From IMG/VR virus record IMGVR_UViG_3300042884_000922, positions 1-57,314 of that record: a DNA stretch of 57,314 nt, one strand, 5' to 3'. The notes under the pieces are model-generated. The model was given only the letters and a program-made list of their open reading frames with translations. It did no database searches and was not told where the DNA came from. Made by a program: the position numbers and the translations under genes. Every line of letters begins with the position of its first letter. Position 1 is the first letter of the stretch. This DNA comes from a virus. Its lineage: Duplodnaviria > Caudoviricetes. Of the stretch, positions 1 through 57,314 are shown one piece after another.

Positions 1-48
1 TTAGTGATGATGATCTTTGGTATTAAGGAACTCTAATATAATAAACGT

Positions 49-528
49 ATGGGACTTGACATGTATATATTTAAAGTTAAGAAGACTGCTCACTCTATTA
101 AAGAACTGAGCGATCTTAATCGCAATCCGCAACCTGGACAGCCAGAAGTTGCGGAGTTTGAGCCATTGCAGCGCCCGTATGAAGATACGTGTCCTGATTA
201 TTACTCAATCTTCCAAGAGGTTGCATACTGGCGTAAGTTTAATGCACTGCATCAGTGGTTTGTTACAACTGTTCAGGCAGGTATTGATAAATGCGATCTT
301 TATGAACTAGATAAAGATATTCTTTTTGAACTGTTAGAGATTCTTGAGGATGTTTACCATCTTAAGAATCCTAGTAAGCTGCCTCCCACACAAGGATTCT
401 TTTGGGGATCAACTGAAGTAGACGACTACTATTGGGATAAAGTAGAGCGCAGTATTCAAACAATTTCGGGTTTGATTGACTATACAGATTGGGATAACGA
501 ACGCCTCTTCTATCAATCTTCTTGGTAA
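49..528 (+). CDS. Phage hypothetical protein
   Basis: Clean 159-aa ORF (MGLDMY...EVAYWRKFNALHQWF...GFFWG); TATAAT at 37-42 just upstream; no function recognised. Confidence 0.75.
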   Translation: MGLDMYIFKVKKTAHSIKELSDLNRNPQPGQPEVAEFEPLQRPYEDTCPDYYSIFQEVAYWRKFNALHQWFVTTVQAGIDKCDLYELDKDILFELLEILEDVYHLKNPSKLPPTQGFFWGSTEVDDYYWDKVERSIQTISGLIDYTDWDNERLFYQSSW

Positions 529-533
529 AATTT

Positions 534-1202
534 ATGATAAATAAAGTAGAACTAATTGGACATTATGGGTGTGATGAAACTATCTCTTGTAGTGCATGGA
601 CAAGCACATCACGAGAATTAACTGATGAAAAGAAATCGCGCATTCCTGGACTCATCAACATGTTGTGGTCTAATGGTCACGAAACACCGTTTGAAAAAGG
701 CAGCGTGCATTTTCTTGTTGATACTGACATTGCCTCTCATATTCATCTGCTCAAGCATCGTATTGCTAGCATTAATGCTGAATCAGCACGATACAAAGAA
801 CTAAAGGAAGACAAGTATTATCTGCCTGAAGATTGGCGAGATATCAAAGCAAATACAACAAAGGTATTCTTTCGAAACCTTGATGAAGGTGCTGATTGGG
901 TTAAAATCTTAGAGCAATACACAAAACTTGGTAATATGCTCTATCATGATTGTCTTGCCGACCTTACACCAGTTCTTGGTCGTAAACGAGCGAAGGAAAG
1001 TGCTCGATTCTTTAAGACATACAACAGTCAAATTCAGGCTGATGTTCAATTTAATATGCGTAGCTTTGCAAACTTTTTGAAGTTGAGAAACTCTGAGCAT
1101 GCACAGCTAGAGATACGTGAGATCTCAGCAGAGATGCTCCGACTTGTATCAGAAATTGAAGGAGAGCCATTTAAACATACATTAGCAGCATGGAATATCT
1201 AA
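534..1202 (+). CDS. thyX: Flavin-dependent thymidylate synthase ThyX
   Basis: GHETPFE, KHRIASINAESARY (RHRx7S motif with K for the first R), KESARF, NMRSFANFLKLR and HAQLEIR motifs; ATG at 534 preferred over the TTG at 522. Confidence 0.92.
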   Translation: MINKVELIGHYGCDETISCSAWTSTSRELTDEKKSRIPGLINMLWSNGHETPFEKGSVHFLVDTDIASHIHLLKHRIASINAESARYKELKEDKYYLPEDWRDIKANTTKVFFRNLDEGADWVKILEQYTKLGNMLYHDCLADLTPVLGRKRAKESARFFKTYNSQIQADVQFNMRSFANFLKLRNSEHAQLEIREISAEMLRLVSEIEGEPFKHTLAAWNI

Positions 1203-1363
1203 AATATGAACACATTGACACTACAACAGCAAACTTGCTTTGGCTTATAACTTGTCAAAGCGAATCAAAGGGTGACAGTTTGAGAGCGTCTTATGAAAGC
1301 GCTCTCTGCAAAATTTGCGAACTTAAAATGCAAGCTGATAGTTATCGCTGCAAAACTTATTAA
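1190..1363 (+). CDS. Small hypothetical protein (57 aa), below the ORF-track cutoff
   Basis: Read by hand: ATG1190 MEYLKYEHIDTTTANLLWLITCQSESKGDSLRASYESALCKICELKMQADSYRCKTY TAA1363; overlaps the thyX stop and fills the gap before the next promoter. Confidence 0.5.
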   Translation: MEYLKYEHIDTTTANLLWLITCQSESKGDSLRASYESALCKICELKMQADSYRCKTY

Positions 1364-1372
1364 AGTTTCTTA

Positions 1373-1401
1373 TTTACTTTTAATCTAAAATGGTGTATAA
1401 T
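1373..1401 (+). promoter_or_regulatory. Sigma70-type (early) promoter
   Basis: TTTACT (1373-1378), 17-nt spacer, TATAAT (1396-1401), then ATG at 1408. Confidence 0.7.
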
Positions 1402-1407
1402 AGTCTT

Positions 1408-1674
1408 ATGACAAACAATAAGTTTGATAAAGAAAAAATACTGGAGCAACTTCAAAATGGAGTCGTACTCGTCACTTTTACCAAAGCTGATGGCACAGTT
1501 CGTAGTATGAAGTGTACGCTTCAACCTAGTCTGCTTCCTCCGCATACAATCAAAGAAAAGACGTGTGCGAGCGGAGAAAACTGTGACTGCATCAAGGCAT
1601 ATGACCTTGAAGTGAATGGGTGGAGAGCCTTTAAAATTTCTAGAATAATTTCAATTTTTGACACAAATGAGTAA
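1408..1674 (+). CDS. WYL_2 / DUF2693-like Sm/SH3 beta-barrel protein
   Basis: LQNGVVLVTFTKADGTVRSMKCTL...AYDLEVNGWRAFKISRI pattern; ATG 1408 chosen because the 1390 start lies inside the promoter. Confidence 0.7.
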   Translation: MTNNKFDKEKILEQLQNGVVLVTFTKADGTVRSMKCTLQPSLLPPHTIKEKTCASGENCDCIKAYDLEVNGWRAFKISRIISIFDTNE

Positions 1675-2884
1675 TGCATTTAAAGCTGGACGCGTAATTG
1701 CGCCTGACGCAAAATGGACAGGTGACGAACCAGACTGGAATGGTTGGGAAACTTGGCCAACCGAAAAGTTTTATAAGACACGGGCACGTGCTTTAGGGTT
1801 TTATAATTACTACTTGGATACTGCCGCGATGAAGCCACTCGTGCTTGATTGGATGAAGATCAACGGGTATAACAAGGATGATGTCTCTGCAATCAAAGAG
1901 GCAAACCCAAATGTTTTACCAAGCACTGTTGGCAAACTTGTACGATGCTTGACCCGTGGAATGCCAAGCATACACCCGCAGGCAACAGATTATTTTGCAA
2001 CACTTCCTTTTCATGATGAGCCGCCAGTTCCAAAGGATGACGCATCAGTTGTGCATTACGAGTTAAAGCGTGCTATTACTCTTTTGCGAGCAAGTTCATT
2101 GGCAAATGACGGTGATGGCACAAAAGTCAAAGTTCCAACTCCTAGTCCGCTTGACCGTATACGCGAGAGGGTGCACAAAGAGATTGTTTCACCACTTGAA
2201 GATTGTCTCGAGCAGTGGGCGGTCACTCGTTCTGGAAACGCATCCTTTAATATGTCAGTTGCATTACGGGACTCTAAGATTCCTGCACAAGGCTGCAAGA
2301 CTATACTTGATTGGTTAGAAAAGAACCATACTGAGTATAACGGAGCGCTTCAGCGTGAGGATGAACAACTTGTTGAGGGATATTCATACTTATCAAAGCC
2401 TGAACTTCGAAAAATCGTAAAGTCTCTAGAGAGCATGATTGACGATGTTCGTAACCACACAAAAATTAAAAATTCTACTCGCAAGCCACGTAAGAAAAAG
2501 GTTAAAGATGCGAGCAAGCAGGTGTCTAAACTAAAATATCAACAACACTCTGCTGACTGGAGTCTTGATTCGGTTTCGCCGAATCGCATACCTTCTTCCC
2601 AGAGACTCTACCTCTTTAATACAAAAACACGTGCACTAAGTGTATATGTCGCCTCAGGCGCATCCGGGTTTGAAGTAAAAGGAACATCATTAAAGGGCTA
2701 TGACACTTCAATCAGCTTTGTAGCGACTCTTCGTAAGCCTAAAGAGACACTAAATAACATTTTAAGTTCTACACCAAAGCAACTTGAAAAGCTATTTTCA
2801 AACTTGTCAGTTAAGAAAAAACCGGCTAACGGACGTATAAATGAACAAATGGTAATCGTAAAGGTCGTTGAGAATAAACTATGA
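1667..2884 (+). CDS. Conserved T4-like phage hypothetical protein
   Basis: About 405-aa ORF with a basic TRKPRKKKVK segment and C-terminal TLRKP...NGRINE; lies upstream of gp33; function not recognised. Confidence 0.75.
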   Translation: MSNAFKAGRVIAPDAKWTGDEPDWNGWETWPTEKFYKTRARALGFYNYYLDTAAMKPLVLDWMKINGYNKDDVSAIKEANPNVLPSTVGKLVRCLTRGMPSIHPQATDYFATLPFHDEPPVPKDDASVVHYELKRAITLLRASSLANDGDGTKVKVPTPSPLDRIRERVHKEIVSPLEDCLEQWAVTRSGNASFNMSVALRDSKIPAQGCKTILDWLEKNHTEYNGALQREDEQLVEGYSYLSKPELRKIVKSLESMIDDVRNHTKIKNSTRKPRKKKVKDASKQVSKLKYQQHSADWSLDSVSPNRIPSSQRLYLFNTKTRALSVYVASGASGFEVKGTSLKGYDTSISFVATLRKPKETLNNILSSTPKQLEKLFSNLSVKKKPANGRINEQMVIVKVVENKL

Positions 2885-3153
2885 AAAGTTTAAAAATTTA
2901 CACAATTATCAGTTGCAAAGACTGTCATGAATTTCATAAAATTGTAGATGAAGTTTGCAAAGAGTTGAATATGTCTAAACAACTCGTTGACATTGATAAA
3001 GAAGAAAATTTAAAAACTAATTTAGAAGAGATGGTAAAATACAATGTCATGAGTATACCACATACATTAGTATACAATGACGGAGTGCCGCACCATGGAA
3101 TGTCTGGAATATTAACTAAACAACAATTATTAGAACTAATAAATAATGTCTGA
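2881..3153 (+). CDS. Thioredoxin/glutaredoxin-like protein
   Basis: CxxC (CKDC) near the N-terminus, cis-Pro-type motif VMSIPH, 90 aa. Confidence 0.75.
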   Translation: MKSLKIYTIISCKDCHEFHKIVDEVCKELNMSKQLVDIDKEENLKTNLEEMVKYNVMSIPHTLVYNDGVPHHGMSGILTKQQLLELINNV

Positions 3154-3382
3154 AGAACTGCCTATAAAAATTTTAACAAAGCAGGAGTTTGCTCTTGAAA
3201 TTGAACGTCGTGTTCGCCTCAAATCCATAGGATATCTTGAAGCAATTATTGACTATTGCGATGACCATACAATAGATCCAGACGACATTTCAAAACTTGT
3301 TGTCGGCAGTCTAAAAGAAAAACTTGAAGCCGAGGCACAGCGCAATAACTTATTGCCTAGGAGCGCATCACTATTTGCATGA
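3146..3382 (+). CDS. gp33: Late-transcription coactivator gp33
   Basis: FALEIE...YLEAIIDYC...SLKEKLEAEAQRNNLL; 33-59-32 synteny. Confidence 0.88.
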   Translation: MSEELPIKILTKQEFALEIERRVRLKSIGYLEAIIDYCDDHTIDPDDISKLVVGSLKEKLEAEAQRNNLLPRSASLFA

Positions 3383-3996
3383 TAACTCAGGACGCACGAG
3401 TCTCTGGTTTTGAGACGTGGTCAATTTATATGGCCATGAAATTACATTTTAGTGAAGGCAACTATGATGCATTTAAATTTAATTTTAAGGGTCCGCGTTT
3501 AAAGGAGAGCACCTTTCAGTCTCGTCGTGATCGGTATTTTTTTGAAAAATTGGCTCGTCGTTATGTTAAAAAGAAAACAGTAATTGAATATTTTTTAGCC
3601 AACCTGCTCTCCGGAAACGAATGGATTGGAAACATGTCTGAAGAGGCCTATACACTTTGGACTTCTAAAATACAGCGATTACAATACAGCTTTAAAGAAG
3701 AGCTCACTGCATGCAAGTCGATTACTGACAACTTTGATGAACTGTTGCAACCGCGCGGCTCGCAAATACCACTCTATGATTTTGCGGCGAGTGGTCGAGT
3801 CTCTGTAGAGACGCTATGCATACTTGATGTCTTATGCAACTATTCATGTCGTATCGTTGCAGGAGTGTCTGATCCAATGGGGCTTTACGCCGCCATGACT
3901 CTAAAGATAAATAACTACAAGCCATTTATTCGTAACTTACCATTACAACAAAAAGCTTTTCAAGAAATTGTAATAAAAACATTTACAAAGCCTTGA
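3379..3996 (+). CDS. gp59: Helicase loader gp59
   Basis: YMAMKLHFSEGNYDAFKF...RRDRYFFEKL...VSVETLCILD; between gp33 and gp32. Confidence 0.9.
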   Translation: MITQDARVSGFETWSIYMAMKLHFSEGNYDAFKFNFKGPRLKESTFQSRRDRYFFEKLARRYVKKKTVIEYFLANLLSGNEWIGNMSEEAYTLWTSKIQRLQYSFKEELTACKSITDNFDELLQPRGSQIPLYDFAASGRVSVETLCILDVLCNYSCRIVAGVSDPMGLYAAMTLKINNYKPFIRNLPLQQKAFQEIVIKTFTKP

Positions 3997-4009
3997 AATA
4001 TGTTATAAT
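3982..4009 (+). promoter_or_regulatory. Sigma70-type promoter for gene 32 with extended -10
   Basis: TTTACA (3982-3987), 16-nt spacer, TG at 4001-4002, TATAAT (4004-4009). Confidence 0.65.
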
Positions 4010-4067
4010 AGCCAAGTGGTTATTATAACATCACACAATAACAATACACTGCAATACAAATAAACAT

Positions 4068-4991
4068 ATGTCATTTGATAAACTAAAACAAAATCGGGCA
4101 GCAAGCATCAATAAACTTGTTGAAGCTGCAGAAAAATTGAGTACACCAAAAGCTTCATACGGAGACGATCGTATTTGGAGCCCAGTAGTTGATAAAGCTG
4201 GAAACGGTTATGCCGTGATTCGCTTTTTGCCAGCGCTTGAAGGTGAAGATCTGCCATGGGTTCGCTTTTGGGATCATGGTTTTAAGGGACCAACTGGTCG
4301 TTGGTACATTGAAAATTCTCTTACCAGTATTGGTCAACCTGACCCGGTAAGTGAGATTAACAGCGTGCTTTGGAACAGCGGCAATGAAAAAGACAAAGAG
4401 ATTGCTCGCGAGCGTAAGCGTCGTTTACATTATGTCTCTAATATTCTAGTGCTTAGTGACCCAGCAAATCCAGACAACGAAGGTAAAGTTTTCTTGTACA
4501 AATATGGCAAGAAAATCTTTGACAAGATTATGGATATTATGCAACCACAGTTTCAAGATGAGACTCCAATCAACCCATTTGATTTTTGGGCAGGTGCAAA
4601 CTTTAAGTTGAAAATTCGCAACTTTGAAGGTTATCGTAACTATGACAAGTCTGAATTTGAAGGAGCTTCTGAACTCTTTAGCGGAGACGAAGCCAAGCTT
4701 GAGAAGACTTACAATTCGTTGTACTCATTAAAGGACTTTATTGATCCTGCAAACTATAAGTCGTATGCAGATCTTAAGCGCAAGCTTGTTGAAGTACTTG
4801 GTGCTGAAGCGCTCGCTGGTTCTTCTACTGAACCAGCAAGTGTAAACGTCGCGGCGGCAGCGGTAGGCAAGTCGGCTGAACAGACTCCAAGTTATAAAAG
4901 TACTGAATCGACATTCTCTGCATCAAGCACAGATGACGATGATGACGATGAGTCGCTTAGCTACTTTGCAAAGCTAGCTCAAGGCGGTTAA
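4068..4991 (+). CDS. gp32: Single-stranded DNA-binding protein gp32
   Basis: DKAGNGYAVIRFLP, WYIENSLTSIG, NEGKVFLYKYGKKIFDKI, NPFDFWAGANFKLK and acidic tail DDDDDDESLSYFAKLA; no Cys zinc ligands. Confidence 0.97.
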   Translation: MSFDKLKQNRAASINKLVEAAEKLSTPKASYGDDRIWSPVVDKAGNGYAVIRFLPALEGEDLPWVRFWDHGFKGPTGRWYIENSLTSIGQPDPVSEINSVLWNSGNEKDKEIARERKRRLHYVSNILVLSDPANPDNEGKVFLYKYGKKIFDKIMDIMQPQFQDETPINPFDFWAGANFKLKIRNFEGYRNYDKSEFEGASELFSGDEAKLEKTYNSLYSLKDFIDPANYKSYADLKRKLVEVLGAEALAGSSTEPASVNVAAAAVGKSAEQTPSYKSTESTFSASSTDDDDDDESLSYFAKLAQGG

Positions 4992-5013
4992 TCACTAACT
5001 CTAACTCTATATG

Positions 5014-5046
5014 AAACGGGGGATAGATTCGCTCTATCCCCCGTTT
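5014..5046. terminator. Probable bidirectional rho-independent terminator
   Basis: Perfect 14-bp stem AAACGGGGGATAGA / TCTATCCCCCGTTT with a TTCGC loop, between convergent gp32 and tape-measure-like genes. Confidence 0.85.
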
Positions 5047-5050
5047 ATGT

Positions 5051-6931
5051 TTATCTAGCCATTAAATTTAAATTACTGCCAGTCACAATAGGATCATAGA
5101 TTGCCTGCGTATTATTTACGCGACTTGTAGTATTGTTTGTAGTATTACCACCATAATTATTTACTACTATTGGCGCTACAAGAGTGTTTGCACTGCTTTG
5201 ATTTAAAGTTTGACCTGTATTATTTTGTGGTCTTTCGAAAGATGGTGTAGATATATTTGTAGTAATATTCGAACTCTTTAATAGTTCATCAGAGCGTGTA
5301 GCTGCTTCAGGAGTGCTATAGTCTAACTTCATGTCTCCTAAATCACCGCTAATCTTTTCGTTTCGCAGTTGGTTTAAATATTCAGCATCACTTAATACGC
5401 CATCCCCGTCAGTATCATAACCTTTTGTTTTTTGTAACTGTTTCGCAGTTTCTTTAGCGACGCCAGACGAATCCATTGCTTTAGATACTGCTCCTGTAGT
5501 TTCAGTCACTACATTTTCTTTCATTGCTGGTTTTTTCATGCCAGCATATTCGTATATTGATTCTGGTATTGCTTTTGCTGCCCAATATAATGGATCAAAT
5601 CCACTTGTATGTTTTTCAGGATCTGGCAATACTGCGCGCAATACAATTTTAGGAAATTCAAATATACCCTTAAACCCTTTAGTACTTATTGATTTCAATG
5701 CTTCTTTTAACATTTTAGGTATTGTGGTAAATGGAGCCAGCATTAAATCAAATATACTCTCACCAAAATCAACAAGACCTTCTACAAAACTTTCTATAAT
5801 AGCACTAAACGAAAAACTATCTAGTAACTTTTCAACTTGCTTGAAACCTAATGCTCCTGCTATCCAAGAGATTCCTCCTTTAATCATATCAAGTATTCCA
5901 CCAACAAGTCCATTTAGTAGACCACTTAATCCTCCTTTAATCGCTCCTTCGACACCATCTTTTTTATAGCCAGCAATTGCGCCCGTTACAGTATCCCATA
6001 ATCCCATTATTATTGTTAGAGGCAATGCTAATTTTGCTAATAGCCCTCCAAACATTTTACCTACCTTAAAGGCAACAGAGAATTTATTAGCAATTGCAGT
6101 ATATTTAGTTCCTATTGATGAAATAAAACCTTTTATGCCTGAAATCAATCCTTCACCCTTTGGTAAAAATTCTCCTATTGCTTTTAAAAGATCCGCAAAT
6201 GGTGTATAAAAAGATTTTATCTTTGAGACGAGACCTTTAAACATATCACTCTTATCTAATACGCCCTTTAATGCATTTTTACTAGCATTTAATCTTGAAA
6301 GTGCACCTTCCTTTATAGCAGTAAAAAAACCAGAAACGCTTGTGCGCAATGAATTTGAAAATTCACTTATTGCTTTTATAGCTTTTGTATTTTTAAAGCT
6401 AGTTAATATATTAGAATATAGAGTCTTAATTCCGTTAACAAGTCCTGATGTAAAAGATGAAATTGCTTTGCCTACTTTAGAATTTTTTAATGCACCAATT
6501 ATAAGTGCTGATAACTGACCAAAAAACCCAACCAGCATTCCAGTTAAAAACCCGGCAGCTCCTATAACTGCTCCTAATATTCCACCAATACCAATTCCGC
6601 TATCATCTTTAAGAGGACTCGGCAATCTCTCTTTATCTTTTTTGCCAAGTCCTCGTAACGCTTCAAGTAACTCGCGACGATTCTCTTCAGCTTGCAAATC
6701 GTTTCCAACAAATATATCTAAAAATTTAAATATATTTTTGTGTATTCCAGTTATTTGATCTAGAATTTGCGTAAAGATAGGCGCAGTCTCTTCAGTTCGT
6801 GACTCGCTTTCTTTTACGAGCGAATTGTTTAAACTTTCTACCGAATCAAATATAAGTTCATTTACATGATTATTGTCCTGCAATTCTCCTATAATTGAAG
6901 TTAGTAGTTTTGGTGATTCTGTAGTTTCCAT
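5051..6931 (-). CDS. Tape measure / baseplate hub protein (gp29-like)
   Basis: 626-aa helical, Gly/Ala/hydrophobic-rich protein with membrane-like segments and an Asn/Thr-rich C-terminus (PIVVNNYGGNTTNN); immediately downstream of the gp26/gp51-like pair. Confidence 0.7.
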   Translation of the reverse strand: METTESPKLLTSIIGELQDNNHVNELIFDSVESLNNSLVKESESRTEETAPIFTQILDQITGIHKNIFKFLDIFVGNDLQAEENRRELLEALRGLGKKDKERLPSPLKDDSGIGIGGILGAVIGAAGFLTGMLVGFFGQLSALIIGALKNSKVGKAISSFTSGLVNGIKTLYSNILTSFKNTKAIKAISEFSNSLRTSVSGFFTAIKEGALSRLNASKNALKGVLDKSDMFKGLVSKIKSFYTPFADLLKAIGEFLPKGEGLISGIKGFISSIGTKYTAIANKFSVAFKVGKMFGGLLAKLALPLTIIMGLWDTVTGAIAGYKKDGVEGAIKGGLSGLLNGLVGGILDMIKGGISWIAGALGFKQVEKLLDSFSFSAIIESFVEGLVDFGESIFDLMLAPFTTIPKMLKEALKSISTKGFKGIFEFPKIVLRAVLPDPEKHTSGFDPLYWAAKAIPESIYEYAGMKKPAMKENVVTETTGAVSKAMDSSGVAKETAKQLQKTKGYDTDGDGVLSDAEYLNQLRNEKISGDLGDMKLDYSTPEAATRSDELLKSSNITTNISTPSFERPQNNTGQTLNQSSANTLVAPIVVNNYGGNTTNNTTSRVNNTQAIYDPIVTGSNLNLMAR

Positions 6932-7110
6932 TATTTTTTACGTCGTTGTTCTTCTTCTTTTAAAAATTTTAATAATAATGAGATGTATACTTCCCTCTCC
7001 CACGGCAACATATTATCCAATTCAGTTAGGCTGTATTTATGATGTTGTAGCAGCGCAAAATTTGTTTGATAATAATTACTTAATGATTCATGCGAGAGGG
7101 TTATTCGAAA
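6931..7110 (-). CDS. gp51-like short reading frame, probably expressed as a -1 frameshift extension of gp26
   Basis: Not in the ORF track. Reads FRITLSHESLSNYYQTNFALLQHHKYSLTELDNMLPWEREVYISLLLKFLKEEEQRRKK*; no ATG before the internal M-L-P-W; its stop overlaps the tape-measure ATG (TAATG). Confidence 0.75.
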   Translation of the reverse strand, partial: FRITLSHESLSNYYQTNFALLQHHKYSLTELDNMLPWEREVYISLLLKFLKEEEQRRKK

Positions 7111-7808
7111 AAAGAGTGTATGCCAGATAGTGTTATATCATTACTCTCTTTGCATGATGTGCAGTTAAAATGTATAGTTTTTTCTAATTTTGGAGAATTT
7201 TCAATAAAACTTTGTAGTTTGCCTAACTGTTCATGGTTTAATGAATTTACGAATGTGACCAGTTCTTCTCTTGGTGTATCATCTGTTGGATATACCTTTG
7301 ACTCGTCGAATATGGATTCGATTGACGAGATAATTATATCTGTAATTAGGTCTCCTTCACCTTTTGAAATGTCTGATAGCTTAGATATGTCTTTCGTCTT
7401 GATGTATCTCATGTTAACACCTACTTTTGGAGTCAACATAATTACTTTTTCTACATTTTTAGGAACAGTTACTGATATTTCATCAATGTTTATTGCGATA
7501 GGATTTTTATGATCACATTTTTTACACTTTACTAAAATGTTTGCAACTTCCCCCACGCTCTTTGAACGCAACTTTAAAAAAATATATTCTAGATCAAATG
7601 TGGTAAGATCATTAGGATTAACTTTTTCAAATGTACATGAACGTACGATGTCTTTCATTGCAGAGATCATTTGAGACGTCTCGCCAGACTCTTGAGCTAT
7701 AAGAAGTATTTTTTCTTCCTTTACTAAAAAGGGACGATATTCAACAGTTTTACCAGTTGATGGTATTGTAATATTATATTTTGGTATTTCAAGTGTTGGT
7801 AATGGCAT
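7101..7808 (-). CDS. gp26: Baseplate hub assembly protein gp26-like (tail assembly chaperone)
   Basis: MPLPTL...YRPFLVKEEKILL...FDLEYIFLKLRSKSVGE, two CxxC pairs, ends LSGIHSFFE. Confidence 0.85.
   Translation of the reverse strand: MPLPTLEIPKYNITIPSTGKTVEYRPFLVKEEKILLIAQESGETSQMISAMKDIVRSCTFEKVNPNDLTTFDLEYIFLKLRSKSVGEVANILVKCKKCDHKNPIAINIDEISVTVPKNVEKVIMLTPKVGVNMRYIKTKDISKLSDISKGEGDLITDIIISSIESIFDESKVYPTDDTPREELVTFVNSLNHEQLGKLQSFIENSPKLEKTIHFNCTSCKESNDITLSGIHSFFE
7107..7113 (-). promoter_or_regulatory. Candidate -1 ribosomal slippery site T TTT TTC
   Basis: Minus strand reads CAC TCT TTT TTC GAA TAA; a -1 slip gives TTT CGA ATA ACC CTC TCG CAT GAA and enters the gp51-like frame. Confidence 0.65.
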
Positions 7809-7811
7809 AAT

Positions 7812-8336
7812 TTATATATGGTTCGTTATTTCATATTTATCATAGGTCAGAGTGACATTAAATTTTGCAACTTCATCATCAGATGCGCTGTTTAATTCTA
7901 TAGTTTGTGCGCTTATTGGATAGGCATCCAATAATTTATGACTATAGACCTTTTCATTACGATCATTCAGTTGATTTATAATGACATCTCTACAATATGA
8001 TTTTCTATATTTCAAATAATATTCATCTGCATTTGTTTCAATAATTTTTGACATCCATGTGTCAAAAAACTTTTTTGTATAATAGTCTTGGGTGAGTAAA
8101 AAGGTTAATTCCACATCTTCATACATAATCCCAGTGGGGTATTTTGTGGCATGACGTATATGACTATATTCTGTAGTAAATATCTGCATACCAGGAAGAG
8201 ACACACTTTCGCATAGTAGGTCTATGCTTTTTGAAAGTTTTCCAACGTTGTCAAGTATTTCTATGCTAAATTTATTAGAACGAGCAAGTCCGTGCCGCGC
8301 TACTATTTCAGATTTTATTGTCTCTATATTATTCAT
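7812..8336 (-). CDS. Tail-tube-fold baseplate protein (gp54-like tube initiator)
   Basis: ARSNKFSIEI...LCESVSLPG...LTF...FFDTWM...LLDAYPIS...FNVTLTY tube-protein pattern; ATG 8336 overlaps the gp2 stop. Confidence 0.7.
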   Translation of the reverse strand: MNNIETIKSEIVARHGLARSNKFSIEILDNVGKLSKSIDLLCESVSLPGMQIFTTEYSHIRHATKYPTGIMYEDVELTFLLTQDYYTKKFFDTWMSKIIETNADEYYLKYRKSYCRDVIINQLNDRNEKVYSHKLLDAYPISAQTIELNSASDDEVAKFNVTLTYDKYEITNHI

Positions 8337-8917
8337 ATCAATCCGCGGGTACTTCCCCAAAGAGTTTGTTTAGTTTGGCCAATAAATGATTCGGTCGGCA
8401 AAAATAGTGCAATTTCCCATTCGGTTGGTAGTATTTCGACAGTCTTTGATGAAATCTGGTTATATAGGTAATGTTTAAAACACGGCGCAAAGGCACGAAG
8501 TTTTGCTGTGCTATTAAGTAGATTATATGATAGACGAAAGCGAGTGGATTCATCAAGTTTTTTATTATTTGTATAATCCATAAGACGATCAAAAAAAATG
8601 GCACGCTGTCGTGGCGGAAGATAATGTAGATTTAGGCCATAAAATCCTCCCTTTGCAGGGCCGACCATAAGTATAAGTGGAAAACGATCATAGTATGGCA
8701 ATGTCTCTTTATGTTTAGGATCATATAAAAACATAAACATACGACCAATAAGTGGACGAGCACGTGTTACGAGACTGTCATCAGTTAAAACCTTTGATGG
8801 AGATATATTTGTCAGAGTTCTTATTTTTTTATAGAACCAATCTTTAGACTCTGCAGTACGAGGCAAAAACCCCGCCCGGTCTGCATCTGACTGTATTTTA
8901 GAAAAAAGAGACGGCAT
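8333..8917 (-). CDS. gp2: DNA end protector protein gp2
   Basis: GRMFMFLYDPKHKETLPYYDRFPL...GLNLHYLPP...PCFKHYL...WEIALFLPTESF; start at 8917, downstream of a late promoter. Confidence 0.92.
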   Translation of the reverse strand: MPSLFSKIQSDADRAGFLPRTAESKDWFYKKIRTLTNISPSKVLTDDSLVTRARPLIGRMFMFLYDPKHKETLPYYDRFPLILMVGPAKGGFYGLNLHYLPPRQRAIFFDRLMDYTNNKKLDESTRFRLSYNLLNSTAKLRAFAPCFKHYLYNQISSKTVEILPTEWEIALFLPTESFIGQTKQTLWGSTRGLI

Positions 8918-8922
8918 ATATC

Positions 8923-8930
8923 TATTTATA
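8923..8930 (-). promoter_or_regulatory. T4-type late promoter TATAAATA
   Basis: Forward tatttata at 8923-8930, 5 nt before the gp2 ATG. Confidence 0.75.
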
Positions 8931-8937
8931 TGCAAAA

Positions 8938-9393
8938 TTATGTCAATAGTTTTATTCCAAGACCTTTGATTGTGTCTTCAGTCCATACTTCAAATGACCA
9001 TCCCCGATCTGCGCAATATTCTCGCGCGGCCTCCCATTTTGATATATTTTTTGCATATGTTAATACCTCGGTAATATATGCTCGAGTCTTACGCGTCTTA
9101 ACCTTCGGTTCTTGTGTTTGCTTTTTTGGTTTTATCTCTATTAGATAAGTCTGTCCACTAGCAAAAATTATCTTAAGGTCAACAAAATAGCGGTGTGTTT
9201 TGCCATCCGATCGGCAACGATATGGTATGACGGTTTCTTCACTGCTCCATCGTGTTACCTCTGGGGTGTCATCGCACCATCTAAATACCTGCCGTTCCCA
9301 AAGAGAACGATACACTACAATCGAAGAATCACCATCATATTTTTCTCTATTCTTTACGGGATATTTACCACGATAATAGTGTCCCTTTGGCAT
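8938..9393 (-). CDS. gp4: Head completion nuclease gp4 (TnsA-like fold)
   Basis: YRSLWE...WSSEE...HRYFVD...LIEIKPKKQT...KWEAAREYC...WTE; adjacent to gp2. Confidence 0.92.
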   Translation of the reverse strand: MPKGHYYRGKYPVKNREKYDGDSSIVVYRSLWERQVFRWCDDTPEVTRWSSEETVIPYRCRSDGKTHRYFVDLKIIFASGQTYLIEIKPKKQTQEPKVKTRKTRAYITEVLTYAKNISKWEAAREYCADRGWSFEVWTEDTIKGLGIKLLT

Positions 9394-9411
9394 ATAAATA
9401 GTACTTATATG
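9391..9411. promoter_or_regulatory. Overlapping divergent late promoters
   Basis: CATATAAATA-G-TACTTATATG: TATAAATA on + (9393-9400) and TATAAGTA on - (9409-9402); contains the start codons of both gp4 and gp48. Confidence 0.7.
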
Positions 9412-10308
9412 GCTTTGACTTCACAGACTCCTTCATTTTCAAAGGGTGCGACATACAGTTCTATGTATTTTCCCAATGATCTCACCAAGGGCAATCGACC
9501 AATTATGCAAATGTCCTGCAATAAGGCTAGAAATAATCTCAATGATAAATTTTTTATCTTTTTACCAATGCCTCAAAGTTTAGCATTTTCTGACGCCGCG
9601 ACATATAATGACGCAGAACTTAATATGGCTGGTGTGGCTGCTGGCGCGCTAGGAGCAGCCTCAAGCGGAGGCATGGCGGGCGCTAAAGACTATATTAGTC
9701 GAGCAGTTGGTGGTGCTGTACCAAATAGTTTGGGAGAATTAGGTCAACTTACTGCTCAAATGGCGCCATTATCAGACGAAGTAAAGAGTGCAGTTAGTAT
9801 TGGTTTAGGGACAACTCTAAATAAAAATATTACCACAGAATTTACTGGAATGTCGACTCGTCGATTTCAATTTCAAATGAAATTTATGACAAAGAGTCAA
9901 GAAGAGTCACAAACAATTCGTAATATATGCCGGGCATTTCGTATTGGTCTCTATGCTGAAGGAAATTCTTTACAACTTCAATATCCTCCAACATGGACCA
10001 TAAAATTTTTACACGGCAGTACATTAAATGATCTCGAATATATACCAAAAATATATGAGTGTTATCTCGACACAATGTCTACTACATATAATTCTAGTTC
10101 AAATTTGTGGTTCGAAGATGGCGCCCCGCTTGAATGTGATTTAGCCCTAACATTTATAGAAACTCGCGCACTTACTGCAGCAGACATAAAAGATTTGGAT
10201 GATACTGCATTTAGCGAAATTCGTAATAAAAACGTAGAAGTTCAAACTTCTCCATCGCGCGTCAGCGTTATAACATCAACAAACACATCATCCAACCAAT
10301 TACCATAG
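9409..10308 (+). CDS. gp48: Baseplate tail-tube cap gp48-like
   Basis: IFLPMP...FTGMSTRRFQFQMKF...SQEES...YPPTW...CYLDTMSTTY...DGAP...LTFIE; ATG 9409 follows the late promoter (the 9193 start overlaps gp4). Confidence 0.8.
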   Translation: MALTSQTPSFSKGATYSSMYFPNDLTKGNRPIMQMSCNKARNNLNDKFFIFLPMPQSLAFSDAATYNDAELNMAGVAAGALGAASSGGMAGAKDYISRAVGGAVPNSLGELGQLTAQMAPLSDEVKSAVSIGLGTTLNKNITTEFTGMSTRRFQFQMKFMTKSQEESQTIRNICRAFRIGLYAEGNSLQLQYPPTWTIKFLHGSTLNDLEYIPKIYECYLDTMSTTYNSSSNLWFEDGAPLECDLALTFIETRALTAADIKDLDDTAFSEIRNKNVEVQTSPSRVSVITSTNTSSNQLP

Positions 10309-10309
10309 T

Positions 10310-11500
10310 ATGTATTTTAATAGATTTCCAAAAATTCGATATAATGTTAATGGTAATGAACTATCATTTGTTGACATTAGTCGCATGGTTAAAGTAAATA
10401 AGTCTAGAAGCATACCTGATACATACACTGACTATTTGCTCTATACAATACCAGATGGAGTAAGACCTGATATATTGTCTCATATGCTCTATGGCAAACC
10501 TGATTATTATTGGACATTTTTTGCAATTAACGAGCAATTAAAAGAAAATTTATATTATGACTGGCCGTTGTCATATCAAAAGTTTGAGCGTATGATAGAG
10601 TCTGAATATGATCGGTATAGCGCAATTACGTTTAAACCAATATATGATATTGTTGGAGAATATAATAATAAAACATATGCTCCAAATTCACGAAATATAT
10701 TTGAAAATGCTGTTTTAGATGAAAAATATTTGCCATACCTGCAGATAGTGGCAAAAAATTCAAATACATCATTTGACTATAATTCTTCTCTAGTTGCCCC
10801 GGTTGATGGCAATCTATATGCAAAAATAGCAAAATATGATAGCCGCATGTGTCAACTAATTGTCTATGACATTAGAAATCCAAATAACGGAGACAGACTT
10901 GTAGAGGATCGAACGGCGTTTACTAATAAGAGTGCATTCTATTTAAAATTTGTAAACCCACATAAATTTGCTACAATAGACTATTATAAAGTCTATGATA
11001 TCGAAACAGAATGGTTATATAAATCATACATTCTCTATAGAGATGACTGTTTGGTAATTGATGATCTTATATCTAATAGATTGGACACATACAGTATAGC
11101 AATAGCAAAAGAAATTGAAGAAGTTTTAGAGTTTAGAAATGATGTAAAAAATATTCGTGACTATTTTAGAGATGAGACAATAACTGATAGATTTTTTTAC
11201 TCTACAAATTTCACTGGAGATTCGCCCGAAACATCAAACTATGCATACGCCTGGGAAAATTATCGATACGCAGCACACCAGTATTACGACACTGATGAGT
11301 ATGGCAATGAATATGAAATTTCAACCCTTGACCAACTTCATCCAGACAAAACGTCTGATTCTCTTTCTCGCTTTCCAAAATATTACAGCAACTATGACTA
11401 TGAATATAGTTTAAATGAAAAAAAATCACAGATAAAGACAATTCGTCCTGATAAAATTCGAGAATTCGTCGAAATCTATATGTCCGAAATTACACAATAA
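10310..11500 (+). CDS. gp53: Baseplate wedge subunit gp53-like, with a central insertion
   Basis: MYFNRFPKIRY, LysM-like RPDILSHMLYGKPDYYWTFFAIN, DWPL and C-terminal NYDYEYSLNEKKSQIK. Confidence 0.85.
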   Translation: MYFNRFPKIRYNVNGNELSFVDISRMVKVNKSRSIPDTYTDYLLYTIPDGVRPDILSHMLYGKPDYYWTFFAINEQLKENLYYDWPLSYQKFERMIESEYDRYSAITFKPIYDIVGEYNNKTYAPNSRNIFENAVLDEKYLPYLQIVAKNSNTSFDYNSSLVAPVDGNLYAKIAKYDSRMCQLIVYDIRNPNNGDRLVEDRTAFTNKSAFYLKFVNPHKFATIDYYKVYDIETEWLYKSYILYRDDCLVIDDLISNRLDTYSIAIAKEIEEVLEFRNDVKNIRDYFRDETITDRFFYSTNFTGDSPETSNYAYAWENYRYAAHQYYDTDEYGNEYEISTLDQLHPDKTSDSLSRFPKYYSNYDYEYSLNEKKSQIKTIRPDKIREFVEIYMSEITQ

Positions 11501-11503
11501 GTT

Positions 11504-12955
11504 ATGTCAACCAATAGTGTACCAAATAGAAACACTCCAAAAGTATCGCAATATGATACACAACTTGGCGTTATACCATCTACATACTCAATAAAGGCAT
11601 TTGATTTAACAAATTCAGAGGAGATAACAAAAAGTATAATTCCAATTGTCAAGGAATTTTCCATGACTGAAGAACTCTTTAGTCCAGTAAACGTTTTAAA
11701 TATAAAAATTTATGACGATATAAATTTCTTTGAGGAGATGGGATTAAACGGCCAAGAAAAAGTCTATTTAAAAATTGAAATAGAATGTTTAGTTTCTTCA
11801 GATTCTAAAGAAGAAAATTTAGAAACTAGAAATGGCGGCAGCAAAGTGCGTAAAAAAACCTATGAATATACATTTGCTGTAAAAGAATATCCAAACTATC
11901 AAAAGGATATAAACTCACAGGGTGTCCAAGAGTATAATATGATATGCATACCAACTTATGCATATCTGAGTGCGTTATCACGAATTAGTCGTGCAATAAC
12001 AGGCCCAGTAATTGATAATATCAAAAATATATTTACAAATGATCTTTATCTTGGGAAAGACAGTAAAGATGAAAAACTTGAAGTTGTTGGCAATCCAATG
12101 ACACAATTTGAGGGCATTATTACAATTCAATCTCCATTAAAGGCAATCGAATGGCTAAGGTCAAAACTGTATGATGATATTTCTTCTCCGTTTTTTATCT
12201 ACCGACCTCTTCGTGAAAATAAAATATTCATACATTGTTTAACAAACATAACTGAAGAAGAAAAATATCGAGTCTTTAGATATATTCCGTTTTTACAAAA
12301 ATCTGCGCAAAACGCCTCAGACGAAGCGTATAATAGAATATATAATTTACGAGGAGTCGTAAAAATGGATAAACTTGCTCAAGCTTTAGGTGGCGGATTT
12401 TCTTCTAAGGTGCAACTAACAAATATTACAAAAAAGTCAGTCACTGAAAAAACACTAAACTATGCTGAGTCTATTTCTAAAAAAATTACAAGCAAATTAA
12501 ATCCTCTTACTTCATACATAAAAAGTATTGTATTTTTAAATAACAATAATAGATCATCATCTGGATCTTCTAATAATAAGGCCTCATTAGAAGACTATGC
12601 TGATGCAAATACGGTAAATGTTCAGTCAAACACGTCAGCAGATAATTCTCTTTCAGCTGATGACGTAATTGATAATCTTATATTACAACAATCTTTGATA
12701 TCTCGGTTAGAATCTAGAAATCAAGAAATTGAAGTTAATGGAGACATGCATCTAAATCCAGGTCAAAAAATTGACATGCAAATTGGTAGAATGTATAACC
12801 CAAAAAGAAAAGAAAAGAGTGATGAACTTGATACACAATACGCTCAAGATGATATTGATGAATTTTTATCTGGAATCTATATTATTGGGATTGCTGCACA
12901 TACATTTAAAGAAGGACTCTATCGTACGCGCTTAAAAGTATTTAATGATATATGA
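11504..12955 (+). CDS. Baseplate hub protein (gp27-like)
   Basis: Between gp53 and gp5; C-terminal EVNGDMHLNPGQKI...LSGIYII...H.F pattern of contractile-tail hubs. Confidence 0.6.
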   Translation: MSTNSVPNRNTPKVSQYDTQLGVIPSTYSIKAFDLTNSEEITKSIIPIVKEFSMTEELFSPVNVLNIKIYDDINFFEEMGLNGQEKVYLKIEIECLVSSDSKEENLETRNGGSKVRKKTYEYTFAVKEYPNYQKDINSQGVQEYNMICIPTYAYLSALSRISRAITGPVIDNIKNIFTNDLYLGKDSKDEKLEVVGNPMTQFEGIITIQSPLKAIEWLRSKLYDDISSPFFIYRPLRENKIFIHCLTNITEEEKYRVFRYIPFLQKSAQNASDEAYNRIYNLRGVVKMDKLAQALGGGFSSKVQLTNITKKSVTEKTLNYAESISKKITSKLNPLTSYIKSIVFLNNNNRSSSGSSNNKASLEDYADANTVNVQSNTSADNSLSADDVIDNLILQQSLISRLESRNQEIEVNGDMHLNPGQKIDMQIGRMYNPKRKEKSDELDTQYAQDDIDEFLSGIYIIGIAAHTFKEGLYRTRLKVFNDI

Positions 12956-14040
12956 ATATTAACAATTGGTTTACTGGAATTGTAGAAGACGTTAATGATC
13001 CATCTCAACAGGGACGAGTTCGTGTTCGGTGCATGAACTATCATAATGGCAATATTACTGAACTTCCAACAGAAAAATTGCCATGGGCAACATGTATTAT
13101 GCCAGTCACCAGCGCTGGGGTGTCTGGTATTGGTCAAAGCCCTACAGGACTTGTGCCAGGATCATGGGTACTTGGATTTTTTAGAGACGAAAATGATTTG
13201 CAAGATCCAATTATAATCGGTAGTATATCTACCGAAAAAGGCTATGAAATTGGATATAGCAATAATGTTGATGTAACTCCAAGTTTCTATTCTAGCGGAG
13301 AAACTTTAAAATTACTACCAACCGCAGCATCGCTCTATGGTTTCGCAGATCCACATGGAACCTATCCATTACGCACAGGAGCTGATATTCCTGATTCGTC
13401 GACTACGTCTCAAAACGCATTTAGCGCAAGTTTCTATGCAAAAAATAACGCTTCCTTAAATATTGCTGGGGTTGGAGTTGCTGATAGTGTAGTTGAAAGC
13501 AACCTATCATCATTTGAAGATGCTCCAAAATCAACTACACTTAGCGGTAGTTTGAGAGAAAAAATAATTTCGGTTGCGCGTGGTGAAGCTGGAGGTAGAA
13601 CAATAGAAGGACCAGCCAAAAACGATCACCCTAATATTAGAAAATATTGGAGTTATCTTGGTGCTGGAAAACCTCCTTTGCCGTATTGCGCAGCATTTGC
13701 ATCTTGGGTAATTGCTCAAGCTGGTCTAGATGAAAAAAAATGTCCAAAAACTGCAAGCTCTCAAGCTTTCATAACATGGGCAAAGAACAATACAGATATT
13801 GTAACTCTTACAGTCAACCCTACGCGAGGAGTGAAAGCTGGTGACATTATTGTATGGTCATCAGGCGGGGGAAAGGGCCATGTCGGCTTTGCTTCTGGAG
13901 ATTCAGACGACAGCGGAAGGTACGAAGCAATAGACGGTAATAGTAGTTCTGGAACTAGGGATGGCAAAGGCAAAGAGGGAGTGTTTGAAAAACCGAAAAA
14001 CGTGCGTGGCGCAAAGGCGCTAATTTCATGGAAAATATAA
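12952..14040 (+). CDS. gp5: gp5 N-terminal OB-fold fused to a CHAP-type peptidoglycan hydrolase
   Basis: WFTGIVEDVNDP...GRVRVR...LPWA...GSWVLGFFRD.....PIIIGS (gp5 OB); C-terminal PYCAAFASWV...GDIIVW...GHVG...IDGN (Cys/His CHAP). Confidence 0.85.
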   Translation: MNINNWFTGIVEDVNDPSQQGRVRVRCMNYHNGNITELPTEKLPWATCIMPVTSAGVSGIGQSPTGLVPGSWVLGFFRDENDLQDPIIIGSISTEKGYEIGYSNNVDVTPSFYSSGETLKLLPTAASLYGFADPHGTYPLRTGADIPDSSTTSQNAFSASFYAKNNASLNIAGVGVADSVVESNLSSFEDAPKSTTLSGSLREKIISVARGEAGGRTIEGPAKNDHPNIRKYWSYLGAGKPPLPYCAAFASWVIAQAGLDEKKCPKTASSQAFITWAKNNTDIVTLTVNPTRGVKAGDIIVWSSGGGKGHVGFASGDSDDSGRYEAIDGNSSSGTRDGKGKEGVFEKPKNVRGAKALISWKI

Positions 14041-14058
14041 CAGATATATAGGTATAGT

Positions 14059-15159
14059 ATGGCTATAGATTTTTCAAATATTACAGGTGGCATAGCTGGT
14101 TTAGTTAGTAAAGATTCAACAGCTAATGGCGGCGCGTCAACACCCGCTCAGTATGGCAGTAGTTGGGGTCCTCCAGCTTCTCCAGATACAAGCGTCTATC
14201 CGTTTAATAACGTGGTTGAGACTCGTTCGGGCCATGTATTTGAAGTTGATGACACGTTGGGCAACGAAAGAATCTATACGGGTCATAAGTCTGGAACCTA
14301 TCATGAGATTAATGCTAGTGGTGATTCTACAGTAGTTGTGCATGGCGATCGCTATACAACAATACTCGGCGAAGATAGTATCGTTATAAGTGGTGATGTT
14401 AATATTACCGTAAATGGCAACTGCAATACTACTGTCGCTGGCGACTATAACCTACGAGTAGATGGTAACTACACAGAAACAATTACTGGCACACGACGTA
14501 CAAAGGTTGGCGCAAATGACTTAAAAGAGGTTGTAGGACAGGAGGCTACAAACATTGGAAACGGCCGCAAATTGGTAATTCACGGCAGTGATAGTGTAAC
14601 ATGCAACGGTGACGCTGAAACACTCACAGTTGGATCAAGCAATACAACCATCGGAGGCGAGAATAACACAACATCACTCTTTGGAACAAATTTTATTGCA
14701 TATGGTAAATTTAATGCAACATCAGTGGTAGGTGGAATGAGTTTAACTTCTCTAACTGCAATGACTATTGGTGCTTCGACGAGTTTAGGAGTTTCATGTG
14801 TTGGCGCCCTTAATACTTATGGAAACCTAGTCACAAATACTTCAGCAGGGGCAATTGTAAATAATGCAGGTGGGGCAATTACGACCACTGCAGTAGGGGC
14901 ACTTTCTAATACTGCGGGAGGAGCGCTAATAAATTCTGCGGGTGGAGCACTTACTAATACAGCGGGCGGAGCACTTACTAATACAGCAGCCGGCGCATTA
15001 AGTAATAGTGCAGGTGGCGCTCTACTCAATACGGCGGGAGGAGCACTTATCAATACCGGAATATCTATAGTGGATACTGCTGCCACTATAACAATAGTTG
15101 GAGGAGGAAACGTTTCTGTAATTGGCTCTTCGTTAGCACTCGTACCAAACCCATGTTAA
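14059..15159 (+). CDS. gp5 C-terminal beta-helix spike, encoded as a separate gene
   Basis: YPFNNVVETRSGHVFEVDDTLGNERI...HKSGTYHEI followed by VxGxxxxx octapeptide repeats. Confidence 0.85.
   Translation: MAIDFSNITGGIAGLVSKDSTANGGASTPAQYGSSWGPPASPDTSVYPFNNVVETRSGHVFEVDDTLGNERIYTGHKSGTYHEINASGDSTVVVHGDRYTTILGEDSIVISGDVNITVNGNCNTTVAGDYNLRVDGNYTETITGTRRTKVGANDLKEVVGQEATNIGNGRKLVIHGSDSVTCNGDAETLTVGSSNTTIGGENNTTSLFGTNFIAYGKFNATSVVGGMSLTSLTAMTIGASTSLGVSCVGALNTYGNLVTNTSAGAIVNNAGGAITTTAVGALSNTAGGALINSAGGALTNTAGGALTNTAAGALSNSAGGALLNTAGGALINTGISIVDTAATITIVGGGNVSVIGSSLALVPNPC
14842..15057 (+). repeat. Nine 24-nt (8-aa) degenerate tandem repeats, AGGALxNT
   Basis: SAGAIVNN AGGAITTT AVGALSNT AGGALINS AGGALTNT AGGALTNT AAGALSNS AGGALLNT AGGALINT. 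Confidence 0.9.
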
Positions 15160-15180
15160 GTACAACCAAATTATAATTTT

Positions 15181-16914
15181 ATGCCAGAAGAAAATACAGA
15201 GACCGCTTCCGAAACCATTAATAGTACTGTAGATGATGCAGAAAAATTGGCGGTAAAGACAGATTTTTTGATTAGTGAAGGACTGGCAGCGGCGACCGCA
15301 GCTGAGGGCACTCTTGATTCGGCAGTCACAAATGCTCTTGATATCAATGACATTGAGATTGTTACACAGGCTAATCGTGTCATGGATCTTGCGCAGTGCG
15401 CAAAAAATATACCTGCTGCGCTGCTAGGACTCGCAATAAAAAAGGGAATATCATATCTTGCTAATTTGCCAATCACTGGAACAGCACTTGATATTGTTCA
15501 AATAATAGCTCTTATTCAAAAAATAATGGATCAATATGCTCTCTTGATGTTGCTAATTGAAAAATTAAAAGATCCAGAGACACTACTCATGATGTTAGCA
15601 AATGCTAAGATATTACAGGGCCAAAGTTTGATCCAGAAAATTGATGAAATCAAAAAGAACTTTCCTGGCGTAGAGGGACTTGATGGTGTGTTAAACAGTA
15701 TAGAATCACTTGACTTGTGTAATGCTGATTTTTCCCTTGAATATTTGCTTGGAGGAATTAAAAAATTACCACTAACTGAAATACCTACAGCAGTGGTATC
15801 TTTAAGAAGCAAATATGGCGGCGTTGTGACAGACAATTTAGACCGTAACCTAAAGGGAGACTATGATTCTGTGTTATTTAAGATACGAGAAGGCACTTTG
15901 AAGGATGACTCTCGTATAAATGAGTTGCGCAAGGCCGCAAGTAATGGTAGCGATACACAGGGTCTTCGGCACTATAATGAAATGCTTACGCTTGTAAATG
16001 TATTGGCATACAGTTATCATGACGATATTAAAAAAGCTGGAAAAGACGAGTCTCAATATGCAAGCATAAAGTCAAAATATGAACAAAATGTTGCAACTGA
16101 ACTGCAAAAGAATGGAGGTTCATGGAGTGCTGAGACTATAAATGATTTTAAAGGCCGCACTGCAACTATAGGCGCCGCGTTTAATTCAGGCGCCTCATCT
16201 GTTGGAGCTTTTTACAACCCAACTGTGAAGGGGGAAACAACTCAATATTCTACAACTGGAAATCAAGAGTATGGCGGGCTATCAAAGGAAGCATATGATC
16301 TTATGTTATTTTATGAAGTCGGCGGAGGTAAATCTTCATATGAAAAACTATACAGCAAAGCAAATTGGCCTGGCGGAAAAAGCGGCATAACTATTGGGAT
16401 TGGTTATGATATTGGAATGAATCGCCGCGGTACTTTTGTTTCAGATTGGACTGGAATACTTTCGGACTCAGATCTTAATAGATTAGCAGACTGTGCTGGC
16501 ATAATTGGAAGTGCGGCTAAAAATAAAGTTTCTTCTGTAAATGATATATCAATATCATGGGAAGCAGCCCAAGCGGTGTTTGTAAAGAAAACAATACCAC
16601 GATACAAAAGAGAGTGTCTTATAGCATTTCCAGGAGCAGATAAATTGCATCCAAGCGCGTTTGGAGCACTTTGCTCGATGGTATTTAATAGAGGTCCATC
16701 TACATCTGGTAAAAGGCGCGAAGAAATGGCAAATATACGCGCTGCCATTATAGGACAAACCAAGGTTACCGATATATACGATTATATTGCAAACCAGATT
16801 ATTGCAAGTAAACGAATATGGGCAAATACCGGTCAGAGTGGACTATTAAAACGAAGAGATAAAGAAGCAGCACTTGTTCGATCAGCAAAAGGAAGCAGCT
16901 CAAATGTTGCTTAA
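15181..16914 (+). CDS. Virion-associated protein with a C-terminal lysozyme-like (pesticin-C type) muramidase domain
   Basis: FYEVGG...NWPGGKSGITIGIGYDIG...ALCSMVFNRG...GLLKRRDKEAAL; helical N-terminal region; between gp5C and gp25. Confidence 0.72.
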   Translation: MPEENTETASETINSTVDDAEKLAVKTDFLISEGLAAATAAEGTLDSAVTNALDINDIEIVTQANRVMDLAQCAKNIPAALLGLAIKKGISYLANLPITGTALDIVQIIALIQKIMDQYALLMLLIEKLKDPETLLMMLANAKILQGQSLIQKIDEIKKNFPGVEGLDGVLNSIESLDLCNADFSLEYLLGGIKKLPLTEIPTAVVSLRSKYGGVVTDNLDRNLKGDYDSVLFKIREGTLKDDSRINELRKAASNGSDTQGLRHYNEMLTLVNVLAYSYHDDIKKAGKDESQYASIKSKYEQNVATELQKNGGSWSAETINDFKGRTATIGAAFNSGASSVGAFYNPTVKGETTQYSTTGNQEYGGLSKEAYDLMLFYEVGGGKSSYEKLYSKANWPGGKSGITIGIGYDIGMNRRGTFVSDWTGILSDSDLNRLADCAGIIGSAAKNKVSSVNDISISWEAAQAVFVKKTIPRYKRECLIAFPGADKLHPSAFGALCSMVFNRGPSTSGKRREEMANIRAAIIGQTKVTDIYDYIANQIIASKRIWANTGQSGLLKRRDKEAALVRSAKGSSSNVA

Positions 16915-16920
16915 TTTTAT

Positions 16921-16928
16921 TATAAATA
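16921..16928 (+). promoter_or_regulatory. T4-type late promoter TATAAATA
   Basis: Exact motif 6 nt before the gp25 ATG. Confidence 0.78.
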
Positions 16929-16934
16929 GAATAT

Positions 16935-17366
16935 ATGGCTCAACTGTCTGACTATAACTATGAACCGCGTTCTAGTAATATAGCAAGAGATCAACTCTAT
17001 AGTGATCTAGATCTTTCATTTCGCATACATCCAGTCATTAAAGATATTATGCCTCTGCGAGATGCAGAAGCTATTAAAAATTCATTAAAAAATCTGATAT
17101 TTTCATATATGTACAGCCGGCCTTTTTCGCCGTATATACAATCAAATATAAGAAATTTACTCTTTGAACCAAACACTATTTTCACTCAGCTGGCTATAAA
17201 AGATACCCTCACGCAAATAATAAGAGATCGTGAGTCTCGTATAGACAACTTTGAAGTAGATGTTGAAGATCAGACAGACACAAATTCATATAAAATAACA
17301 ATTACATTTCAAATATCATATGATATTGCAGAACAAACCGTGCTTTTTATAGAAAGATTGAGATAG
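16935..17366 (+). CDS. gp25: Baseplate wedge subunit gp25
   Basis: YSDLDLSF..HP...D......AIKNSLKNLI...RPF.P...LLFEP...ESRI...LR. Confidence 0.9.
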   Translation: MAQLSDYNYEPRSSNIARDQLYSDLDLSFRIHPVIKDIMPLRDAEAIKNSLKNLIFSYMYSRPFSPYIQSNIRNLLFEPNTIFTQLAIKDTLTQIIRDRESRIDNFEVDVEDQTDTNSYKITITFQISYDIAEQTVLFIERLR

Positions 17367-19268
17367 ATGGCAATTACACAAAGATCAATTAACGTTTCAG
17401 AGTTGGATTTTGATAGTATAAAATCTAACCTTATAACCTATTTTAAACGCGATGACTCGCCATTCAAAGATTGGAATTTTCAAGGCTCTGGCTTAAATAC
17501 AATTCTTGATGTCTTGGCGTATAATACTCATTATAATGCAATGTTGGCACATATGAGTATCAATGAAACATTTTTAGATACTGCTCAACTTAGATCAAGT
17601 GTTGTATCAAATGCAAAACTATTAGGCTATATACCAAATAGTTTTAATGCACCAAAGGCAGTTATTGCAATTTCATTTGCGCCTAAAGCAGATTCAGCAA
17701 TCAATAAATTTATTGTATTGCCTCGGGGCTCTAGATTTTCAAGTGTATTAAATGGAACAAACTATATTTTTAGTACAGTAGAGGCTCATCAACTCACCTA
17801 TGACGCTTCTATCAATCGATATACTGGCGCTGTGCCAGTATATGAAGGAGTTTTTCGCACGCAAAAATATCAAGTAAATGCTAATTTACAATATCCTGAA
17901 TATATACTTGATTCAATAAATGTAGATATATCTAAAATTTCGGTGCGAGTGTATGCAAATGGAGACTCATCAAACTATACTGTTTTTACAAAATTTGAAT
18001 CATTTGATATTATTAGTTCAGAAAATCCTCTATATTTTATACAAGAAAATACCCTAGGACGCTACGAAATTAGTTTTGGTGATGGCCGGTTTGGTAAAAG
18101 GCCAAATAATCTTAGTATTATAGAAGTTGAATATTTTGTTACAAATGGCTCGGCCGCGAATGGTTGTGTCCAATTTAATTATATTGGCGGTCTATTTGCA
18201 GAAGATACACAAGACGTTGTTATTAACACTCCAATTATATCTCTCTTTACTGATAATGAAGGAAAATCATATGGCGCTTCTGGCGGCACAGAAAAAGAAA
18301 CACTTGATAGTATACGCTTTAATGCGCCTCTCGCGTATGTTGCCCAAAATCGCGCAGTAACTATAAATGACTATGCATCAATTATTAAGAGCGAATTTCC
18401 AAAATCAGAATCAATATCTGTGTGGGGAGGAGAAAACCATATTCCTAAAAGTTATGGTAAAGTTTTTGTTTCAATCAAACCAAAGGATGGACTCTATCTT
18501 TCAGAAGAAGATAAAAACTTTATCTATTCATTTTTACGCCCAAGATCAGTGTTGACTATACAACCAGTTATAGTTGATCCATATTATGTTAAATTGTCTC
18601 TAGATGTGCTTATCAAATATAATAGAAACATTACAGATCTCAGCAAAACTGAACTTGAACAAAAGATAAAGTCATATATCATAGACTATAATGATACTAC
18701 GCTTGAGTCATTTGATAAAGTGTTTACCTATTCATCTCTTCTTTCAAATGTTATACGACAGGATCCATCAATAGTAAATGGTCATCTACGTGTATATCTT
18801 ACCCAAACATATAAAAATATACCAACTCAAAAGGAATCTTTTATAATTGATTTTGGTGCTCCGCTTGATGTAGATGACGGAAAAACAATAACATTTTCAA
18901 CTGGATATTATGATGCGACTATAGGTTATGATGTTTATATAGGAGATGTTGAAGATCCAAAAGATCCACAAAAAAGAATATTGTATAGCTATTATAGAAA
19001 GGCTGATGGCACATACATCAAGCGAAACCTAAATATTGGTTATATAGATTTGAAAACTGGAGTTGCATACATAAACACTCTTCCAACAAATGGACCAATT
19101 GATATTACTCTTGAAGTTATACCACAATCAAATGACATTGTTCCTGACCGAAATCAAATTATAATAATAGACACAAATCGTTTGTCTGTAATGGCAGATG
19201 TTGATGTCATTGCAACCGGCGGCATGGCAAATTCAAGCTACTATATACCATTTAAACGAGATCGATAA
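17367..19268 (+). CDS. gp6: Baseplate wedge subunit gp6
   Basis: ELDFDSIKSNL...GSGLNTILDVLAYNTHYNA...ETFLDTAQLRSSVVS.AKLLGY; FGDG..GK; QNRAVT..DY; WGGE. Confidence 0.93.
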   Translation: MAITQRSINVSELDFDSIKSNLITYFKRDDSPFKDWNFQGSGLNTILDVLAYNTHYNAMLAHMSINETFLDTAQLRSSVVSNAKLLGYIPNSFNAPKAVIAISFAPKADSAINKFIVLPRGSRFSSVLNGTNYIFSTVEAHQLTYDASINRYTGAVPVYEGVFRTQKYQVNANLQYPEYILDSINVDISKISVRVYANGDSSNYTVFTKFESFDIISSENPLYFIQENTLGRYEISFGDGRFGKRPNNLSIIEVEYFVTNGSAANGCVQFNYIGGLFAEDTQDVVINTPIISLFTDNEGKSYGASGGTEKETLDSIRFNAPLAYVAQNRAVTINDYASIIKSEFPKSESISVWGGENHIPKSYGKVFVSIKPKDGLYLSEEDKNFIYSFLRPRSVLTIQPVIVDPYYVKLSLDVLIKYNRNITDLSKTELEQKIKSYIIDYNDTTLESFDKVFTYSSLLSNVIRQDPSIVNGHLRVYLTQTYKNIPTQKESFIIDFGAPLDVDDGKTITFSTGYYDATIGYDVYIGDVEDPKDPQKRILYSYYRKADGTYIKRNLNIGYIDLKTGVAYINTLPTNGPIDITLEVIPQSNDIVPDRNQIIIIDTNRLSVMADVDVIATGGMANSSYYIPFKRDR

Positions 19269-19274
19269 ACATAT

Positions 19275-22200
19275 ATGATTTTAAGCGTTGCAAACAGTCG
19301 TCCACGTAATATGCAAAGTATACAGGTACAAGACCTGTTGCCAGAGCACATCTCTAATGATGCAAATATAGATTCGCTTACTAGGTTTTTAGAAGATTAC
19401 TATGACTATATGAACGCTGAAGGTCAACCTTCGCGTGAGATTGCATCATTAGCGCAAAATAAAGATATAGATGCTGCTACAGAAAAATATCTCGATGAAA
19501 TTGAATTATTGATTGCAAAATATACACCACGATCAAATCTTATAGATCGTGAAAGACTACTAAAAATAATAAATCACTATTATACCGTTCGTGGAACAGA
19601 AGAAGGAACAAAACTGTTTTTTAAACTTTTTTATGGAGAAGACATTAGTATAAACTATCCTAGAGAACGAATCCTTGCTGCGTCTGACGGTTCTGGAAAA
19701 TATGAAAATTTTTCACTAATTACAATTACTCTTGAAGACGGCACTACAATTAATGTCAAAAAATTTCTAAATATAGTTGACAACCCCGATCTCCGAGTCT
19801 ATGGTCAATATGAATATAACCCAGATCTTAGACTCTATGAAAATATTGGAAAGGTTGTTGAAAATGAATATAGTCGTCCTCAATTAGGTGATTCCATACG
19901 TGGATCAGAACTTAATAGTTATGTCGGTCATGTTGTCGCGATGAGTGCAGATGGCTCTACAATTGCTGTGGGAGATCGTAAATCACGGGTAAAGGTTTAT
20001 CGTTATAATAGTGCTGATTCGCTTTGGATTCAATTTGGAGCCACGCTCACGGGTCAAAGTGAAAGCGTTAATTCTATAACTTTAGTTGACTCGAGCGATA
20101 TAATAACGCTGTCTTCTCATGGTCTCAATAATGGCGATGAGGTTTCATTTACGAATATTGTTAGTACTATTGGACTACAAGAGGGAAGAGTCTATTATGT
20201 AGCAAATAAAACTGCAGACAACTTTAAAATTACAGACACACCGGGCGGAAAGGCACTGCCATTTTCTGGTAATGGATCAGCAAATCTTGTAGTCTATAAA
20301 AGATTTGGTCATGCACTTGCACTAAATGAGGACGGAACACAACTCTTAATTAGTGAACCTGGCTATAGTTCTGGTTCATATAGTGGTCGTGTGCTGCTCT
20401 ATCGTTATGACACCAAAACGTCTGCATGGGTTCTTGCAAAAATGGGCGATAGTCCCGAAAAATCTTCAACTGATGTTGTATATTATGGTCTAAACTCTCT
20501 TGGTGATAATGTTGCCGTATTTGGGCATGCCGTGGCATTTAATGAGGTGGGAGATTCAATTGCAATAAGTTCAACAGGTCATACAGCTGGAACACACCTT
20601 GACTATGTATCAACACTAAAATATAAAACTGACCCTCCAATATACAAAACAGTAACAATAAATGATACAACTGATGTTATTACATTGGCTTCTCATGGGT
20701 TTAAAACTGGTGATGCTATATCATTTGTGTCAATTACAGACGCAATTGGTGCACAAATTGACAAAAAATATTATGTCATAAACACTACGCCAGGTACATT
20801 CAAAATAGCTGAAAGACTCTATTCCGGCCAAATGGAAACTGCAACTGCTCAGGGCACAATTACTGTCTCTGGCAATGCTCGTGTAGTTTTAACTTCAAAC
20901 GCAATTGTTGGAGGAACAACTACATTAAACGTTCCAGTAGCAGCTATGGTTGAAAAGTCTGGAAGCATTTCTGGTACAGCAACTACCACAACTATTACTG
21001 GAATTTCATCAACGGCTGGATTAATTGCCGGCGGAAAATTAATCAAAACAGGTGGTGAAGCCGGATTAGGTGAAAATCCTGTAATTACCGCGGTTGCTGC
21101 CAATGAAATCACGTTTACTACGACGACCCCAAATTCGCCAGGCACTATTACATTTAACCAACTTGCAGACACTCCTAATGATTGGGCACAAAGGGTACGT
21201 AACGCTCTGGATCAAAATACTGAAATTTCATCAAAATTTGAGGTAGTTGTTGATCTTAATAAAATTACACTCATTCGTCATCCGGTCTCTAGGGGGATCT
21301 ACGCGGCTGTTGACACAACACTCAATATTTCAATCACAAATAATACGTGTGCAGGTATAGTCAATGCTCCAATATCATCCGATGTGTATGATGGCATCCC
21401 AGTTAATTTTACTGCGGCTGGATCTGCTGTTATACAAACCTATTATAGCAGTTGGCAATCCCATGGAATATTCCCACTTGACGAGTCCACTCTTCGTCAA
21501 GTTACATTTCGTCAGAGCGACGATAAAATAATTCTCGCAAATCATGGATTAGTAAATGGTAATAGTGTTGTCTTTAATATTGTAAGAGACACTGACGGAA
21601 TTGTTGCTAAACGTGAATATTTTGTAGTAAATACATCGCCAACTAATTTTCAGGTTGCATTAACTGCTGGCGGGGCTGCAATTCAATTTACACGAAACGG
21701 AACTGGAACTCTACTTCCACAGTCCAGCGGAATTGGAAAAAATATAAACATACTAAACGGAGAAAATTTTGGGTGGGCACTCTCTTATAATAGAAATGGT
21801 TCTCGTCTCGCAATAGGCATTCCAGGTGCTGGAAGCGGAAAGATTGGAAAATGCGGAAAGATTAATGTATATGACTATAATACCTCAAGCGAAAAATGGA
21901 TTTTACTTGAAAACAAGTCGCTCTATGGCACAACATCTCCCGGTGAAAAATACGGAACTTCAGTTTCACTTAGTGGTGATGGCAACACACTCATCGGCGG
22001 CGCACCATATCGAGCTGGTACCCGAACCTCTTCACAGATAAATGTTGGAGCAGTAATTTCATATAGTTGGAAGGGTCAATATTGGAAAAAGTATGGAAAG
22101 GTTCCACTCTACGGAAAATATGTAGAAGGACTCTATGGCTTTAAAGTCTCTTGTAATAGTGATGGCTCTCGTCTAGCCGTTTCTACACCTGGTCGTGAAA

Positions 22201-25200
22201 TAAAGTTTGGAGACGCAAACATAAACACATATAGTTATGTTCAACTCTATGAATTTGATAGACCTACAGATATGTGGATCGAGCAGTGGCAGTCCCTAGA
22301 AAACAAAACATACGACCTATATCTTGGGCATGCTCTTGCTATGGATACTACAGGTCAACGGCTCGTATGTGGTACGCCATATAACTTTGATCCAAAAAAG
22401 GCGCGCAGAAATGGTACAACCTTTACTGGGGCAGCTCCAGAAAACAACAAGCCGGCATATGTGAATGGCTCTCAAAATATAGCGTATACTGGCACACGAT
22501 GGAAATATACAAATAGCCAACCCCGTAATGTCATATTTACTAATACAACCGATATCATTACATTAAATTCTCATGGATTTGAAAATGGAAACGAAGTCGT
22601 TTTTAGTACAGTCGTTAATGGTATAAACGTCAATCAGGTATATTATGTCGTTGATAAAACCGCAGATAACTTTAAAATTTCTATAAGTGTTGGTGGAAAC
22701 GCATTAGTATTTAACGCCGATGGAAACGGTGTACTATCTAGATCTGCTCAATCTGCAAATCTTGGTGATGAAGACTTTCCATGGTTAGCAACGTGGCCAG
22801 CGTTGACAACAACTCCAATATTAGCATTTGAACGAGCTGGATCGGTTGATGTTTATAGTGTGGAAAAAGTAAATAATTCATTTGCATCTGATCGAACAAC
22901 ACGAATCTCTAAGTTTAGTGAAGAAATTAATGGTGTCAAACAAGAAAACTGGGCGATATATGACATCTTTTCCGAGGCGATTATTGACAACTATCGTTAT
23001 TCATATATAACTGAACCATCTGGCGGAATAAATTTTAACTATGAATATAGTACTTTAGACTATTTAAATATTGAAAATAGTTCTGGATATACAGCATCTA
23101 CAACAGAACCATTTGTCACGGTATATTATAAGGCAGCGCTTAAACCTGTCAATGGAATCTATAGACTAGGCACAGATAATAATATTGAAATTATTTGTCA
23201 AGGTCACAACTACAAACCAGGCTCTCAAGTAAATATAAACTTTACGAGTGGAGACCTGGTTGATTCAATCTTTACTGTTGACTTTGTCTATAGAACAAAT
23301 ACTGAAAATGATACTTTTATCGTAAAAAATACAAGTCAAAATATTAAAAACGTAACCTTTGAAGCTGCCAGCAGTATTGTTGCATTTACAGATCACGATT
23401 TGCCAACCGGAACAAAGGTTTCTTTTTCAACAATAAATGTAACCACAGGCATAACTCAAAATGTCGACTATTATACGATTCGTATAGATGAAAATTCATT
23501 TCAACTTTCAAGTACCCAATTTGGCCAACCAATAGATCTAGTTAATAATGGTTCTGGTGTTATGAATTTTAAAAGAATATTTGGTAACGGAACAGTTAGT
23601 TTAGACGCTGCTCCGCCAGCTCACCCGTATGAAGTGCATTCTTGGATTCCAGTTACAACTGAATCATTTGATTATGTCAATCCAATTGTTGTCTACGCGA
23701 TTCCTGACGATATTCGTTGGATAAAGGCTAATAATAAGGGAACACTTTCAGACTATTATAAAATACAAGATGGTGACTATTACCAGATACATAGTTATGA
23801 AATAAAAACACAATTACCGCCACAAGGTTGGATAGATGAGTTTAAAGGATTTTGTCATCCTTCTGGTTATGAGCTCTTTTCACTTTTGGAGGTCATTAAC
23901 TTTTCCAAAAATAACTGGGTTGATTTTATTGAATACAAATATGGAAATCGAGATCACATACCGCCACGTATTCGCGATCTCATTAGTAAAAAAGAGAAAA
24001 ACATAAAGTTGCCTACAGACCTTTACGAAATGTTGAGTACGTTTGGTGGACAACACACGCCGCGTTCACAGTATGGTCGCGGAATGGATAGAGATCTTAT
24101 TATCTTAATATTTGTTAAGATGTTGGATGATTTTGGCAAGACATACACCCAACGAAGAGATAATGGCGCTATTATGTTTATAAGAAACATGGTTCGTCGT
24201 CTAAATACATATCTCTCATTTCATCTTAGCACAAAATATGAACGTGGCACAAACTGGGAAGACGTAAAGTTTATGGGTGATGACCTTGATGGCCAGGATG
24301 ATGTGCTCTATAACAATGTAGGCAAAGTTGTCGTTTATTCATATAATTCATCTACGAAAAAATGGAGTCAACTTGGTGACTCTCCACTTGGTCAACGGGG
24401 CGATATTCGTCAACGTGGTTTAGACAATACACCAGTTAATAATGATAAAGGAATTTTCTCATTAGAGCAAGTGTTGCTTAACGAAGGAGATTCATTTGGT
24501 TATAGTGTAAGCTTTAATTCACTCGGAACACGATTTGCGGTTGGCGCACCATGGAATGATAATGATGCTGACAGCAATTTTTCAGATGACAATGATACTG
24601 ACAACGACTATCGAAATGATGGCGCAAACTTATCAGGTTTATTAAAAAATATTGGCGCAACATACATATATGACTATACATATGACAACGTTTCCCAATC
24701 TGTAAAATGGATGCCAGTTGGAAATCCTATAATAGGTGAAGCGGCTGGCGATCTTTCTGGTTGGAATATTATGTTAAATGATAGTGGCTCACGAGTTGTG
24801 ATTGGAGCACCAAACTCTGGATCAAATGATGCCGGACACGTTCGGGTTTACGAATATATTAGTGGCGTGTGGACGCAACTTGGCGCAGACATTGATGGTG
24901 TTGCAGCAAATGACCGAACCGGAACATGTGTAAGTATAAACTCAAGCGGTTCAAGAATTGCAGTTGGCACCCCATACAACAATGGCGAGGTTGGAAGCGT
25001 AAAAATATATGAGTATATCTCTGGTTCATGGACAACAATTGGTACAATTGCTGGACCAACGGCCAATGATCGTTTTGGTTGGAGTCTTTCATTAAATGAT
25101 GCTGGAGATAAAATTGTAATTGGAGCTCCACAAGCTGGTAGTAATTCTTCTGGACGAGCCTATGTCTATACATACACTGGATCGACCTGGACTGCACATG

Positions 25201-25823
25201 GCGGAGAAATTGTTCCAGATGTATTGTTTATTGCAGACTCTGGAGCAGCAACAGAAAATTTTGGTTGGGATATCTCTATAAACGGGACTGGAACCCGAGT
25301 TGCAGTTGCTTCCCCACAAACGGATTTTCTTTCTAGAAACAATCGGGGCTATATTATGGTGTACGAACTCGTCTCTGGTGTGTGGACTCTACTCGGTCAA
25401 ACAATAGAAGGAGAGCTTACAAACAGCAATGGAGGATTAAGCATATCGTTTAATACTAGTGGTTCGAGACTTGTAGTAGGTTCGCCAAACGCTGGCGGTG
25501 GACACACAAAAGTATATGAATATGACCCTATAACATATCGATGGGGACAAATTGGCAATGATCTTTGTGGTGATGCCTTCCCATATAAAAATGGTTGGAG
25601 TGTTGATATAAATTCTACAGGCGATCGTATTGTTGTCGGTGAAAGTGGCAGCAACAGTCGTACCGAAATTAGTGATGGACAAAGTCTAGGCAACGGTCTT
25701 TTAGATTTAAATCCTGAAAGCTATATGCTGCTATCAAAGGCTCCGAACTCGTCAAAAATATTAAATATACCAACACACATAACTCGTTATAAAACTACAA
25801 AACGTATAGCACTGTCTATATAA
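19275..25823 (+). CDS. gp7: Very large gp7-like baseplate wedge protein with FG-GAP beta-propeller repeats and repeated HG-x3-G modules
   Basis: Between gp6 and gp8; N-terminal FLEDYYDYM...YYTVRGTEEG.KLFFKLFYG and internal IQDGDYYQIHSYEIK...HPSG gp7 hallmarks; many FGxSVS...G.R.AVGAP...G.V.VY repeats. Confidence 0.75.
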   Translation: MILSVANSRPRNMQSIQVQDLLPEHISNDANIDSLTRFLEDYYDYMNAEGQPSREIASLAQNKDIDAATEKYLDEIELLIAKYTPRSNLIDRERLLKIINHYYTVRGTEEGTKLFFKLFYGEDISINYPRERILAASDGSGKYENFSLITITLEDGTTINVKKFLNIVDNPDLRVYGQYEYNPDLRLYENIGKVVENEYSRPQLGDSIRGSELNSYVGHVVAMSADGSTIAVGDRKSRVKVYRYNSADSLWIQFGATLTGQSESVNSITLVDSSDIITLSSHGLNNGDEVSFTNIVSTIGLQEGRVYYVANKTADNFKITDTPGGKALPFSGNGSANLVVYKRFGHALALNEDGTQLLISEPGYSSGSYSGRVLLYRYDTKTSAWVLAKMGDSPEKSSTDVVYYGLNSLGDNVAVFGHAVAFNEVGDSIAISSTGHTAGTHLDYVSTLKYKTDPPIYKTVTINDTTDVITLASHGFKTGDAISFVSITDAIGAQIDKKYYVINTTPGTFKIAERLYSGQMETATAQGTITVSGNARVVLTSNAIVGGTTTLNVPVAAMVEKSGSISGTATTTTITGISSTAGLIAGGKLIKTGGEAGLGENPVITAVAANEITFTTTTPNSPGTITFNQLADTPNDWAQRVRNALDQNTEISSKFEVVVDLNKITLIRHPVSRGIYAAVDTTLNISITNNTCAGIVNAPISSDVYDGIPVNFTAAGSAVIQTYYSSWQSHGIFPLDESTLRQVTFRQSDDKIILANHGLVNGNSVVFNIVRDTDGIVAKREYFVVNTSPTNFQVALTAGGAAIQFTRNGTGTLLPQSSGIGKNINILNGENFGWALSYNRNGSRLAIGIPGAGSGKIGKCGKINVYDYNTSSEKWILLENKSLYGTTSPGEKYGTSVSLSGDGNTLIGGAPYRAGTRTSSQINVGAVISYSWKGQYWKKYGKVPLYGKYVEGLYGFKVSCNSDGSRLAVSTPGREIKFGDANINTYSYVQLYEFDRPTDMWIEQWQSLENKTYDLYLGHALAMDTTGQRLVCGTPYNFDPKKARRNGTTFTGAAPENNKPAYVNGSQNIAYTGTRWKYTNSQPRNVIFTNTTDIITLNSHGFENGNEVVFSTVVNGINVNQVYYVVDKTADNFKISISVGGNALVFNADGNGVLSRSAQSANLGDEDFPWLATWPALTTTPILAFERAGSVDVYSVEKVNNSFASDRTTRISKFSEEINGVKQENWAIYDIFSEAIIDNYRYSYITEPSGGINFNYEYSTLDYLNIENSSGYTASTTEPFVTVYYKAALKPVNGIYRLGTDNNIEIICQGHNYKPGSQVNINFTSGDLVDSIFTVDFVYRTNTENDTFIVKNTSQNIKNVTFEAASSIVAFTDHDLPTGTKVSFSTINVTTGITQNVDYYTIRIDENSFQLSSTQFGQPIDLVNNGSGVMNFKRIFGNGTVSLDAAPPAHPYEVHSWIPVTTESFDYVNPIVVYAIPDDIRWIKANNKGTLSDYYKIQDGDYYQIHSYEIKTQLPPQGWIDEFKGFCHPSGYELFSLLEVINFSKNNWVDFIEYKYGNRDHIPPRIRDLISKKEKNIKLPTDLYEMLSTFGGQHTPRSQYGRGMDRDLIILIFVKMLDDFGKTYTQRRDNGAIMFIRNMVRRLNTYLSFHLSTKYERGTNWEDVKFMGDDLDGQDDVLYNNVGKVVVYSYNSSTKKWSQLGDSPLGQRGDIRQRGLDNTPVNNDKGIFSLEQVLLNEGDSFGYSVSFNSLGTRFAVGAPWNDNDADSNFSDDNDTDNDYRNDGANLSGLLKNIGATYIYDYTYDNVSQSVKWMPVGNPIIGEAAGDLSGWNIMLNDSGSRVVIGAPNSGSNDAGHVRVYEYISGVWTQLGADIDGVAANDRTGTCVSINSSGSRIAVGTPYNNGEVGSVKIYEYISGSWTTIGTIAGPTANDRFGWSLSLNDAGDKIVIGAPQAGSNSSGRAYVYTYTGSTWTAHGGEIVPDVLFIADSGAATENFGWDISINGTGTRVAVASPQTDFLSRNNRGYIMVYELVSGVWTLLGQTIEGELTNSNGGLSISFNTSGSRLVVGSPNAGGGHTKVYEYDPITYRWGQIGNDLCGDAFPYKNGWSVDINSTGDRIVVGESGSNSRTEISDGQSLGNGLLDLNPESYMLLSKAPNSSKILNIPTHITRYKTTKRIALSI

Positions 25824-25837
25824 TTAGAAAAAAACCA

Positions 25838-25845
25838 TATAAATA
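25838..25845 (+). promoter_or_regulatory. T4-type late promoter TATAAATA
   Basis: Exact motif 5 nt before the gp8 ATG. Confidence 0.78.
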
Positions 25846-25850
25846 ACAAC

Positions 25851-27350
25851 ATGGCTGCAATTATTACTGAAACATTTAGACGCAAAATGAGAGACCTCTT
25901 GGAAGAGGACATGATTGCCAATCCATATTATATTGGAATTGGTAGGTCAAATCCTTGGGAGCCAAATTCATCTGGAAATATTGAATCTTCAACAACATTT
26001 AATGTTCCAATTCCTAAAGGAACTCCAGCAGATGATCTTGAGACACTTAGCAATCTTACATCACTTATAAAAATCACAGAGGATAATATAAGTGCCGCAA
26101 TTCCAAAGATTGTATGGAAATCTGGAAACACATATAAGCCGTATACCCCGTATGACGAAAGTTGTTTTTATAGTGACCAAACTACCTTGTTTCCTTGCTA
26201 TGTTATAGTTGAAGAATTGACTACAAAGCCAATCTTTTTATGTTTAAGAAAAGGAACTGGGGCAAGTACGCAAAAACCAAGTATTGCAGCCTTTGGTTAT
26301 CAAGCGCTTAGTGACGGTTATGTTTGGGTCTATATACAAGACTATATTAATCTTGATAATACAATAAATAGCAATGCATTTGTTCAAATTCATAAGAAAA
26401 ATCTACTTCAACGAGGAGCTTTACAGTCAACTATAAATGCATGCAAAACAACTACTGGAGGAAAGATATATGGCTTTACTATAGTAAATTCTGGAAGTGG
26501 TTATTCAATTGACAATCCTCCGGATCTCTATATAAGTGTGACACGATCAACTGATACTGGTTCTACTCTCCCATCTTCATTAAATGGCAGTTTTAAACTT
26601 GTAGCCGATGTTAACGATGATACTATAAATGGTGTACCTGTACTTGGTATAATATCTGGTTGGACATTTGCATCTGGCCAAAATATAACCACTCTACTCG
26701 GCGACGTGAGTAATACAAATATAATTTCTGCAAGCATTGAGATTAGACCAAGGGATGGCACAGGCGGATCTGGCGCGTTGATTATTCCGCACATTTCACC
26801 ACTTAATGGCTTTGGTTATCATCCAAGTAAAGATTTGCCTGGTTGGTATATGGGGGTCTATTCAAAATTTGAAGATGATACAGACGACACATTTTATACA
26901 CCATATCGTCAAATTTCAATAGTTAGAAAGCCATCATGGGATGGAGAACTTGGAGCAAGTCCTCCAAATACGCTTCGTGCGCTTCGCTGGTTCTCTTTAG
27001 ATCTCGCTGTAACATCTCTTGACACAGATATTAGTGGGGAACCTATAAAAATACAGTATACCGGGGCAATAACAAATCCAATTATTGGATATGCAGACCT
27101 CGTCTATGATGATCTTACTCGTGATACAAAACGACTGTATTTTCATCAATGTTATTCAGGCGGGTTTGGCAATATACCAGCCACCGGAAGTATACTGGTT
27201 GGAGATAGACAAACTGCAATACCATATACCGCAGTAAATACCGGAGAATATATATCAAACACCGGTGAGATTGTATTTACGGAAAATCGTAAACCAATTG
27301 AACGTGCTCCGCAACAAGCTGAAGAACTTAAGATTATAATTCAACTATAA
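25851..27350 (+). CDS. gp8: Baseplate wedge subunit gp8
   Basis: MAAIITETFR...YIGIGRSNPW...DGYVWVY...YRQISIVRKP...GEIVFTENRKPIERAPQQAEELKIIIQL. Confidence 0.85.
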   Translation: MAAIITETFRRKMRDLLEEDMIANPYYIGIGRSNPWEPNSSGNIESSTTFNVPIPKGTPADDLETLSNLTSLIKITEDNISAAIPKIVWKSGNTYKPYTPYDESCFYSDQTTLFPCYVIVEELTTKPIFLCLRKGTGASTQKPSIAAFGYQALSDGYVWVYIQDYINLDNTINSNAFVQIHKKNLLQRGALQSTINACKTTTGGKIYGFTIVNSGSGYSIDNPPDLYISVTRSTDTGSTLPSSLNGSFKLVADVNDDTINGVPVLGIISGWTFASGQNITTLLGDVSNTNIISASIEIRPRDGTGGSGALIIPHISPLNGFGYHPSKDLPGWYMGVYSKFEDDTDDTFYTPYRQISIVRKPSWDGELGASPPNTLRALRWFSLDLAVTSLDTDISGEPIKIQYTGAITNPIIGYADLVYDDLTRDTKRLYFHQCYSGGFGNIPATGSILVGDRQTAIPYTAVNTGEYISNTGEIVFTENRKPIERAPQQAEELKIIIQL

Positions 27351-27359
27351 ATTAACATA

Positions 27360-30300
27360 ATGCCAATTACAACATTCGACGCTGAGTATTACGATGACTA
27401 TACACTAAACAGTGTTGACAAAAAGAATTATGTAAAGATTCTCTTTAAACCTGGATATAGTGTTCAGGTGCGAGAACTCAATCAGATGCAAAGCATGCTG
27501 CAAGATCAGATTCATCGTCTAGGCAGCACGCTCTATACACAAGACAAAGCAATACTTGGTTGTAAGGTTAATTTTGTACCAAGGGTGCATAGAATAGATT
27601 TTAATCTTACTCTTGATGAAAATCTTGACAAAACTACTGTTTTAGAAAACATTACAACAATTACATCAACCACAAATGGACTAAGCGCTACTGTTTTTGG
27701 CTATAAGGATGTTGAAGAAGAAATTAATGAGCCAGACGCCATTCGGTTTTATGTAAAATACACAAACAGCGGCACAGACGGCATGACACGGTTTGATGCC
27801 AACTCTTCATTTGATTTTATTTTAAATACTGAATCTGCTCCTGAACTTGCGGGTTATACAATTAGTGCTGATCTTATCAATGACGATGAAGAATTTGCCT
27901 CTAGCATAACAGCCGAAGAAGGCATATTCTATATAAATGGTTCATTTGTTGCGCTTCCAAAACAGGTTGTCTATATAGATCATGAGATGCAATCCGAGGT
28001 GTTAACTGGAAATATTGCATATCGAGTAGATGAAAATATTATAACACATCTTCAAGATGAAACGCTTCTGGATAATAGCGCTGGCACATTAAACTATACT
28101 GCTCCAGGCGCTGATCGTTATCAAATTGATATGTCATTACTTTGGTTTCCAGCTGATGATTGGACAAATCGGGACAATACAATACAATATGTAAAGATTG
28201 GAGAGGTTAAAAATTCTCGACTCTCTGAAAATATTAGCCCTAACAGCCCACAATATGTCTACAATCAAATTGACAAAACACTGGCGCTTCGAACACAAGA
28301 AGAGTCTGGAAATTATACTGTAAATCCATTTCCACTTGTGCTAAACGACTTTTATAATGGCCAAAACTTGCTAGCAAAATATATGGTTGCTGGCAATCGT
28401 TATCGCATTGAGGCACTTGGATCTGCGTCGGCTGCTCAATGGGTAGCAGTTGGAGTTGCCGACATCGCCTCTGCTAAAATTGGCACAGAATTTGTTGCAA
28501 CTGGTGCTTTATCAAACCTAATCACTGGCGCCTTCGTAACTGAGGTTGCATTTATACGCGGTCGATATGGATGGGATGATCTCGATTTGATTCCGGGCTA
28601 TGAAGGCTATTATAGCATTAGTAGTACTGATGCTGATAAACTTACTGCAATTAACAAAGCAAAAGAATCATTTTTAGCTACAGTTGATAAGAGTTCTGGT
28701 TATGTAGATGGCTATAGGGTGTTTTTAGACTCTCCTCTTGACATTGAAACTAAAAAAGCACGCACGCGCAGTACATTTCCACTTTCAGTAAATCTACCAT
28801 TTGGTAACTATTTTAAAGTAAATCCATACGGGGCTTCTTTTGTATTACCTCCAATACACGACATTGAGGCACTTTACGAATTGCGTGATGGTGAAAACGG
28901 AGAAGGCACAATAATTGGAACATGCCGGGTAAAATCATTTGAAGCAGCTGGTGCAAATGATTTTCTTCTCTATATCTTTGATGAAAAGATTACTGTTGCT
29001 GGCAAAACCTTAAGCAACATTGCATCTATACGTCGTAACAACTTTATTTGCAATAAAGTCCTAAATACTTCTCTGTCTTCGACATCACAAAAGGGACTGG
29101 TGTATAGTTTGCCATATTCCGAATGCGACCCGACGGTAGGAGTAACAACACCATCTGTTTCTGCGTATCGTCGATATAGTGGAAACACTAGCAGTACAAC
29201 ACTGTCTTTGGTTGTGGGGTCAGAATTAAATGAAACATTTGATGACTCATCTTCAGTGCTTGTCTATGTTGGTGGCACGCGAATAACAAGTGGAATATCA
29301 CTTACAAGTGACGGCAAGGGGATTACAATTGAAGGCGTGACGTCTGGACAACCATATTCAGTGATTGCAGCAATCACAAGCAATACTCCACCGACGCGAA
29401 AGATTTTATCGACAATTACATCAACTATTGATTCAGCATCTGCAATAATAGATAATGGCGTTCAAATATTTGAATTGCCGCATACCGATCTCGTTGAAAT
29501 AATTTCCGTAACCAATACCCGAGGTGGAGTAGCAAGTGATGTAACTTCAATGTTTAGTGTGACGTCAGACGGATTGACCGACACATATTATACAAATGCA
29601 AAAATACAATATACTGGGTCTGGTTCATTGTCCGGGTCATTTGCAATACGCTATCGTTATTTTTCTAGAAGCGGTGGCGGAGCACTTCAATATTTTACAG
29701 CAAATTCATATTCGTCAATTGCTCGGCGATATATCAAAAACACTGAGTCAGGAATTAGTCTTAGGGATACTTTAGACTTTAGACCTGATTTATTAAAAAA
29801 TGTCCCCCGTTCTGGTCTGCTTCCAAACCCAAATTCCACATTTAGAGCAAATGCACAATATTATTTGCCACGAATTGATAAAGTAGTTGTAAATTCAAAC
29901 AACGCATTTTCTGTAATTGAAGGCACTCCTTCACTCTTTCCAAAAGAGCCAGAAACGCCTGCAAATGCTATGTGCCTCTACGTGTTAAACGTGCCGGCAT
30001 ACACAGAAGATCCTTCCAAGATTGGTGTACGATATATTGATAATCGCAGATATACAATGCGAGACATTGCAAAACTTGATAAGCGCATTGGAAATTTAGA
30101 ATATTATACTTCACTGTCATTACTAGAGCGTTCAGCTACTGAAAAATCTCTCTTTGAAGGAACGAGTGAGAGATTTAAAAATGGAATAATTGTTGATAGT
30201 TTTTTAAATCACAGTATTAGTGATAGTGCTCGTAAAGAGCATGTATGTAGCATAGACAAACGTCGTGGAGTGCTTCGTCCCGGCTTTAAGACGCATAAAA

Positions 30301-32897
30301 TTGAGTTGCAATATAGCACAAGCGGTGCACAAAATGTAAAAATACATACTGACATTATAACACTAAATTATGCTGAACAAAAATTATTTGAACAGCCGGT
30401 GGCAGTAGACAGCATTAGCGTTCAACCATATCTCTATGCCCAAAGTGTTGGAAATATATCACTCTATCCCGCAGTAGATGATTGGAAAGATACAGAAACT
30501 CTTCCAGCGCGTATTGTTGAAGATGACAGCGCATATAGAGCGATAGAGGAGCTTATAAAAGAAAATCCAGAATTGATTGGTACTGAATTTGGTAGTTGGG
30601 CAGTCACTAGTCAAAGTAGCATTGTTACTGGTACTAGTAGTGTGAATTCTACACAATCTGGAGCTCAGGGTCTACGAACAGTTACCACAACTACTCAAAA
30701 CATACTTACCACAACCAACGAACTGCGAACTGGAACACTCACTACTCTAGGTTCAAATACTGTAGAACGCAGTCTTGGAGAGTCAGTGACAGATGTTAAT
30801 CTTATTCCTTATATGCGTGGTCGTGTGGTATGGTTCTTCGGCACTGCATTTAAACCAAATACAAATCTCTATGCATTTTTTGATGATATTGCTATTGGTG
30901 CCTATGTTGCTCCAAAACTCACTGATGATGAACTGTTAGAATATTTTGAAGAAGATGTTTCTGGAATTGGTCGTCGTCGTCGTCGTCGTTGGAGCAACAG
31001 ATTAATAAGAAATGGCCTTGTAACCTTTAATAATATATTGCCAAAAGATTTGCCAAATCCGACAAATAATGGTTGGCAAAATTTTGGCAGTCAACTAAAG
31101 AGTAATGATGAGGGAGAAGTTTATGGACTCTTTGTTGTACCAAACAACGAATATCTAAGATTTAGAACGGGCGAACGTGAATTTCGTCTAACATCATCAG
31201 ACAGAAATTTGACTACTGCTGATACCTATGGTATGACGAAATACGCGGCAAGCGGGCTTTCTGTGCAAAAGCAAGAGACAATTCTTGCCACAAAAGAACC
31301 AGAGTTTGTAGTCACTCCAATAAGTGAAAGCCGCACCACACAAACAACATCAACAAATGTTGTTCAAACCTTTGGAAACTGGTATGATCCTTTAGCTCAA
31401 TCATTTGTGGTTGATTCTAAAACCTATAAAGAAGGTCTATTCCTAACTTCAATTGATCTTTATTTTGAAAAGAAAGGTCAAAAGGCACCAGTAAGCATAT
31501 ATATTGTGCCTACACAAAATGGTTATCCTACGCAAAAAGTAGTGCCATATTCTAGAGTCTCTGTTCGCGCTGATGATGTGCAAATTAGTTCTGATGCTTC
31601 AGCAGCTACAACATTTGCATTCTCAAATCCTGTATTTTTACAGGCTGACGGCGAATATGCATTTATTGTAGAGTCTCCAGATCCAGACTACAAGGCATGG
31701 ATAGCAATACTTGGACCAAAACAAACTGATGTTACTACTGGTCTAGCATACGCTAAACAAGAGTTTCTTGGAGTATTTTTTACAAGTTCAAATGCTTCAA
31801 CTTGGACAGCACACCAAGAAAAAGACTTAAAATTTGTTATGCGACGAGCAGAATTTGTCTCATCTCCTGGTGTTGTTAAATTTGATGGTGTTGCTCCTCT
31901 TGGTATTGATACAATCAATATAACAAATGGCGGTTCTGGATATACTTCTCCACCAATTGTAACTATAGCTCCTCCCCCATCTCGCCCAAGTCCAGCAAAT
32001 ACAGCTGATCATGCTGCAAAAGCAGTTGCAATTGTAGATACTGTGACTGGTGCTGTTACTAGAATAAAAATAATAGACAAAGGATTTGGCTATACATCAT
32101 CAACTGCGCCAAGCATAACTATAGCGGCTCCTCCAAATGGCGGCACACCTGCAACTGCAACATGTGTACTCTATACCAGAAACTTTTCTCTAGTAAATTG
32201 CGCCCAAAACACACTATTATTTGACTCTGCTACTATAAAGAGCGAACTTGTAATAGACAACATCACTTCTACACCAATTCCTTTAAATCGTGGTGAAGAC
32301 ACAATAATACCCAAGGGACTTGTTGATACAAGCAACAATAAATTTTCAGTTAGCAACCCGTGTGTAGTCACTTCAACATTAACAACTGCAGATCGTTCAA
32401 TATCTCCGGTAATTGATATCTTAAAAAATTCAATTATTGCTGTAGAAAATGTTGTAAATTCTGAAGCTTCCCTATTTAATATTGTCACTGGAGTTGATAC
32501 CGAAACTACAGCTGCGGGCAGACGGGCAGCCGCACGGTACCTAACAAGACCAGTGTCCTTAAATGACCCTGCAGATAAATTGCATATATACATTGCTGCA
32601 AACAGACCAGCCTCCACGACAAATATTCGCGTCTATGCGCGCGCACTATACTTTGGGGGTGATGATGAAAATATCTATGATAATAAATGGACATTATTAG
32701 AGTCAAGAAAATCATCTGATTTAGTAACTCTACAGCCAATACCAGTAAACGCAAATCCTAATGTCTATCCTGAAATAGCATATGTTTTTGATCCAACAGT
32801 TGACTTTACCACATTTCAAGTTAAGATTGTAATGGTTTCGAATAATATAGTTGAAATACCAACAATCAAAGACTTTAGAGCCATAGCAAGTGTATAA
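27360..32897 (+). CDS. Large virion structural protein (DUF4815 / VrlC-like)
   Basis: YYDDY...KILFKPGYSVQVRELNQMQS, APGADRY, RT.EESGNYTVNPF, RRYTMRDI..L.KRI.NLEYYTSLSLLE, RFKNGIIVDSF, DPLAQSF, SSNASTWTA.Q..DLKF. Confidence 0.85.
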   Translation: MPITTFDAEYYDDYTLNSVDKKNYVKILFKPGYSVQVRELNQMQSMLQDQIHRLGSTLYTQDKAILGCKVNFVPRVHRIDFNLTLDENLDKTTVLENITTITSTTNGLSATVFGYKDVEEEINEPDAIRFYVKYTNSGTDGMTRFDANSSFDFILNTESAPELAGYTISADLINDDEEFASSITAEEGIFYINGSFVALPKQVVYIDHEMQSEVLTGNIAYRVDENIITHLQDETLLDNSAGTLNYTAPGADRYQIDMSLLWFPADDWTNRDNTIQYVKIGEVKNSRLSENISPNSPQYVYNQIDKTLALRTQEESGNYTVNPFPLVLNDFYNGQNLLAKYMVAGNRYRIEALGSASAAQWVAVGVADIASAKIGTEFVATGALSNLITGAFVTEVAFIRGRYGWDDLDLIPGYEGYYSISSTDADKLTAINKAKESFLATVDKSSGYVDGYRVFLDSPLDIETKKARTRSTFPLSVNLPFGNYFKVNPYGASFVLPPIHDIEALYELRDGENGEGTIIGTCRVKSFEAAGANDFLLYIFDEKITVAGKTLSNIASIRRNNFICNKVLNTSLSSTSQKGLVYSLPYSECDPTVGVTTPSVSAYRRYSGNTSSTTLSLVVGSELNETFDDSSSVLVYVGGTRITSGISLTSDGKGITIEGVTSGQPYSVIAAITSNTPPTRKILSTITSTIDSASAIIDNGVQIFELPHTDLVEIISVTNTRGGVASDVTSMFSVTSDGLTDTYYTNAKIQYTGSGSLSGSFAIRYRYFSRSGGGALQYFTANSYSSIARRYIKNTESGISLRDTLDFRPDLLKNVPRSGLLPNPNSTFRANAQYYLPRIDKVVVNSNNAFSVIEGTPSLFPKEPETPANAMCLYVLNVPAYTEDPSKIGVRYIDNRRYTMRDIAKLDKRIGNLEYYTSLSLLERSATEKSLFEGTSERFKNGIIVDSFLNHSISDSARKEHVCSIDKRRGVLRPGFKTHKIELQYSTSGAQNVKIHTDIITLNYAEQKLFEQPVAVDSISVQPYLYAQSVGNISLYPAVDDWKDTETLPARIVEDDSAYRAIEELIKENPELIGTEFGSWAVTSQSSIVTGTSSVNSTQSGAQGLRTVTTTTQNILTTTNELRTGTLTTLGSNTVERSLGESVTDVNLIPYMRGRVVWFFGTAFKPNTNLYAFFDDIAIGAYVAPKLTDDELLEYFEEDVSGIGRRRRRRWSNRLIRNGLVTFNNILPKDLPNPTNNGWQNFGSQLKSNDEGEVYGLFVVPNNEYLRFRTGEREFRLTSSDRNLTTADTYGMTKYAASGLSVQKQETILATKEPEFVVTPISESRTTQTTSTNVVQTFGNWYDPLAQSFVVDSKTYKEGLFLTSIDLYFEKKGQKAPVSIYIVPTQNGYPTQKVVPYSRVSVRADDVQISSDASAATTFAFSNPVFLQADGEYAFIVESPDPDYKAWIAILGPKQTDVTTGLAYAKQEFLGVFFTSSNASTWTAHQEKDLKFVMRRAEFVSSPGVVKFDGVAPLGIDTINITNGGSGYTSPPIVTIAPPPSRPSPANTADHAAKAVAIVDTVTGAVTRIKIIDKGFGYTSSTAPSITIAAPPNGGTPATATCVLYTRNFSLVNCAQNTLLFDSATIKSELVIDNITSTPIPLNRGEDTIIPKGLVDTSNNKFSVSNPCVVTSTLTTADRSISPVIDILKNSIIAVENVVNSEASLFNIVTGVDTETTAAGRRAAARYLTRPVSLNDPADKLHIYIAANRPASTTNIRVYARALYFGGDDENIYDNKWTLLESRKSSDLVTLQPIPVNANPNVYPEIAYVFDPTVDFTTFQVKIVMVSNNIVEIPTIKDFRAIASV

Positions 32898-33118
32898 TGA
32901 GAGCACGAGTACTTGAAAATGATAGTCTTGAAAGAGATTTAACAACAGGCGCAATCATTAACGCTGACGCGTCTGCATACACAAATGCATTACAACGTCG
33001 TCATCAGCAAAAAATGTTAGACGCGGAAAGAAAAAGAGTGCAGTCAGAGTTGACAGCTTTAAGGCAAACATGTGAATTTTTACAGACCCAAATAAACGAG
33101 TTAAAAAAATCAATATAA
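32897..33118 (+). CDS. Small coiled-coil hypothetical protein
   Basis: LERDLTTGAIIN followed by a heptad-like helix; coupled to the upstream gene (TAATG). Confidence 0.7.
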   Translation: MRARVLENDSLERDLTTGAIINADASAYTNALQRRHQQKMLDAERKRVQSELTALRQTCEFLQTQINELKKSI

Positions 33119-33121
33119 ATA
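33114..33121 (+). promoter_or_regulatory. T4-type late promoter TATAAATA
   Basis: Exact motif 6 nt before the tail-fibre ATG at 33128. Confidence 0.78.
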
Positions 33122-33127
33122 TATTGT

Positions 33128-36100
33128 ATGGCAATTTCAGACAACGATCAACACACACCATTTGCTAGCATTGTAACTGATGGAGTCACTTCAATTGATT
33201 CATTTAATACGTGGCGTAAAAAGACAAATGGTATCATCAAAGTTATAGATGACGGGCTGATTACTCGTTATATTGCTGACAGGGCAATTACTCCTCCCAA
33301 GTTGTCTCAGGGCCGCCCTTATTGGGATTCTAACGGTGACTTTAATACAAATGGAAATAATATAAAACTTGGTTATGCGCGTGGTTCTAATATAAATGCC
33401 TATATTGGTGCTGATAGGTCCGCAGATGGCGTGTCTTCTTTATTTTTCCAAACAGAGCGCGCAACTAGCGGAGTTGGGACAAATGCTGCATCAATTATAA
33501 GAGCAGCTGGAGCAAGCGGACTCTTCAGTATATCAAACTCCGGCGGGGGCATCAATATAAACACTGAAGGTTCAAATACTACTACATTTAGAATTGGCGA
33601 AAATCCTATTGCAAACTTCAATACCGCTGGTCTTGCCGTCACAAATGAGATTACTGCAAAAAATGTAAAGTTGACAGACGTCACGCCATATTATCGTTTA
33701 AGGTCAAATTCTTCTGGAGCGTTACCGTGGAATTTAGAAAGTTCAGGCACCAGACTCTATATACGAACCGGCACCACGGCAATTACAACGACACTTGAGT
33801 TGCCTGGAACTGCATTTTCTCGCAGCGGCACTACTCCTGGTAATATAGTTGTAGTAAATGCTCCAAATCATGGCTATGCAACAGGAAGTATTGCAACAAT
33901 CAGTGGAATATCTCCGACTGATTTTCGTGGCACATTTGTTATAACAAATACTGGAACAAATACTTTTACCTATATTACTCCGACCACCGGCACCATTAAT
34001 GGTGGAACTGGGACTGCTAGCATTTCAATGCTAATTAACCCAGCAACTCCTTTTCAAATTTTAAATGATAACTCTGTAATTGTTGGCGGGAGTCTTACAA
34101 GCGCTGCACGAAGTGGAGACGAGTTTACTGTACTAGGAGACTCATATTTAAGTGGTTCACTGACTGTCACTGGATCTGACACTGCAATAGGTCATTCTAT
34201 TGGATCATCACTTGCTTCTCTTTCAATTGGCATTAATAGAACTGGCGATGGATCAAGCGCTGTAAAATTTTATAGCAGCAAAACAAACAACACTACAGAG
34301 ACAGCATCAATAACTCGCGACAGCAAAGATCTTATAATAAACAGCAGCGGTACGGGGACAACTTTCTATCGTCAAGGCACTGGTGGAACTCATAAACTTC
34401 AAATCCGAAGTCAAAATAATACAGATTGGTTAGATTGTTTAACATTAGAATCGTCCCAGAAAGTTATAATACCTGGCACCTTAAAAGTAATTGGAGGATT
34501 TGATCAAAGCGCTCCAATTCCGACAATATCTACAGCTAAGCGATTAGCAACAGGGTTTGGTGATGGAGTTGGAACAATAGTTACCGCAAACCCAATCCCG
34601 GGCGGGGCAGATATTACTACAGATTATGGGTCAACTCAAAGCTATTTTAAATTTGGAACTAGCATATCACAAGATTATTTCCTAATTGTTGGAGGTGCTC
34701 GTACTGCGTCAGACCGAACTGGAATACTGATACGCAGTCATGGGCCAACTGGAAGCACAAGCATAAATGAATGGACACCAACAACCAACACAGACACATA
34801 TAACACAGACGGACTCTTTATTGAAAAGGGTTCAGGATTAAATGGAGACGCAACAATTTATAATTCTGGAACTGGAAAATTTACAATTCAGAATCGCGGA
34901 GAGGGAGATATACAGTTTGTTACAACTTCTTCAACTACGTCAAATACAGTAAACCGCTTGAAAATTAGCGGCAGCACCGGTGCTGCTACATTTTCAAATA
35001 CAGTTACCGCAACCGGTTTTATAGGACCATTAACTGGAAAAGTCACTGGCGACCTTGATGGAAACGTCACTGGCGACCTTGATGGAAACGTCACTGGCGA
35101 CGTCACTGGAACCTTGCTTACGGTTGGATCCGGAGTTACAAATCGCATAAAGATTGATAGCAATCAAATTAGAGTCAATGGCACCCTCAATATAAACAAG
35201 ACGAGAACATCTGGCGACAATGCACAAACTGCGCAAGACACAATTATATACAACGGCATTGCCGGCGAAATTGCAAAGTTTGTAGGTTCAACCCGTTCTG
35301 TTGTATTTAGCGGCGATGCTGAAATTTCCCCCACAAAAAAATTAAATATCAAAGAAACGAGTGCGAACGTCACACGAGCTCGCTTGCAAATTGGTGATTG
35401 GTATATTGGCCAAAGCAGCGCATCAAATGGAACAAAAGACTTTTATATTGCGACATCTGACGCTGCTACAATAGCGTCTCCTCGTCTGCTTATAAATGCG
35501 AACGGCAAAATAACAGGAACAATTACAAATGCAGATGTTGCAGTGACTATTTCGGGCATCTTGCCAGTCACTAATGGAGGTACCGGGTCAACTAATGCCG
35601 CGGACGCGCGAGCTGCTTTGGGGGCGGCCCCATTAAATTCTCCAACGTTTACTGGCACGCCAAAGGTAACGACTAGTCCAGCGTCAAATTCAAATGACAC
35701 CACGATTGCTACTACTGCGTTTGTTATCGGCACAACTAGTGCAGCAATTGCAGCAAACGCCCCAACAAAAACTGGTGGCGGCGCATCTGGAAATTGGCCC
35801 ATTAATATAACTGGCAATGCAACAACTGCAACAACTGCAACAACTGCGGCAACATGTACTGGTAATGCCGGCAGCGTTACAAATGGAGTATATATCAGTA
35901 CCGATCAAACAATTGATGGCATAAAAACATTTAGCAAGGTAGTTAGACTGTCAGATGCCGGTATTATGTTTAATTCCGATGTTAATAAAAATACTGGATT
36001 TACATGGTCAACGGAAGGCGCGATAGATATAACGGTCAATAATACAGTTCGCGGCTCATTTAAAAACACTGGTTGGAATGGAAATGTTGTTGGTAATGTG

Positions 36101-37252
36101 GATGGTAATGTTACTGGTTACTTAACCGGTAGCATATCAGGGTCATCGGCATCATGTTCTGGTAACTCTGCAACAGCAACAAACTTATCCACTGTTCGCA
36201 CAAACTGGGCTACCAACGGGACATTAAGTGCAGTAGTTGGGCAGTTAGGATGGAGACACTATGGAAATAACCATACAATTTTTGACGCGTCAAACTCTAA
36301 ATCTCCAGATGGCACAACTATTAATAATAAAGACGCAGCCGTTGCTTGGACTGGCACATATCCAACTCTTATGGGTTGGAATGGAAGTCAAACATATGGA
36401 GTGCGTGTAGACAGTGCACGTGTTTCAGATTCTTGTAGCGGAAACTCTGCAACTGCAACGAGTGCCGCCTATGCAACAAATGCCGGAAATTCATCTACTA
36501 CAAATCAACTTAGCACTACTGGATTAACGACAAATGGAAACCAAATAAATCCAGGTTCATCTGGAGAACTTGCACTAACCTATCAAAATTCAAATGGTAC
36601 GACTGCTGATTTTTATGATACATCTATTTTTGATGGAAAACAAAACCTAATTACTAAGTTTCATGGCAATGGTGGACTACAATATAATGTAGGAGATATT
36701 GTTATTAATAATGCTAATCCTACATTATATTTGCAGGACACTAATCATCGTAGTGCAATGGTTCGCGTAAATGGTAATATTTTCCATATATTGCGTGGTG
36801 GTGCTAATAGCACAACATGGAATAATGAAGGAGTCGCATGGCCTCTAGAAATAAATTTAAATAATAATTGGGCAACCTTTGGTGGTAACATTACTGCAAA
36901 TGGCGCAATACGCGCTACAAGTGATATAATTGCATTTAGTAGTTCTGATAAAAATTTAAAGACAAATATCAAAAAGATTAAGGATCCGCTACAAAAGATA
37001 GCTCAGCTTAGCGGAAATACGTTTAAATGGAACTCTAAAAAACAGGATGTCTATGAAGGTGAAGATGTCGGCGTAATAGCTCAAGAGGTAGAAGAGATTA
37101 TACCATCAGCTGTTGTAACGCGTGAAGATGGCACAAAGGCAGTACGATATGAAAAAATTATTCCGCTCTTAATTGAGTCTATCAAAGAATTACATGCATT
37201 AAACAGCACGTTATTTGGTAGAATAGAACAACTAGAAAAGCAACTGAAATAA
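33128..37252 (+). CDS. Tail fibre with C-terminal intramolecular chaperone (peptidase S74)
   Basis: N-terminal DSFNTWRKKTN, Gly/Thr/Ser/Asn-rich shaft, C-terminal SSDKNLKTNI...GVIAQEVE...V.YEKIIPLLIESIKEL. Confidence 0.88.
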   Translation: MAISDNDQHTPFASIVTDGVTSIDSFNTWRKKTNGIIKVIDDGLITRYIADRAITPPKLSQGRPYWDSNGDFNTNGNNIKLGYARGSNINAYIGADRSADGVSSLFFQTERATSGVGTNAASIIRAAGASGLFSISNSGGGININTEGSNTTTFRIGENPIANFNTAGLAVTNEITAKNVKLTDVTPYYRLRSNSSGALPWNLESSGTRLYIRTGTTAITTTLELPGTAFSRSGTTPGNIVVVNAPNHGYATGSIATISGISPTDFRGTFVITNTGTNTFTYITPTTGTINGGTGTASISMLINPATPFQILNDNSVIVGGSLTSAARSGDEFTVLGDSYLSGSLTVTGSDTAIGHSIGSSLASLSIGINRTGDGSSAVKFYSSKTNNTTETASITRDSKDLIINSSGTGTTFYRQGTGGTHKLQIRSQNNTDWLDCLTLESSQKVIIPGTLKVIGGFDQSAPIPTISTAKRLATGFGDGVGTIVTANPIPGGADITTDYGSTQSYFKFGTSISQDYFLIVGGARTASDRTGILIRSHGPTGSTSINEWTPTTNTDTYNTDGLFIEKGSGLNGDATIYNSGTGKFTIQNRGEGDIQFVTTSSTTSNTVNRLKISGSTGAATFSNTVTATGFIGPLTGKVTGDLDGNVTGDLDGNVTGDVTGTLLTVGSGVTNRIKIDSNQIRVNGTLNINKTRTSGDNAQTAQDTIIYNGIAGEIAKFVGSTRSVVFSGDAEISPTKKLNIKETSANVTRARLQIGDWYIGQSSASNGTKDFYIATSDAATIASPRLLINANGKITGTITNADVAVTISGILPVTNGGTGSTNAADARAALGAAPLNSPTFTGTPKVTTSPASNSNDTTIATTAFVIGTTSAAIAANAPTKTGGGASGNWPINITGNATTATTATTAATCTGNAGSVTNGVYISTDQTIDGIKTFSKVVRLSDAGIMFNSDVNKNTGFTWSTEGAIDITVNNTVRGSFKNTGWNGNVVGNVDGNVTGYLTGSISGSSASCSGNSATATNLSTVRTNWATNGTLSAVVGQLGWRHYGNNHTIFDASNSKSPDGTTINNKDAAVAWTGTYPTLMGWNGSQTYGVRVDSARVSDSCSGNSATATSAAYATNAGNSSTTNQLSTTGLTTNGNQINPGSSGELALTYQNSNGTTADFYDTSIFDGKQNLITKFHGNGGLQYNVGDIVINNANPTLYLQDTNHRSAMVRVNGNIFHILRGGANSTTWNNEGVAWPLEINLNNNWATFGGNITANGAIRATSDIIAFSSSDKNLKTNIKKIKDPLQKIAQLSGNTFKWNSKKQDVYEGEDVGVIAQEVEEIIPSAVVTREDGTKAVRYEKIIPLLIESIKELHALNSTLFGRIEQLEKQLK
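35042..35109 (+). repeat. 24-nt perfect tandem repeat (2 copies plus partials) in the fibre shaft
   Basis: GTCACTGGCGACCTTGATGGAAAC x2, then GTCACTGGCGAC and GTCACTGG; encodes VTGDLDGN. Confidence 0.9.
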
Positions 37253-37253
37253 T

Positions 37254-37865
37254 ATGGCACAAGGATTTATAGAGTCTACAAATATATCAATATCCAGTAT
37301 AAACAATTGCAAAGCCCTGCATACAGCCACAGCTTGGAATCAAGCAGACAGTTCAATAAATGGGCTAAGAAATTGGTTTAGAGACAATATAGGAAACCGT
37401 GGTGGTTTTCATAATAATAGAAAGTCTGGCGAGTATGCAGCCTTTTCGGATTTTAGCAACACAACTATATATGGGTTATATGCAAATGGGTGGAGTGAAA
37501 CGACAAGTACATATGCAGACGCTAACAATGGGGGAGTAACATTTACGGCATACGCAGGCGATGGCAACAAATGGAGTTTTAGATTTTATTTAGAAACGAA
37601 AGGATGGGTATACCCTAGCACAAATGATAGTAATACAGGTACAGCATTTCATGGTTTAAATTCTGGCACATATGATGCACAGATAACACATCGAAGTTTA
37701 CCAGGAACAAGTTTTAAAATACATATTGGTTATGGCGGTGGAGGGACATCTCTAGTCGTTAATTATTGGAATTCAAATTTGGGTAGAACTGTGTCTGAGT
37801 CACATGATATACGAACAACACAAAAGTTTGTTATAGATCCCCCAAGACTTAAAAAACTTAGTTAA
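37254..37865 (+). CDS. Fibre-associated hypothetical protein (possible fibre-tip adhesin)
   Basis: Starts 1 nt after the fibre stop; rich in Gly, Asn, Ser, Thr and aromatics; function inferred from position only. Confidence 0.55.
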   Translation: MAQGFIESTNISISSINNCKALHTATAWNQADSSINGLRNWFRDNIGNRGGFHNNRKSGEYAAFSDFSNTTIYGLYANGWSETTSTYADANNGGVTFTAYAGDGNKWSFRFYLETKGWVYPSTNDSNTGTAFHGLNSGTYDAQITHRSLPGTSFKIHIGYGGGGTSLVVNYWNSNLGRTVSESHDIRTTQKFVIDPPRLKKLS

Positions 37866-37876
37866 TAGATAGCATA

Positions 37877-37884
37877 TATAAATT
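37877..37884 (+). promoter_or_regulatory. Late-promoter variant TATAAATT at the head of the island
   Basis: 7/8 match, 5 nt before ATG 37890; the same variant and spacing occur at 27346-27353. Confidence 0.5.
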
Positions 37885-37889
37885 ATATT

Positions 37890-38810
37890 ATGAGTTATTA
37901 TTTTGAATTAGTTAAAGATTTGAATTCATCTATTGTGATCGTTGAACACAAAGACACATATAAATTTGTGACATGTAGCGATAAATATACTCCATCTAAA
38001 ATACGCAACGGGGAAAATTTAAGTGACGTTATACACTGCTATGATATAGTCAATGAGAAAATAATTGCAATACCTCTAGTTGAAATTATGCGTCATTATC
38101 ATCATGATATTGATAATATTGATGATAATGACGCAGAATATTTACGCAGAGCAAACATATTGCGTGATAAAATTAAAGGCTATGTCGTTGAAAATGTCAA
38201 TGTGTCATTTACTCAAATATATAATTCTTATGTTAAAACTATCTTTATAGATATCTACAATATTGAAAATACGTTGATTTTAGATTTTTTAAGCCGCACA
38301 AAATTTGCTTTAACACATAATGATTTTGTCTTGCCTGTAGTCCCTGAACATCGAAAACAAAGTGTTATCAATCTATGTAAATCGATAATATCATCTAAAT
38401 TAGATGATATATTATCTGAATTAAATACTATAAAGCAATCTAGTGACGACACTGAAGATATTGCAGACATTGATACAATTATACAAATGTATGAAGATAC
38501 TGTAAATGAAATTGACTATACAAGTTGTAAAAGTTTAATTGATTATTTTAATGTTTATCCTTCGCTATTATTGCCACGCCCAAAAGAAATAGATATATTA
38601 TTAGATGAATTTGGAAAAATATATAACCAAAGCGATGACTATGTTGATTTTATGAATATAGTTGACGATTTGTTGACATATAACGAAATGCGGGAATTAC
38701 TAGATGAATTAAATACTCTTCAACCAACATATAATCAAGAATCTAATGAAATGAATTTAACGAAGTTCAAAGAATATTTAAAGTATAAATTAAATAATGG
38801 ACATAAATGA
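37890..38810 (+). CDS. Hypothetical protein, first gene of the island
   Basis: 306-aa acidic ORF; N-terminus loosely resembles the WYL_2-like protein at 1408; remainder helical. Confidence 0.7.
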   Translation: MSYYFELVKDLNSSIVIVEHKDTYKFVTCSDKYTPSKIRNGENLSDVIHCYDIVNEKIIAIPLVEIMRHYHHDIDNIDDNDAEYLRRANILRDKIKGYVVENVNVSFTQIYNSYVKTIFIDIYNIENTLILDFLSRTKFALTHNDFVLPVVPEHRKQSVINLCKSIISSKLDDILSELNTIKQSSDDTEDIADIDTIIQMYEDTVNEIDYTSCKSLIDYFNVYPSLLLPRPKEIDILLDEFGKIYNQSDDYVDFMNIVDDLLTYNEMRELLDELNTLQPTYNQESNEMNLTKFKEYLKYKLNNGHK

Positions 38811-39828
38811 TTTTAGCGTACACTCTTTTGATGTTGACTATTCTACACCAAGAAATAACAGAGCAAAGCTAGACACAGGATTTCATTGCAATTATAAATG
38901 CGAATTTTGCTATTATCTGAATCATCTGCATCTCAAGACTTCGTTTGAAAAGATAAGAGAGCGAGTTGACTATATACGTGCATACGGCATAACCCAGATT
39001 GATCTTTCTGGTGGAGAAAGCTCTATACACAAAGACTGGTTCCAGATACTCGACTATTGCAACTCTAAATTTGAGCATATAAGCTGTCTTAGCAATGGAT
39101 CTGCATTTTCGAATGAAAAATTTTTAGTGCAGTCGAAACAACACGGACTAAAAGAGGTGTTGTTTAGTCTGCATGGCTATAACGAAGAAGTGCATGACTC
39201 TATAGTTGGTAAAGTTGGTGCATGGAAAAAGATACATTCTGCTATAGCTTATTGTAAAAAACACGATATACGAGTTCGAATAAACTGCACAGTCTATCAA
39301 AAAAACTATAGTGGTTTAGAGAGTTATGCAGAAGTTATAAAAAACATTGATCCATTTGAAGTTAACTTTTTAACACTCAATCATTGGGATGATTCGAGTA
39401 CATTTGAACCAATAGATGACTATGTCGCGCTTACTGACGCTATAAAGGGGTGTATTGATCTTATAAAGGATCAGATACGTCTAATTAATGTGCGCTACAC
39501 ACCTTATTGCTTTATGGTTGGTTATGAAAAGTATGTATGCAATCACTATCAGCACGTCTATGACATATATGATTGGAATAAAGAAATATATAACGAAACT
39601 TTAGATGTTTCTAAAACATATAATGACAAAGAAAAGATAGATTTAGGATATACTGCTGCGAAGGAAGAAAGATTGCGAACCTATAAAAAACCAATAGTGT
39701 GCATCCGTTGCAAATATTTTAATATATGTGATGGCATAGAAAAACAATCAAACGTAAAAGTATTGCCAGTTCGTGGTAAAAAAATAACTGACGTAAATTA
39801 CTATAGAAAAGATTTTTATGACATATAA
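38797..39828 (+). CDS. Radical SAM enzyme 1 (C-terminal CxxCx5C)
   Basis: CNYKCEFC, LSGGES, PYC and CIRCKYFNICDG. Confidence 0.9.
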   Translation: MDINDFSVHSFDVDYSTPRNNRAKLDTGFHCNYKCEFCYYLNHLHLKTSFEKIRERVDYIRAYGITQIDLSGGESSIHKDWFQILDYCNSKFEHISCLSNGSAFSNEKFLVQSKQHGLKEVLFSLHGYNEEVHDSIVGKVGAWKKIHSAIAYCKKHDIRVRINCTVYQKNYSGLESYAEVIKNIDPFEVNFLTLNHWDDSSTFEPIDDYVALTDAIKGCIDLIKDQIRLINVRYTPYCFMVGYEKYVCNHYQHVYDIYDWNKEIYNETLDVSKTYNDKEKIDLGYTAAKEERLRTYKKPIVCIRCKYFNICDGIEKQSNVKVLPVRGKKITDVNYYRKDFYDI

Positions 39829-40726
39829 TGGAGAAAATATTGTCAGTTGCGGAATAAAAAATTATAATTTTAAAACATTTACTTGGAAACTTATAGATGT
39901 ATGTAATCAGCAATGTTCGTATTGCAATGAAGGATTTGGGTCAGAACAATTTAGACCAAAATCTTCTTTTTTTAAAGACGAGAAACAACTTACATCATAT
40001 AAAAATGTTTTAAAGATTCTTAAGTTACGTTCTATCGGAAAATTTGAAGTGGATATTATAGGAGGAGAACCTACTTTGCATCCAAATATACACGATATAT
40101 TATTTAATATTAATTCTATAGAAAATTGTGAAGAAATAAGTTTACTAACTAATTTGAAAAAACCTTTTTCATTTTTTGAAAAATTTAATGATGAAAAATA
40201 TAATAAGCTATTATTTTGTCCATCAATTCACTTTGAATACTACACTCCAGAATTATTAGATAAATGCATTAAAATAAATAATTTTAAATATACTAAAATA
40301 ATCCCTATAGTTATGTTACATGATAATCCTAAGTATTGGGATAATATGGAAATTTTTATTAGCAAACTAATAGAATATAATGTAGAATATACTATATCAT
40401 TTATAAATTCGTGCTATGATTATATAGTAAATTATACTCCAGAATTCTATTCTAGATTTAATAAATTTTTTACTTATGATGATAACAAATATCTATTTAA
40501 TAATAAACTACTTCTTGATAAATATGATATACATTCCAATCAATTGATGAATTTTACGGGTTGGAGATGCAAACCTTGTCGTTATATTATAAAGCATACT
40601 GGAGAAATATCAAATGCATGTACCGGGAAATCATTTAGTTTTATTAATAATGATTCATTTATAACATGTGGTGTTGATAAATGTGGATGCAATATACAAT
40701 GGAACTATGAAAAATATAAACCATAA
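39818..40726 (+). CDS. Radical SAM enzyme 2 (twitch-like Cys-rich C-terminus)
   Basis: CNQQCSYC, IIGGEPTLHP, FTGWRC...NAC...TCGVDKCGC. Confidence 0.9.
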   Translation: MTYNGENIVSCGIKNYNFKTFTWKLIDVCNQQCSYCNEGFGSEQFRPKSSFFKDEKQLTSYKNVLKILKLRSIGKFEVDIIGGEPTLHPNIHDILFNINSIENCEEISLLTNLKKPFSFFEKFNDEKYNKLLFCPSIHFEYYTPELLDKCIKINNFKYTKIIPIVMLHDNPKYWDNMEIFISKLIEYNVEYTISFINSCYDYIVNYTPEFYSRFNKFFTYDDNKYLFNNKLLLDKYDIHSNQLMNFTGWRCKPCRYIIKHTGEISNACTGKSFSFINNDSFITCGVDKCGCNIQWNYEKYKP

Positions 40727-41687
40727 GTTTCTTAGCTTAGATAATAGCTATGACTTGTATCTAACAATGACTTGGGTACATGACCACAATCATGGCATAT
40801 GTGGTCATGTCTATGAAATAATAGACTATTATCTTTTACTGAGTAAAAAATTTAAAGTAGGTATATTGATATGCGAAGATATGACATGGCAAATGTTTGA
40901 ATCTTGTATTCGATCAAAATACTCTCTTGATGAAAGCACTATTTGTTGCATAAAAAATGATATTACTTTTTGTAATCGACCAAAATGGGTACTTGGACTG
41001 GATACAAACATTTTGTTTGTTGATGGAGGTCTACTAAATTCAATTGCAGCGTTTGGCGTAAACTTGATGGTTAAAAATATATTTTCTTTTAAGTGTAATC
41101 CAGATGATACACACTACAATCTGCCTTATAAAAATATAACTCTATTGCAAGACAATCGTGTATATGATGATAAAGATTCTGAAACTGCAATACAATACAT
41201 AAAAAAGATAGGGTTTAGATACTATAAAGAATATGACTCCGTAAAAACAGATACAGCTCTGCTTTATTGCACTACAAATTGTAAAAAACTATGCAACGTT
41301 TCCATACTAGACATAGTTTTTGAATATGGTTTTAAAAACTATATGCTGCTCACAAATGACCGTGAACAGTATGCATCGTTGTCAAACAGTTTTAAGCAGA
41401 TAAGTTTTCCAACTATGCCTGTAGAAGATATTTTTCAAAAATTTGATAGCTACATCTATACTCCTACAGGAGGAGGTATTACAACTCGAAAGTTTGACTG
41501 CAGTCCACGATTTATAGTTGAATGTGCTCACTATGGAAAAAATGTCATCTATCATGCAATAGATCACGATTATTTAGAGATTGACCGTGGTTTAAAATGG
41601 AGAAGATATGATATAGAAAACAATCTTAAAGGTTTATATCTAGATGATTCTGATGAGCTTATAGATATACTATATGATCGGCTTTGA
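40707..41687 (+). CDS. Putative GT-B fold glycosyltransferase
   Basis: C-terminal FDCSPRFIVECAHYGKNVIY matches the GT-B (D/E)x7E...G.PVI donor-binding helix; N-terminal Gly loop HGICGH. Confidence 0.55.
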   Translation: MKNINHKFLSLDNSYDLYLTMTWVHDHNHGICGHVYEIIDYYLLLSKKFKVGILICEDMTWQMFESCIRSKYSLDESTICCIKNDITFCNRPKWVLGLDTNILFVDGGLLNSIAAFGVNLMVKNIFSFKCNPDDTHYNLPYKNITLLQDNRVYDDKDSETAIQYIKKIGFRYYKEYDSVKTDTALLYCTTNCKKLCNVSILDIVFEYGFKNYMLLTNDREQYASLSNSFKQISFPTMPVEDIFQKFDSYIYTPTGGGITTRKFDCSPRFIVECAHYGKNVIYHAIDHDYLEIDRGLKWRRYDIENNLKGLYLDDSDELIDILYDRL

Positions 41688-42696
41688 AAATAGAGTAACA
41701 TCATTTGAAATGATACCCCACTCAGAGTGGTTTGACTATGATTTAAAGGTTACATTAAAGCCTACATTTAAATGTAATCATAAATGTTGGTTTTGCACAG
41801 AATATGATAATTCTACAAAATCATGGACAAAAGAGCAGTGTGATCTGGTGCTCCAAAAATTAAAGGATATACCACAAAGCAAAAAGCGTATATTTTTTTA
41901 TTTTTATGGTGGTGAACCTACACTCAGTAAACATTGGGAATATCTAAACTATCGACTTGTTGAAATTTTCAAAGATCGCGAACTTTTTATACAAACACAA
42001 ACAAATCTTAGTCTCAAGGCAGAACGATTAGAGAGGTTTTTACAGCGCATAAACACTATAAAATCTGACTCACATAAGATTGATATTTGTAGTAGTTATC
42101 ACCTAAATAAACAGCGCGTGAATGAGTTTGTAGAAAAGATGCATATATGTGATCGCTACAACTCTTTAGGTTTTTGTTTTTTTAGTACTGAATTGTTGCA
42201 TAAAGAACAGACTTTACGAGAAATACAATCTATCATTGATGCGTATCCTTCTAAATTAAAGATGCGATTTACTGAAATATATAATCTACAATATAGAAAT
42301 ATTCCAGAATATGCCGAGTATTTAACGGATTCGTATTTACTTGGAGATGATCATGGTAAGAGTTTGGAATTTCGATATTGGCTAAAATATTATCCAGAAT
42401 TACGACAATATTTTGAAAAAGCATGGGACTTTAAAGTAAATGATCAGATTTTTAATTTTTCTGAAGTGTCTGCATACAATATTCATATGAAATTTAAGTT
42501 TATGAAATGTGAATGTGGAGTTAAAAATATGGTTATTGATCATAATTTAAAAGTATATCATTGTAACGATGATTTTTATAACAATAGAAATATTACGAAT
42601 CTATCAGACTTAAATTTAGAATGCTATTTAAATAAATCAGTTAGATGTCTAAATAATGCGTGTTATGATGGACTCGATCATAAAAAAATATTATGA
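41674..42696 (+). CDS. Radical SAM enzyme 3
   Basis: CNHKCWFC, FYGGEPTL, QTN, SSYH, FKFMKC...YHC...RCLNNAC. Confidence 0.9.
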   Translation: MIGFENRVTSFEMIPHSEWFDYDLKVTLKPTFKCNHKCWFCTEYDNSTKSWTKEQCDLVLQKLKDIPQSKKRIFFYFYGGEPTLSKHWEYLNYRLVEIFKDRELFIQTQTNLSLKAERLERFLQRINTIKSDSHKIDICSSYHLNKQRVNEFVEKMHICDRYNSLGFCFFSTELLHKEQTLREIQSIIDAYPSKLKMRFTEIYNLQYRNIPEYAEYLTDSYLLGDDHGKSLEFRYWLKYYPELRQYFEKAWDFKVNDQIFNFSEVSAYNIHMKFKFMKCECGVKNMVIDHNLKVYHCNDDFYNNRNITNLSDLNLECYLNKSVRCLNNACYDGLDHKKIL

Positions 42697-43313
42697 TAAG
42701 TATATTGATACCAACTCATAGACGACCTCTTTTATTTAAACGGTGTATTAGTAGTGTACTAAATCAAATTACTGATATACAATATGAAATTTTAGTTAAT
42801 AATGATAGTCATGATATAGAAGAAATTTATGATGATAGAATTAATATTAAATATTTTTATAACAAATATTCAGATTTATCTTTAGTTTACAAATCCCTGT
42901 TTGATGCAGCAAAATATCCATATATTTTTTATCTAGAAGATGATGACTATATGCTTCCAAATTTTTTTACGCATATAGATTTTTCTGTTGACATAAATTT
43001 TTGTGAATATATAAGTTTACCTCATATTCAAGAAAATACTCAAATTGCATTATATCGTCAAAAAATTAATAGAAAATATGCACATTATATTAATGCTAAA
43101 AATTTTATAACCAATGCTAATATGGAATATTTTCAACTGTCGCAATTGTGTGCATTTAGGAAAAGTTTATTAAATGAATTTCCAACTGGTAATAATATCG
43201 AAAATGATTTGTTGCTTTTTAAGAATATAAGTAAAAATGCGTCATCTTTTAATTATATTCCTAAAAAATTATGGGTGCAAACTACACATGGAGGAGATAA
43301 TATTAGTTTTTAA
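42693..43313 (+). CDS. Glycosyltransferase family 2 (GT-A)
   Basis: ISILIPTHRR...CISSVLNQ...YEILVNND...YLEDDD (DxD)...END. Confidence 0.85.
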   Translation: MISILIPTHRRPLLFKRCISSVLNQITDIQYEILVNNDSHDIEEIYDDRINIKYFYNKYSDLSLVYKSLFDAAKYPYIFYLEDDDYMLPNFFTHIDFSVDINFCEYISLPHIQENTQIALYRQKINRKYAHYINAKNFITNANMEYFQLSQLCAFRKSLLNEFPTGNNIENDLLLFKNISKNASSFNYIPKKLWVQTTHGGDNISF

Positions 43314-43314
43314 T

Positions 43315-44274
43315 ATGGAATATATTGAACAATTTAGAATACCTAGTAAAGAACCAGCATCTGGTTCTTATGGTTTATCACATTCCTTTCGCCTGCACTG
43401 GGATATTAATACTATATGTGATAAAAATTGTTTTTATTGCTATGCACGTGAGCAATTAAAATGGAATGAACTGTCATCAAAACCAATATTAGATAATATA
43501 CTCGAACAGTTAAAAAATATCAATAAACCGTTAGAGGTTATTTTATTGGGTGGAGAACCATCAATGCATCCGTTATATTTCTATGTGTTGCGCGAATTAG
43601 AAAAAATTGATCATTTAAAATGTAGTGCTGTATTGAGTAATTGTGGCAAAACAGTAAACTATAAATGGATTGACCGTCATTCACAGTTTAAAAAGTTTTG
43701 GTTTAATTTTTCTTTTCATCCGTCTGAAACAAATGATCTCGATGATTATACGAGTAAAATATTATATGCAAAAAAACAAGGTTATAATGTACTCGTTCAC
43801 GTGTTATTAGTGGGTCATGCTTGGGACGAAAAAATTTCACATATAGTAAATTTCTGTCATGACAATAATATACACATGAAACCAAACGTGTTGTATACGC
43901 CAAAAGATAGTAGTGACTATCTAAATAAGTCTGAAAAATATAAGCAATGGATCTCTAAGTATAGTGATAAATTTGAGAAATATTTGTATTTCTCAAAAAA
44001 ACAATTGGAAAGAAATATTCCAGGAAATCAAACACTTCAAAATTTAATATTAGATAAAGACTATATTTTGTTAAATGATATAGACGTCTATCTAAATGAT
44101 TTAAATAAATTTAAAGGTTGGAAATGTTTACAGAATAATTATGTCGTTGAAGGTTCAAATAATGCAAAAATTATGAGAATGTGCGATAATACGCAAACTG
44201 GTGAATATATGATATGTCCGCTTGAACGCTGTATGTGTCAAGGATTACTTACTAATGAAAAATTTAAAATATAA
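43315..44274 (+). CDS. Radical SAM enzyme 4
   Basis: CDKNCFYC, LLGGEPSMHP, FSFHP, FKGWKC...RMC...ICPLERCMC; ATG 43315 follows the GT2 stop. Confidence 0.9.
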   Translation: MEYIEQFRIPSKEPASGSYGLSHSFRLHWDINTICDKNCFYCYAREQLKWNELSSKPILDNILEQLKNINKPLEVILLGGEPSMHPLYFYVLRELEKIDHLKCSAVLSNCGKTVNYKWIDRHSQFKKFWFNFSFHPSETNDLDDYTSKILYAKKQGYNVLVHVLLVGHAWDEKISHIVNFCHDNNIHMKPNVLYTPKDSSDYLNKSEKYKQWISKYSDKFEKYLYFSKKQLERNIPGNQTLQNLILDKDYILLNDIDVYLNDLNKFKGWKCLQNNYVVEGSNNAKIMRMCDNTQTGEYMICPLERCMCQGLLTNEKFKI

Positions 44275-45142
44275 TCAGATAGAAACTGATACATCTCGCT
44301 TTGGTTTTACTCTAGAAATACATCTAACTGAGATGTGTAATTATAATTGTTCATATTGTAATCTTCATAATATGAATAAATATTCGGTTATTGATTATGA
44401 TAAGTTATTTAGTATAAAATATCCACCAAATACTCGCGCTTTTATTTTAGGCGGAGAACCGACAATTGATAAAAATTTAATAGATTTAATTAAAAAATTA
44501 AATGAGTATAAAATATACAATATAGACATACAAACTAACCTTTCAACTAACATACATAAAATAGTTGAAAGGTTAGAAAAAAATAATTTAAATGTTAAAT
44601 TTTTCTCGTCATTTCATAATGAATTTGCAGACTTTAAATCATTTGTCGATAAAAATAAATTTTTAGTTGAATCAAATTATTATGGAGGCATTCATTATAT
44701 GTGGTCAAGAGCATTTGGAAAATTATCTTTAACTAGATTTAATATTTTAAATAAGTTATTTGATAATGTTTCGCTTGAACCATTATTGCCGCATTCATTT
44801 GATGAAGATGAATGGAATAAAAAAATAGAATTGCATGCATTTAACGAATTAAATTTAATGCATTTTAGTAAACGACTGTCTCCAATAATAGAAATAGATG
44901 GTGTTGAAATGAGCATTGGTGATGCTCTACTAAATAATTATGAAAGGGGATTACGCGGAATAAAGTGTAGTATTCCAAAATATGCAATAACGTTTTCAGT
45001 TACACAAAATAAATTTTTTAATTGTTGTTTTGATTTGGTTGCAAATAACGAATTCTCATATGATCAATGGAAAACTGGGGAGTGCAAATGCAAACATAAA
45101 ATGTGTTGTGCTGATATAGAATATCCTAAAATTCGAAAATAA
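44255..45142 (+). CDS. Radical SAM enzyme 5
   Basis: CNYNCSYC, ILGGEPT, QTN, SSFH, LRGIKC...NCC...CKCKHKMCC. Confidence 0.9.
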   Translation: MKNLKYNQIETDTSRFGFTLEIHLTEMCNYNCSYCNLHNMNKYSVIDYDKLFSIKYPPNTRAFILGGEPTIDKNLIDLIKKLNEYKIYNIDIQTNLSTNIHKIVERLEKNNLNVKFFSSFHNEFADFKSFVDKNKFLVESNYYGGIHYMWSRAFGKLSLTRFNILNKLFDNVSLEPLLPHSFDEDEWNKKIELHAFNELNLMHFSKRLSPIIEIDGVEMSIGDALLNNYERGLRGIKCSIPKYAITFSVTQNKFFNCCFDLVANNEFSYDQWKTGECKCKHKMCCADIEYPKIRK

Positions 45143-46122
45143 TGTTTACGCATGATAAAATAACTAACATTGAAATAGACTTAATAGATGTTTGTAATCT
45201 ATCATGTCCAATGTGTTCTCGCAATGATTTTGTATCAAACCAAAATTTAAAAGGATGTGTTAAATATTTACCTCTTGAAAAAAACATAGAGATATTAGAT
45301 AGATTTGTCAATCTTAAACATATTTCATTTATAGGAATACGCTCAGAATCAACTCTATATAAAAATTTTATACCTTTTTTGAAATATATTAAAGGCAGAA
45401 ATATAACAGTTGATATAAGCACAAATGCAACTGCTAGATCTGATGATTGGTGGAAAGAATTGGGAGAAACATTAGATTCTAATGATAGCATTAAATTTGC
45501 AATTGATGGATCAACACAAGAAATTTACGAAAAGTATAGACGCGGAGGAAATTTAAATAATATATTAAATCATCATCATATAATCAAAGACAATTCGAAG
45601 TGTAAAAGAGTTTTGCAATTTGTCATGTTTTCTTATAATCAACATGATTTACAAAATATAATAAAATTAAAAAATGAATATCAATTTGATGATTTGTTAG
45701 TTATACCAGCATCATATACAATAGACAATCGCGAGGATACAATGTTAAAATCACCTACGTCATTAGATTATGATCCAACTGATTTTAGTCCGCCACGAAA
45801 AATTTATACTGTACATAAATTTTTAGAAAAATATATTAAAAAAAATAATACCAATCTAAAAATAGAATGCACATCATATAAAAATAATAGTTTGTTTATT
45901 AATCATATGGGAGGATATTCATTGTGTTGCCATCATAATGGCTATATGATTCGTGAAAAGACATTTCATGATAATCAAGACATGAACTTTATAAATAATG
46001 AACACATGACAAAAGTTATAAATGGTAAATATGATTTTTGCCGAATGTATTGCACAGATTTGTGTAAAAAATACATAAATTCTGTATCACACATAGATGG
46101 TATTTTAGTTGATACTATATAA
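45142..46122 (+). CDS. Radical SAM enzyme 6 (twitch/SPASM-like, atypical GGE motif)
   Basis: CNLSCPMC, FIGIRSES in place of GGEP, STNA, FAIDG...YEKYRRGG, IEC...SLCC...CRMYC. Confidence 0.88.
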   Translation: MFTHDKITNIEIDLIDVCNLSCPMCSRNDFVSNQNLKGCVKYLPLEKNIEILDRFVNLKHISFIGIRSESTLYKNFIPFLKYIKGRNITVDISTNATARSDDWWKELGETLDSNDSIKFAIDGSTQEIYEKYRRGGNLNNILNHHHIIKDNSKCKRVLQFVMFSYNQHDLQNIIKLKNEYQFDDLLVIPASYTIDNREDTMLKSPTSLDYDPTDFSPPRKIYTVHKFLEKYIKKNNTNLKIECTSYKNNSLFINHMGGYSLCCHHNGYMIREKTFHDNQDMNFINNEHMTKVINGKYDFCRMYCTDLCKKYINSVSHIDGILVDTI

Positions 46123-46125
46123 ATA
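46118..46125 (+). promoter_or_regulatory. T4-type late promoter TATAAATA inside the enzyme island
   Basis: Exact motif in one of the few intergenic gaps, 13 nt before ATG 46139; local AT richness lowers its significance. Confidence 0.55.
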
Positions 46126-46138
46126 AAATATCATCCAT

Positions 46139-46750
46139 ATGATACAGAAGCAGAATATATTGAAAATATATAATCAATATTTAAAACCCAATTTTTGTTC
46201 TCCTTCCATAATTAAAGTTATAGAAGGAGACTGTATTATAATTTTTAAGAGTAATAATGTGTATTATTTGTTATACCTAGAATATGATATAAGTGAAGCA
46301 GTTCATCAATCTCTAAATAAAATATATTCAATTGCTAATAAAATATCTTTATTCCCAAAATTTAAATATAGTAAATCAACTGGATACGAATATTTTTATA
46401 TTTTTGAACTGCCATTTAAATCTAACTTTAAACAAGTTTCTGAAAAAAATATTTATAATATCAAAGATTTTTTAATTAAAAAAATTACGAGAAATAAAAA
46501 CTTACAATGTAGATACAGTGATAAAATTGAAAAATTTATACAAGAAACTGATAATTTTTATATAAGGTGGGACGAATTACCAAACTATGCTAGTTTTAAA
46601 CCTATTGACAGCAATGAAATATTTTATATTTTTGAAAAATTAGATTCTTCTCAAATATATGAAGACGAATTTAACAATTTATGTTTTATAGGTATTAATA
46701 GTATTCTTCCAGTTAAATATAAAATATCATTTAAACACATAAAAATTTAA
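46139..46750 (+). CDS. Hypothetical protein
   Basis: 203-aa ORF filling the gap between rSAM6 and rSAM7; TAATG coupling to rSAM7. Confidence 0.7.
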   Translation: MIQKQNILKIYNQYLKPNFCSPSIIKVIEGDCIIIFKSNNVYYLLYLEYDISEAVHQSLNKIYSIANKISLFPKFKYSKSTGYEYFYIFELPFKSNFKQVSEKNIYNIKDFLIKKITRNKNLQCRYSDKIEKFIQETDNFYIRWDELPNYASFKPIDSNEIFYIFEKLDSSQIYEDEFNNLCFIGINSILPVKYKISFKHIKI

Positions 46751-47838
46751 TGAATTATATTGCTACAAAATTAGAAAATATAAAATCAATAAGAGGAATT
46801 AATTCATTAGATCATTTTTCTATAGAAATCCAATCTACTACTCGGTGTAATTATAAATGTCATTATTGTACAGATTTAAGAATTAACGAAAATTATAATG
46901 TTATTTTTAATAAAGAGAACGTTAAAAATTTATTATTATCAATAAAAAAAATATTTAACAAAAAAATACATATTTTTATATATGGCGGTGAACCTACATT
47001 ATATCCAGATTTATTAAATTTAATAAATAGCATAACTGAAGTTTTAGAAAATGAAGACGTTATTTACATAGCATCAAATCTAAGTATTAGTGAAAAACGA
47101 TTAATAGAATTTTCAAATAATATAAAGCATAAAAAATATGTAAAATTTAGTGTTAGTTATCATAGTACTGAGTGTAAAGATTTAAAAAAATTAATTAATA
47201 AATGTTTATATCTTAAACAAAATAATTTGTTATTAGATATAAATGTAATGTATAATTCTAAAATCAATTCTTTAACTACATTTAATTTACTATGTTTGCT
47301 TTTTGGCAAACATATGTGTAATATAGAACCGCTTTTTAACAGTAGAATAGATCAAAGTATCGTAGACAATAATAACAGCCACTTAGAAATAGATTATATT
47401 CACGATAAGTTTAATATTGATCAATTAGAAAAATTAAGTAAATTTACATATTCAAAAAATATAATTTATTCTGATTATAATGATAATACTACATATATAA
47501 GTAGAGGAGAACTTTGGCACGACAGAAAAAATAATTTTTATGGAATGTCATGTGAAGTTTCTAAATGGAAATTACATATTGATTGGTATGGAGACACATA
47601 TAGTTGTTTTAATCAACAATTTTCAAATAATAAACCACTTTTTAATATTAATGAAACTGGGATTGATTATGAAACCATATTAAAAAATACTAAATGTATT
47701 GTTTGCCCTTTTAATATTTGTTTTCATGATATACATATTAAAAAAGAATTTACAAATGATTCTACAAAACCAATGATTCTCAATAGATTTTTCGGTACAA
47801 AACAATATAAGACTTCTAGGAAAACACATGTTACATGA
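46750..47838 (+). CDS. Radical SAM enzyme 7
   Basis: CNYKCHYC, IYGGEPTLYP, ASN, VSYH, FYGMSC...YSC...CIVCPFNIC. Confidence 0.9.
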   Translation: MNYIATKLENIKSIRGINSLDHFSIEIQSTTRCNYKCHYCTDLRINENYNVIFNKENVKNLLLSIKKIFNKKIHIFIYGGEPTLYPDLLNLINSITEVLENEDVIYIASNLSISEKRLIEFSNNIKHKKYVKFSVSYHSTECKDLKKLINKCLYLKQNNLLLDINVMYNSKINSLTTFNLLCLLFGKHMCNIEPLFNSRIDQSIVDNNNSHLEIDYIHDKFNIDQLEKLSKFTYSKNIIYSDYNDNTTYISRGELWHDRKNNFYGMSCEVSKWKLHIDWYGDTYSCFNQQFSNNKPLFNINETGIDYETILKNTKCIVCPFNICFHDIHIKKEFTNDSTKPMILNRFFGTKQYKTSRKTHVT

Positions 47839-48505
47839 ACTAATTAATTTTTCTAAAGCCAATAGTTTATCACATATACCATCGGCTTTATCGATGCTTG
47901 ATTATATCAGCGTTTTATTTGAAAATAAACATATAGTTCCATTTAGAGATAAAATTGCGCTAGGAAAACCATTTGGTTCTCAAGCATATTATTTAGTATG
48001 GAAACATTGTGGTTATTTAGATAATATTGAAAATCTTTCAATTGGCGTAAAACACACTGAAATACCATTTGTTAATTTTAGTGAAGAGACTATGGGAAAC
48101 GCTTTAGGAGTTGCAGCAGGAATTGCGCATACCACATATAATAAAGTGTATGTCAACTTAAGTGATGCTGCTCTTCAAATGGGTTCAACTCTTGAAGCTA
48201 TTGCATATATTGGTGCAAAGCAATTAAAAAATATAGTAGTTACAGTTGATTTTAATCAAATGCAAGTTACTGGAAAAACTAATGATATAATTTGTATAAA
48301 ACCAATTTCAAATCTATTTAAAAACTATGGTTGGCAGGTGATTGATGTAGACGGACACGATAAAAACAAATTGCAGTTAGCATTTGATAACATTCATTCA
48401 AATAGAAATACACCATTAGTTTATTTTTGTCATACAATTAAAGGACATGGCATAGATTATATGGAGACTGATCCAATAACTTGGCATTATAAATTATTAG
48501 TATGA
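47828..48505 (+). CDS. Transketolase-like N-terminal (ThDP diphosphate-binding) subunit
   Basis: HIPSALS, MGNALGVAAGIA, SDAALQMG...EA...VDFNQMQ (variant GDG..N motif), VDGHD, TIKGHG...WH. Confidence 0.85.
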   Translation: MLHELINFSKANSLSHIPSALSMLDYISVLFENKHIVPFRDKIALGKPFGSQAYYLVWKHCGYLDNIENLSIGVKHTEIPFVNFSEETMGNALGVAAGIAHTTYNKVYVNLSDAALQMGSTLEAIAYIGAKQLKNIVVTVDFNQMQVTGKTNDIICIKPISNLFKNYGWQVIDVDGHDKNKLQLAFDNIHSNRNTPLVYFCHTIKGHGIDYMETDPITWHYKLLV

Positions 48506-48981
48506 GAAATTCACTAGATAAATTTTTAAGTCGGTATGATAATCCCAACTTATATTTTATGCATGCTGATATGTGGAACTTTCCATTATTTAAAAATAAA
48601 TATCCACACCGCTGTATAAATGTTGGTGTACAGGAAACTAATATGATTAATATTGCTGCTGGTTTAGCGAGTCAGGGTAAAACAGTGATTGTCTACGGAG
48701 TAGCTGGATTTGTCTACCAGCGTGCATACGAACAGTTAAAATTTAGCGTAACACATTTTGGAAAGAGTGTTACGCTGGTAAATGCTGGAGCAAATGGATG
48801 TTATAATAAATGTGGAGCAGGTCATATTCCTGATGATGACTACACACTTATGGATGCATTAAAAATAAATAAATATGAACCTCAAACGCGTCGCGAATTT
48901 ATTCGTTGTTTAAAAGATTGTATAAGAAATAAACAAACTAACTTTATACGCTTAGGTTGGGATAATTGTGTATGGAAATAA
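48502..48981 (+). CDS. Transketolase-like pyrimidine-binding subunit, without the C-terminal domain
   Basis: HAD...YPHRCINVGVQETNMINIAAGLA...F..QRAYEQLK...GAGH...FIRLG, then stop. Confidence 0.85.
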   Translation: MRNSLDKFLSRYDNPNLYFMHADMWNFPLFKNKYPHRCINVGVQETNMINIAAGLASQGKTVIVYGVAGFVYQRAYEQLKFSVTHFGKSVTLVNAGANGCYNKCGAGHIPDDDYTLMDALKINKYEPQTRREFIRCLKDCIRNKQTNFIRLGWDNCVWK

Positions 48982-49547
48982 ATTTAGTAACTGGCTCTCG
49001 TGGTTTTTTATGTGGTCATTTGTGTAAGCATTTGCCTAATACTCTTGATTACGGAAATGTCTTGAATTATTATGATATCAATTATGTAGATGCGGTCTAT
49101 CATTTTGCTAGTCCAAGTGATGATTATGATTTTGCCGATTCTAATAAAACTATAGACACTATAGTAAATGGTACAATTAATATGCTAAAAGTTGCTCAAA
49201 AAAATAATGCGAAATTTATTTTTGCCAGTACGCTTGGAGTAGAATCCCCAAATAATGTGTATTGTTATAGTAAGTTATTGATGGAAAAATATATAATAGA
49301 TAACTATGATAACTATGTTATATTACGCGTTCCTCGTGTTTATGACAAGAGTCGTAAAAAGGGATTAATGAAAAAATTAAGATTGAATATGGTTCCACAA
49401 TCAGACAATAATAACACAGTTGACTATATTACACTAGATTCTTTTATTAATCAAACTCTTGCGGCGTCAAAGAATAAAAATATTGTGTATAGTTATATGA
49501 GTATGTCATCAAATACGATTGGAGAAATATATAAATTATTTGCATGA
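48972..49547 (+). CDS. Short NAD-dependent epimerase/dehydratase (SDR)
   Basis: LVTGSRGFLC, VYHFAS, FAST, YCYSK (YxxxK), ILRVPRVY. Confidence 0.8.
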   Translation: MEINLVTGSRGFLCGHLCKHLPNTLDYGNVLNYYDINYVDAVYHFASPSDDYDFADSNKTIDTIVNGTINMLKVAQKNNAKFIFASTLGVESPNNVYCYSKLLMEKYIIDNYDNYVILRVPRVYDKSRKKGLMKKLRLNMVPQSDNNNTVDYITLDSFINQTLAASKNKNIVYSYMSMSSNTIGEIYKLFA

Positions 49548-50398
49548 AAATTTTAATTACTGGTGGAGATGGTTTTATAGGCAAAAATCTTATAGAACAA
49601 TGGACAAGTTTTTATGACATTACTTCAATTGACAAATTGTCTGGTATTGATATTTTATCTGACTCGCCAGCATTAGAATATGCAATAATAAATTGTGATA
49701 TAATTTATCATTTAGCAAGTCCTGTTGGAATAAACTTAATAGATCGACACCAAGAATCGTTTTTAAATGATATGTTAAAAATAAATCTTAAGGTATTTAA
49801 CCTTGTAAAAAAATATGATAAAAAAATTGTATTTTTTAGCACGTCTGAAGTCTATAAAGATAATGTTGCAGCGTCTGAAAATGATGATTTAATAATTGGA
49901 AATCCAGAATATCCACGATGGGGTTATTCCAGCGGAAAATTAACATCAGAATTTTTATGTAAAAGTCTGTGTAAAAAATCAATTATAATTCGTCCATTTA
50001 ATATTTGTGGTAAATATGATAAAAAGGGAGTGCTGTACCAGTTTATCAAAAATATTAAAAATAATCTAAATGTTATTATTCATGGAGATGGTCATCAAAC
50101 TCGTTCTTTTTGTGATGTGCGAGACCTTATTGAATTTTTAAATATTATAAACCACTTAGATTTTTCTGGAGAAATATATAATATTGGAAATAGTAATAAT
50201 TTTATTTCTATGCATAATTTAGCTAAATTATGCATATCACTTGCCAATTCTAATGTTGAAATAGATTATGTAGATTATAAACACTGCTTTTCAGAAAAGC
50301 ATAGAGACATTTATAATAGACGTCCCAATTGCATGAAAATGAATGCTTTATATGTGCCAAAATATAATATTACTGATATAATACAAAATTTGTTATGA
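49544..50398 (+). CDS. NAD-dependent NDP-sugar epimerase/decarboxylase (extended SDR, UXS/ArnA-like)
   Basis: ILITGGDGFIG, YHLAS, STSEVY, PRWGYSSGK, RPFN, GDGHQTRSFC, YNIGN, RRP. Confidence 0.88.
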   Translation: MKILITGGDGFIGKNLIEQWTSFYDITSIDKLSGIDILSDSPALEYAIINCDIIYHLASPVGINLIDRHQESFLNDMLKINLKVFNLVKKYDKKIVFFSTSEVYKDNVAASENDDLIIGNPEYPRWGYSSGKLTSEFLCKSLCKKSIIIRPFNICGKYDKKGVLYQFIKNIKNNLNVIIHGDGHQTRSFCDVRDLIEFLNIINHLDFSGEIYNIGNSNNFISMHNLAKLCISLANSNVEIDYVDYKHCFSEKHRDIYNRRPNCMKMNALYVPKYNITDIIQNLL

Positions 50399-51042
50399 GA
50401 AAAATATTAATATTTGCTGCTCATCCTGATGATATTGAATTTGGAATGGGTGGAACTTTAGCAAAATTAACACAATCATATCATATTACCGTTTGTATTT
50501 TTTGCAAAGGGAATAAACCCGGGCGTGAGGATGTAGAAAATGATAGATTACGTGCATTTAATTTTAATAAAAAACAATTAAAAATAAATGAAGTTATACA
50601 ACATTCATATTCTGATGTTTCTCTTGACACAATTCCATTTATAGAAATATCATCCTTGTGTAAAAAAATAGTAGACGAAGTTAAACCGTCAATAGTATTT
50701 ACACAATATTCGGGGGATATACATCAGGATCATAGAATAGTTTCTCAAGCAACTAGAATCGCATGTCGTCCAAGAGAATCATGTAGCGTACATGAACTAT
50801 ACGAATATTCAATACCGGGAAGTACTGAATGGTCGTTTACTGATACAAAATTTAATACATTTTTTGATATTTCTAACTATACTAGTATAAAATATGAATG
50901 CATATCACGATATAAAACTGAAGTAAAAACTGAGATTGACCCGTTAAATTTAGAATATATAAAACACAGAGATCTTTATTATGGTGGATTGTTTGGATAT
51001 AGAGCAGCTGAACCGTTTATAAACATTTTTTCAAAGCGATGA
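50395..51042 (+). CDS. PIG-L/LmbE-family N-deacetylase
   Basis: AAHPDDIEFGMGG, DIHQDH and C-terminal AEPF. Confidence 0.9.
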   Translation: MRKILIFAAHPDDIEFGMGGTLAKLTQSYHITVCIFCKGNKPGREDVENDRLRAFNFNKKQLKINEVIQHSYSDVSLDTIPFIEISSLCKKIVDEVKPSIVFTQYSGDIHQDHRIVSQATRIACRPRESCSVHELYEYSIPGSTEWSFTDTKFNTFFDISNYTSIKYECISRYKTEVKTEIDPLNLEYIKHRDLYYGGLFGYRAAEPFINIFSKR

Positions 51043-51761
51043 AAAAGCAAAAAATTATTATTGCTGGATATGGAGAAATAGGTCAAGCAATACACCAATT
51101 TTATAATCAGCATGATTATGAATTAAGTATAGTCGATATTGACGTATCATTATCTCAATGTCATTGCGACATCTTGCATATTTGTTTTCCATATTCTGAT
51201 AATTTTATAGTTGAAGTTGAAAAATATATTTCATTATTTTCTCCTCATCTCGTTATAATACACAGCACAATATATCCTGGAACATCAGAAAATATAAAGT
51301 TTAATAATTTAGTATACTCGCCAGTTGTTGGTGTACATCCACATCTTCATGAGTGCATAAAGATATTTAAAAAATTCGTTGCTGGAAAAACTAAGCAGTC
51401 GATCATTGAGGCGTGCAATCATTTTTCTGAACTTGGAATTGCATCTACCATGTTTAAATGCTGCAAATCGCTTGAAACCGCAAAGACTCTATGTACACTC
51501 TATTATGGTATGTGCATAGCTTTTCATGATGAAGTGCATGATTTATGTAAAAAAGAATCTATTGACTATTCAGAAGTAATGACTCTTTGGAATTCTGAAT
51601 ATAATTCTGGCTATAAAAAAATTGGAAAAGATAACGTAATACGACCAGTGCTGTCTCCAGCTCATGGAAAAATTGGAGGTCATTGCGTTATACCAAATGC
51701 CGAGATGATCGCTTCATATTTTAACAGTCCAATAATAGACTATGTTTTGAGATTAAAATGA
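51039..51761 (+). CDS. UDP-glucose/GDP-mannose dehydrogenase family protein, truncated
   Basis: IAGYGEIG, IHSTIYPGT, YSP, ETAK, IGGHCV (catalytic Cys); ends before the C-terminal UDP-binding domain. Confidence 0.8.
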   Translation: MKKQKIIIAGYGEIGQAIHQFYNQHDYELSIVDIDVSLSQCHCDILHICFPYSDNFIVEVEKYISLFSPHLVIIHSTIYPGTSENIKFNNLVYSPVVGVHPHLHECIKIFKKFVAGKTKQSIIEACNHFSELGIASTMFKCCKSLETAKTLCTLYYGMCIAFHDEVHDLCKKESIDYSEVMTLWNSEYNSGYKKIGKDNVIRPVLSPAHGKIGGHCVIPNAEMIASYFNSPIIDYVLRLK

Positions 51762-52288
51762 AACCGACTCTAATGATACATGAATTTCAAGAAAGGTATC
51801 TTGATCTTCCGTTAGAAAAATATACACTTACGTTTGACGATGGGTTGTATAGTCAATATGCATTCGTCGACGAGTTGTTGAGAATAAACACAGAAAAGAT
51901 ATTTTTTATTAGCAGTGATATAGTCTGTCCTGAAGATCAGACACAAGACACATCTTTAGTTTGTTGTAGAGATGCTCATGAAAAGGCATTCGTTGGAGAC
52001 TATAGCAACTATATGAAATGGTCACAAATAGCGCATATAGATGGACTGGATCAATGTCAGATAGGATGTCATGGACATAAACATATTCATAATATAGTTT
52101 CTGATCCTTTAGTGATGCTTAAAGACAGTCGAAGAATGGTGCAAACATTTAATTGTCATTTGGGTTATGTTCCAGATGGTTTTTGCTTTCCATATAATAT
52201 AGAGTCTCTTATATATAAAACAATACTACAAAAGTATGGGTTTAAGCATTTTTATGGAGGTGAGAGAATAGATATAGATGAATTATGA
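51758..52288 (+). CDS. Polysaccharide deacetylase (CE4/NodB-like)
   Basis: LTFDDG, YMKW, IGCHGHKH, FCFPYN. Confidence 0.85.
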   Translation: MKPTLMIHEFQERYLDLPLEKYTLTFDDGLYSQYAFVDELLRINTEKIFFISSDIVCPEDQTQDTSLVCCRDAHEKAFVGDYSNYMKWSQIAHIDGLDQCQIGCHGHKHIHNIVSDPLVMLKDSRRMVQTFNCHLGYVPDGFCFPYNIESLIYKTILQKYGFKHFYGGERIDIDEL

Positions 52289-52905
52289 ATATAGATGCAA
52301 TTACAGTATCGATAGACTATAGCGACTATCTTGAACAGATAGTTAGCAACAAAGATAAATTTGATCGTTGGCTTATAGTTACGCACTGGAGTGATAAAAA
52401 GACCATAGAAGTGTGCAAAAACCACAATTTAGAATATATTCTAAGCAAAGAAATCTATGCAAACGGGTCGTGTTTTGCAAAGAGTCGCGCGATCAATGAA
52501 GCTATACATTACCTCAATCCTCAAGATTGGTTGTGTGTTGTCGATAGCGATTCATTGTTACCAAATGATTTTAGAACTGTTGTCGACTCCGGTGTAAATG
52601 ATAAAGAAGCCATATATGGTTGCATAAGATATACTGTAGAAGGTGTTAAAAAAGTTGAAAATTTTGATGGTTCATATGTCTATCCTGCTGGGTTTTTTCA
52701 ATTATGGCATACGTCTAAATTTTGTGACTATTATACAGGAGAAATGACTAATGCCGAAGGTGATATTCAACACAAAAATAGGTTTGAAAAGTCTCAACTT
52801 TTACCATTAAAACTTGTTGACCTTCAAAAAGAAACGGGATTTAAACAAAATTGGTATGGTCGTGGGCCAATAGGCAAAACCCGGCATAAACTTTATAGAT
52901 TATAA
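52285..52905 (+). CDS. Glycosyltransferase (GT-A fold)
   Basis: AITVSIDYSDYL...FAKSRAIN...WLCVVDSD (DxD)...GFFQLW. Confidence 0.75.
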   Translation: MNIDAITVSIDYSDYLEQIVSNKDKFDRWLIVTHWSDKKTIEVCKNHNLEYILSKEIYANGSCFAKSRAINEAIHYLNPQDWLCVVDSDSLLPNDFRTVVDSGVNDKEAIYGCIRYTVEGVKKVENFDGSYVYPAGFFQLWHTSKFCDYYTGEMTNAEGDIQHKNRFEKSQLLPLKLVDLQKETGFKQNWYGRGPIGKTRHKLYRL

Positions 52906-52938
52906 ATACATATAAATACATATAGATACATATAATAT
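52901..52938 (+). repeat. 10-bp tandem array of late-promoter motifs
   Basis: TATAAATACA TATAAATACA TATAGATACA TATAATAT directly before ATG 52939. Confidence 0.85.
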
Positions 52939-55900
52939 ATGGCGACTGATACCAAAATTATTTTAAAGCGTTCTAACGTAATAGGGGCAGCTCCAAATTC
53001 TGAATATTTAGAGTTTGGAGAGCTTGCCTTCAACTATAGAGATGAAAAACTTTATTATCGTACTTTTAGAAATGGTGCTGAAGCCATTACAAATTATGAT
53101 TTTCAAAGGGTAATTCCAATAGAAAAGGGCGGCACAGGAAAAACTACTATCGCAGAGGCTCGAGCGGCCCTAGAAGCTGCTCCCTTGCACGACCCATCCT
53201 TTACTGGGATTGCTTCACTTGCTGCTGCAGCGATTCAACCAGGAACAACTCTTGACGCCTCAGACGCAAATAGTCGCCGACTTGCCACTGTTGGCTATGT
53301 ACGGGCTGAAATTGCAGATGACGCCCCTACAAAGACTGGTGTCGGAGCGTCTGGAGATAATTGGAATATAGGAATACTGAGAAATGCCGCTACAGCTTCA
53401 AAATGGTTTGCACCAATATCAATTAGTCAAGGGACCGCAAGTGATCTTAACTTTACTGTAAATTTTGATGGCAGCGCTAATGTTACTACAAATCTTACAA
53501 TAAACACCAATCGTAGAGGCGTCATACAAGAAGCGTTATTGTTGCGTCCAAGCACAGACATTCAGGCATATGACGCTGATCTTCAGGCGATTGCTTCGAT
53601 CGCCGATAACTCTGTTGGGTTTTTAAGAAAAACTGCAAAAGATACATGGAGTCTCGATCCTGAGACCTATACACCAACTTCGCGAACACTTACAGTCACA
53701 ACACAAAATGGCATTGAAGGAGGAGCTGCTCAAACTCTCGCGAATAACCGTACCTGGACACTCGGGCTGACTACAACTGGAGTCACTGCTGGAACATATA
53801 ATAATAATTCTACACAGACAAATTCATTTGCTGTAGATGTCCGTGGCCGAATTACTGCAGTGGGTGCGCCTGTAACAATTACTCCACATTTTGATAGTAT
53901 AACAAACACACCCACAACACTCGCTGGTTATCGTATCAGTGATGCATTAAATATTTCTGCCGCAGCACAAACGAAAGCTGGAAATCTTACTGCTGCTAAT
54001 TTTATAAAAACTAATGGTACATCTTTGCAATTCTTAAAGGCCGATGGCTCAAGTGATGGTACGGCATACACACCACAAGCGCGCACACTTACATTCACTA
54101 CCGGCAATGGTATTACTGGTGGCGCGCTGGTGCCGGTAACTCTAGCTGCTGATAGAAGTTGGACGTTTGGCCTTACCGGACAGGCATTAAATGTTCATAA
54201 CTTAGCCACTAATGGATTTTTTGTACGTGATTCGCCTACAACTGTGGCTGCTCGTAGCATTGCGGTTGGATCTGGATCTGGATTAGCCATCGCTAGCCCA
54301 GATGGTGTGTCTGGCAACCCAACAATATCTTTGGCAACAAGCAATCTCACATCTCTTCGTGATTTGTCTACGACTGGTTTTTTAACTCGCACTGGGTTAA
54401 ATACATTATCTGCAAAAAGTATTGCAGTGTCAGGAGTTGGTCTTAGCATAACAAACGCTGATGGAGTCAATCCTGGCAATCCTACATTAACACTGAGTAG
54501 TACATCGGCTAATGTAAATAACTCACTTGTAGCACGAGACTCTTCTGGAAACTTTGCTGCAAATACAATTACGGCTAACACATTTTCTGGTTCGTTGTCT
54601 GGAAGTGCAACAACTTCAGTTAATTCATCAGTGTTTTCAGCAGCTGCAACAAATGCAACATATGGAATTATATTTGCTAGTGATTCCGGCTTGAGTGAAA
54701 TGCTATGGACTGATTTAACTGGTTTAAATTATAATCCATCTACAAATACATTAACTGCATCAACATTTTCTGGTAATGCTTCGACTGCAACAACTCTTGC
54801 GACTGGACGAACAATATCATTAACAGGTGATGTGACATACACAAGTCCATCATTTAATGGCGGTGGAAATGTTACTGCAGCAGCAACTATTGCTAATGAG
54901 ACTGTTACAGGAAAATTTTTAACTGGTCTTGGTGTGCCTATATTAGGAGAAATTCATCAAACAGACTCAATACTTCACGCTTTTAGAAAACTTCAGGGCA
55001 ATTCAAATATAAAAGCAAATACTGTAAGCCCAACATTCTCTGGCACAGTAATACTACCAATTGGCACATCAAGTGCAGTTCCGCTGATACTTCCGCCTGC
55101 TGGAGTATTAAACACGGATACTGCTGCTGCAGGGTCTATTCAATTTGTTAGCGACAGTCTGTCTATAGTAAACAGTAGTCTCGTTAGAAAAACAATTGCA
55201 TACACTGATTCAAATATAACTGGCAATGCTGCCACTGCAACAAGTGCTGGTAAATGGACCTCTGCAAAAAGCATTTCAAATACTAGTAACCCTGGAAACA
55301 GCGACATAATATTTGATGTATCGCTTGACGGCAGCGTCAATGTTGTGCCAACGCTCACTATAAACTCTGCGCGGACGTCACAAATACGGTCTGCGCTTGG
55401 ATTGGCAATTGGACCAAATGGTATTCAGGCATATGATGCTGACCTTGCGGCAATTGCAGCTCTCGCAGATGGCGACGATGATGGCAGCACGGTTGATACA
55501 GGTTATCTACGTAAAACTGGAGACAATACTTGGATTATTGATCAAAACACGGTACCACCTGGCGCTGAAGAACTCTATACAATAAGCGGGCCTGATATTA
55601 CTGGTGCATCAGGCTTGGCTAGTCGTAATATAGTTGCATCACTTAGCCCTATAGCTGGTCTTACAGCAGGAACATACAATGGCGGAACATCTGGCACCAT
55701 TTCTGCAATCACTCCATTTACAGTTGATGCTAAGGGACGCGTCACGGCTACTGGGTCTGCAGTAACAATCGCTCCTGCTTGGGGGTCTATTACTGGAAAA
55801 CCAACTACCCTCTCCGAGTCTGGCATCTTAGATGCTCAAGCCCTAAACTCAAACCTAACTTCAATATCGACACTGGGAACTACTGGTTCAAATGGATTGC

Positions 55901-57314
55901 TTCGACGAAATGCAGGTAACACATGGTCATTTGATACTGCGTCGTATGTACCGACGAGTCGCGCTCTTACAATTACAGGGGCAGTAAATTCTGGAATTAC
56001 AGTAACTCCAGTCGGAGCACAAAGTGTCGCGGTGCCGCAAGATTTAATGGCGGATCGTGGTTGGTTAATTTCATTGGAAGCTGGAAACCTTACACAATTA
56101 CGTGACCTCGGCACAAACACGGGAATTATTGTGCATAATGGTGCGGCTGGTGGCGGTATGGTCACTCGTAGCATTGCCTCTGGAAACGCTGCTGAAATAA
56201 CAATAACAAATGGTAATGGCGTCTCTGGAAACCCAACAATATCTTTGACGACAAGTAATCTCACAAGTCTTCGTGCCCTCACTACAAATGGTTTCTTGGC
56301 TCATACTGGAACAAACACTATAACCCCGCGAAGTATTGTAATTGCATCTGGCAGTACAGGACTGAGCATCACTGATGGTAATGGTGTGTCTGGCAATCCG
56401 ACAATAACACTGAGTAGTACATCATCTGCTGTGAATAATTCGCTTGTTGCACGAGACTCTTCTGGAAACTTTGCTGCAAATACAATTACGGCTAATACAT
56501 TAACTGCATCAACATTTAATGGCGGCGCGACACTATCAGGAACTCCTACTGCACCAACTGCAGCTGTTAGTACAAATAGCACACAAATCGCAACAACTGC
56601 ATTTGTAATTGGCCAGGCCGCCGACGTGGCACCGCCAATGGACGGAATTGCCTCAGCTGGCTCTTCTACCCGCTTTGCTCGCGCTGATCACGTCCACGCT
56701 ACTGATACAACACGTGCACCATTAGCTTCGCCGACCTTTACGGGAACTGCAACTGCGCCAACAGTCTCTGCTGGAAATTATTTAGTAACGGGAAACTCAA
56801 CAACCGCATCAGGAGCTGCAGTTCAAAGAGTTCTCAGTAAAACTATTCCTGTTGGGAATATAGCACGTCTTGCAGAATTTACTGCAGCAGAAGGCAATGT
56901 TGCAATAGAAATTCAAGTTTCTTCAAATACAAATAGCAACTCTGGAACGTCAACATACATATTTCAAGGTGGTTATTTGTCACTACAAGGGACTAATCCG
57001 CCTACAAACTCAGCTGATTTTTATAGACTCTATCCATTTAGTGATGGTCGTGGACACGGAGAGGGAACTGATACAGGTCTGGCCACCACTCCGTGGATGG
57101 TAATGATTTATCAAGTCCAACACTCAGGCTCAACTGGTGGATATGGGGTTGCTATTGTAAACAGTTCAGCTACAGTAGCTAGATCTGTAACGGTAACAAT
57201 TACTGAACTGCGTCGCGGAATGTCATTTATTGATAGAAGTGCCGACTCGACAGTTTCATTTGGTACTTCAGCCGGAAATCTCTATAGTCATACAAATCTA
57301 CTTGTCGGTAATCG
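52939..57314 (+). CDS. Long tail-fibre protein (partial, over 1458 aa, runs off the window)
   Basis: Absent from the ORF track, consistent with no stop inside the window; starts MATDTKIILKRSNVIGAAPNSEYLEFGELAFNYRDEKLY (IxxKRS...GELA.N fibre N-terminus); Thr/Ser/Gly/Ala-rich; same frame checked open at 57241-57312. Confidence 0.88.
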   Translation, partial: MATDTKIILKRSNVIGAAPNSEYLEFGELAFNYRDEKLYYRTFRNGAEAITNYDFQRVIPIEKGGTGKTTIAEARAALEAAPLHDPSFTGIASLAAAAIQPGTTLDASDANSRRLATVGYVRAEIADDAPTKTGVGASGDNWNIGILRNAATASKWFAPISISQGTASDLNFTVNFDGSANVTTNLTINTNRRGVIQEALLLRPSTDIQAYDADLQAIASIADNSVGFLRKTAKDTWSLDPETYTPTSRTLTVTTQNGIEGGAAQTLANNRTWTLGLTTTGVTAGTYNNNSTQTNSFAVDVRGRITAVGAPVTITPHFDSITNTPTTLAGYRISDALNISAAAQTKAGNLTAANFIKTNGTSLQFLKADGSSDGTAYTPQARTLTFTTGNGITGGALVPVTLAADRSWTFGLTGQALNVHNLATNGFFVRDSPTTVAARSIAVGSGSGLAIASPDGVSGNPTISLATSNLTSLRDLSTTGFLTRTGLNTLSAKSIAVSGVGLSITNADGVNPGNPTLTLSSTSANVNNSLVARDSSGNFAANTITANTFSGSLSGSATTSVNSSVFSAAATNATYGIIFASDSGLSEMLWTDLTGLNYNPSTNTLTASTFSGNASTATTLATGRTISLTGDVTYTSPSFNGGGNVTAAATIANETVTGKFLTGLGVPILGEIHQTDSILHAFRKLQGNSNIKANTVSPTFSGTVILPIGTSSAVPLILPPAGVLNTDTAAAGSIQFVSDSLSIVNSSLVRKTIAYTDSNITGNAATATSAGKWTSAKSISNTSNPGNSDIIFDVSLDGSVNVVPTLTINSARTSQIRSALGLAIGPNGIQAYDADLAAIAALADGDDDGSTVDTGYLRKTGDNTWIIDQNTVPPGAEELYTISGPDITGASGLASRNIVASLSPIAGLTAGTYNGGTSGTISAITPFTVDAKGRVTATGSAVTIAPAWGSITGKPTTLSESGILDAQALNSNLTSISTLGTTGSNGLLRRNAGNTWSFDTASYVPTSRALTITGAVNSGITVTPVGAQSVAVPQDLMADRGWLISLEAGNLTQLRDLGTNTGIIVHNGAAGGGMVTRSIASGNAAEITITNGNGVSGNPTISLTTSNLTSLRALTTNGFLAHTGTNTITPRSIVIASGSTGLSITDGNGVSGNPTITLSSTSSAVNNSLVARDSSGNFAANTITANTLTASTFNGGATLSGTPTAPTAAVSTNSTQIATTAFVIGQAADVAPPMDGIASAGSSTRFARADHVHATDTTRAPLASPTFTGTATAPTVSAGNYLVTGNSTTASGAAVQRVLSKTIPVGNIARLAEFTAAEGNVAIEIQVSSNTNSNSGTSTYIFQGGYLSLQGTNPPTNSADFYRLYPFSDGRGHGEGTDTGLATTPWMVMIYQVQHSGSTGGYGVAIVNSSATVARSVTVTITELRRGMSFIDRSADSTVSFGTSAGNLYSHTNLLVGN
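53380..56510 (+). repeat. Large internal duplication in the second fibre (about 53380-54590 vs 55220-56510)
   Basis: Both copies carry NAATA.KW, IQAYDADL.AIA, AGTYN, F.VD..GR.TA.G, DG.SGNPTI and ARDSSGNFAANTITANT; identical 47-mer at 54532-54578 and 56449-56495. Confidence 0.85.

Follow-up and report, generated by a model that had tools for sequence, protein, structure and literature searches.

A radical SAM and sugar-tailoring gene island in a T4-like lake phage and its possible role in modifying a virion protein

Gene content and organization of the island

The stretch of DNA analyzed here (the window, 57,314 nt) belongs to a T4-like phage from lake water. In an independent metagenome run from a lake (X2), contigs showed 0 differences to it and bridged positions 37175-38136 and 46729-53901; since they span both island junctions, the window assembly is not chimeric. 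The ORF listing revealed an island of exactly 19 plus-strand ORFs from 37890 to 52905, with 17 of the 18 junctions overlapping and the remaining one a 16-nt gap, as the first-pass annotation had described (19 co-oriented, mostly overlapping genes). The island and its surroundings contain the following features.

27360..32897 (+): VrlC-type giant baseplate protein (Pfam DUF4815, 156 bits; tblastn)
33114 (+): TATAAATA motif, 6 nt upstream of the fibreA start
33128..37252 (+): fibreA, tail fibre with C-terminal S74 intramolecular chaperone (Peptidase_S74, tail-fibre PHROGs)
37254..37865 (+): g203, small variable protein heading the cassette, with fn3-like beta part (HMM family)
37877..37884 (+): TATAAATT late-promoter-like motif, 5 nt before the unk1 start
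37890..38810 (+): unk1, acidic protein (11 of 31 loci)
38784..38791 (+): TATAAATT motif, 5 nt before the rSAM1 start
38797..39828 (+): rSAM1, signature radical SAM enzyme of the cassette (Pfam 61.3 bits; phrog_27238, 1.8e-83)
39818..40726 (+): rSAM2 (Pfam 34.6 bits; CX3CX2C at residue 29)
40668..41687 (+): unkGTB, GT-B fold glycosyltransferase (model pLDDT 83; Foldseek and VIA)
41674..42696 (+): rSAM3 (Pfam 41.7 bits; phrog_24890)
42693..43313 (+): GT2a, GT2 (GT-A) glycosyltransferase (Pfam Glycos_transf_2, 41.6 bits; EDDD motif)
43237..44274 (+): rSAM4 (Pfam 35.6 bits; CX3CX2C at residue 61)
44222..45142 (+): rSAM5 (Pfam 26.3 bits, under the 29.5 cut-off; CX3CX2C at residue 39)
45142..46122 (+): rSAM6 (Pfam 46.7 bits; phrog_21308)
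46118..46125 (+): TATAAATA late-promoter-like motif, 13 nt before the unk2 start, at the sole non-overlapping junction
46139..46750 (+): unk2, lowest-GC gene (0.204)
46750..47838 (+): rSAM7 (Pfam 40.5 bits; CX3CX2C at residue 33)
47828..48505 (+): TK_N, ThDP-binding half of a split transketolase (Pfam Transketolase_N, 58.8 bits)
48502..48981 (+): TK_C, pyrimidine-binding half of the split transketolase (Pfam Transket_pyr, 31.5 bits)
48966..49547 (+): SDR1, truncated extended SDR, 193 aa (Pfam Epimerase, 43.3 bits)
49544..50398 (+): SDR2, extended SDR (Pfam 111.2 bits)
50395..51042 (+): PIG-L/LmbE N-deacetylase (Pfam 69.6 bits; AHPDD motif)
51039..51761 (+): shrunken NDP-sugar dehydrogenase-like protein, 240 aa (Pfam 23.2 bits, cut-off 25.4)
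51758..52288 (+): CE4 polysaccharide deacetylase-type enzyme (Pfam 24.4 bits, cut-off 23.1; phrog_26430, 8e-20)
52285..52905 (+): GT2b, probable second GT-A transferase (Glyco_tranf_2_4, 21.9 bits, cut-off 27.5; DSD motif)
52901..52918 (+): two TATAAATA motifs (52901 and 52911) ahead of the next structural gene
52939..57312 (+): large structural protein, context, running off the window (PHROG 'structural protein', Ig-like head decoration)

At superfamily or family level, the Pfam scan and the fold model bear out the gene content originally claimed, with some matches below cut-off. The set comprises seven radical SAM enzymes with CX3CX2C, three transferases (one GT-B, two of GT-A type), the two halves of a mini-transketolase, two SDRs, one shrunken protein resembling NDP-sugar dehydrogenases, two deacetylases (PIG-L and CE4) and two unknowns. 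Pfam Radical_SAM matched seven of the 20 scanned proteins, six of them above the 29.5-bit cut-off, and a scan of the whole record returned the same seven. All carry four to six further cysteines near the C-terminus besides the CX3CX2C near the N-terminus, and none of the seven matched the SPASM Pfam family. The fold neighbours of rSAM1 (601 relatives at E<=1e-10; 47% identity in Campylobacter phages) are mixed, including the peptide maturases SkfB and SuiB and the sugar-nucleotide enzymes BlsE, DesII and viperin. Homologues of rSAM3 occur at 37-38% identity in 11 Campylobacter phage records, and for rSAM6, CP220 as well as the Peredibacter and Halobacteriovorax clusters contain three homologues in tandem.

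The protein encoded at 40668, previously called GT-B-like, has no Pfam match, and its model indeed adopts a GT-B fold, which many GT4/GT41 enzymes match equally well (Z 15.4, rmsd 3.5 over 269 residues). Foldseek and VIA placed it at Z about 15 to PimA, BGluT, TarM, GtfA, BshA and SdgB; the cytoplasmic protein glycosyltransferases GtfA, SdgB, OGT and HMW1C/NGT are among its matches, and the small-molecule or lipid transferases BGluT, BshA, PimA and AviGT4 tie with them at the same Z. Residues 1-19 showed low model confidence and poor alignment, and the real start probably lies downstream of the listed GTG. GT2b, the second of the two GT-A transferases proposed earlier, is weaker than claimed, scoring under its cut-off, with relatives in G001 and L005 alone. 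TK_N is most similar in the PDB to the N-terminal component of the split-chain transketolase 6yak, and TK_C lacks the transketolase C-terminal domain. The Epimerase match of SDR1 covers profile positions 51-184 only. SDR2 is closest to the UDP-glucuronate decarboxylase/ArnA/Pal type (PDB matches Pal, UXS and ArnA), its best NCBIfam score being 80 bits vs a 294 cut-off. The best PDB matches of the PIG-L protein were an LmbE-related protein and BshB. For the 51039 protein, named an NDP-sugar dehydrogenase, the family link held, since iterative HMM searches placed it in a family of 245 aa, the other members of which match PF00984 and PF03721, but its own score is below cut-off and the protein is short. 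Neither unk1 nor unk2 matched a family in Pfam, PHROG or NCBIfam; ESM Atlas was uninformative for unk1, and unk2 has only eight relatives among 5.8 billion proteins.

No island protein contains a hydrophobic or membrane segment (maximum 19-residue Kyte-Doolittle mean 1.54), and Pfam and NCBIfam detected among them neither a lipid-carrier transferase nor a flippase or polymerase, which argues that all steps are cytoplasmic. The late-promoter motifs reported at the start, inside and at the end of the island were recovered at 37877, 46118 and 52901/52911, with an extra one at 38784. TATAAAT(A/T) precedes by 5-20 nt the starts of structural genes, unk1, rSAM1, unk2 and the next structural gene. 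Overall, TATAAATA is no more frequent than expected by chance (10 observed vs 11.9 expected), but its placement does exceed chance: five of the eight plus-strand copies are located at most 30 nt upstream of a plus-strand ORF start, against 2.1% expected (binomial, 2e-7). There was no terminator excess.

Flanking genes, cassette head and distribution in relatives

The protein at 27360..32897 is 34% identical (tblastn) to a Pelagibacter phage HTVC008M gene annotated 'VrlC protein' and, judged by this similarity, is where the host-recognition region begins; the island follows further downstream, at the site of the pelagimyophage "host recognition cluster". An island between two fibre genes had been described. 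The upstream gene fits, fibreA having a Peptidase_S74 match (60.3 bits, residues 1273-1329; Pfam) and tail-fibre PHROGs, but the 1458-aa ORF at 52939 matched only 'structural protein' and Ig-like head-decoration PHROGs and no Pfam family, so that its identity as a fibre is unproven. Its N-terminal 43 residues are common to fibre-region proteins of relatives.

A core of rSAM1, GT-B, GT2, the transketolase halves and SDR/PIG-L/CE4 recurs in 31 IMG/VR contigs, and sugar genes co-occur with radical SAM genes throughout these loci. The unkGTB family is present in 29 of them, GT2a in 25, TK_N in 21, TK_C in 16 and the NDP-sugar dehydrogenase-like family in 16; unk2 was not found in the 31 loci. Accessory genes of the relatives encode an amidinotransferase, DegT aminotransferases, a flavin halogenase, a sulfotransferase and 2OG oxygenases. 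The expectation that the cassette stays next to large fibre genes was not borne out: in eight of the 31 loci the 10 kb upstream hold UvsY, SegE and small basic proteins instead, and in CP220 the genes are scattered.

What does remain with the enzymes is a small variable protein with a partner, which opens 30 of the 31 viral cassettes and all three bacterial ones. In 11 viral loci these are g203 and unk1, always paired; 19 others have X201, accompanied in 15 of the 19 by a cysteine-ladder protein detected by HMM, and the predatory bacteria likewise pair X201 with a cysteine-ladder protein. This ladder protein, present in as many as four tandem copies, has an S74 fibre-chaperone junction at its end, and the ladder also occurs in CP220 gp140, adjoining a TK_C homologue. 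No homology was found between g203 and the cysteine-ladder proteins or between unk1 and X201, and no ladder is encoded in the window, in the 89-kb relative G001 or in five further records (35-88% complete). The g203 family, with no Pfam or PHROG match of its own, was found by HMM in 10 of the 31 loci, with divergent longer forms also in L040 and L054. Its relatives form 109 representative clusters, and the longer ones (468-747 aa) have the N-terminal ~190 residues in common, followed by fn3. This build, a conserved N-terminal module with a hypervariable C-terminus and fn3-like similarity, resembles a modular virion adhesin and makes g203 a candidate acceptor or adhesin. Both g203 and unk1 precede the enzymes even in loci without an upstream fibre gene. 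The loci with this head type form one clade on the rSAM1 tree (support 100/96), so the link to the enzymes represents one inherited arrangement rather than repeated independent association. The low-GC block begins at unk1, whereas g203 has a GC of 0.373, like the phage backbone, and could be merely the last gene of the fibre module.

Possible product and acceptor

We tentatively propose that the island encodes a late pathway in the cytoplasm whose product, an unusual sugar, is attached to a host-recognition protein of the virion. Gene content, superfamily-level folds and families, operon structure, promoter-like motifs, conservation and neighbourhoods are direct observations; for substrates, step order, acceptor and timing we infer the following. 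A late-transcribed, membrane-free enzyme cassette would start from nucleotide sugars of the host, the UDP-GlcNAc and UDP-hexuronate types being the most plausible. The dehydrogenase-like protein, the two SDRs, the split transketolase, transferring two carbons, and the two deacetylases would reshape the sugar, and the seven radical SAM enzymes would tailor it or the product. The GT-B and two GT-A transferases would then, still in the cytoplasm and ahead of virion assembly, attach the product to a protein made by the phage. The likeliest acceptor would be g203, perhaps with unk1 as its partner, and the neighbouring fibres would be second candidates. The virion-glycan reading of the first-pass annotation is thus kept in part: because the small variable head protein stays with the cassette, a virion protein is still the best acceptor candidate, with g203 favoured over the giant fibres. 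Moreover, the cassette is conserved although its carriers differ widely in host or lifestyle, which argues for a target made by the carrier itself.

In favour of a virion protein we counted the enzyme set and tight operon, the GT-B matches to cytoplasmic protein glycosyltransferases, the placement of the late-promoter-like motifs, the 30 of 31 viral cassettes with a variable head protein, the modular-adhesin build of g203 and its position with unk1 ahead of the enzymes where the upstream fibre is missing. Against it we counted the GT-B ties with small-molecule and lipid transferases, the mixed fold neighbours of rSAM1, the single-clade g203-unk1 head with backbone-like GC in g203, the lack of g203-ladder or unk1-X201 homology and the accessory genes of relatives, typical of small-molecule pathways too.

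It is unlikely, in our estimate, that the product is instead a soluble small molecule made in the infected cell and acting on the host, competitors or co-infecting phages, possibly an aminoglycoside-like pseudo-oligosaccharide, a sugar nucleoside, or a thiol or cofactor-like glycoside of low molecular weight. Every enzyme is soluble, a GT-B transferase and PIG-L deacetylase pair makes up the first two steps of the bacillithiol, mycothiol and butirosin pathways, and BshA and BshB are among the best fold and family matches. The accessory genes of relatives point the same way, and a similar cyanophage trio is termed 'antibiotic synthesis genes' in a passage of one paper (PMC12801897). However, Pfam and NCBIfam revealed no cyclitol- or aglycone-forming enzyme, exporter or self-resistance gene in the window, the late-promoter-like motifs and the position in a structural region fit a virion function better, and the constant small variable head protein would be left unexplained. 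Somewhat less probable still is remodelling of the host surface polysaccharide, directly or via altered nucleotide sugars, which would block superinfection or keep progeny from sticking to debris. The island's position downstream of VrlC, equivalent to the published host recognition cluster, for whose glycosyltransferases O-chain modification is proposed in a section of that study (PMC7029224), agrees with it, as do sugar-nucleotide enzymes of O-antigen and capsule-locus types. Yet no membrane protein, polyprenyl-phosphate transferase, flippase, polymerase or ligase was detected among the island proteins (Pfam, NCBIfam), a late burst leaves little time for rebuilding a surface, and the same core occurs in Campylobacter phages, lake and marine phages and predatory bacteria, whose surface glycans need not be alike.

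We consider it improbable that the radical SAM enzymes mainly modify protein, by RiPP-like cross-links or epimerisation in a fibre-type protein, with the sugar genes secondary or separate. Relatives do embed the cysteine-ladder protein among radical SAM genes, SkfB and SuiB are neighbours of rSAM1, and the C-terminal cysteine clusters in all seven enzymes suggest auxiliary clusters; but homologous radical SAM enzymes are kept in the ladder-free window, G001 and five further records, g203 contains a single cysteine and fibreA four, and neither the SPASM result nor the constant company of sugar genes fits. Hypermodification of phage DNA with a sugar-derived group is very improbable. DNA is named as a frequent target of phage glycosyltransferases in part of one source (PMC12619734), and some CP220 homologues sit among the nucleotide-metabolism genes thyX, nrdB and thymidine kinase. 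In CP220, though, G is reported to be fully replaced by 7-amido-7-deazaguanine, the relevant text mentioning no sugar adduct (10.1101/2023.04.13.536721); the window has a gene for ThyX and none for a hydroxymethylase, the promoter-like motifs belong to the late type, and the bacterial clusters accompany a fibre-type protein rather than DNA enzymes.

Comparison with known systems

Radical SAM cassettes in such phages are not new as an observation. They were noted in 2020 in the pelagimyophage host recognition cluster, without a function in the part of the text concerned (PMC7029224), and CP220-like phages have many radical SAM and carbohydrate genes (PMC2853527, PMC3322345). In agreement with the earlier statement that no characterized phage pathway is known with this enzyme set, none of the 20 scanned proteins reached the curated cut-off of any NCBIfam model. 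Nine of the 19 island gene families were found in CP220, and rSAM3 in CPt10. In the Campylobacter Firehammerviruses the core genes are scattered, whereas in the window they are clustered; they are likewise clustered, between housekeeping genes, in the chromosomes of Peredibacter and two Halobacteriovorax.

The island and its genomic setting

The window, a linear contig of 57,314 bases that is about 26% complete according to CheckV, was assigned to a T4-like myovirus on the basis of PHROG and Pfam scans. Its genes include those for ThyX, for a helicase loader and for an ssDNA-binding protein, and the baseplate module is complete (gp5-, gp6-, gp8-, gp25-, gp27- and gp48/54-like proteins). The nearest cultured relatives of its gp6 wedge protein, Methylophilales phage Melnitz, Pelagibacter phage Mosig and cyanomyophages, show only 33-34% identity, and the VrlC-type gene product (1845 aa, DUF4815) is 34% identical to the homologue annotated as VrlC in Pelagibacter phage HTVC008M. 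No near-identical DNA for the island or for positions 12000-33000 was present in 50,697 phage records. The public sequencing runs that contain the island are labelled as lake-water or freshwater metagenomes, and no RNA run was found among the public runs matching its sequence.

Two peculiarities of the baseplate genes were also observed. The gp5-type hub/lysozyme is split into adjacent ORFs (12952-14040 and 14059-15159) matching different parts of phrog_430, with the lysozyme-like region in the N-terminal ORF and a beta-helix-like C-terminal ORF. At 19275-25823 lies a baseplate-associated giant of 2182 aa, with FG-GAP repeats and a short baseplate-wedge match at its N-terminus; a DUF285 protein of an 89-kb relative (G001) has repeated segments in common with it.

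Features of the window referred to in the text
27360-32897: VrlC-type gene
37254-37865: g203, first gene of the cassette head
37890-38810, + strand: unk1, second gene of the cassette head
38797-39828, + strand: rSAM1, the signature radical SAM enzyme
40668-41687, + strand: GT-B protein
42693-43313, + strand: GT2a, glycosyltransferase
45126-45491, - strand: antisense ORF in rSAM6
46139-46750, + strand: unk2
48966-49547, + strand: SDR1
49544-50398, + strand: SDR2
50395-51042, + strand: PIG-L deacetylase
51039-51761, + strand: dehydrogenase-like protein
51758-52288, + strand: CE4 deacetylase
52285-52905, + strand: GT2b, glycosyltransferase candidate

The island (37890-52905) consists of 19 ORFs on the + strand that overlap at 17 of the 18 junctions, and the sole gap, of 16 nt, contains TATAAATA. 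Its GC content is 0.28, compared to 0.37-0.44 outside. Contigs from an independent run show 0 differences over the island and bridge both of its ends, so this sharp drop is real and is no assembly joint. The difference is large at codon positions 1 and 2 (0.324 in the island against 0.441) and small at GC3 (0.194 against 0.242), and the GC3 contrast is absent in the related locus L031. The drop is mostly a matter of amino-acid composition, and recent foreign origin was rejected as its main cause. No tRNA gene was detected in a scan of the window, and the terminator scan returned 8 candidates against 5.0 +/- 2.7 expected, all of them within genes. The antisense ORF in rSAM6 (121 aa, low-complexity and hydrophobic) is in all likelihood a frame opened by chance where the DNA is AT-rich.

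The promoter-like motifs are not above chance in number (10 copies of TATAAATA for 11.9 expected, and 15 of TATAAATT for 13.5 expected in the window). Their placement, by contrast, is above chance: five of the eight + strand copies of TATAAATA lie 30 nt or less upstream of a + strand ORF start, where 2.1% would be expected (binomial 2e-7). A sixth copy, at 9393, is 9 nt ahead of an in-frame ATG; this ATG, at 9410, is the likely start of the tube-cap gene. The GTG start listed for that ORF (9193-10308) is probably an error, and the divergent head-closure gene (8938-9393, - strand) takes in the upstream 200 nt. The variant TATAAATT is found 5 nt before the starts of unk1 (37890), rSAM1 (38797) and the VrlC gene (27360). 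Both motifs agree with the T4 late-promoter consensus, and from this match we infer that the cassette would be expressed late. The sequence TATAAAT(A/T) occurs 5-6 nt before the ATG of six genes (at 16921, 25838, 27346, 33114, 37877 and 38784), with no Shine-Dalgarno-like sequence found between these copies and the ATGs; if the motifs are T4-type late promoters, the transcripts of these six genes would be leaderless or nearly so.

Enzyme families encoded by the island

None of the scanned proteins reached the curated cut-off of any NCBIfam model, and all family assignments are therefore made at the superfamily level. Pfam and PHROG confirmed the gene list proposed by the first-pass annotation, with some qualifications; GT2b (21.9 bits, cut-off 27.5) and the dehydrogenase-like protein fell below the Pfam cut-offs. 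The latter has 240 aa and matches the central domain only (23.2 bits, under 25.4), lacks the C-terminal domain and scores 34.1 against a cut-off of 189.8 in NCBIfam, and is not classed here as a UDP-glucose/GDP-mannose dehydrogenase. Of the two fibre genes proposed to flank the island, the downstream one, an ORF of 1458 aa, is structural and is not shown to be a fibre gene.

All seven radical SAM proteins carry CX3CX2C close to the N-terminus and a C-terminal Cys group. Six of them pass the PF04055 gathering cut-off of 29.5 bits (34.6-61.3) and rSAM5 scores 26.3. No SPASM/twitch domain (PF13186) was detected in the seven at E<=0.01, and NF033640 gave 23-37 bits against a cut-off of 170; an auxiliary cluster is still likely because of the C-terminal Cys groups. 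The core of rSAM1 alone matches the NCBIfam viperin model (60.7 bits), below the 180-bit cut-off for membership, and the sequence matches of rSAM1 in the PDB are confined to residues 30-190; rSAM6 has none in the PDB at E<=0.01. The predicted model of rSAM1 is weak (pLDDT 62.7, with the C-terminus under 50) and too poor for assigning a substrate class. Its fold and sequence neighbours appear mixed, with SkfB (top Foldseek match, E 2.8e-10) and SuiB alongside BlsE, DesII, viperins and MoaA. The sugar-acting enzymes BtrN, NeoN and AprD4, named by the first-pass annotation, are absent among the matches listed from NCBIfam, PDB sequence and Foldseek searches, rSAM1 being the one radical SAM protein that was folded.

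The protein that the first-pass annotation called GT-B-like has no family match, and the sequence profile of its family gave a chance match only against the PDB (E 0.11). Folding it together with five relatives nevertheless bore out the proposed fold: the predicted model (pLDDT 83, pTM 0.85) has two Rossmann-like domains, matches the GT-B fold with a Foldseek probability of 1.00 and superposes (VIA) with Z 15.4 and an rmsd of 3.5 A across 269 residues; over 450 chains reach Z>=8. Enzymes of GT4 and GT41 type, whose acceptors are proteins, lipids and small molecules, tie within 1-2 Z on this model, and acceptor specificity cannot be read from the predicted fold. GT2a belongs to the GT2 (GT-A) type, with 41.6 bits to PF00535 (cut-off 23.3) and an EDDD motif.

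The transketolase is of the split-chain kind, with the ThDP- and pyrimidine-binding domains on separate chains (TK_N and TK_C; 58.8 and 31.5 bits, above the cut-offs). The best PDB match of TK_N is the N-component of a split-chain transketolase, and no island protein has a Pfam match to the transketolase C-terminal domain. In NCBIfam the halves score 91 and 36 bits against cut-offs of 488-575, below the equivalog level. PIG-L (69.6 bits, cut-off 28.2) has the metal-site motif AAHPDD at residues 8-13, and the CE4 match is marginal in Pfam (PF01522, 24.4 bits, cut-off 23.1), with phrog_26430 at 8e-20. SDR2 is an extended SDR (PF01370, 111.2 bits, with GGDGFIG and YSSGK), and SDR1 is truncated to profile positions 51-184. 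No hydrophobic segment was found in any island protein.

Related cassettes and their head genes

The most conserved enzyme is rSAM1, with 601 relatives at E<=1e-10 in a collection of 5.8 billion proteins, at least 120 of them above 50% identity and on contigs of up to 346 kb. Two IMG/VR scans yielded 31 distinct loci, in which ORFs were called within 10 kb on either side and assigned by iterative HMMs; truncation of loci makes the counts below underestimates. The number of radical SAM genes per locus varies from 1, in a truncated locus, to 10.

Families found in the 31 viral loci (undercounted through truncation)
GT-B: 29/31
GT2a: 25/31
TK_N: 21/31
X201 (head gene of ladder-type loci): 19/31
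TK_C: 16/31
SDR: 16/31
Dehydrogenase-like: 16/31
Cysteine ladder: 15/31
S74 domain: 13/31
unk1: 11/31
g203: 10/31
Tryptophan-halogenase-like: 10/31
PIG-L: 6/31
CE4: 5/31
Amidinotransferase-like: 4/31

The gene for a tryptophan-halogenase-like flavoenzyme (Pfam 1e-66), of which the window has no copy, often lies between the transketolase halves (L007:18377-20783 and nine other loci). In the 193-kb contig G002, 2OG oxygenases stand beside the cassette, and the cassette end (L015:10826-12355) carries Fe-S assembly genes (two of IscA type and one IscU/NifU), a sulfotransferase and a cytidylyltransferase; this phage seems to assist the assembly of clusters for its numerous radical SAM enzymes.

Of the 50,697 phage records, rSAM1 matched 16, namely 15 Campylobacter phages and a weak partial match in a "Bacteriophage sp." record, while the GT-B protein matched 15 records and rSAM3 11, all of Campylobacter phages. 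These Campylobacter phages all belong to the CP220-like group II and, the weak partial match aside, are the only cultured ones in the records to match any of the three proteins. In CP220, tblastn at E<1e-6 recovered 9 of the 19 island gene families (rSAM1, rSAM6 in three copies, GT-B, TK_N, TK_C, SDR1, SDR2, PIG-L and CE4), at about 9.9, 66, 71-75, 121.5, 139, 146-148 and 160 kb, and proteins of the related cassettes added matches to an amidinotransferase, to the dehydrogenase-like protein and X201, and to a further three radical SAM genes. Firehammervirus (CP220, CPt10, CP21, IBB_35) is like the window in having an rSAM1 homologue, at 47% identity, as well as rSAM3, rSAM6, the GT-B protein, both transketolase halves, both SDRs, PIG-L and CE4. 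It differs in that the CP220 genes are scattered over at least seven places, whereas those of the window form one operon; CP220 also has a ladder protein, gp140, and an X201 homologue, both missing from the window, and has no match at E<1e-6 to g203, unk1, unk2, GT2a or GT2b. Timms 2010 (PMC2853527) counts 11 radical SAM proteins in CP220 and 12 in CPt10, calls this highly unusual and suggests a metabolic benefit at low oxygen. Carvalho 2012 (PMC3322345) names enzymes of the radical SAM and carbohydrate kinds when listing what is unusual about IBB_35.

Scanning prokaryotes, with each species represented by one genome, gave five loci. Two of them, labelled as MAGs of an archaeon (L054) and of Alphaproteobacteria (L055), resemble binned phage fragments; L054 has the gene order of the window (fibre-g203-unk1-rSAM1-GT-B-GT2), and the rSAM1 of L055 clusters with CP220 in the rSAM1 tree (support 100/100). 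The other three are in chromosomes of predatory bacteria.

Clusters in predatory bacteria
L056:4451-20717: Peredibacter sp. (complete genome), between housekeeping genes
L057 and L058: two Halobacteriovorax clusters, between housekeeping genes

The housekeeping neighbours are cytochromes, and chorismate synthase with aroB-aroA. The bacterial clusters start with two radical SAM genes, a ladder protein, X201, a GT-B paralogue, GT-B and rSAM1, continue with three rSAM6 genes, a further radical SAM gene and an amidinotransferase-like gene, and end with DegT, PIG-L, SDR and CE4. Their ladder protein, of 183-199 aa, has the motif MACSG.HC in its N-terminal part and the cysteine ladder in its C-terminal part; in Peredibacter its end reads YSDKRLK, and a 93-aa S74 ORF comes next. 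The module carried by Peredibacter and Halobacteriovorax is therefore not phage-specific and, judged by its genes, is present outside phages in a form again built around a predicted fibre-type protein.

One of two head types, which are mutually exclusive, was found in 30 of the 31 viral loci. In the first, a cysteine-ladder protein of 170-260 aa lies among the radical SAM genes (15/31 loci) and is followed by X201, which stands before one or more GT-B genes. The N-terminal part of the ladder protein varies and leads into the ladder itself, made of 3-10 C-x-C-N-C-N-Y heptads, directly after which "SD.RLK" opens a Peptidase_S74 intramolecular chaperone domain; in some ladder loci the chaperone is a separate small ORF.

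Cysteine-ladder proteins
L007:6813-7601, L033:5972-6730, L043:6861-7511, L051:4805-5482, L039:6166-6678, and others: small fibre-type proteins
L045:3955-6519: four tandem copies
CP220 record 160932-162536 (L053:2433-4037): gp140 with the same ladder, directly after the TK_C homologue

The window has the second head type, g203 with unk1, and has no X201. A regular-expression search of six frames of the window and of G001 found no cysteine ladder, and a degenerate DNA pattern allowing 3 mismatches found none in the records of five relatives (0/5; records 35-88% complete); no Cys-repeat precursor of RiPP type lies in or beside the cluster of the window. No homology was detected between the unk1 and X201 families (hhalign probability 0.3%) or between the g203 and cysteine-ladder families (0.07%). 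In the maximum-likelihood tree of rSAM1 (34 rows, four near-duplicates left out) the g203/unk1 type is a single clade (support 100/96), so that the switch between heads is to be taken as a single event and not as repeated evidence.

The g203 family is conserved in its N-terminal part (...S.N.LRNWF.DYVG...SDF.G.TI.G...) and hypervariable in the rest, with lengths of 200-515 aa in the loci. A profile search of 1.84 billion representatives gave 109 clusters at E<=0.001, most of 200-250 aa. Several relatives of 468-747 aa match over the first ~190 residues only and have an fn3 domain beyond, and the weaker matches are repeated fn3-type domains of giant proteins. By its sequence, g203 is constructed like a modular surface or adhesin protein, of backbone-like composition, and we infer that it is a virion component. 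The ESM Atlas provided no usable lead for unk1 or g203 (scores under 0.9, TM under 0.5 on a poor Atlas model).

Eight loci of the window's clade lack a fibre gene in the 10 kb upstream, and g203 and unk1 still precede rSAM1; the upstream neighbours there include UvsY, a SegE-type endonuclease, a DUF6267-cytidylyltransferase protein and small basic proteins. The IMG/VR survey thus showed that the gene set does not keep to the neighbourhood of large fibres, the point raised by the first-pass annotation; what adjoins the gene set is a small protein of fibre or adhesin type.

Possible products and comparison with known systems

Several observations argue that the acceptor would be a protein of the carrier's own making: the enzyme set is purely cytoplasmic, it occupies a structural region with late-type motifs, it is conserved across carriers whose hosts share no surface chemistry, and a small variable protein is constant at its head. 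Protein-directed glycosylation is the reading we favour, with a little less than an even chance of being correct, and it has its counter-weights in the GT-B fold, which ties acceptor classes, the mixed neighbours of rSAM1, the backbone-like g203 and a head association that is one inherited state. The accessory enzymes of the relatives would suit a secondary metabolite equally well; we consider a small-molecule product unlikely. Should the product be a small molecule after all, lytic phages would be carrying a large biosynthetic pathway, itself an unusual finding. Remodelling of the host surface is distinctly unlikely. Modification of the host O-chain was proposed for pelagimyophages by Zaragoza-Solas et al. 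2020 (PMC7029224), and this proposal is weakened here, since a membrane step is absent altogether and the carriers span a very wide range of hosts. Cross-linking of a protein without any glycan is improbable. As in sactipeptide/ranthipeptide RiPP systems (SkfB), relatives of the window encode a Cys-repeat protein amid numerous radical SAM genes; RiPP precursors are short peptides, whereas the "precursors" of the relatives are fibre-type proteins of 170-260 aa with an S74 chaperone, and the window has neither a Cys-rich precursor nor a SPASM Pfam match in its enzymes. To DNA modification we attach very little credence.

Protein-directed glycosylation can be placed in a wider scheme, which we propose tentatively and regard as rather doubtful: the island would be one form of a mobile protein-maturation machine that modifies a small hypervariable host-recognition protein and has swappable heads. 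Its carriers would include T4-like phages from lakes and the sea as well as Campylobacter phages and predatory bacteria. With about a dozen soluble enzymes for radical SAM chemistry, sugar building and glycosyl transfer, it would equip the host-recognition protein with an unusual glycan tailored by radical chemistry and, in the ladder form, with cross-links as well, and a swap of the head protein (g203/unk1 or cysteine ladder/X201) would retarget the same chemistry. If so, a new class would be added to the post-translational modifications that receptor-binding proteins undergo, and the long-unexplained radical SAM genes of CP220-like phages, including the 11-12 noted in CP220 and CPt10 in 2010, would be accounted for. 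For abundant aquatic phages and Campylobacter biocontrol phages, a cassette that modifies a host-recognition protein would mean that adsorption and host range hinge on chemistry invisible in the protein sequence, which receptor-binding predictions and engineered fibres would miss; radical SAM enzymology would join virion biogenesis, and at least seven uncharacterised radical SAM families would gain a testable substrate context. The question is directly testable, because cultured Firehammerviruses and cultured predatory bacteria share the core.

Text searches of the literature for the cysteine-ladder heptad strings found no paper, and searches of limited coverage found none on the product, the acceptor, the ladder protein, the link between lake/marine phages, Campylobacter phages and predatory bacteria, or the modification of phage fibres by radical SAM enzymes with a Cys-rich protein in this system. 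The island type is already in print as an annotation-level remark (PMC2853527, PMC3322345, PMC7029224). A cyanophage paper (PMC12801897) lists a DegT, amidinotransferase and radical SAM trio as unexplained "antibiotic genes".

A positional parallel is the host recognition cluster of pelagimyophages, a hypervariable block in the structural region after VrlC, and the window has VrlC directly upstream. That cluster is defined as lying between VrlC and the neck gene gp14, and the window ends before any gp14. The freshwater genomes of the host recognition cluster paper (PMC7029224) are said there to lack radical SAM proteins, in contrast to the window, which has them and comes from lake water by its run labels.

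Mycobacteriophage glycosyltransferases encoded beside structural genes decorate virion proteins in the cytoplasm (Freeman et al. 2023, as summarised in PMC12619734). No other established precedent for the favoured reading is known. The mycobacteriophage systems reportedly combine glycosyltransferases with no radical SAM enzyme, transketolase or deacetylase, and are said to target the C-termini of capsid and tail-tube proteins.

Systems in which GlcNAc transfer is followed by PIG-L deacetylation (BshA/BshB, MshA/MshB, BtrM/BtrD) are also similar, as the predicted GT-B fold is near BshA (Z 14.4) and the best family match of PIG-L is BshB1 (72.8 bits, cut-off 182.5); the sugar-acting radical SAM enzymes DesII and BlsE are among the neighbours of the predicted rSAM1 fold. 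All family scores behind the likeness to the BshA/MshA/BtrM and DesII/BlsE types are far under the curated cut-offs and, unlike in the GlcNAc-transfer/PIG-L systems, an aglycone pathway is absent from the window. We regard the island as a phage sugar or virion-modification island in a T4-like host-recognition region, with an enzyme set unlike that of any characterised system.
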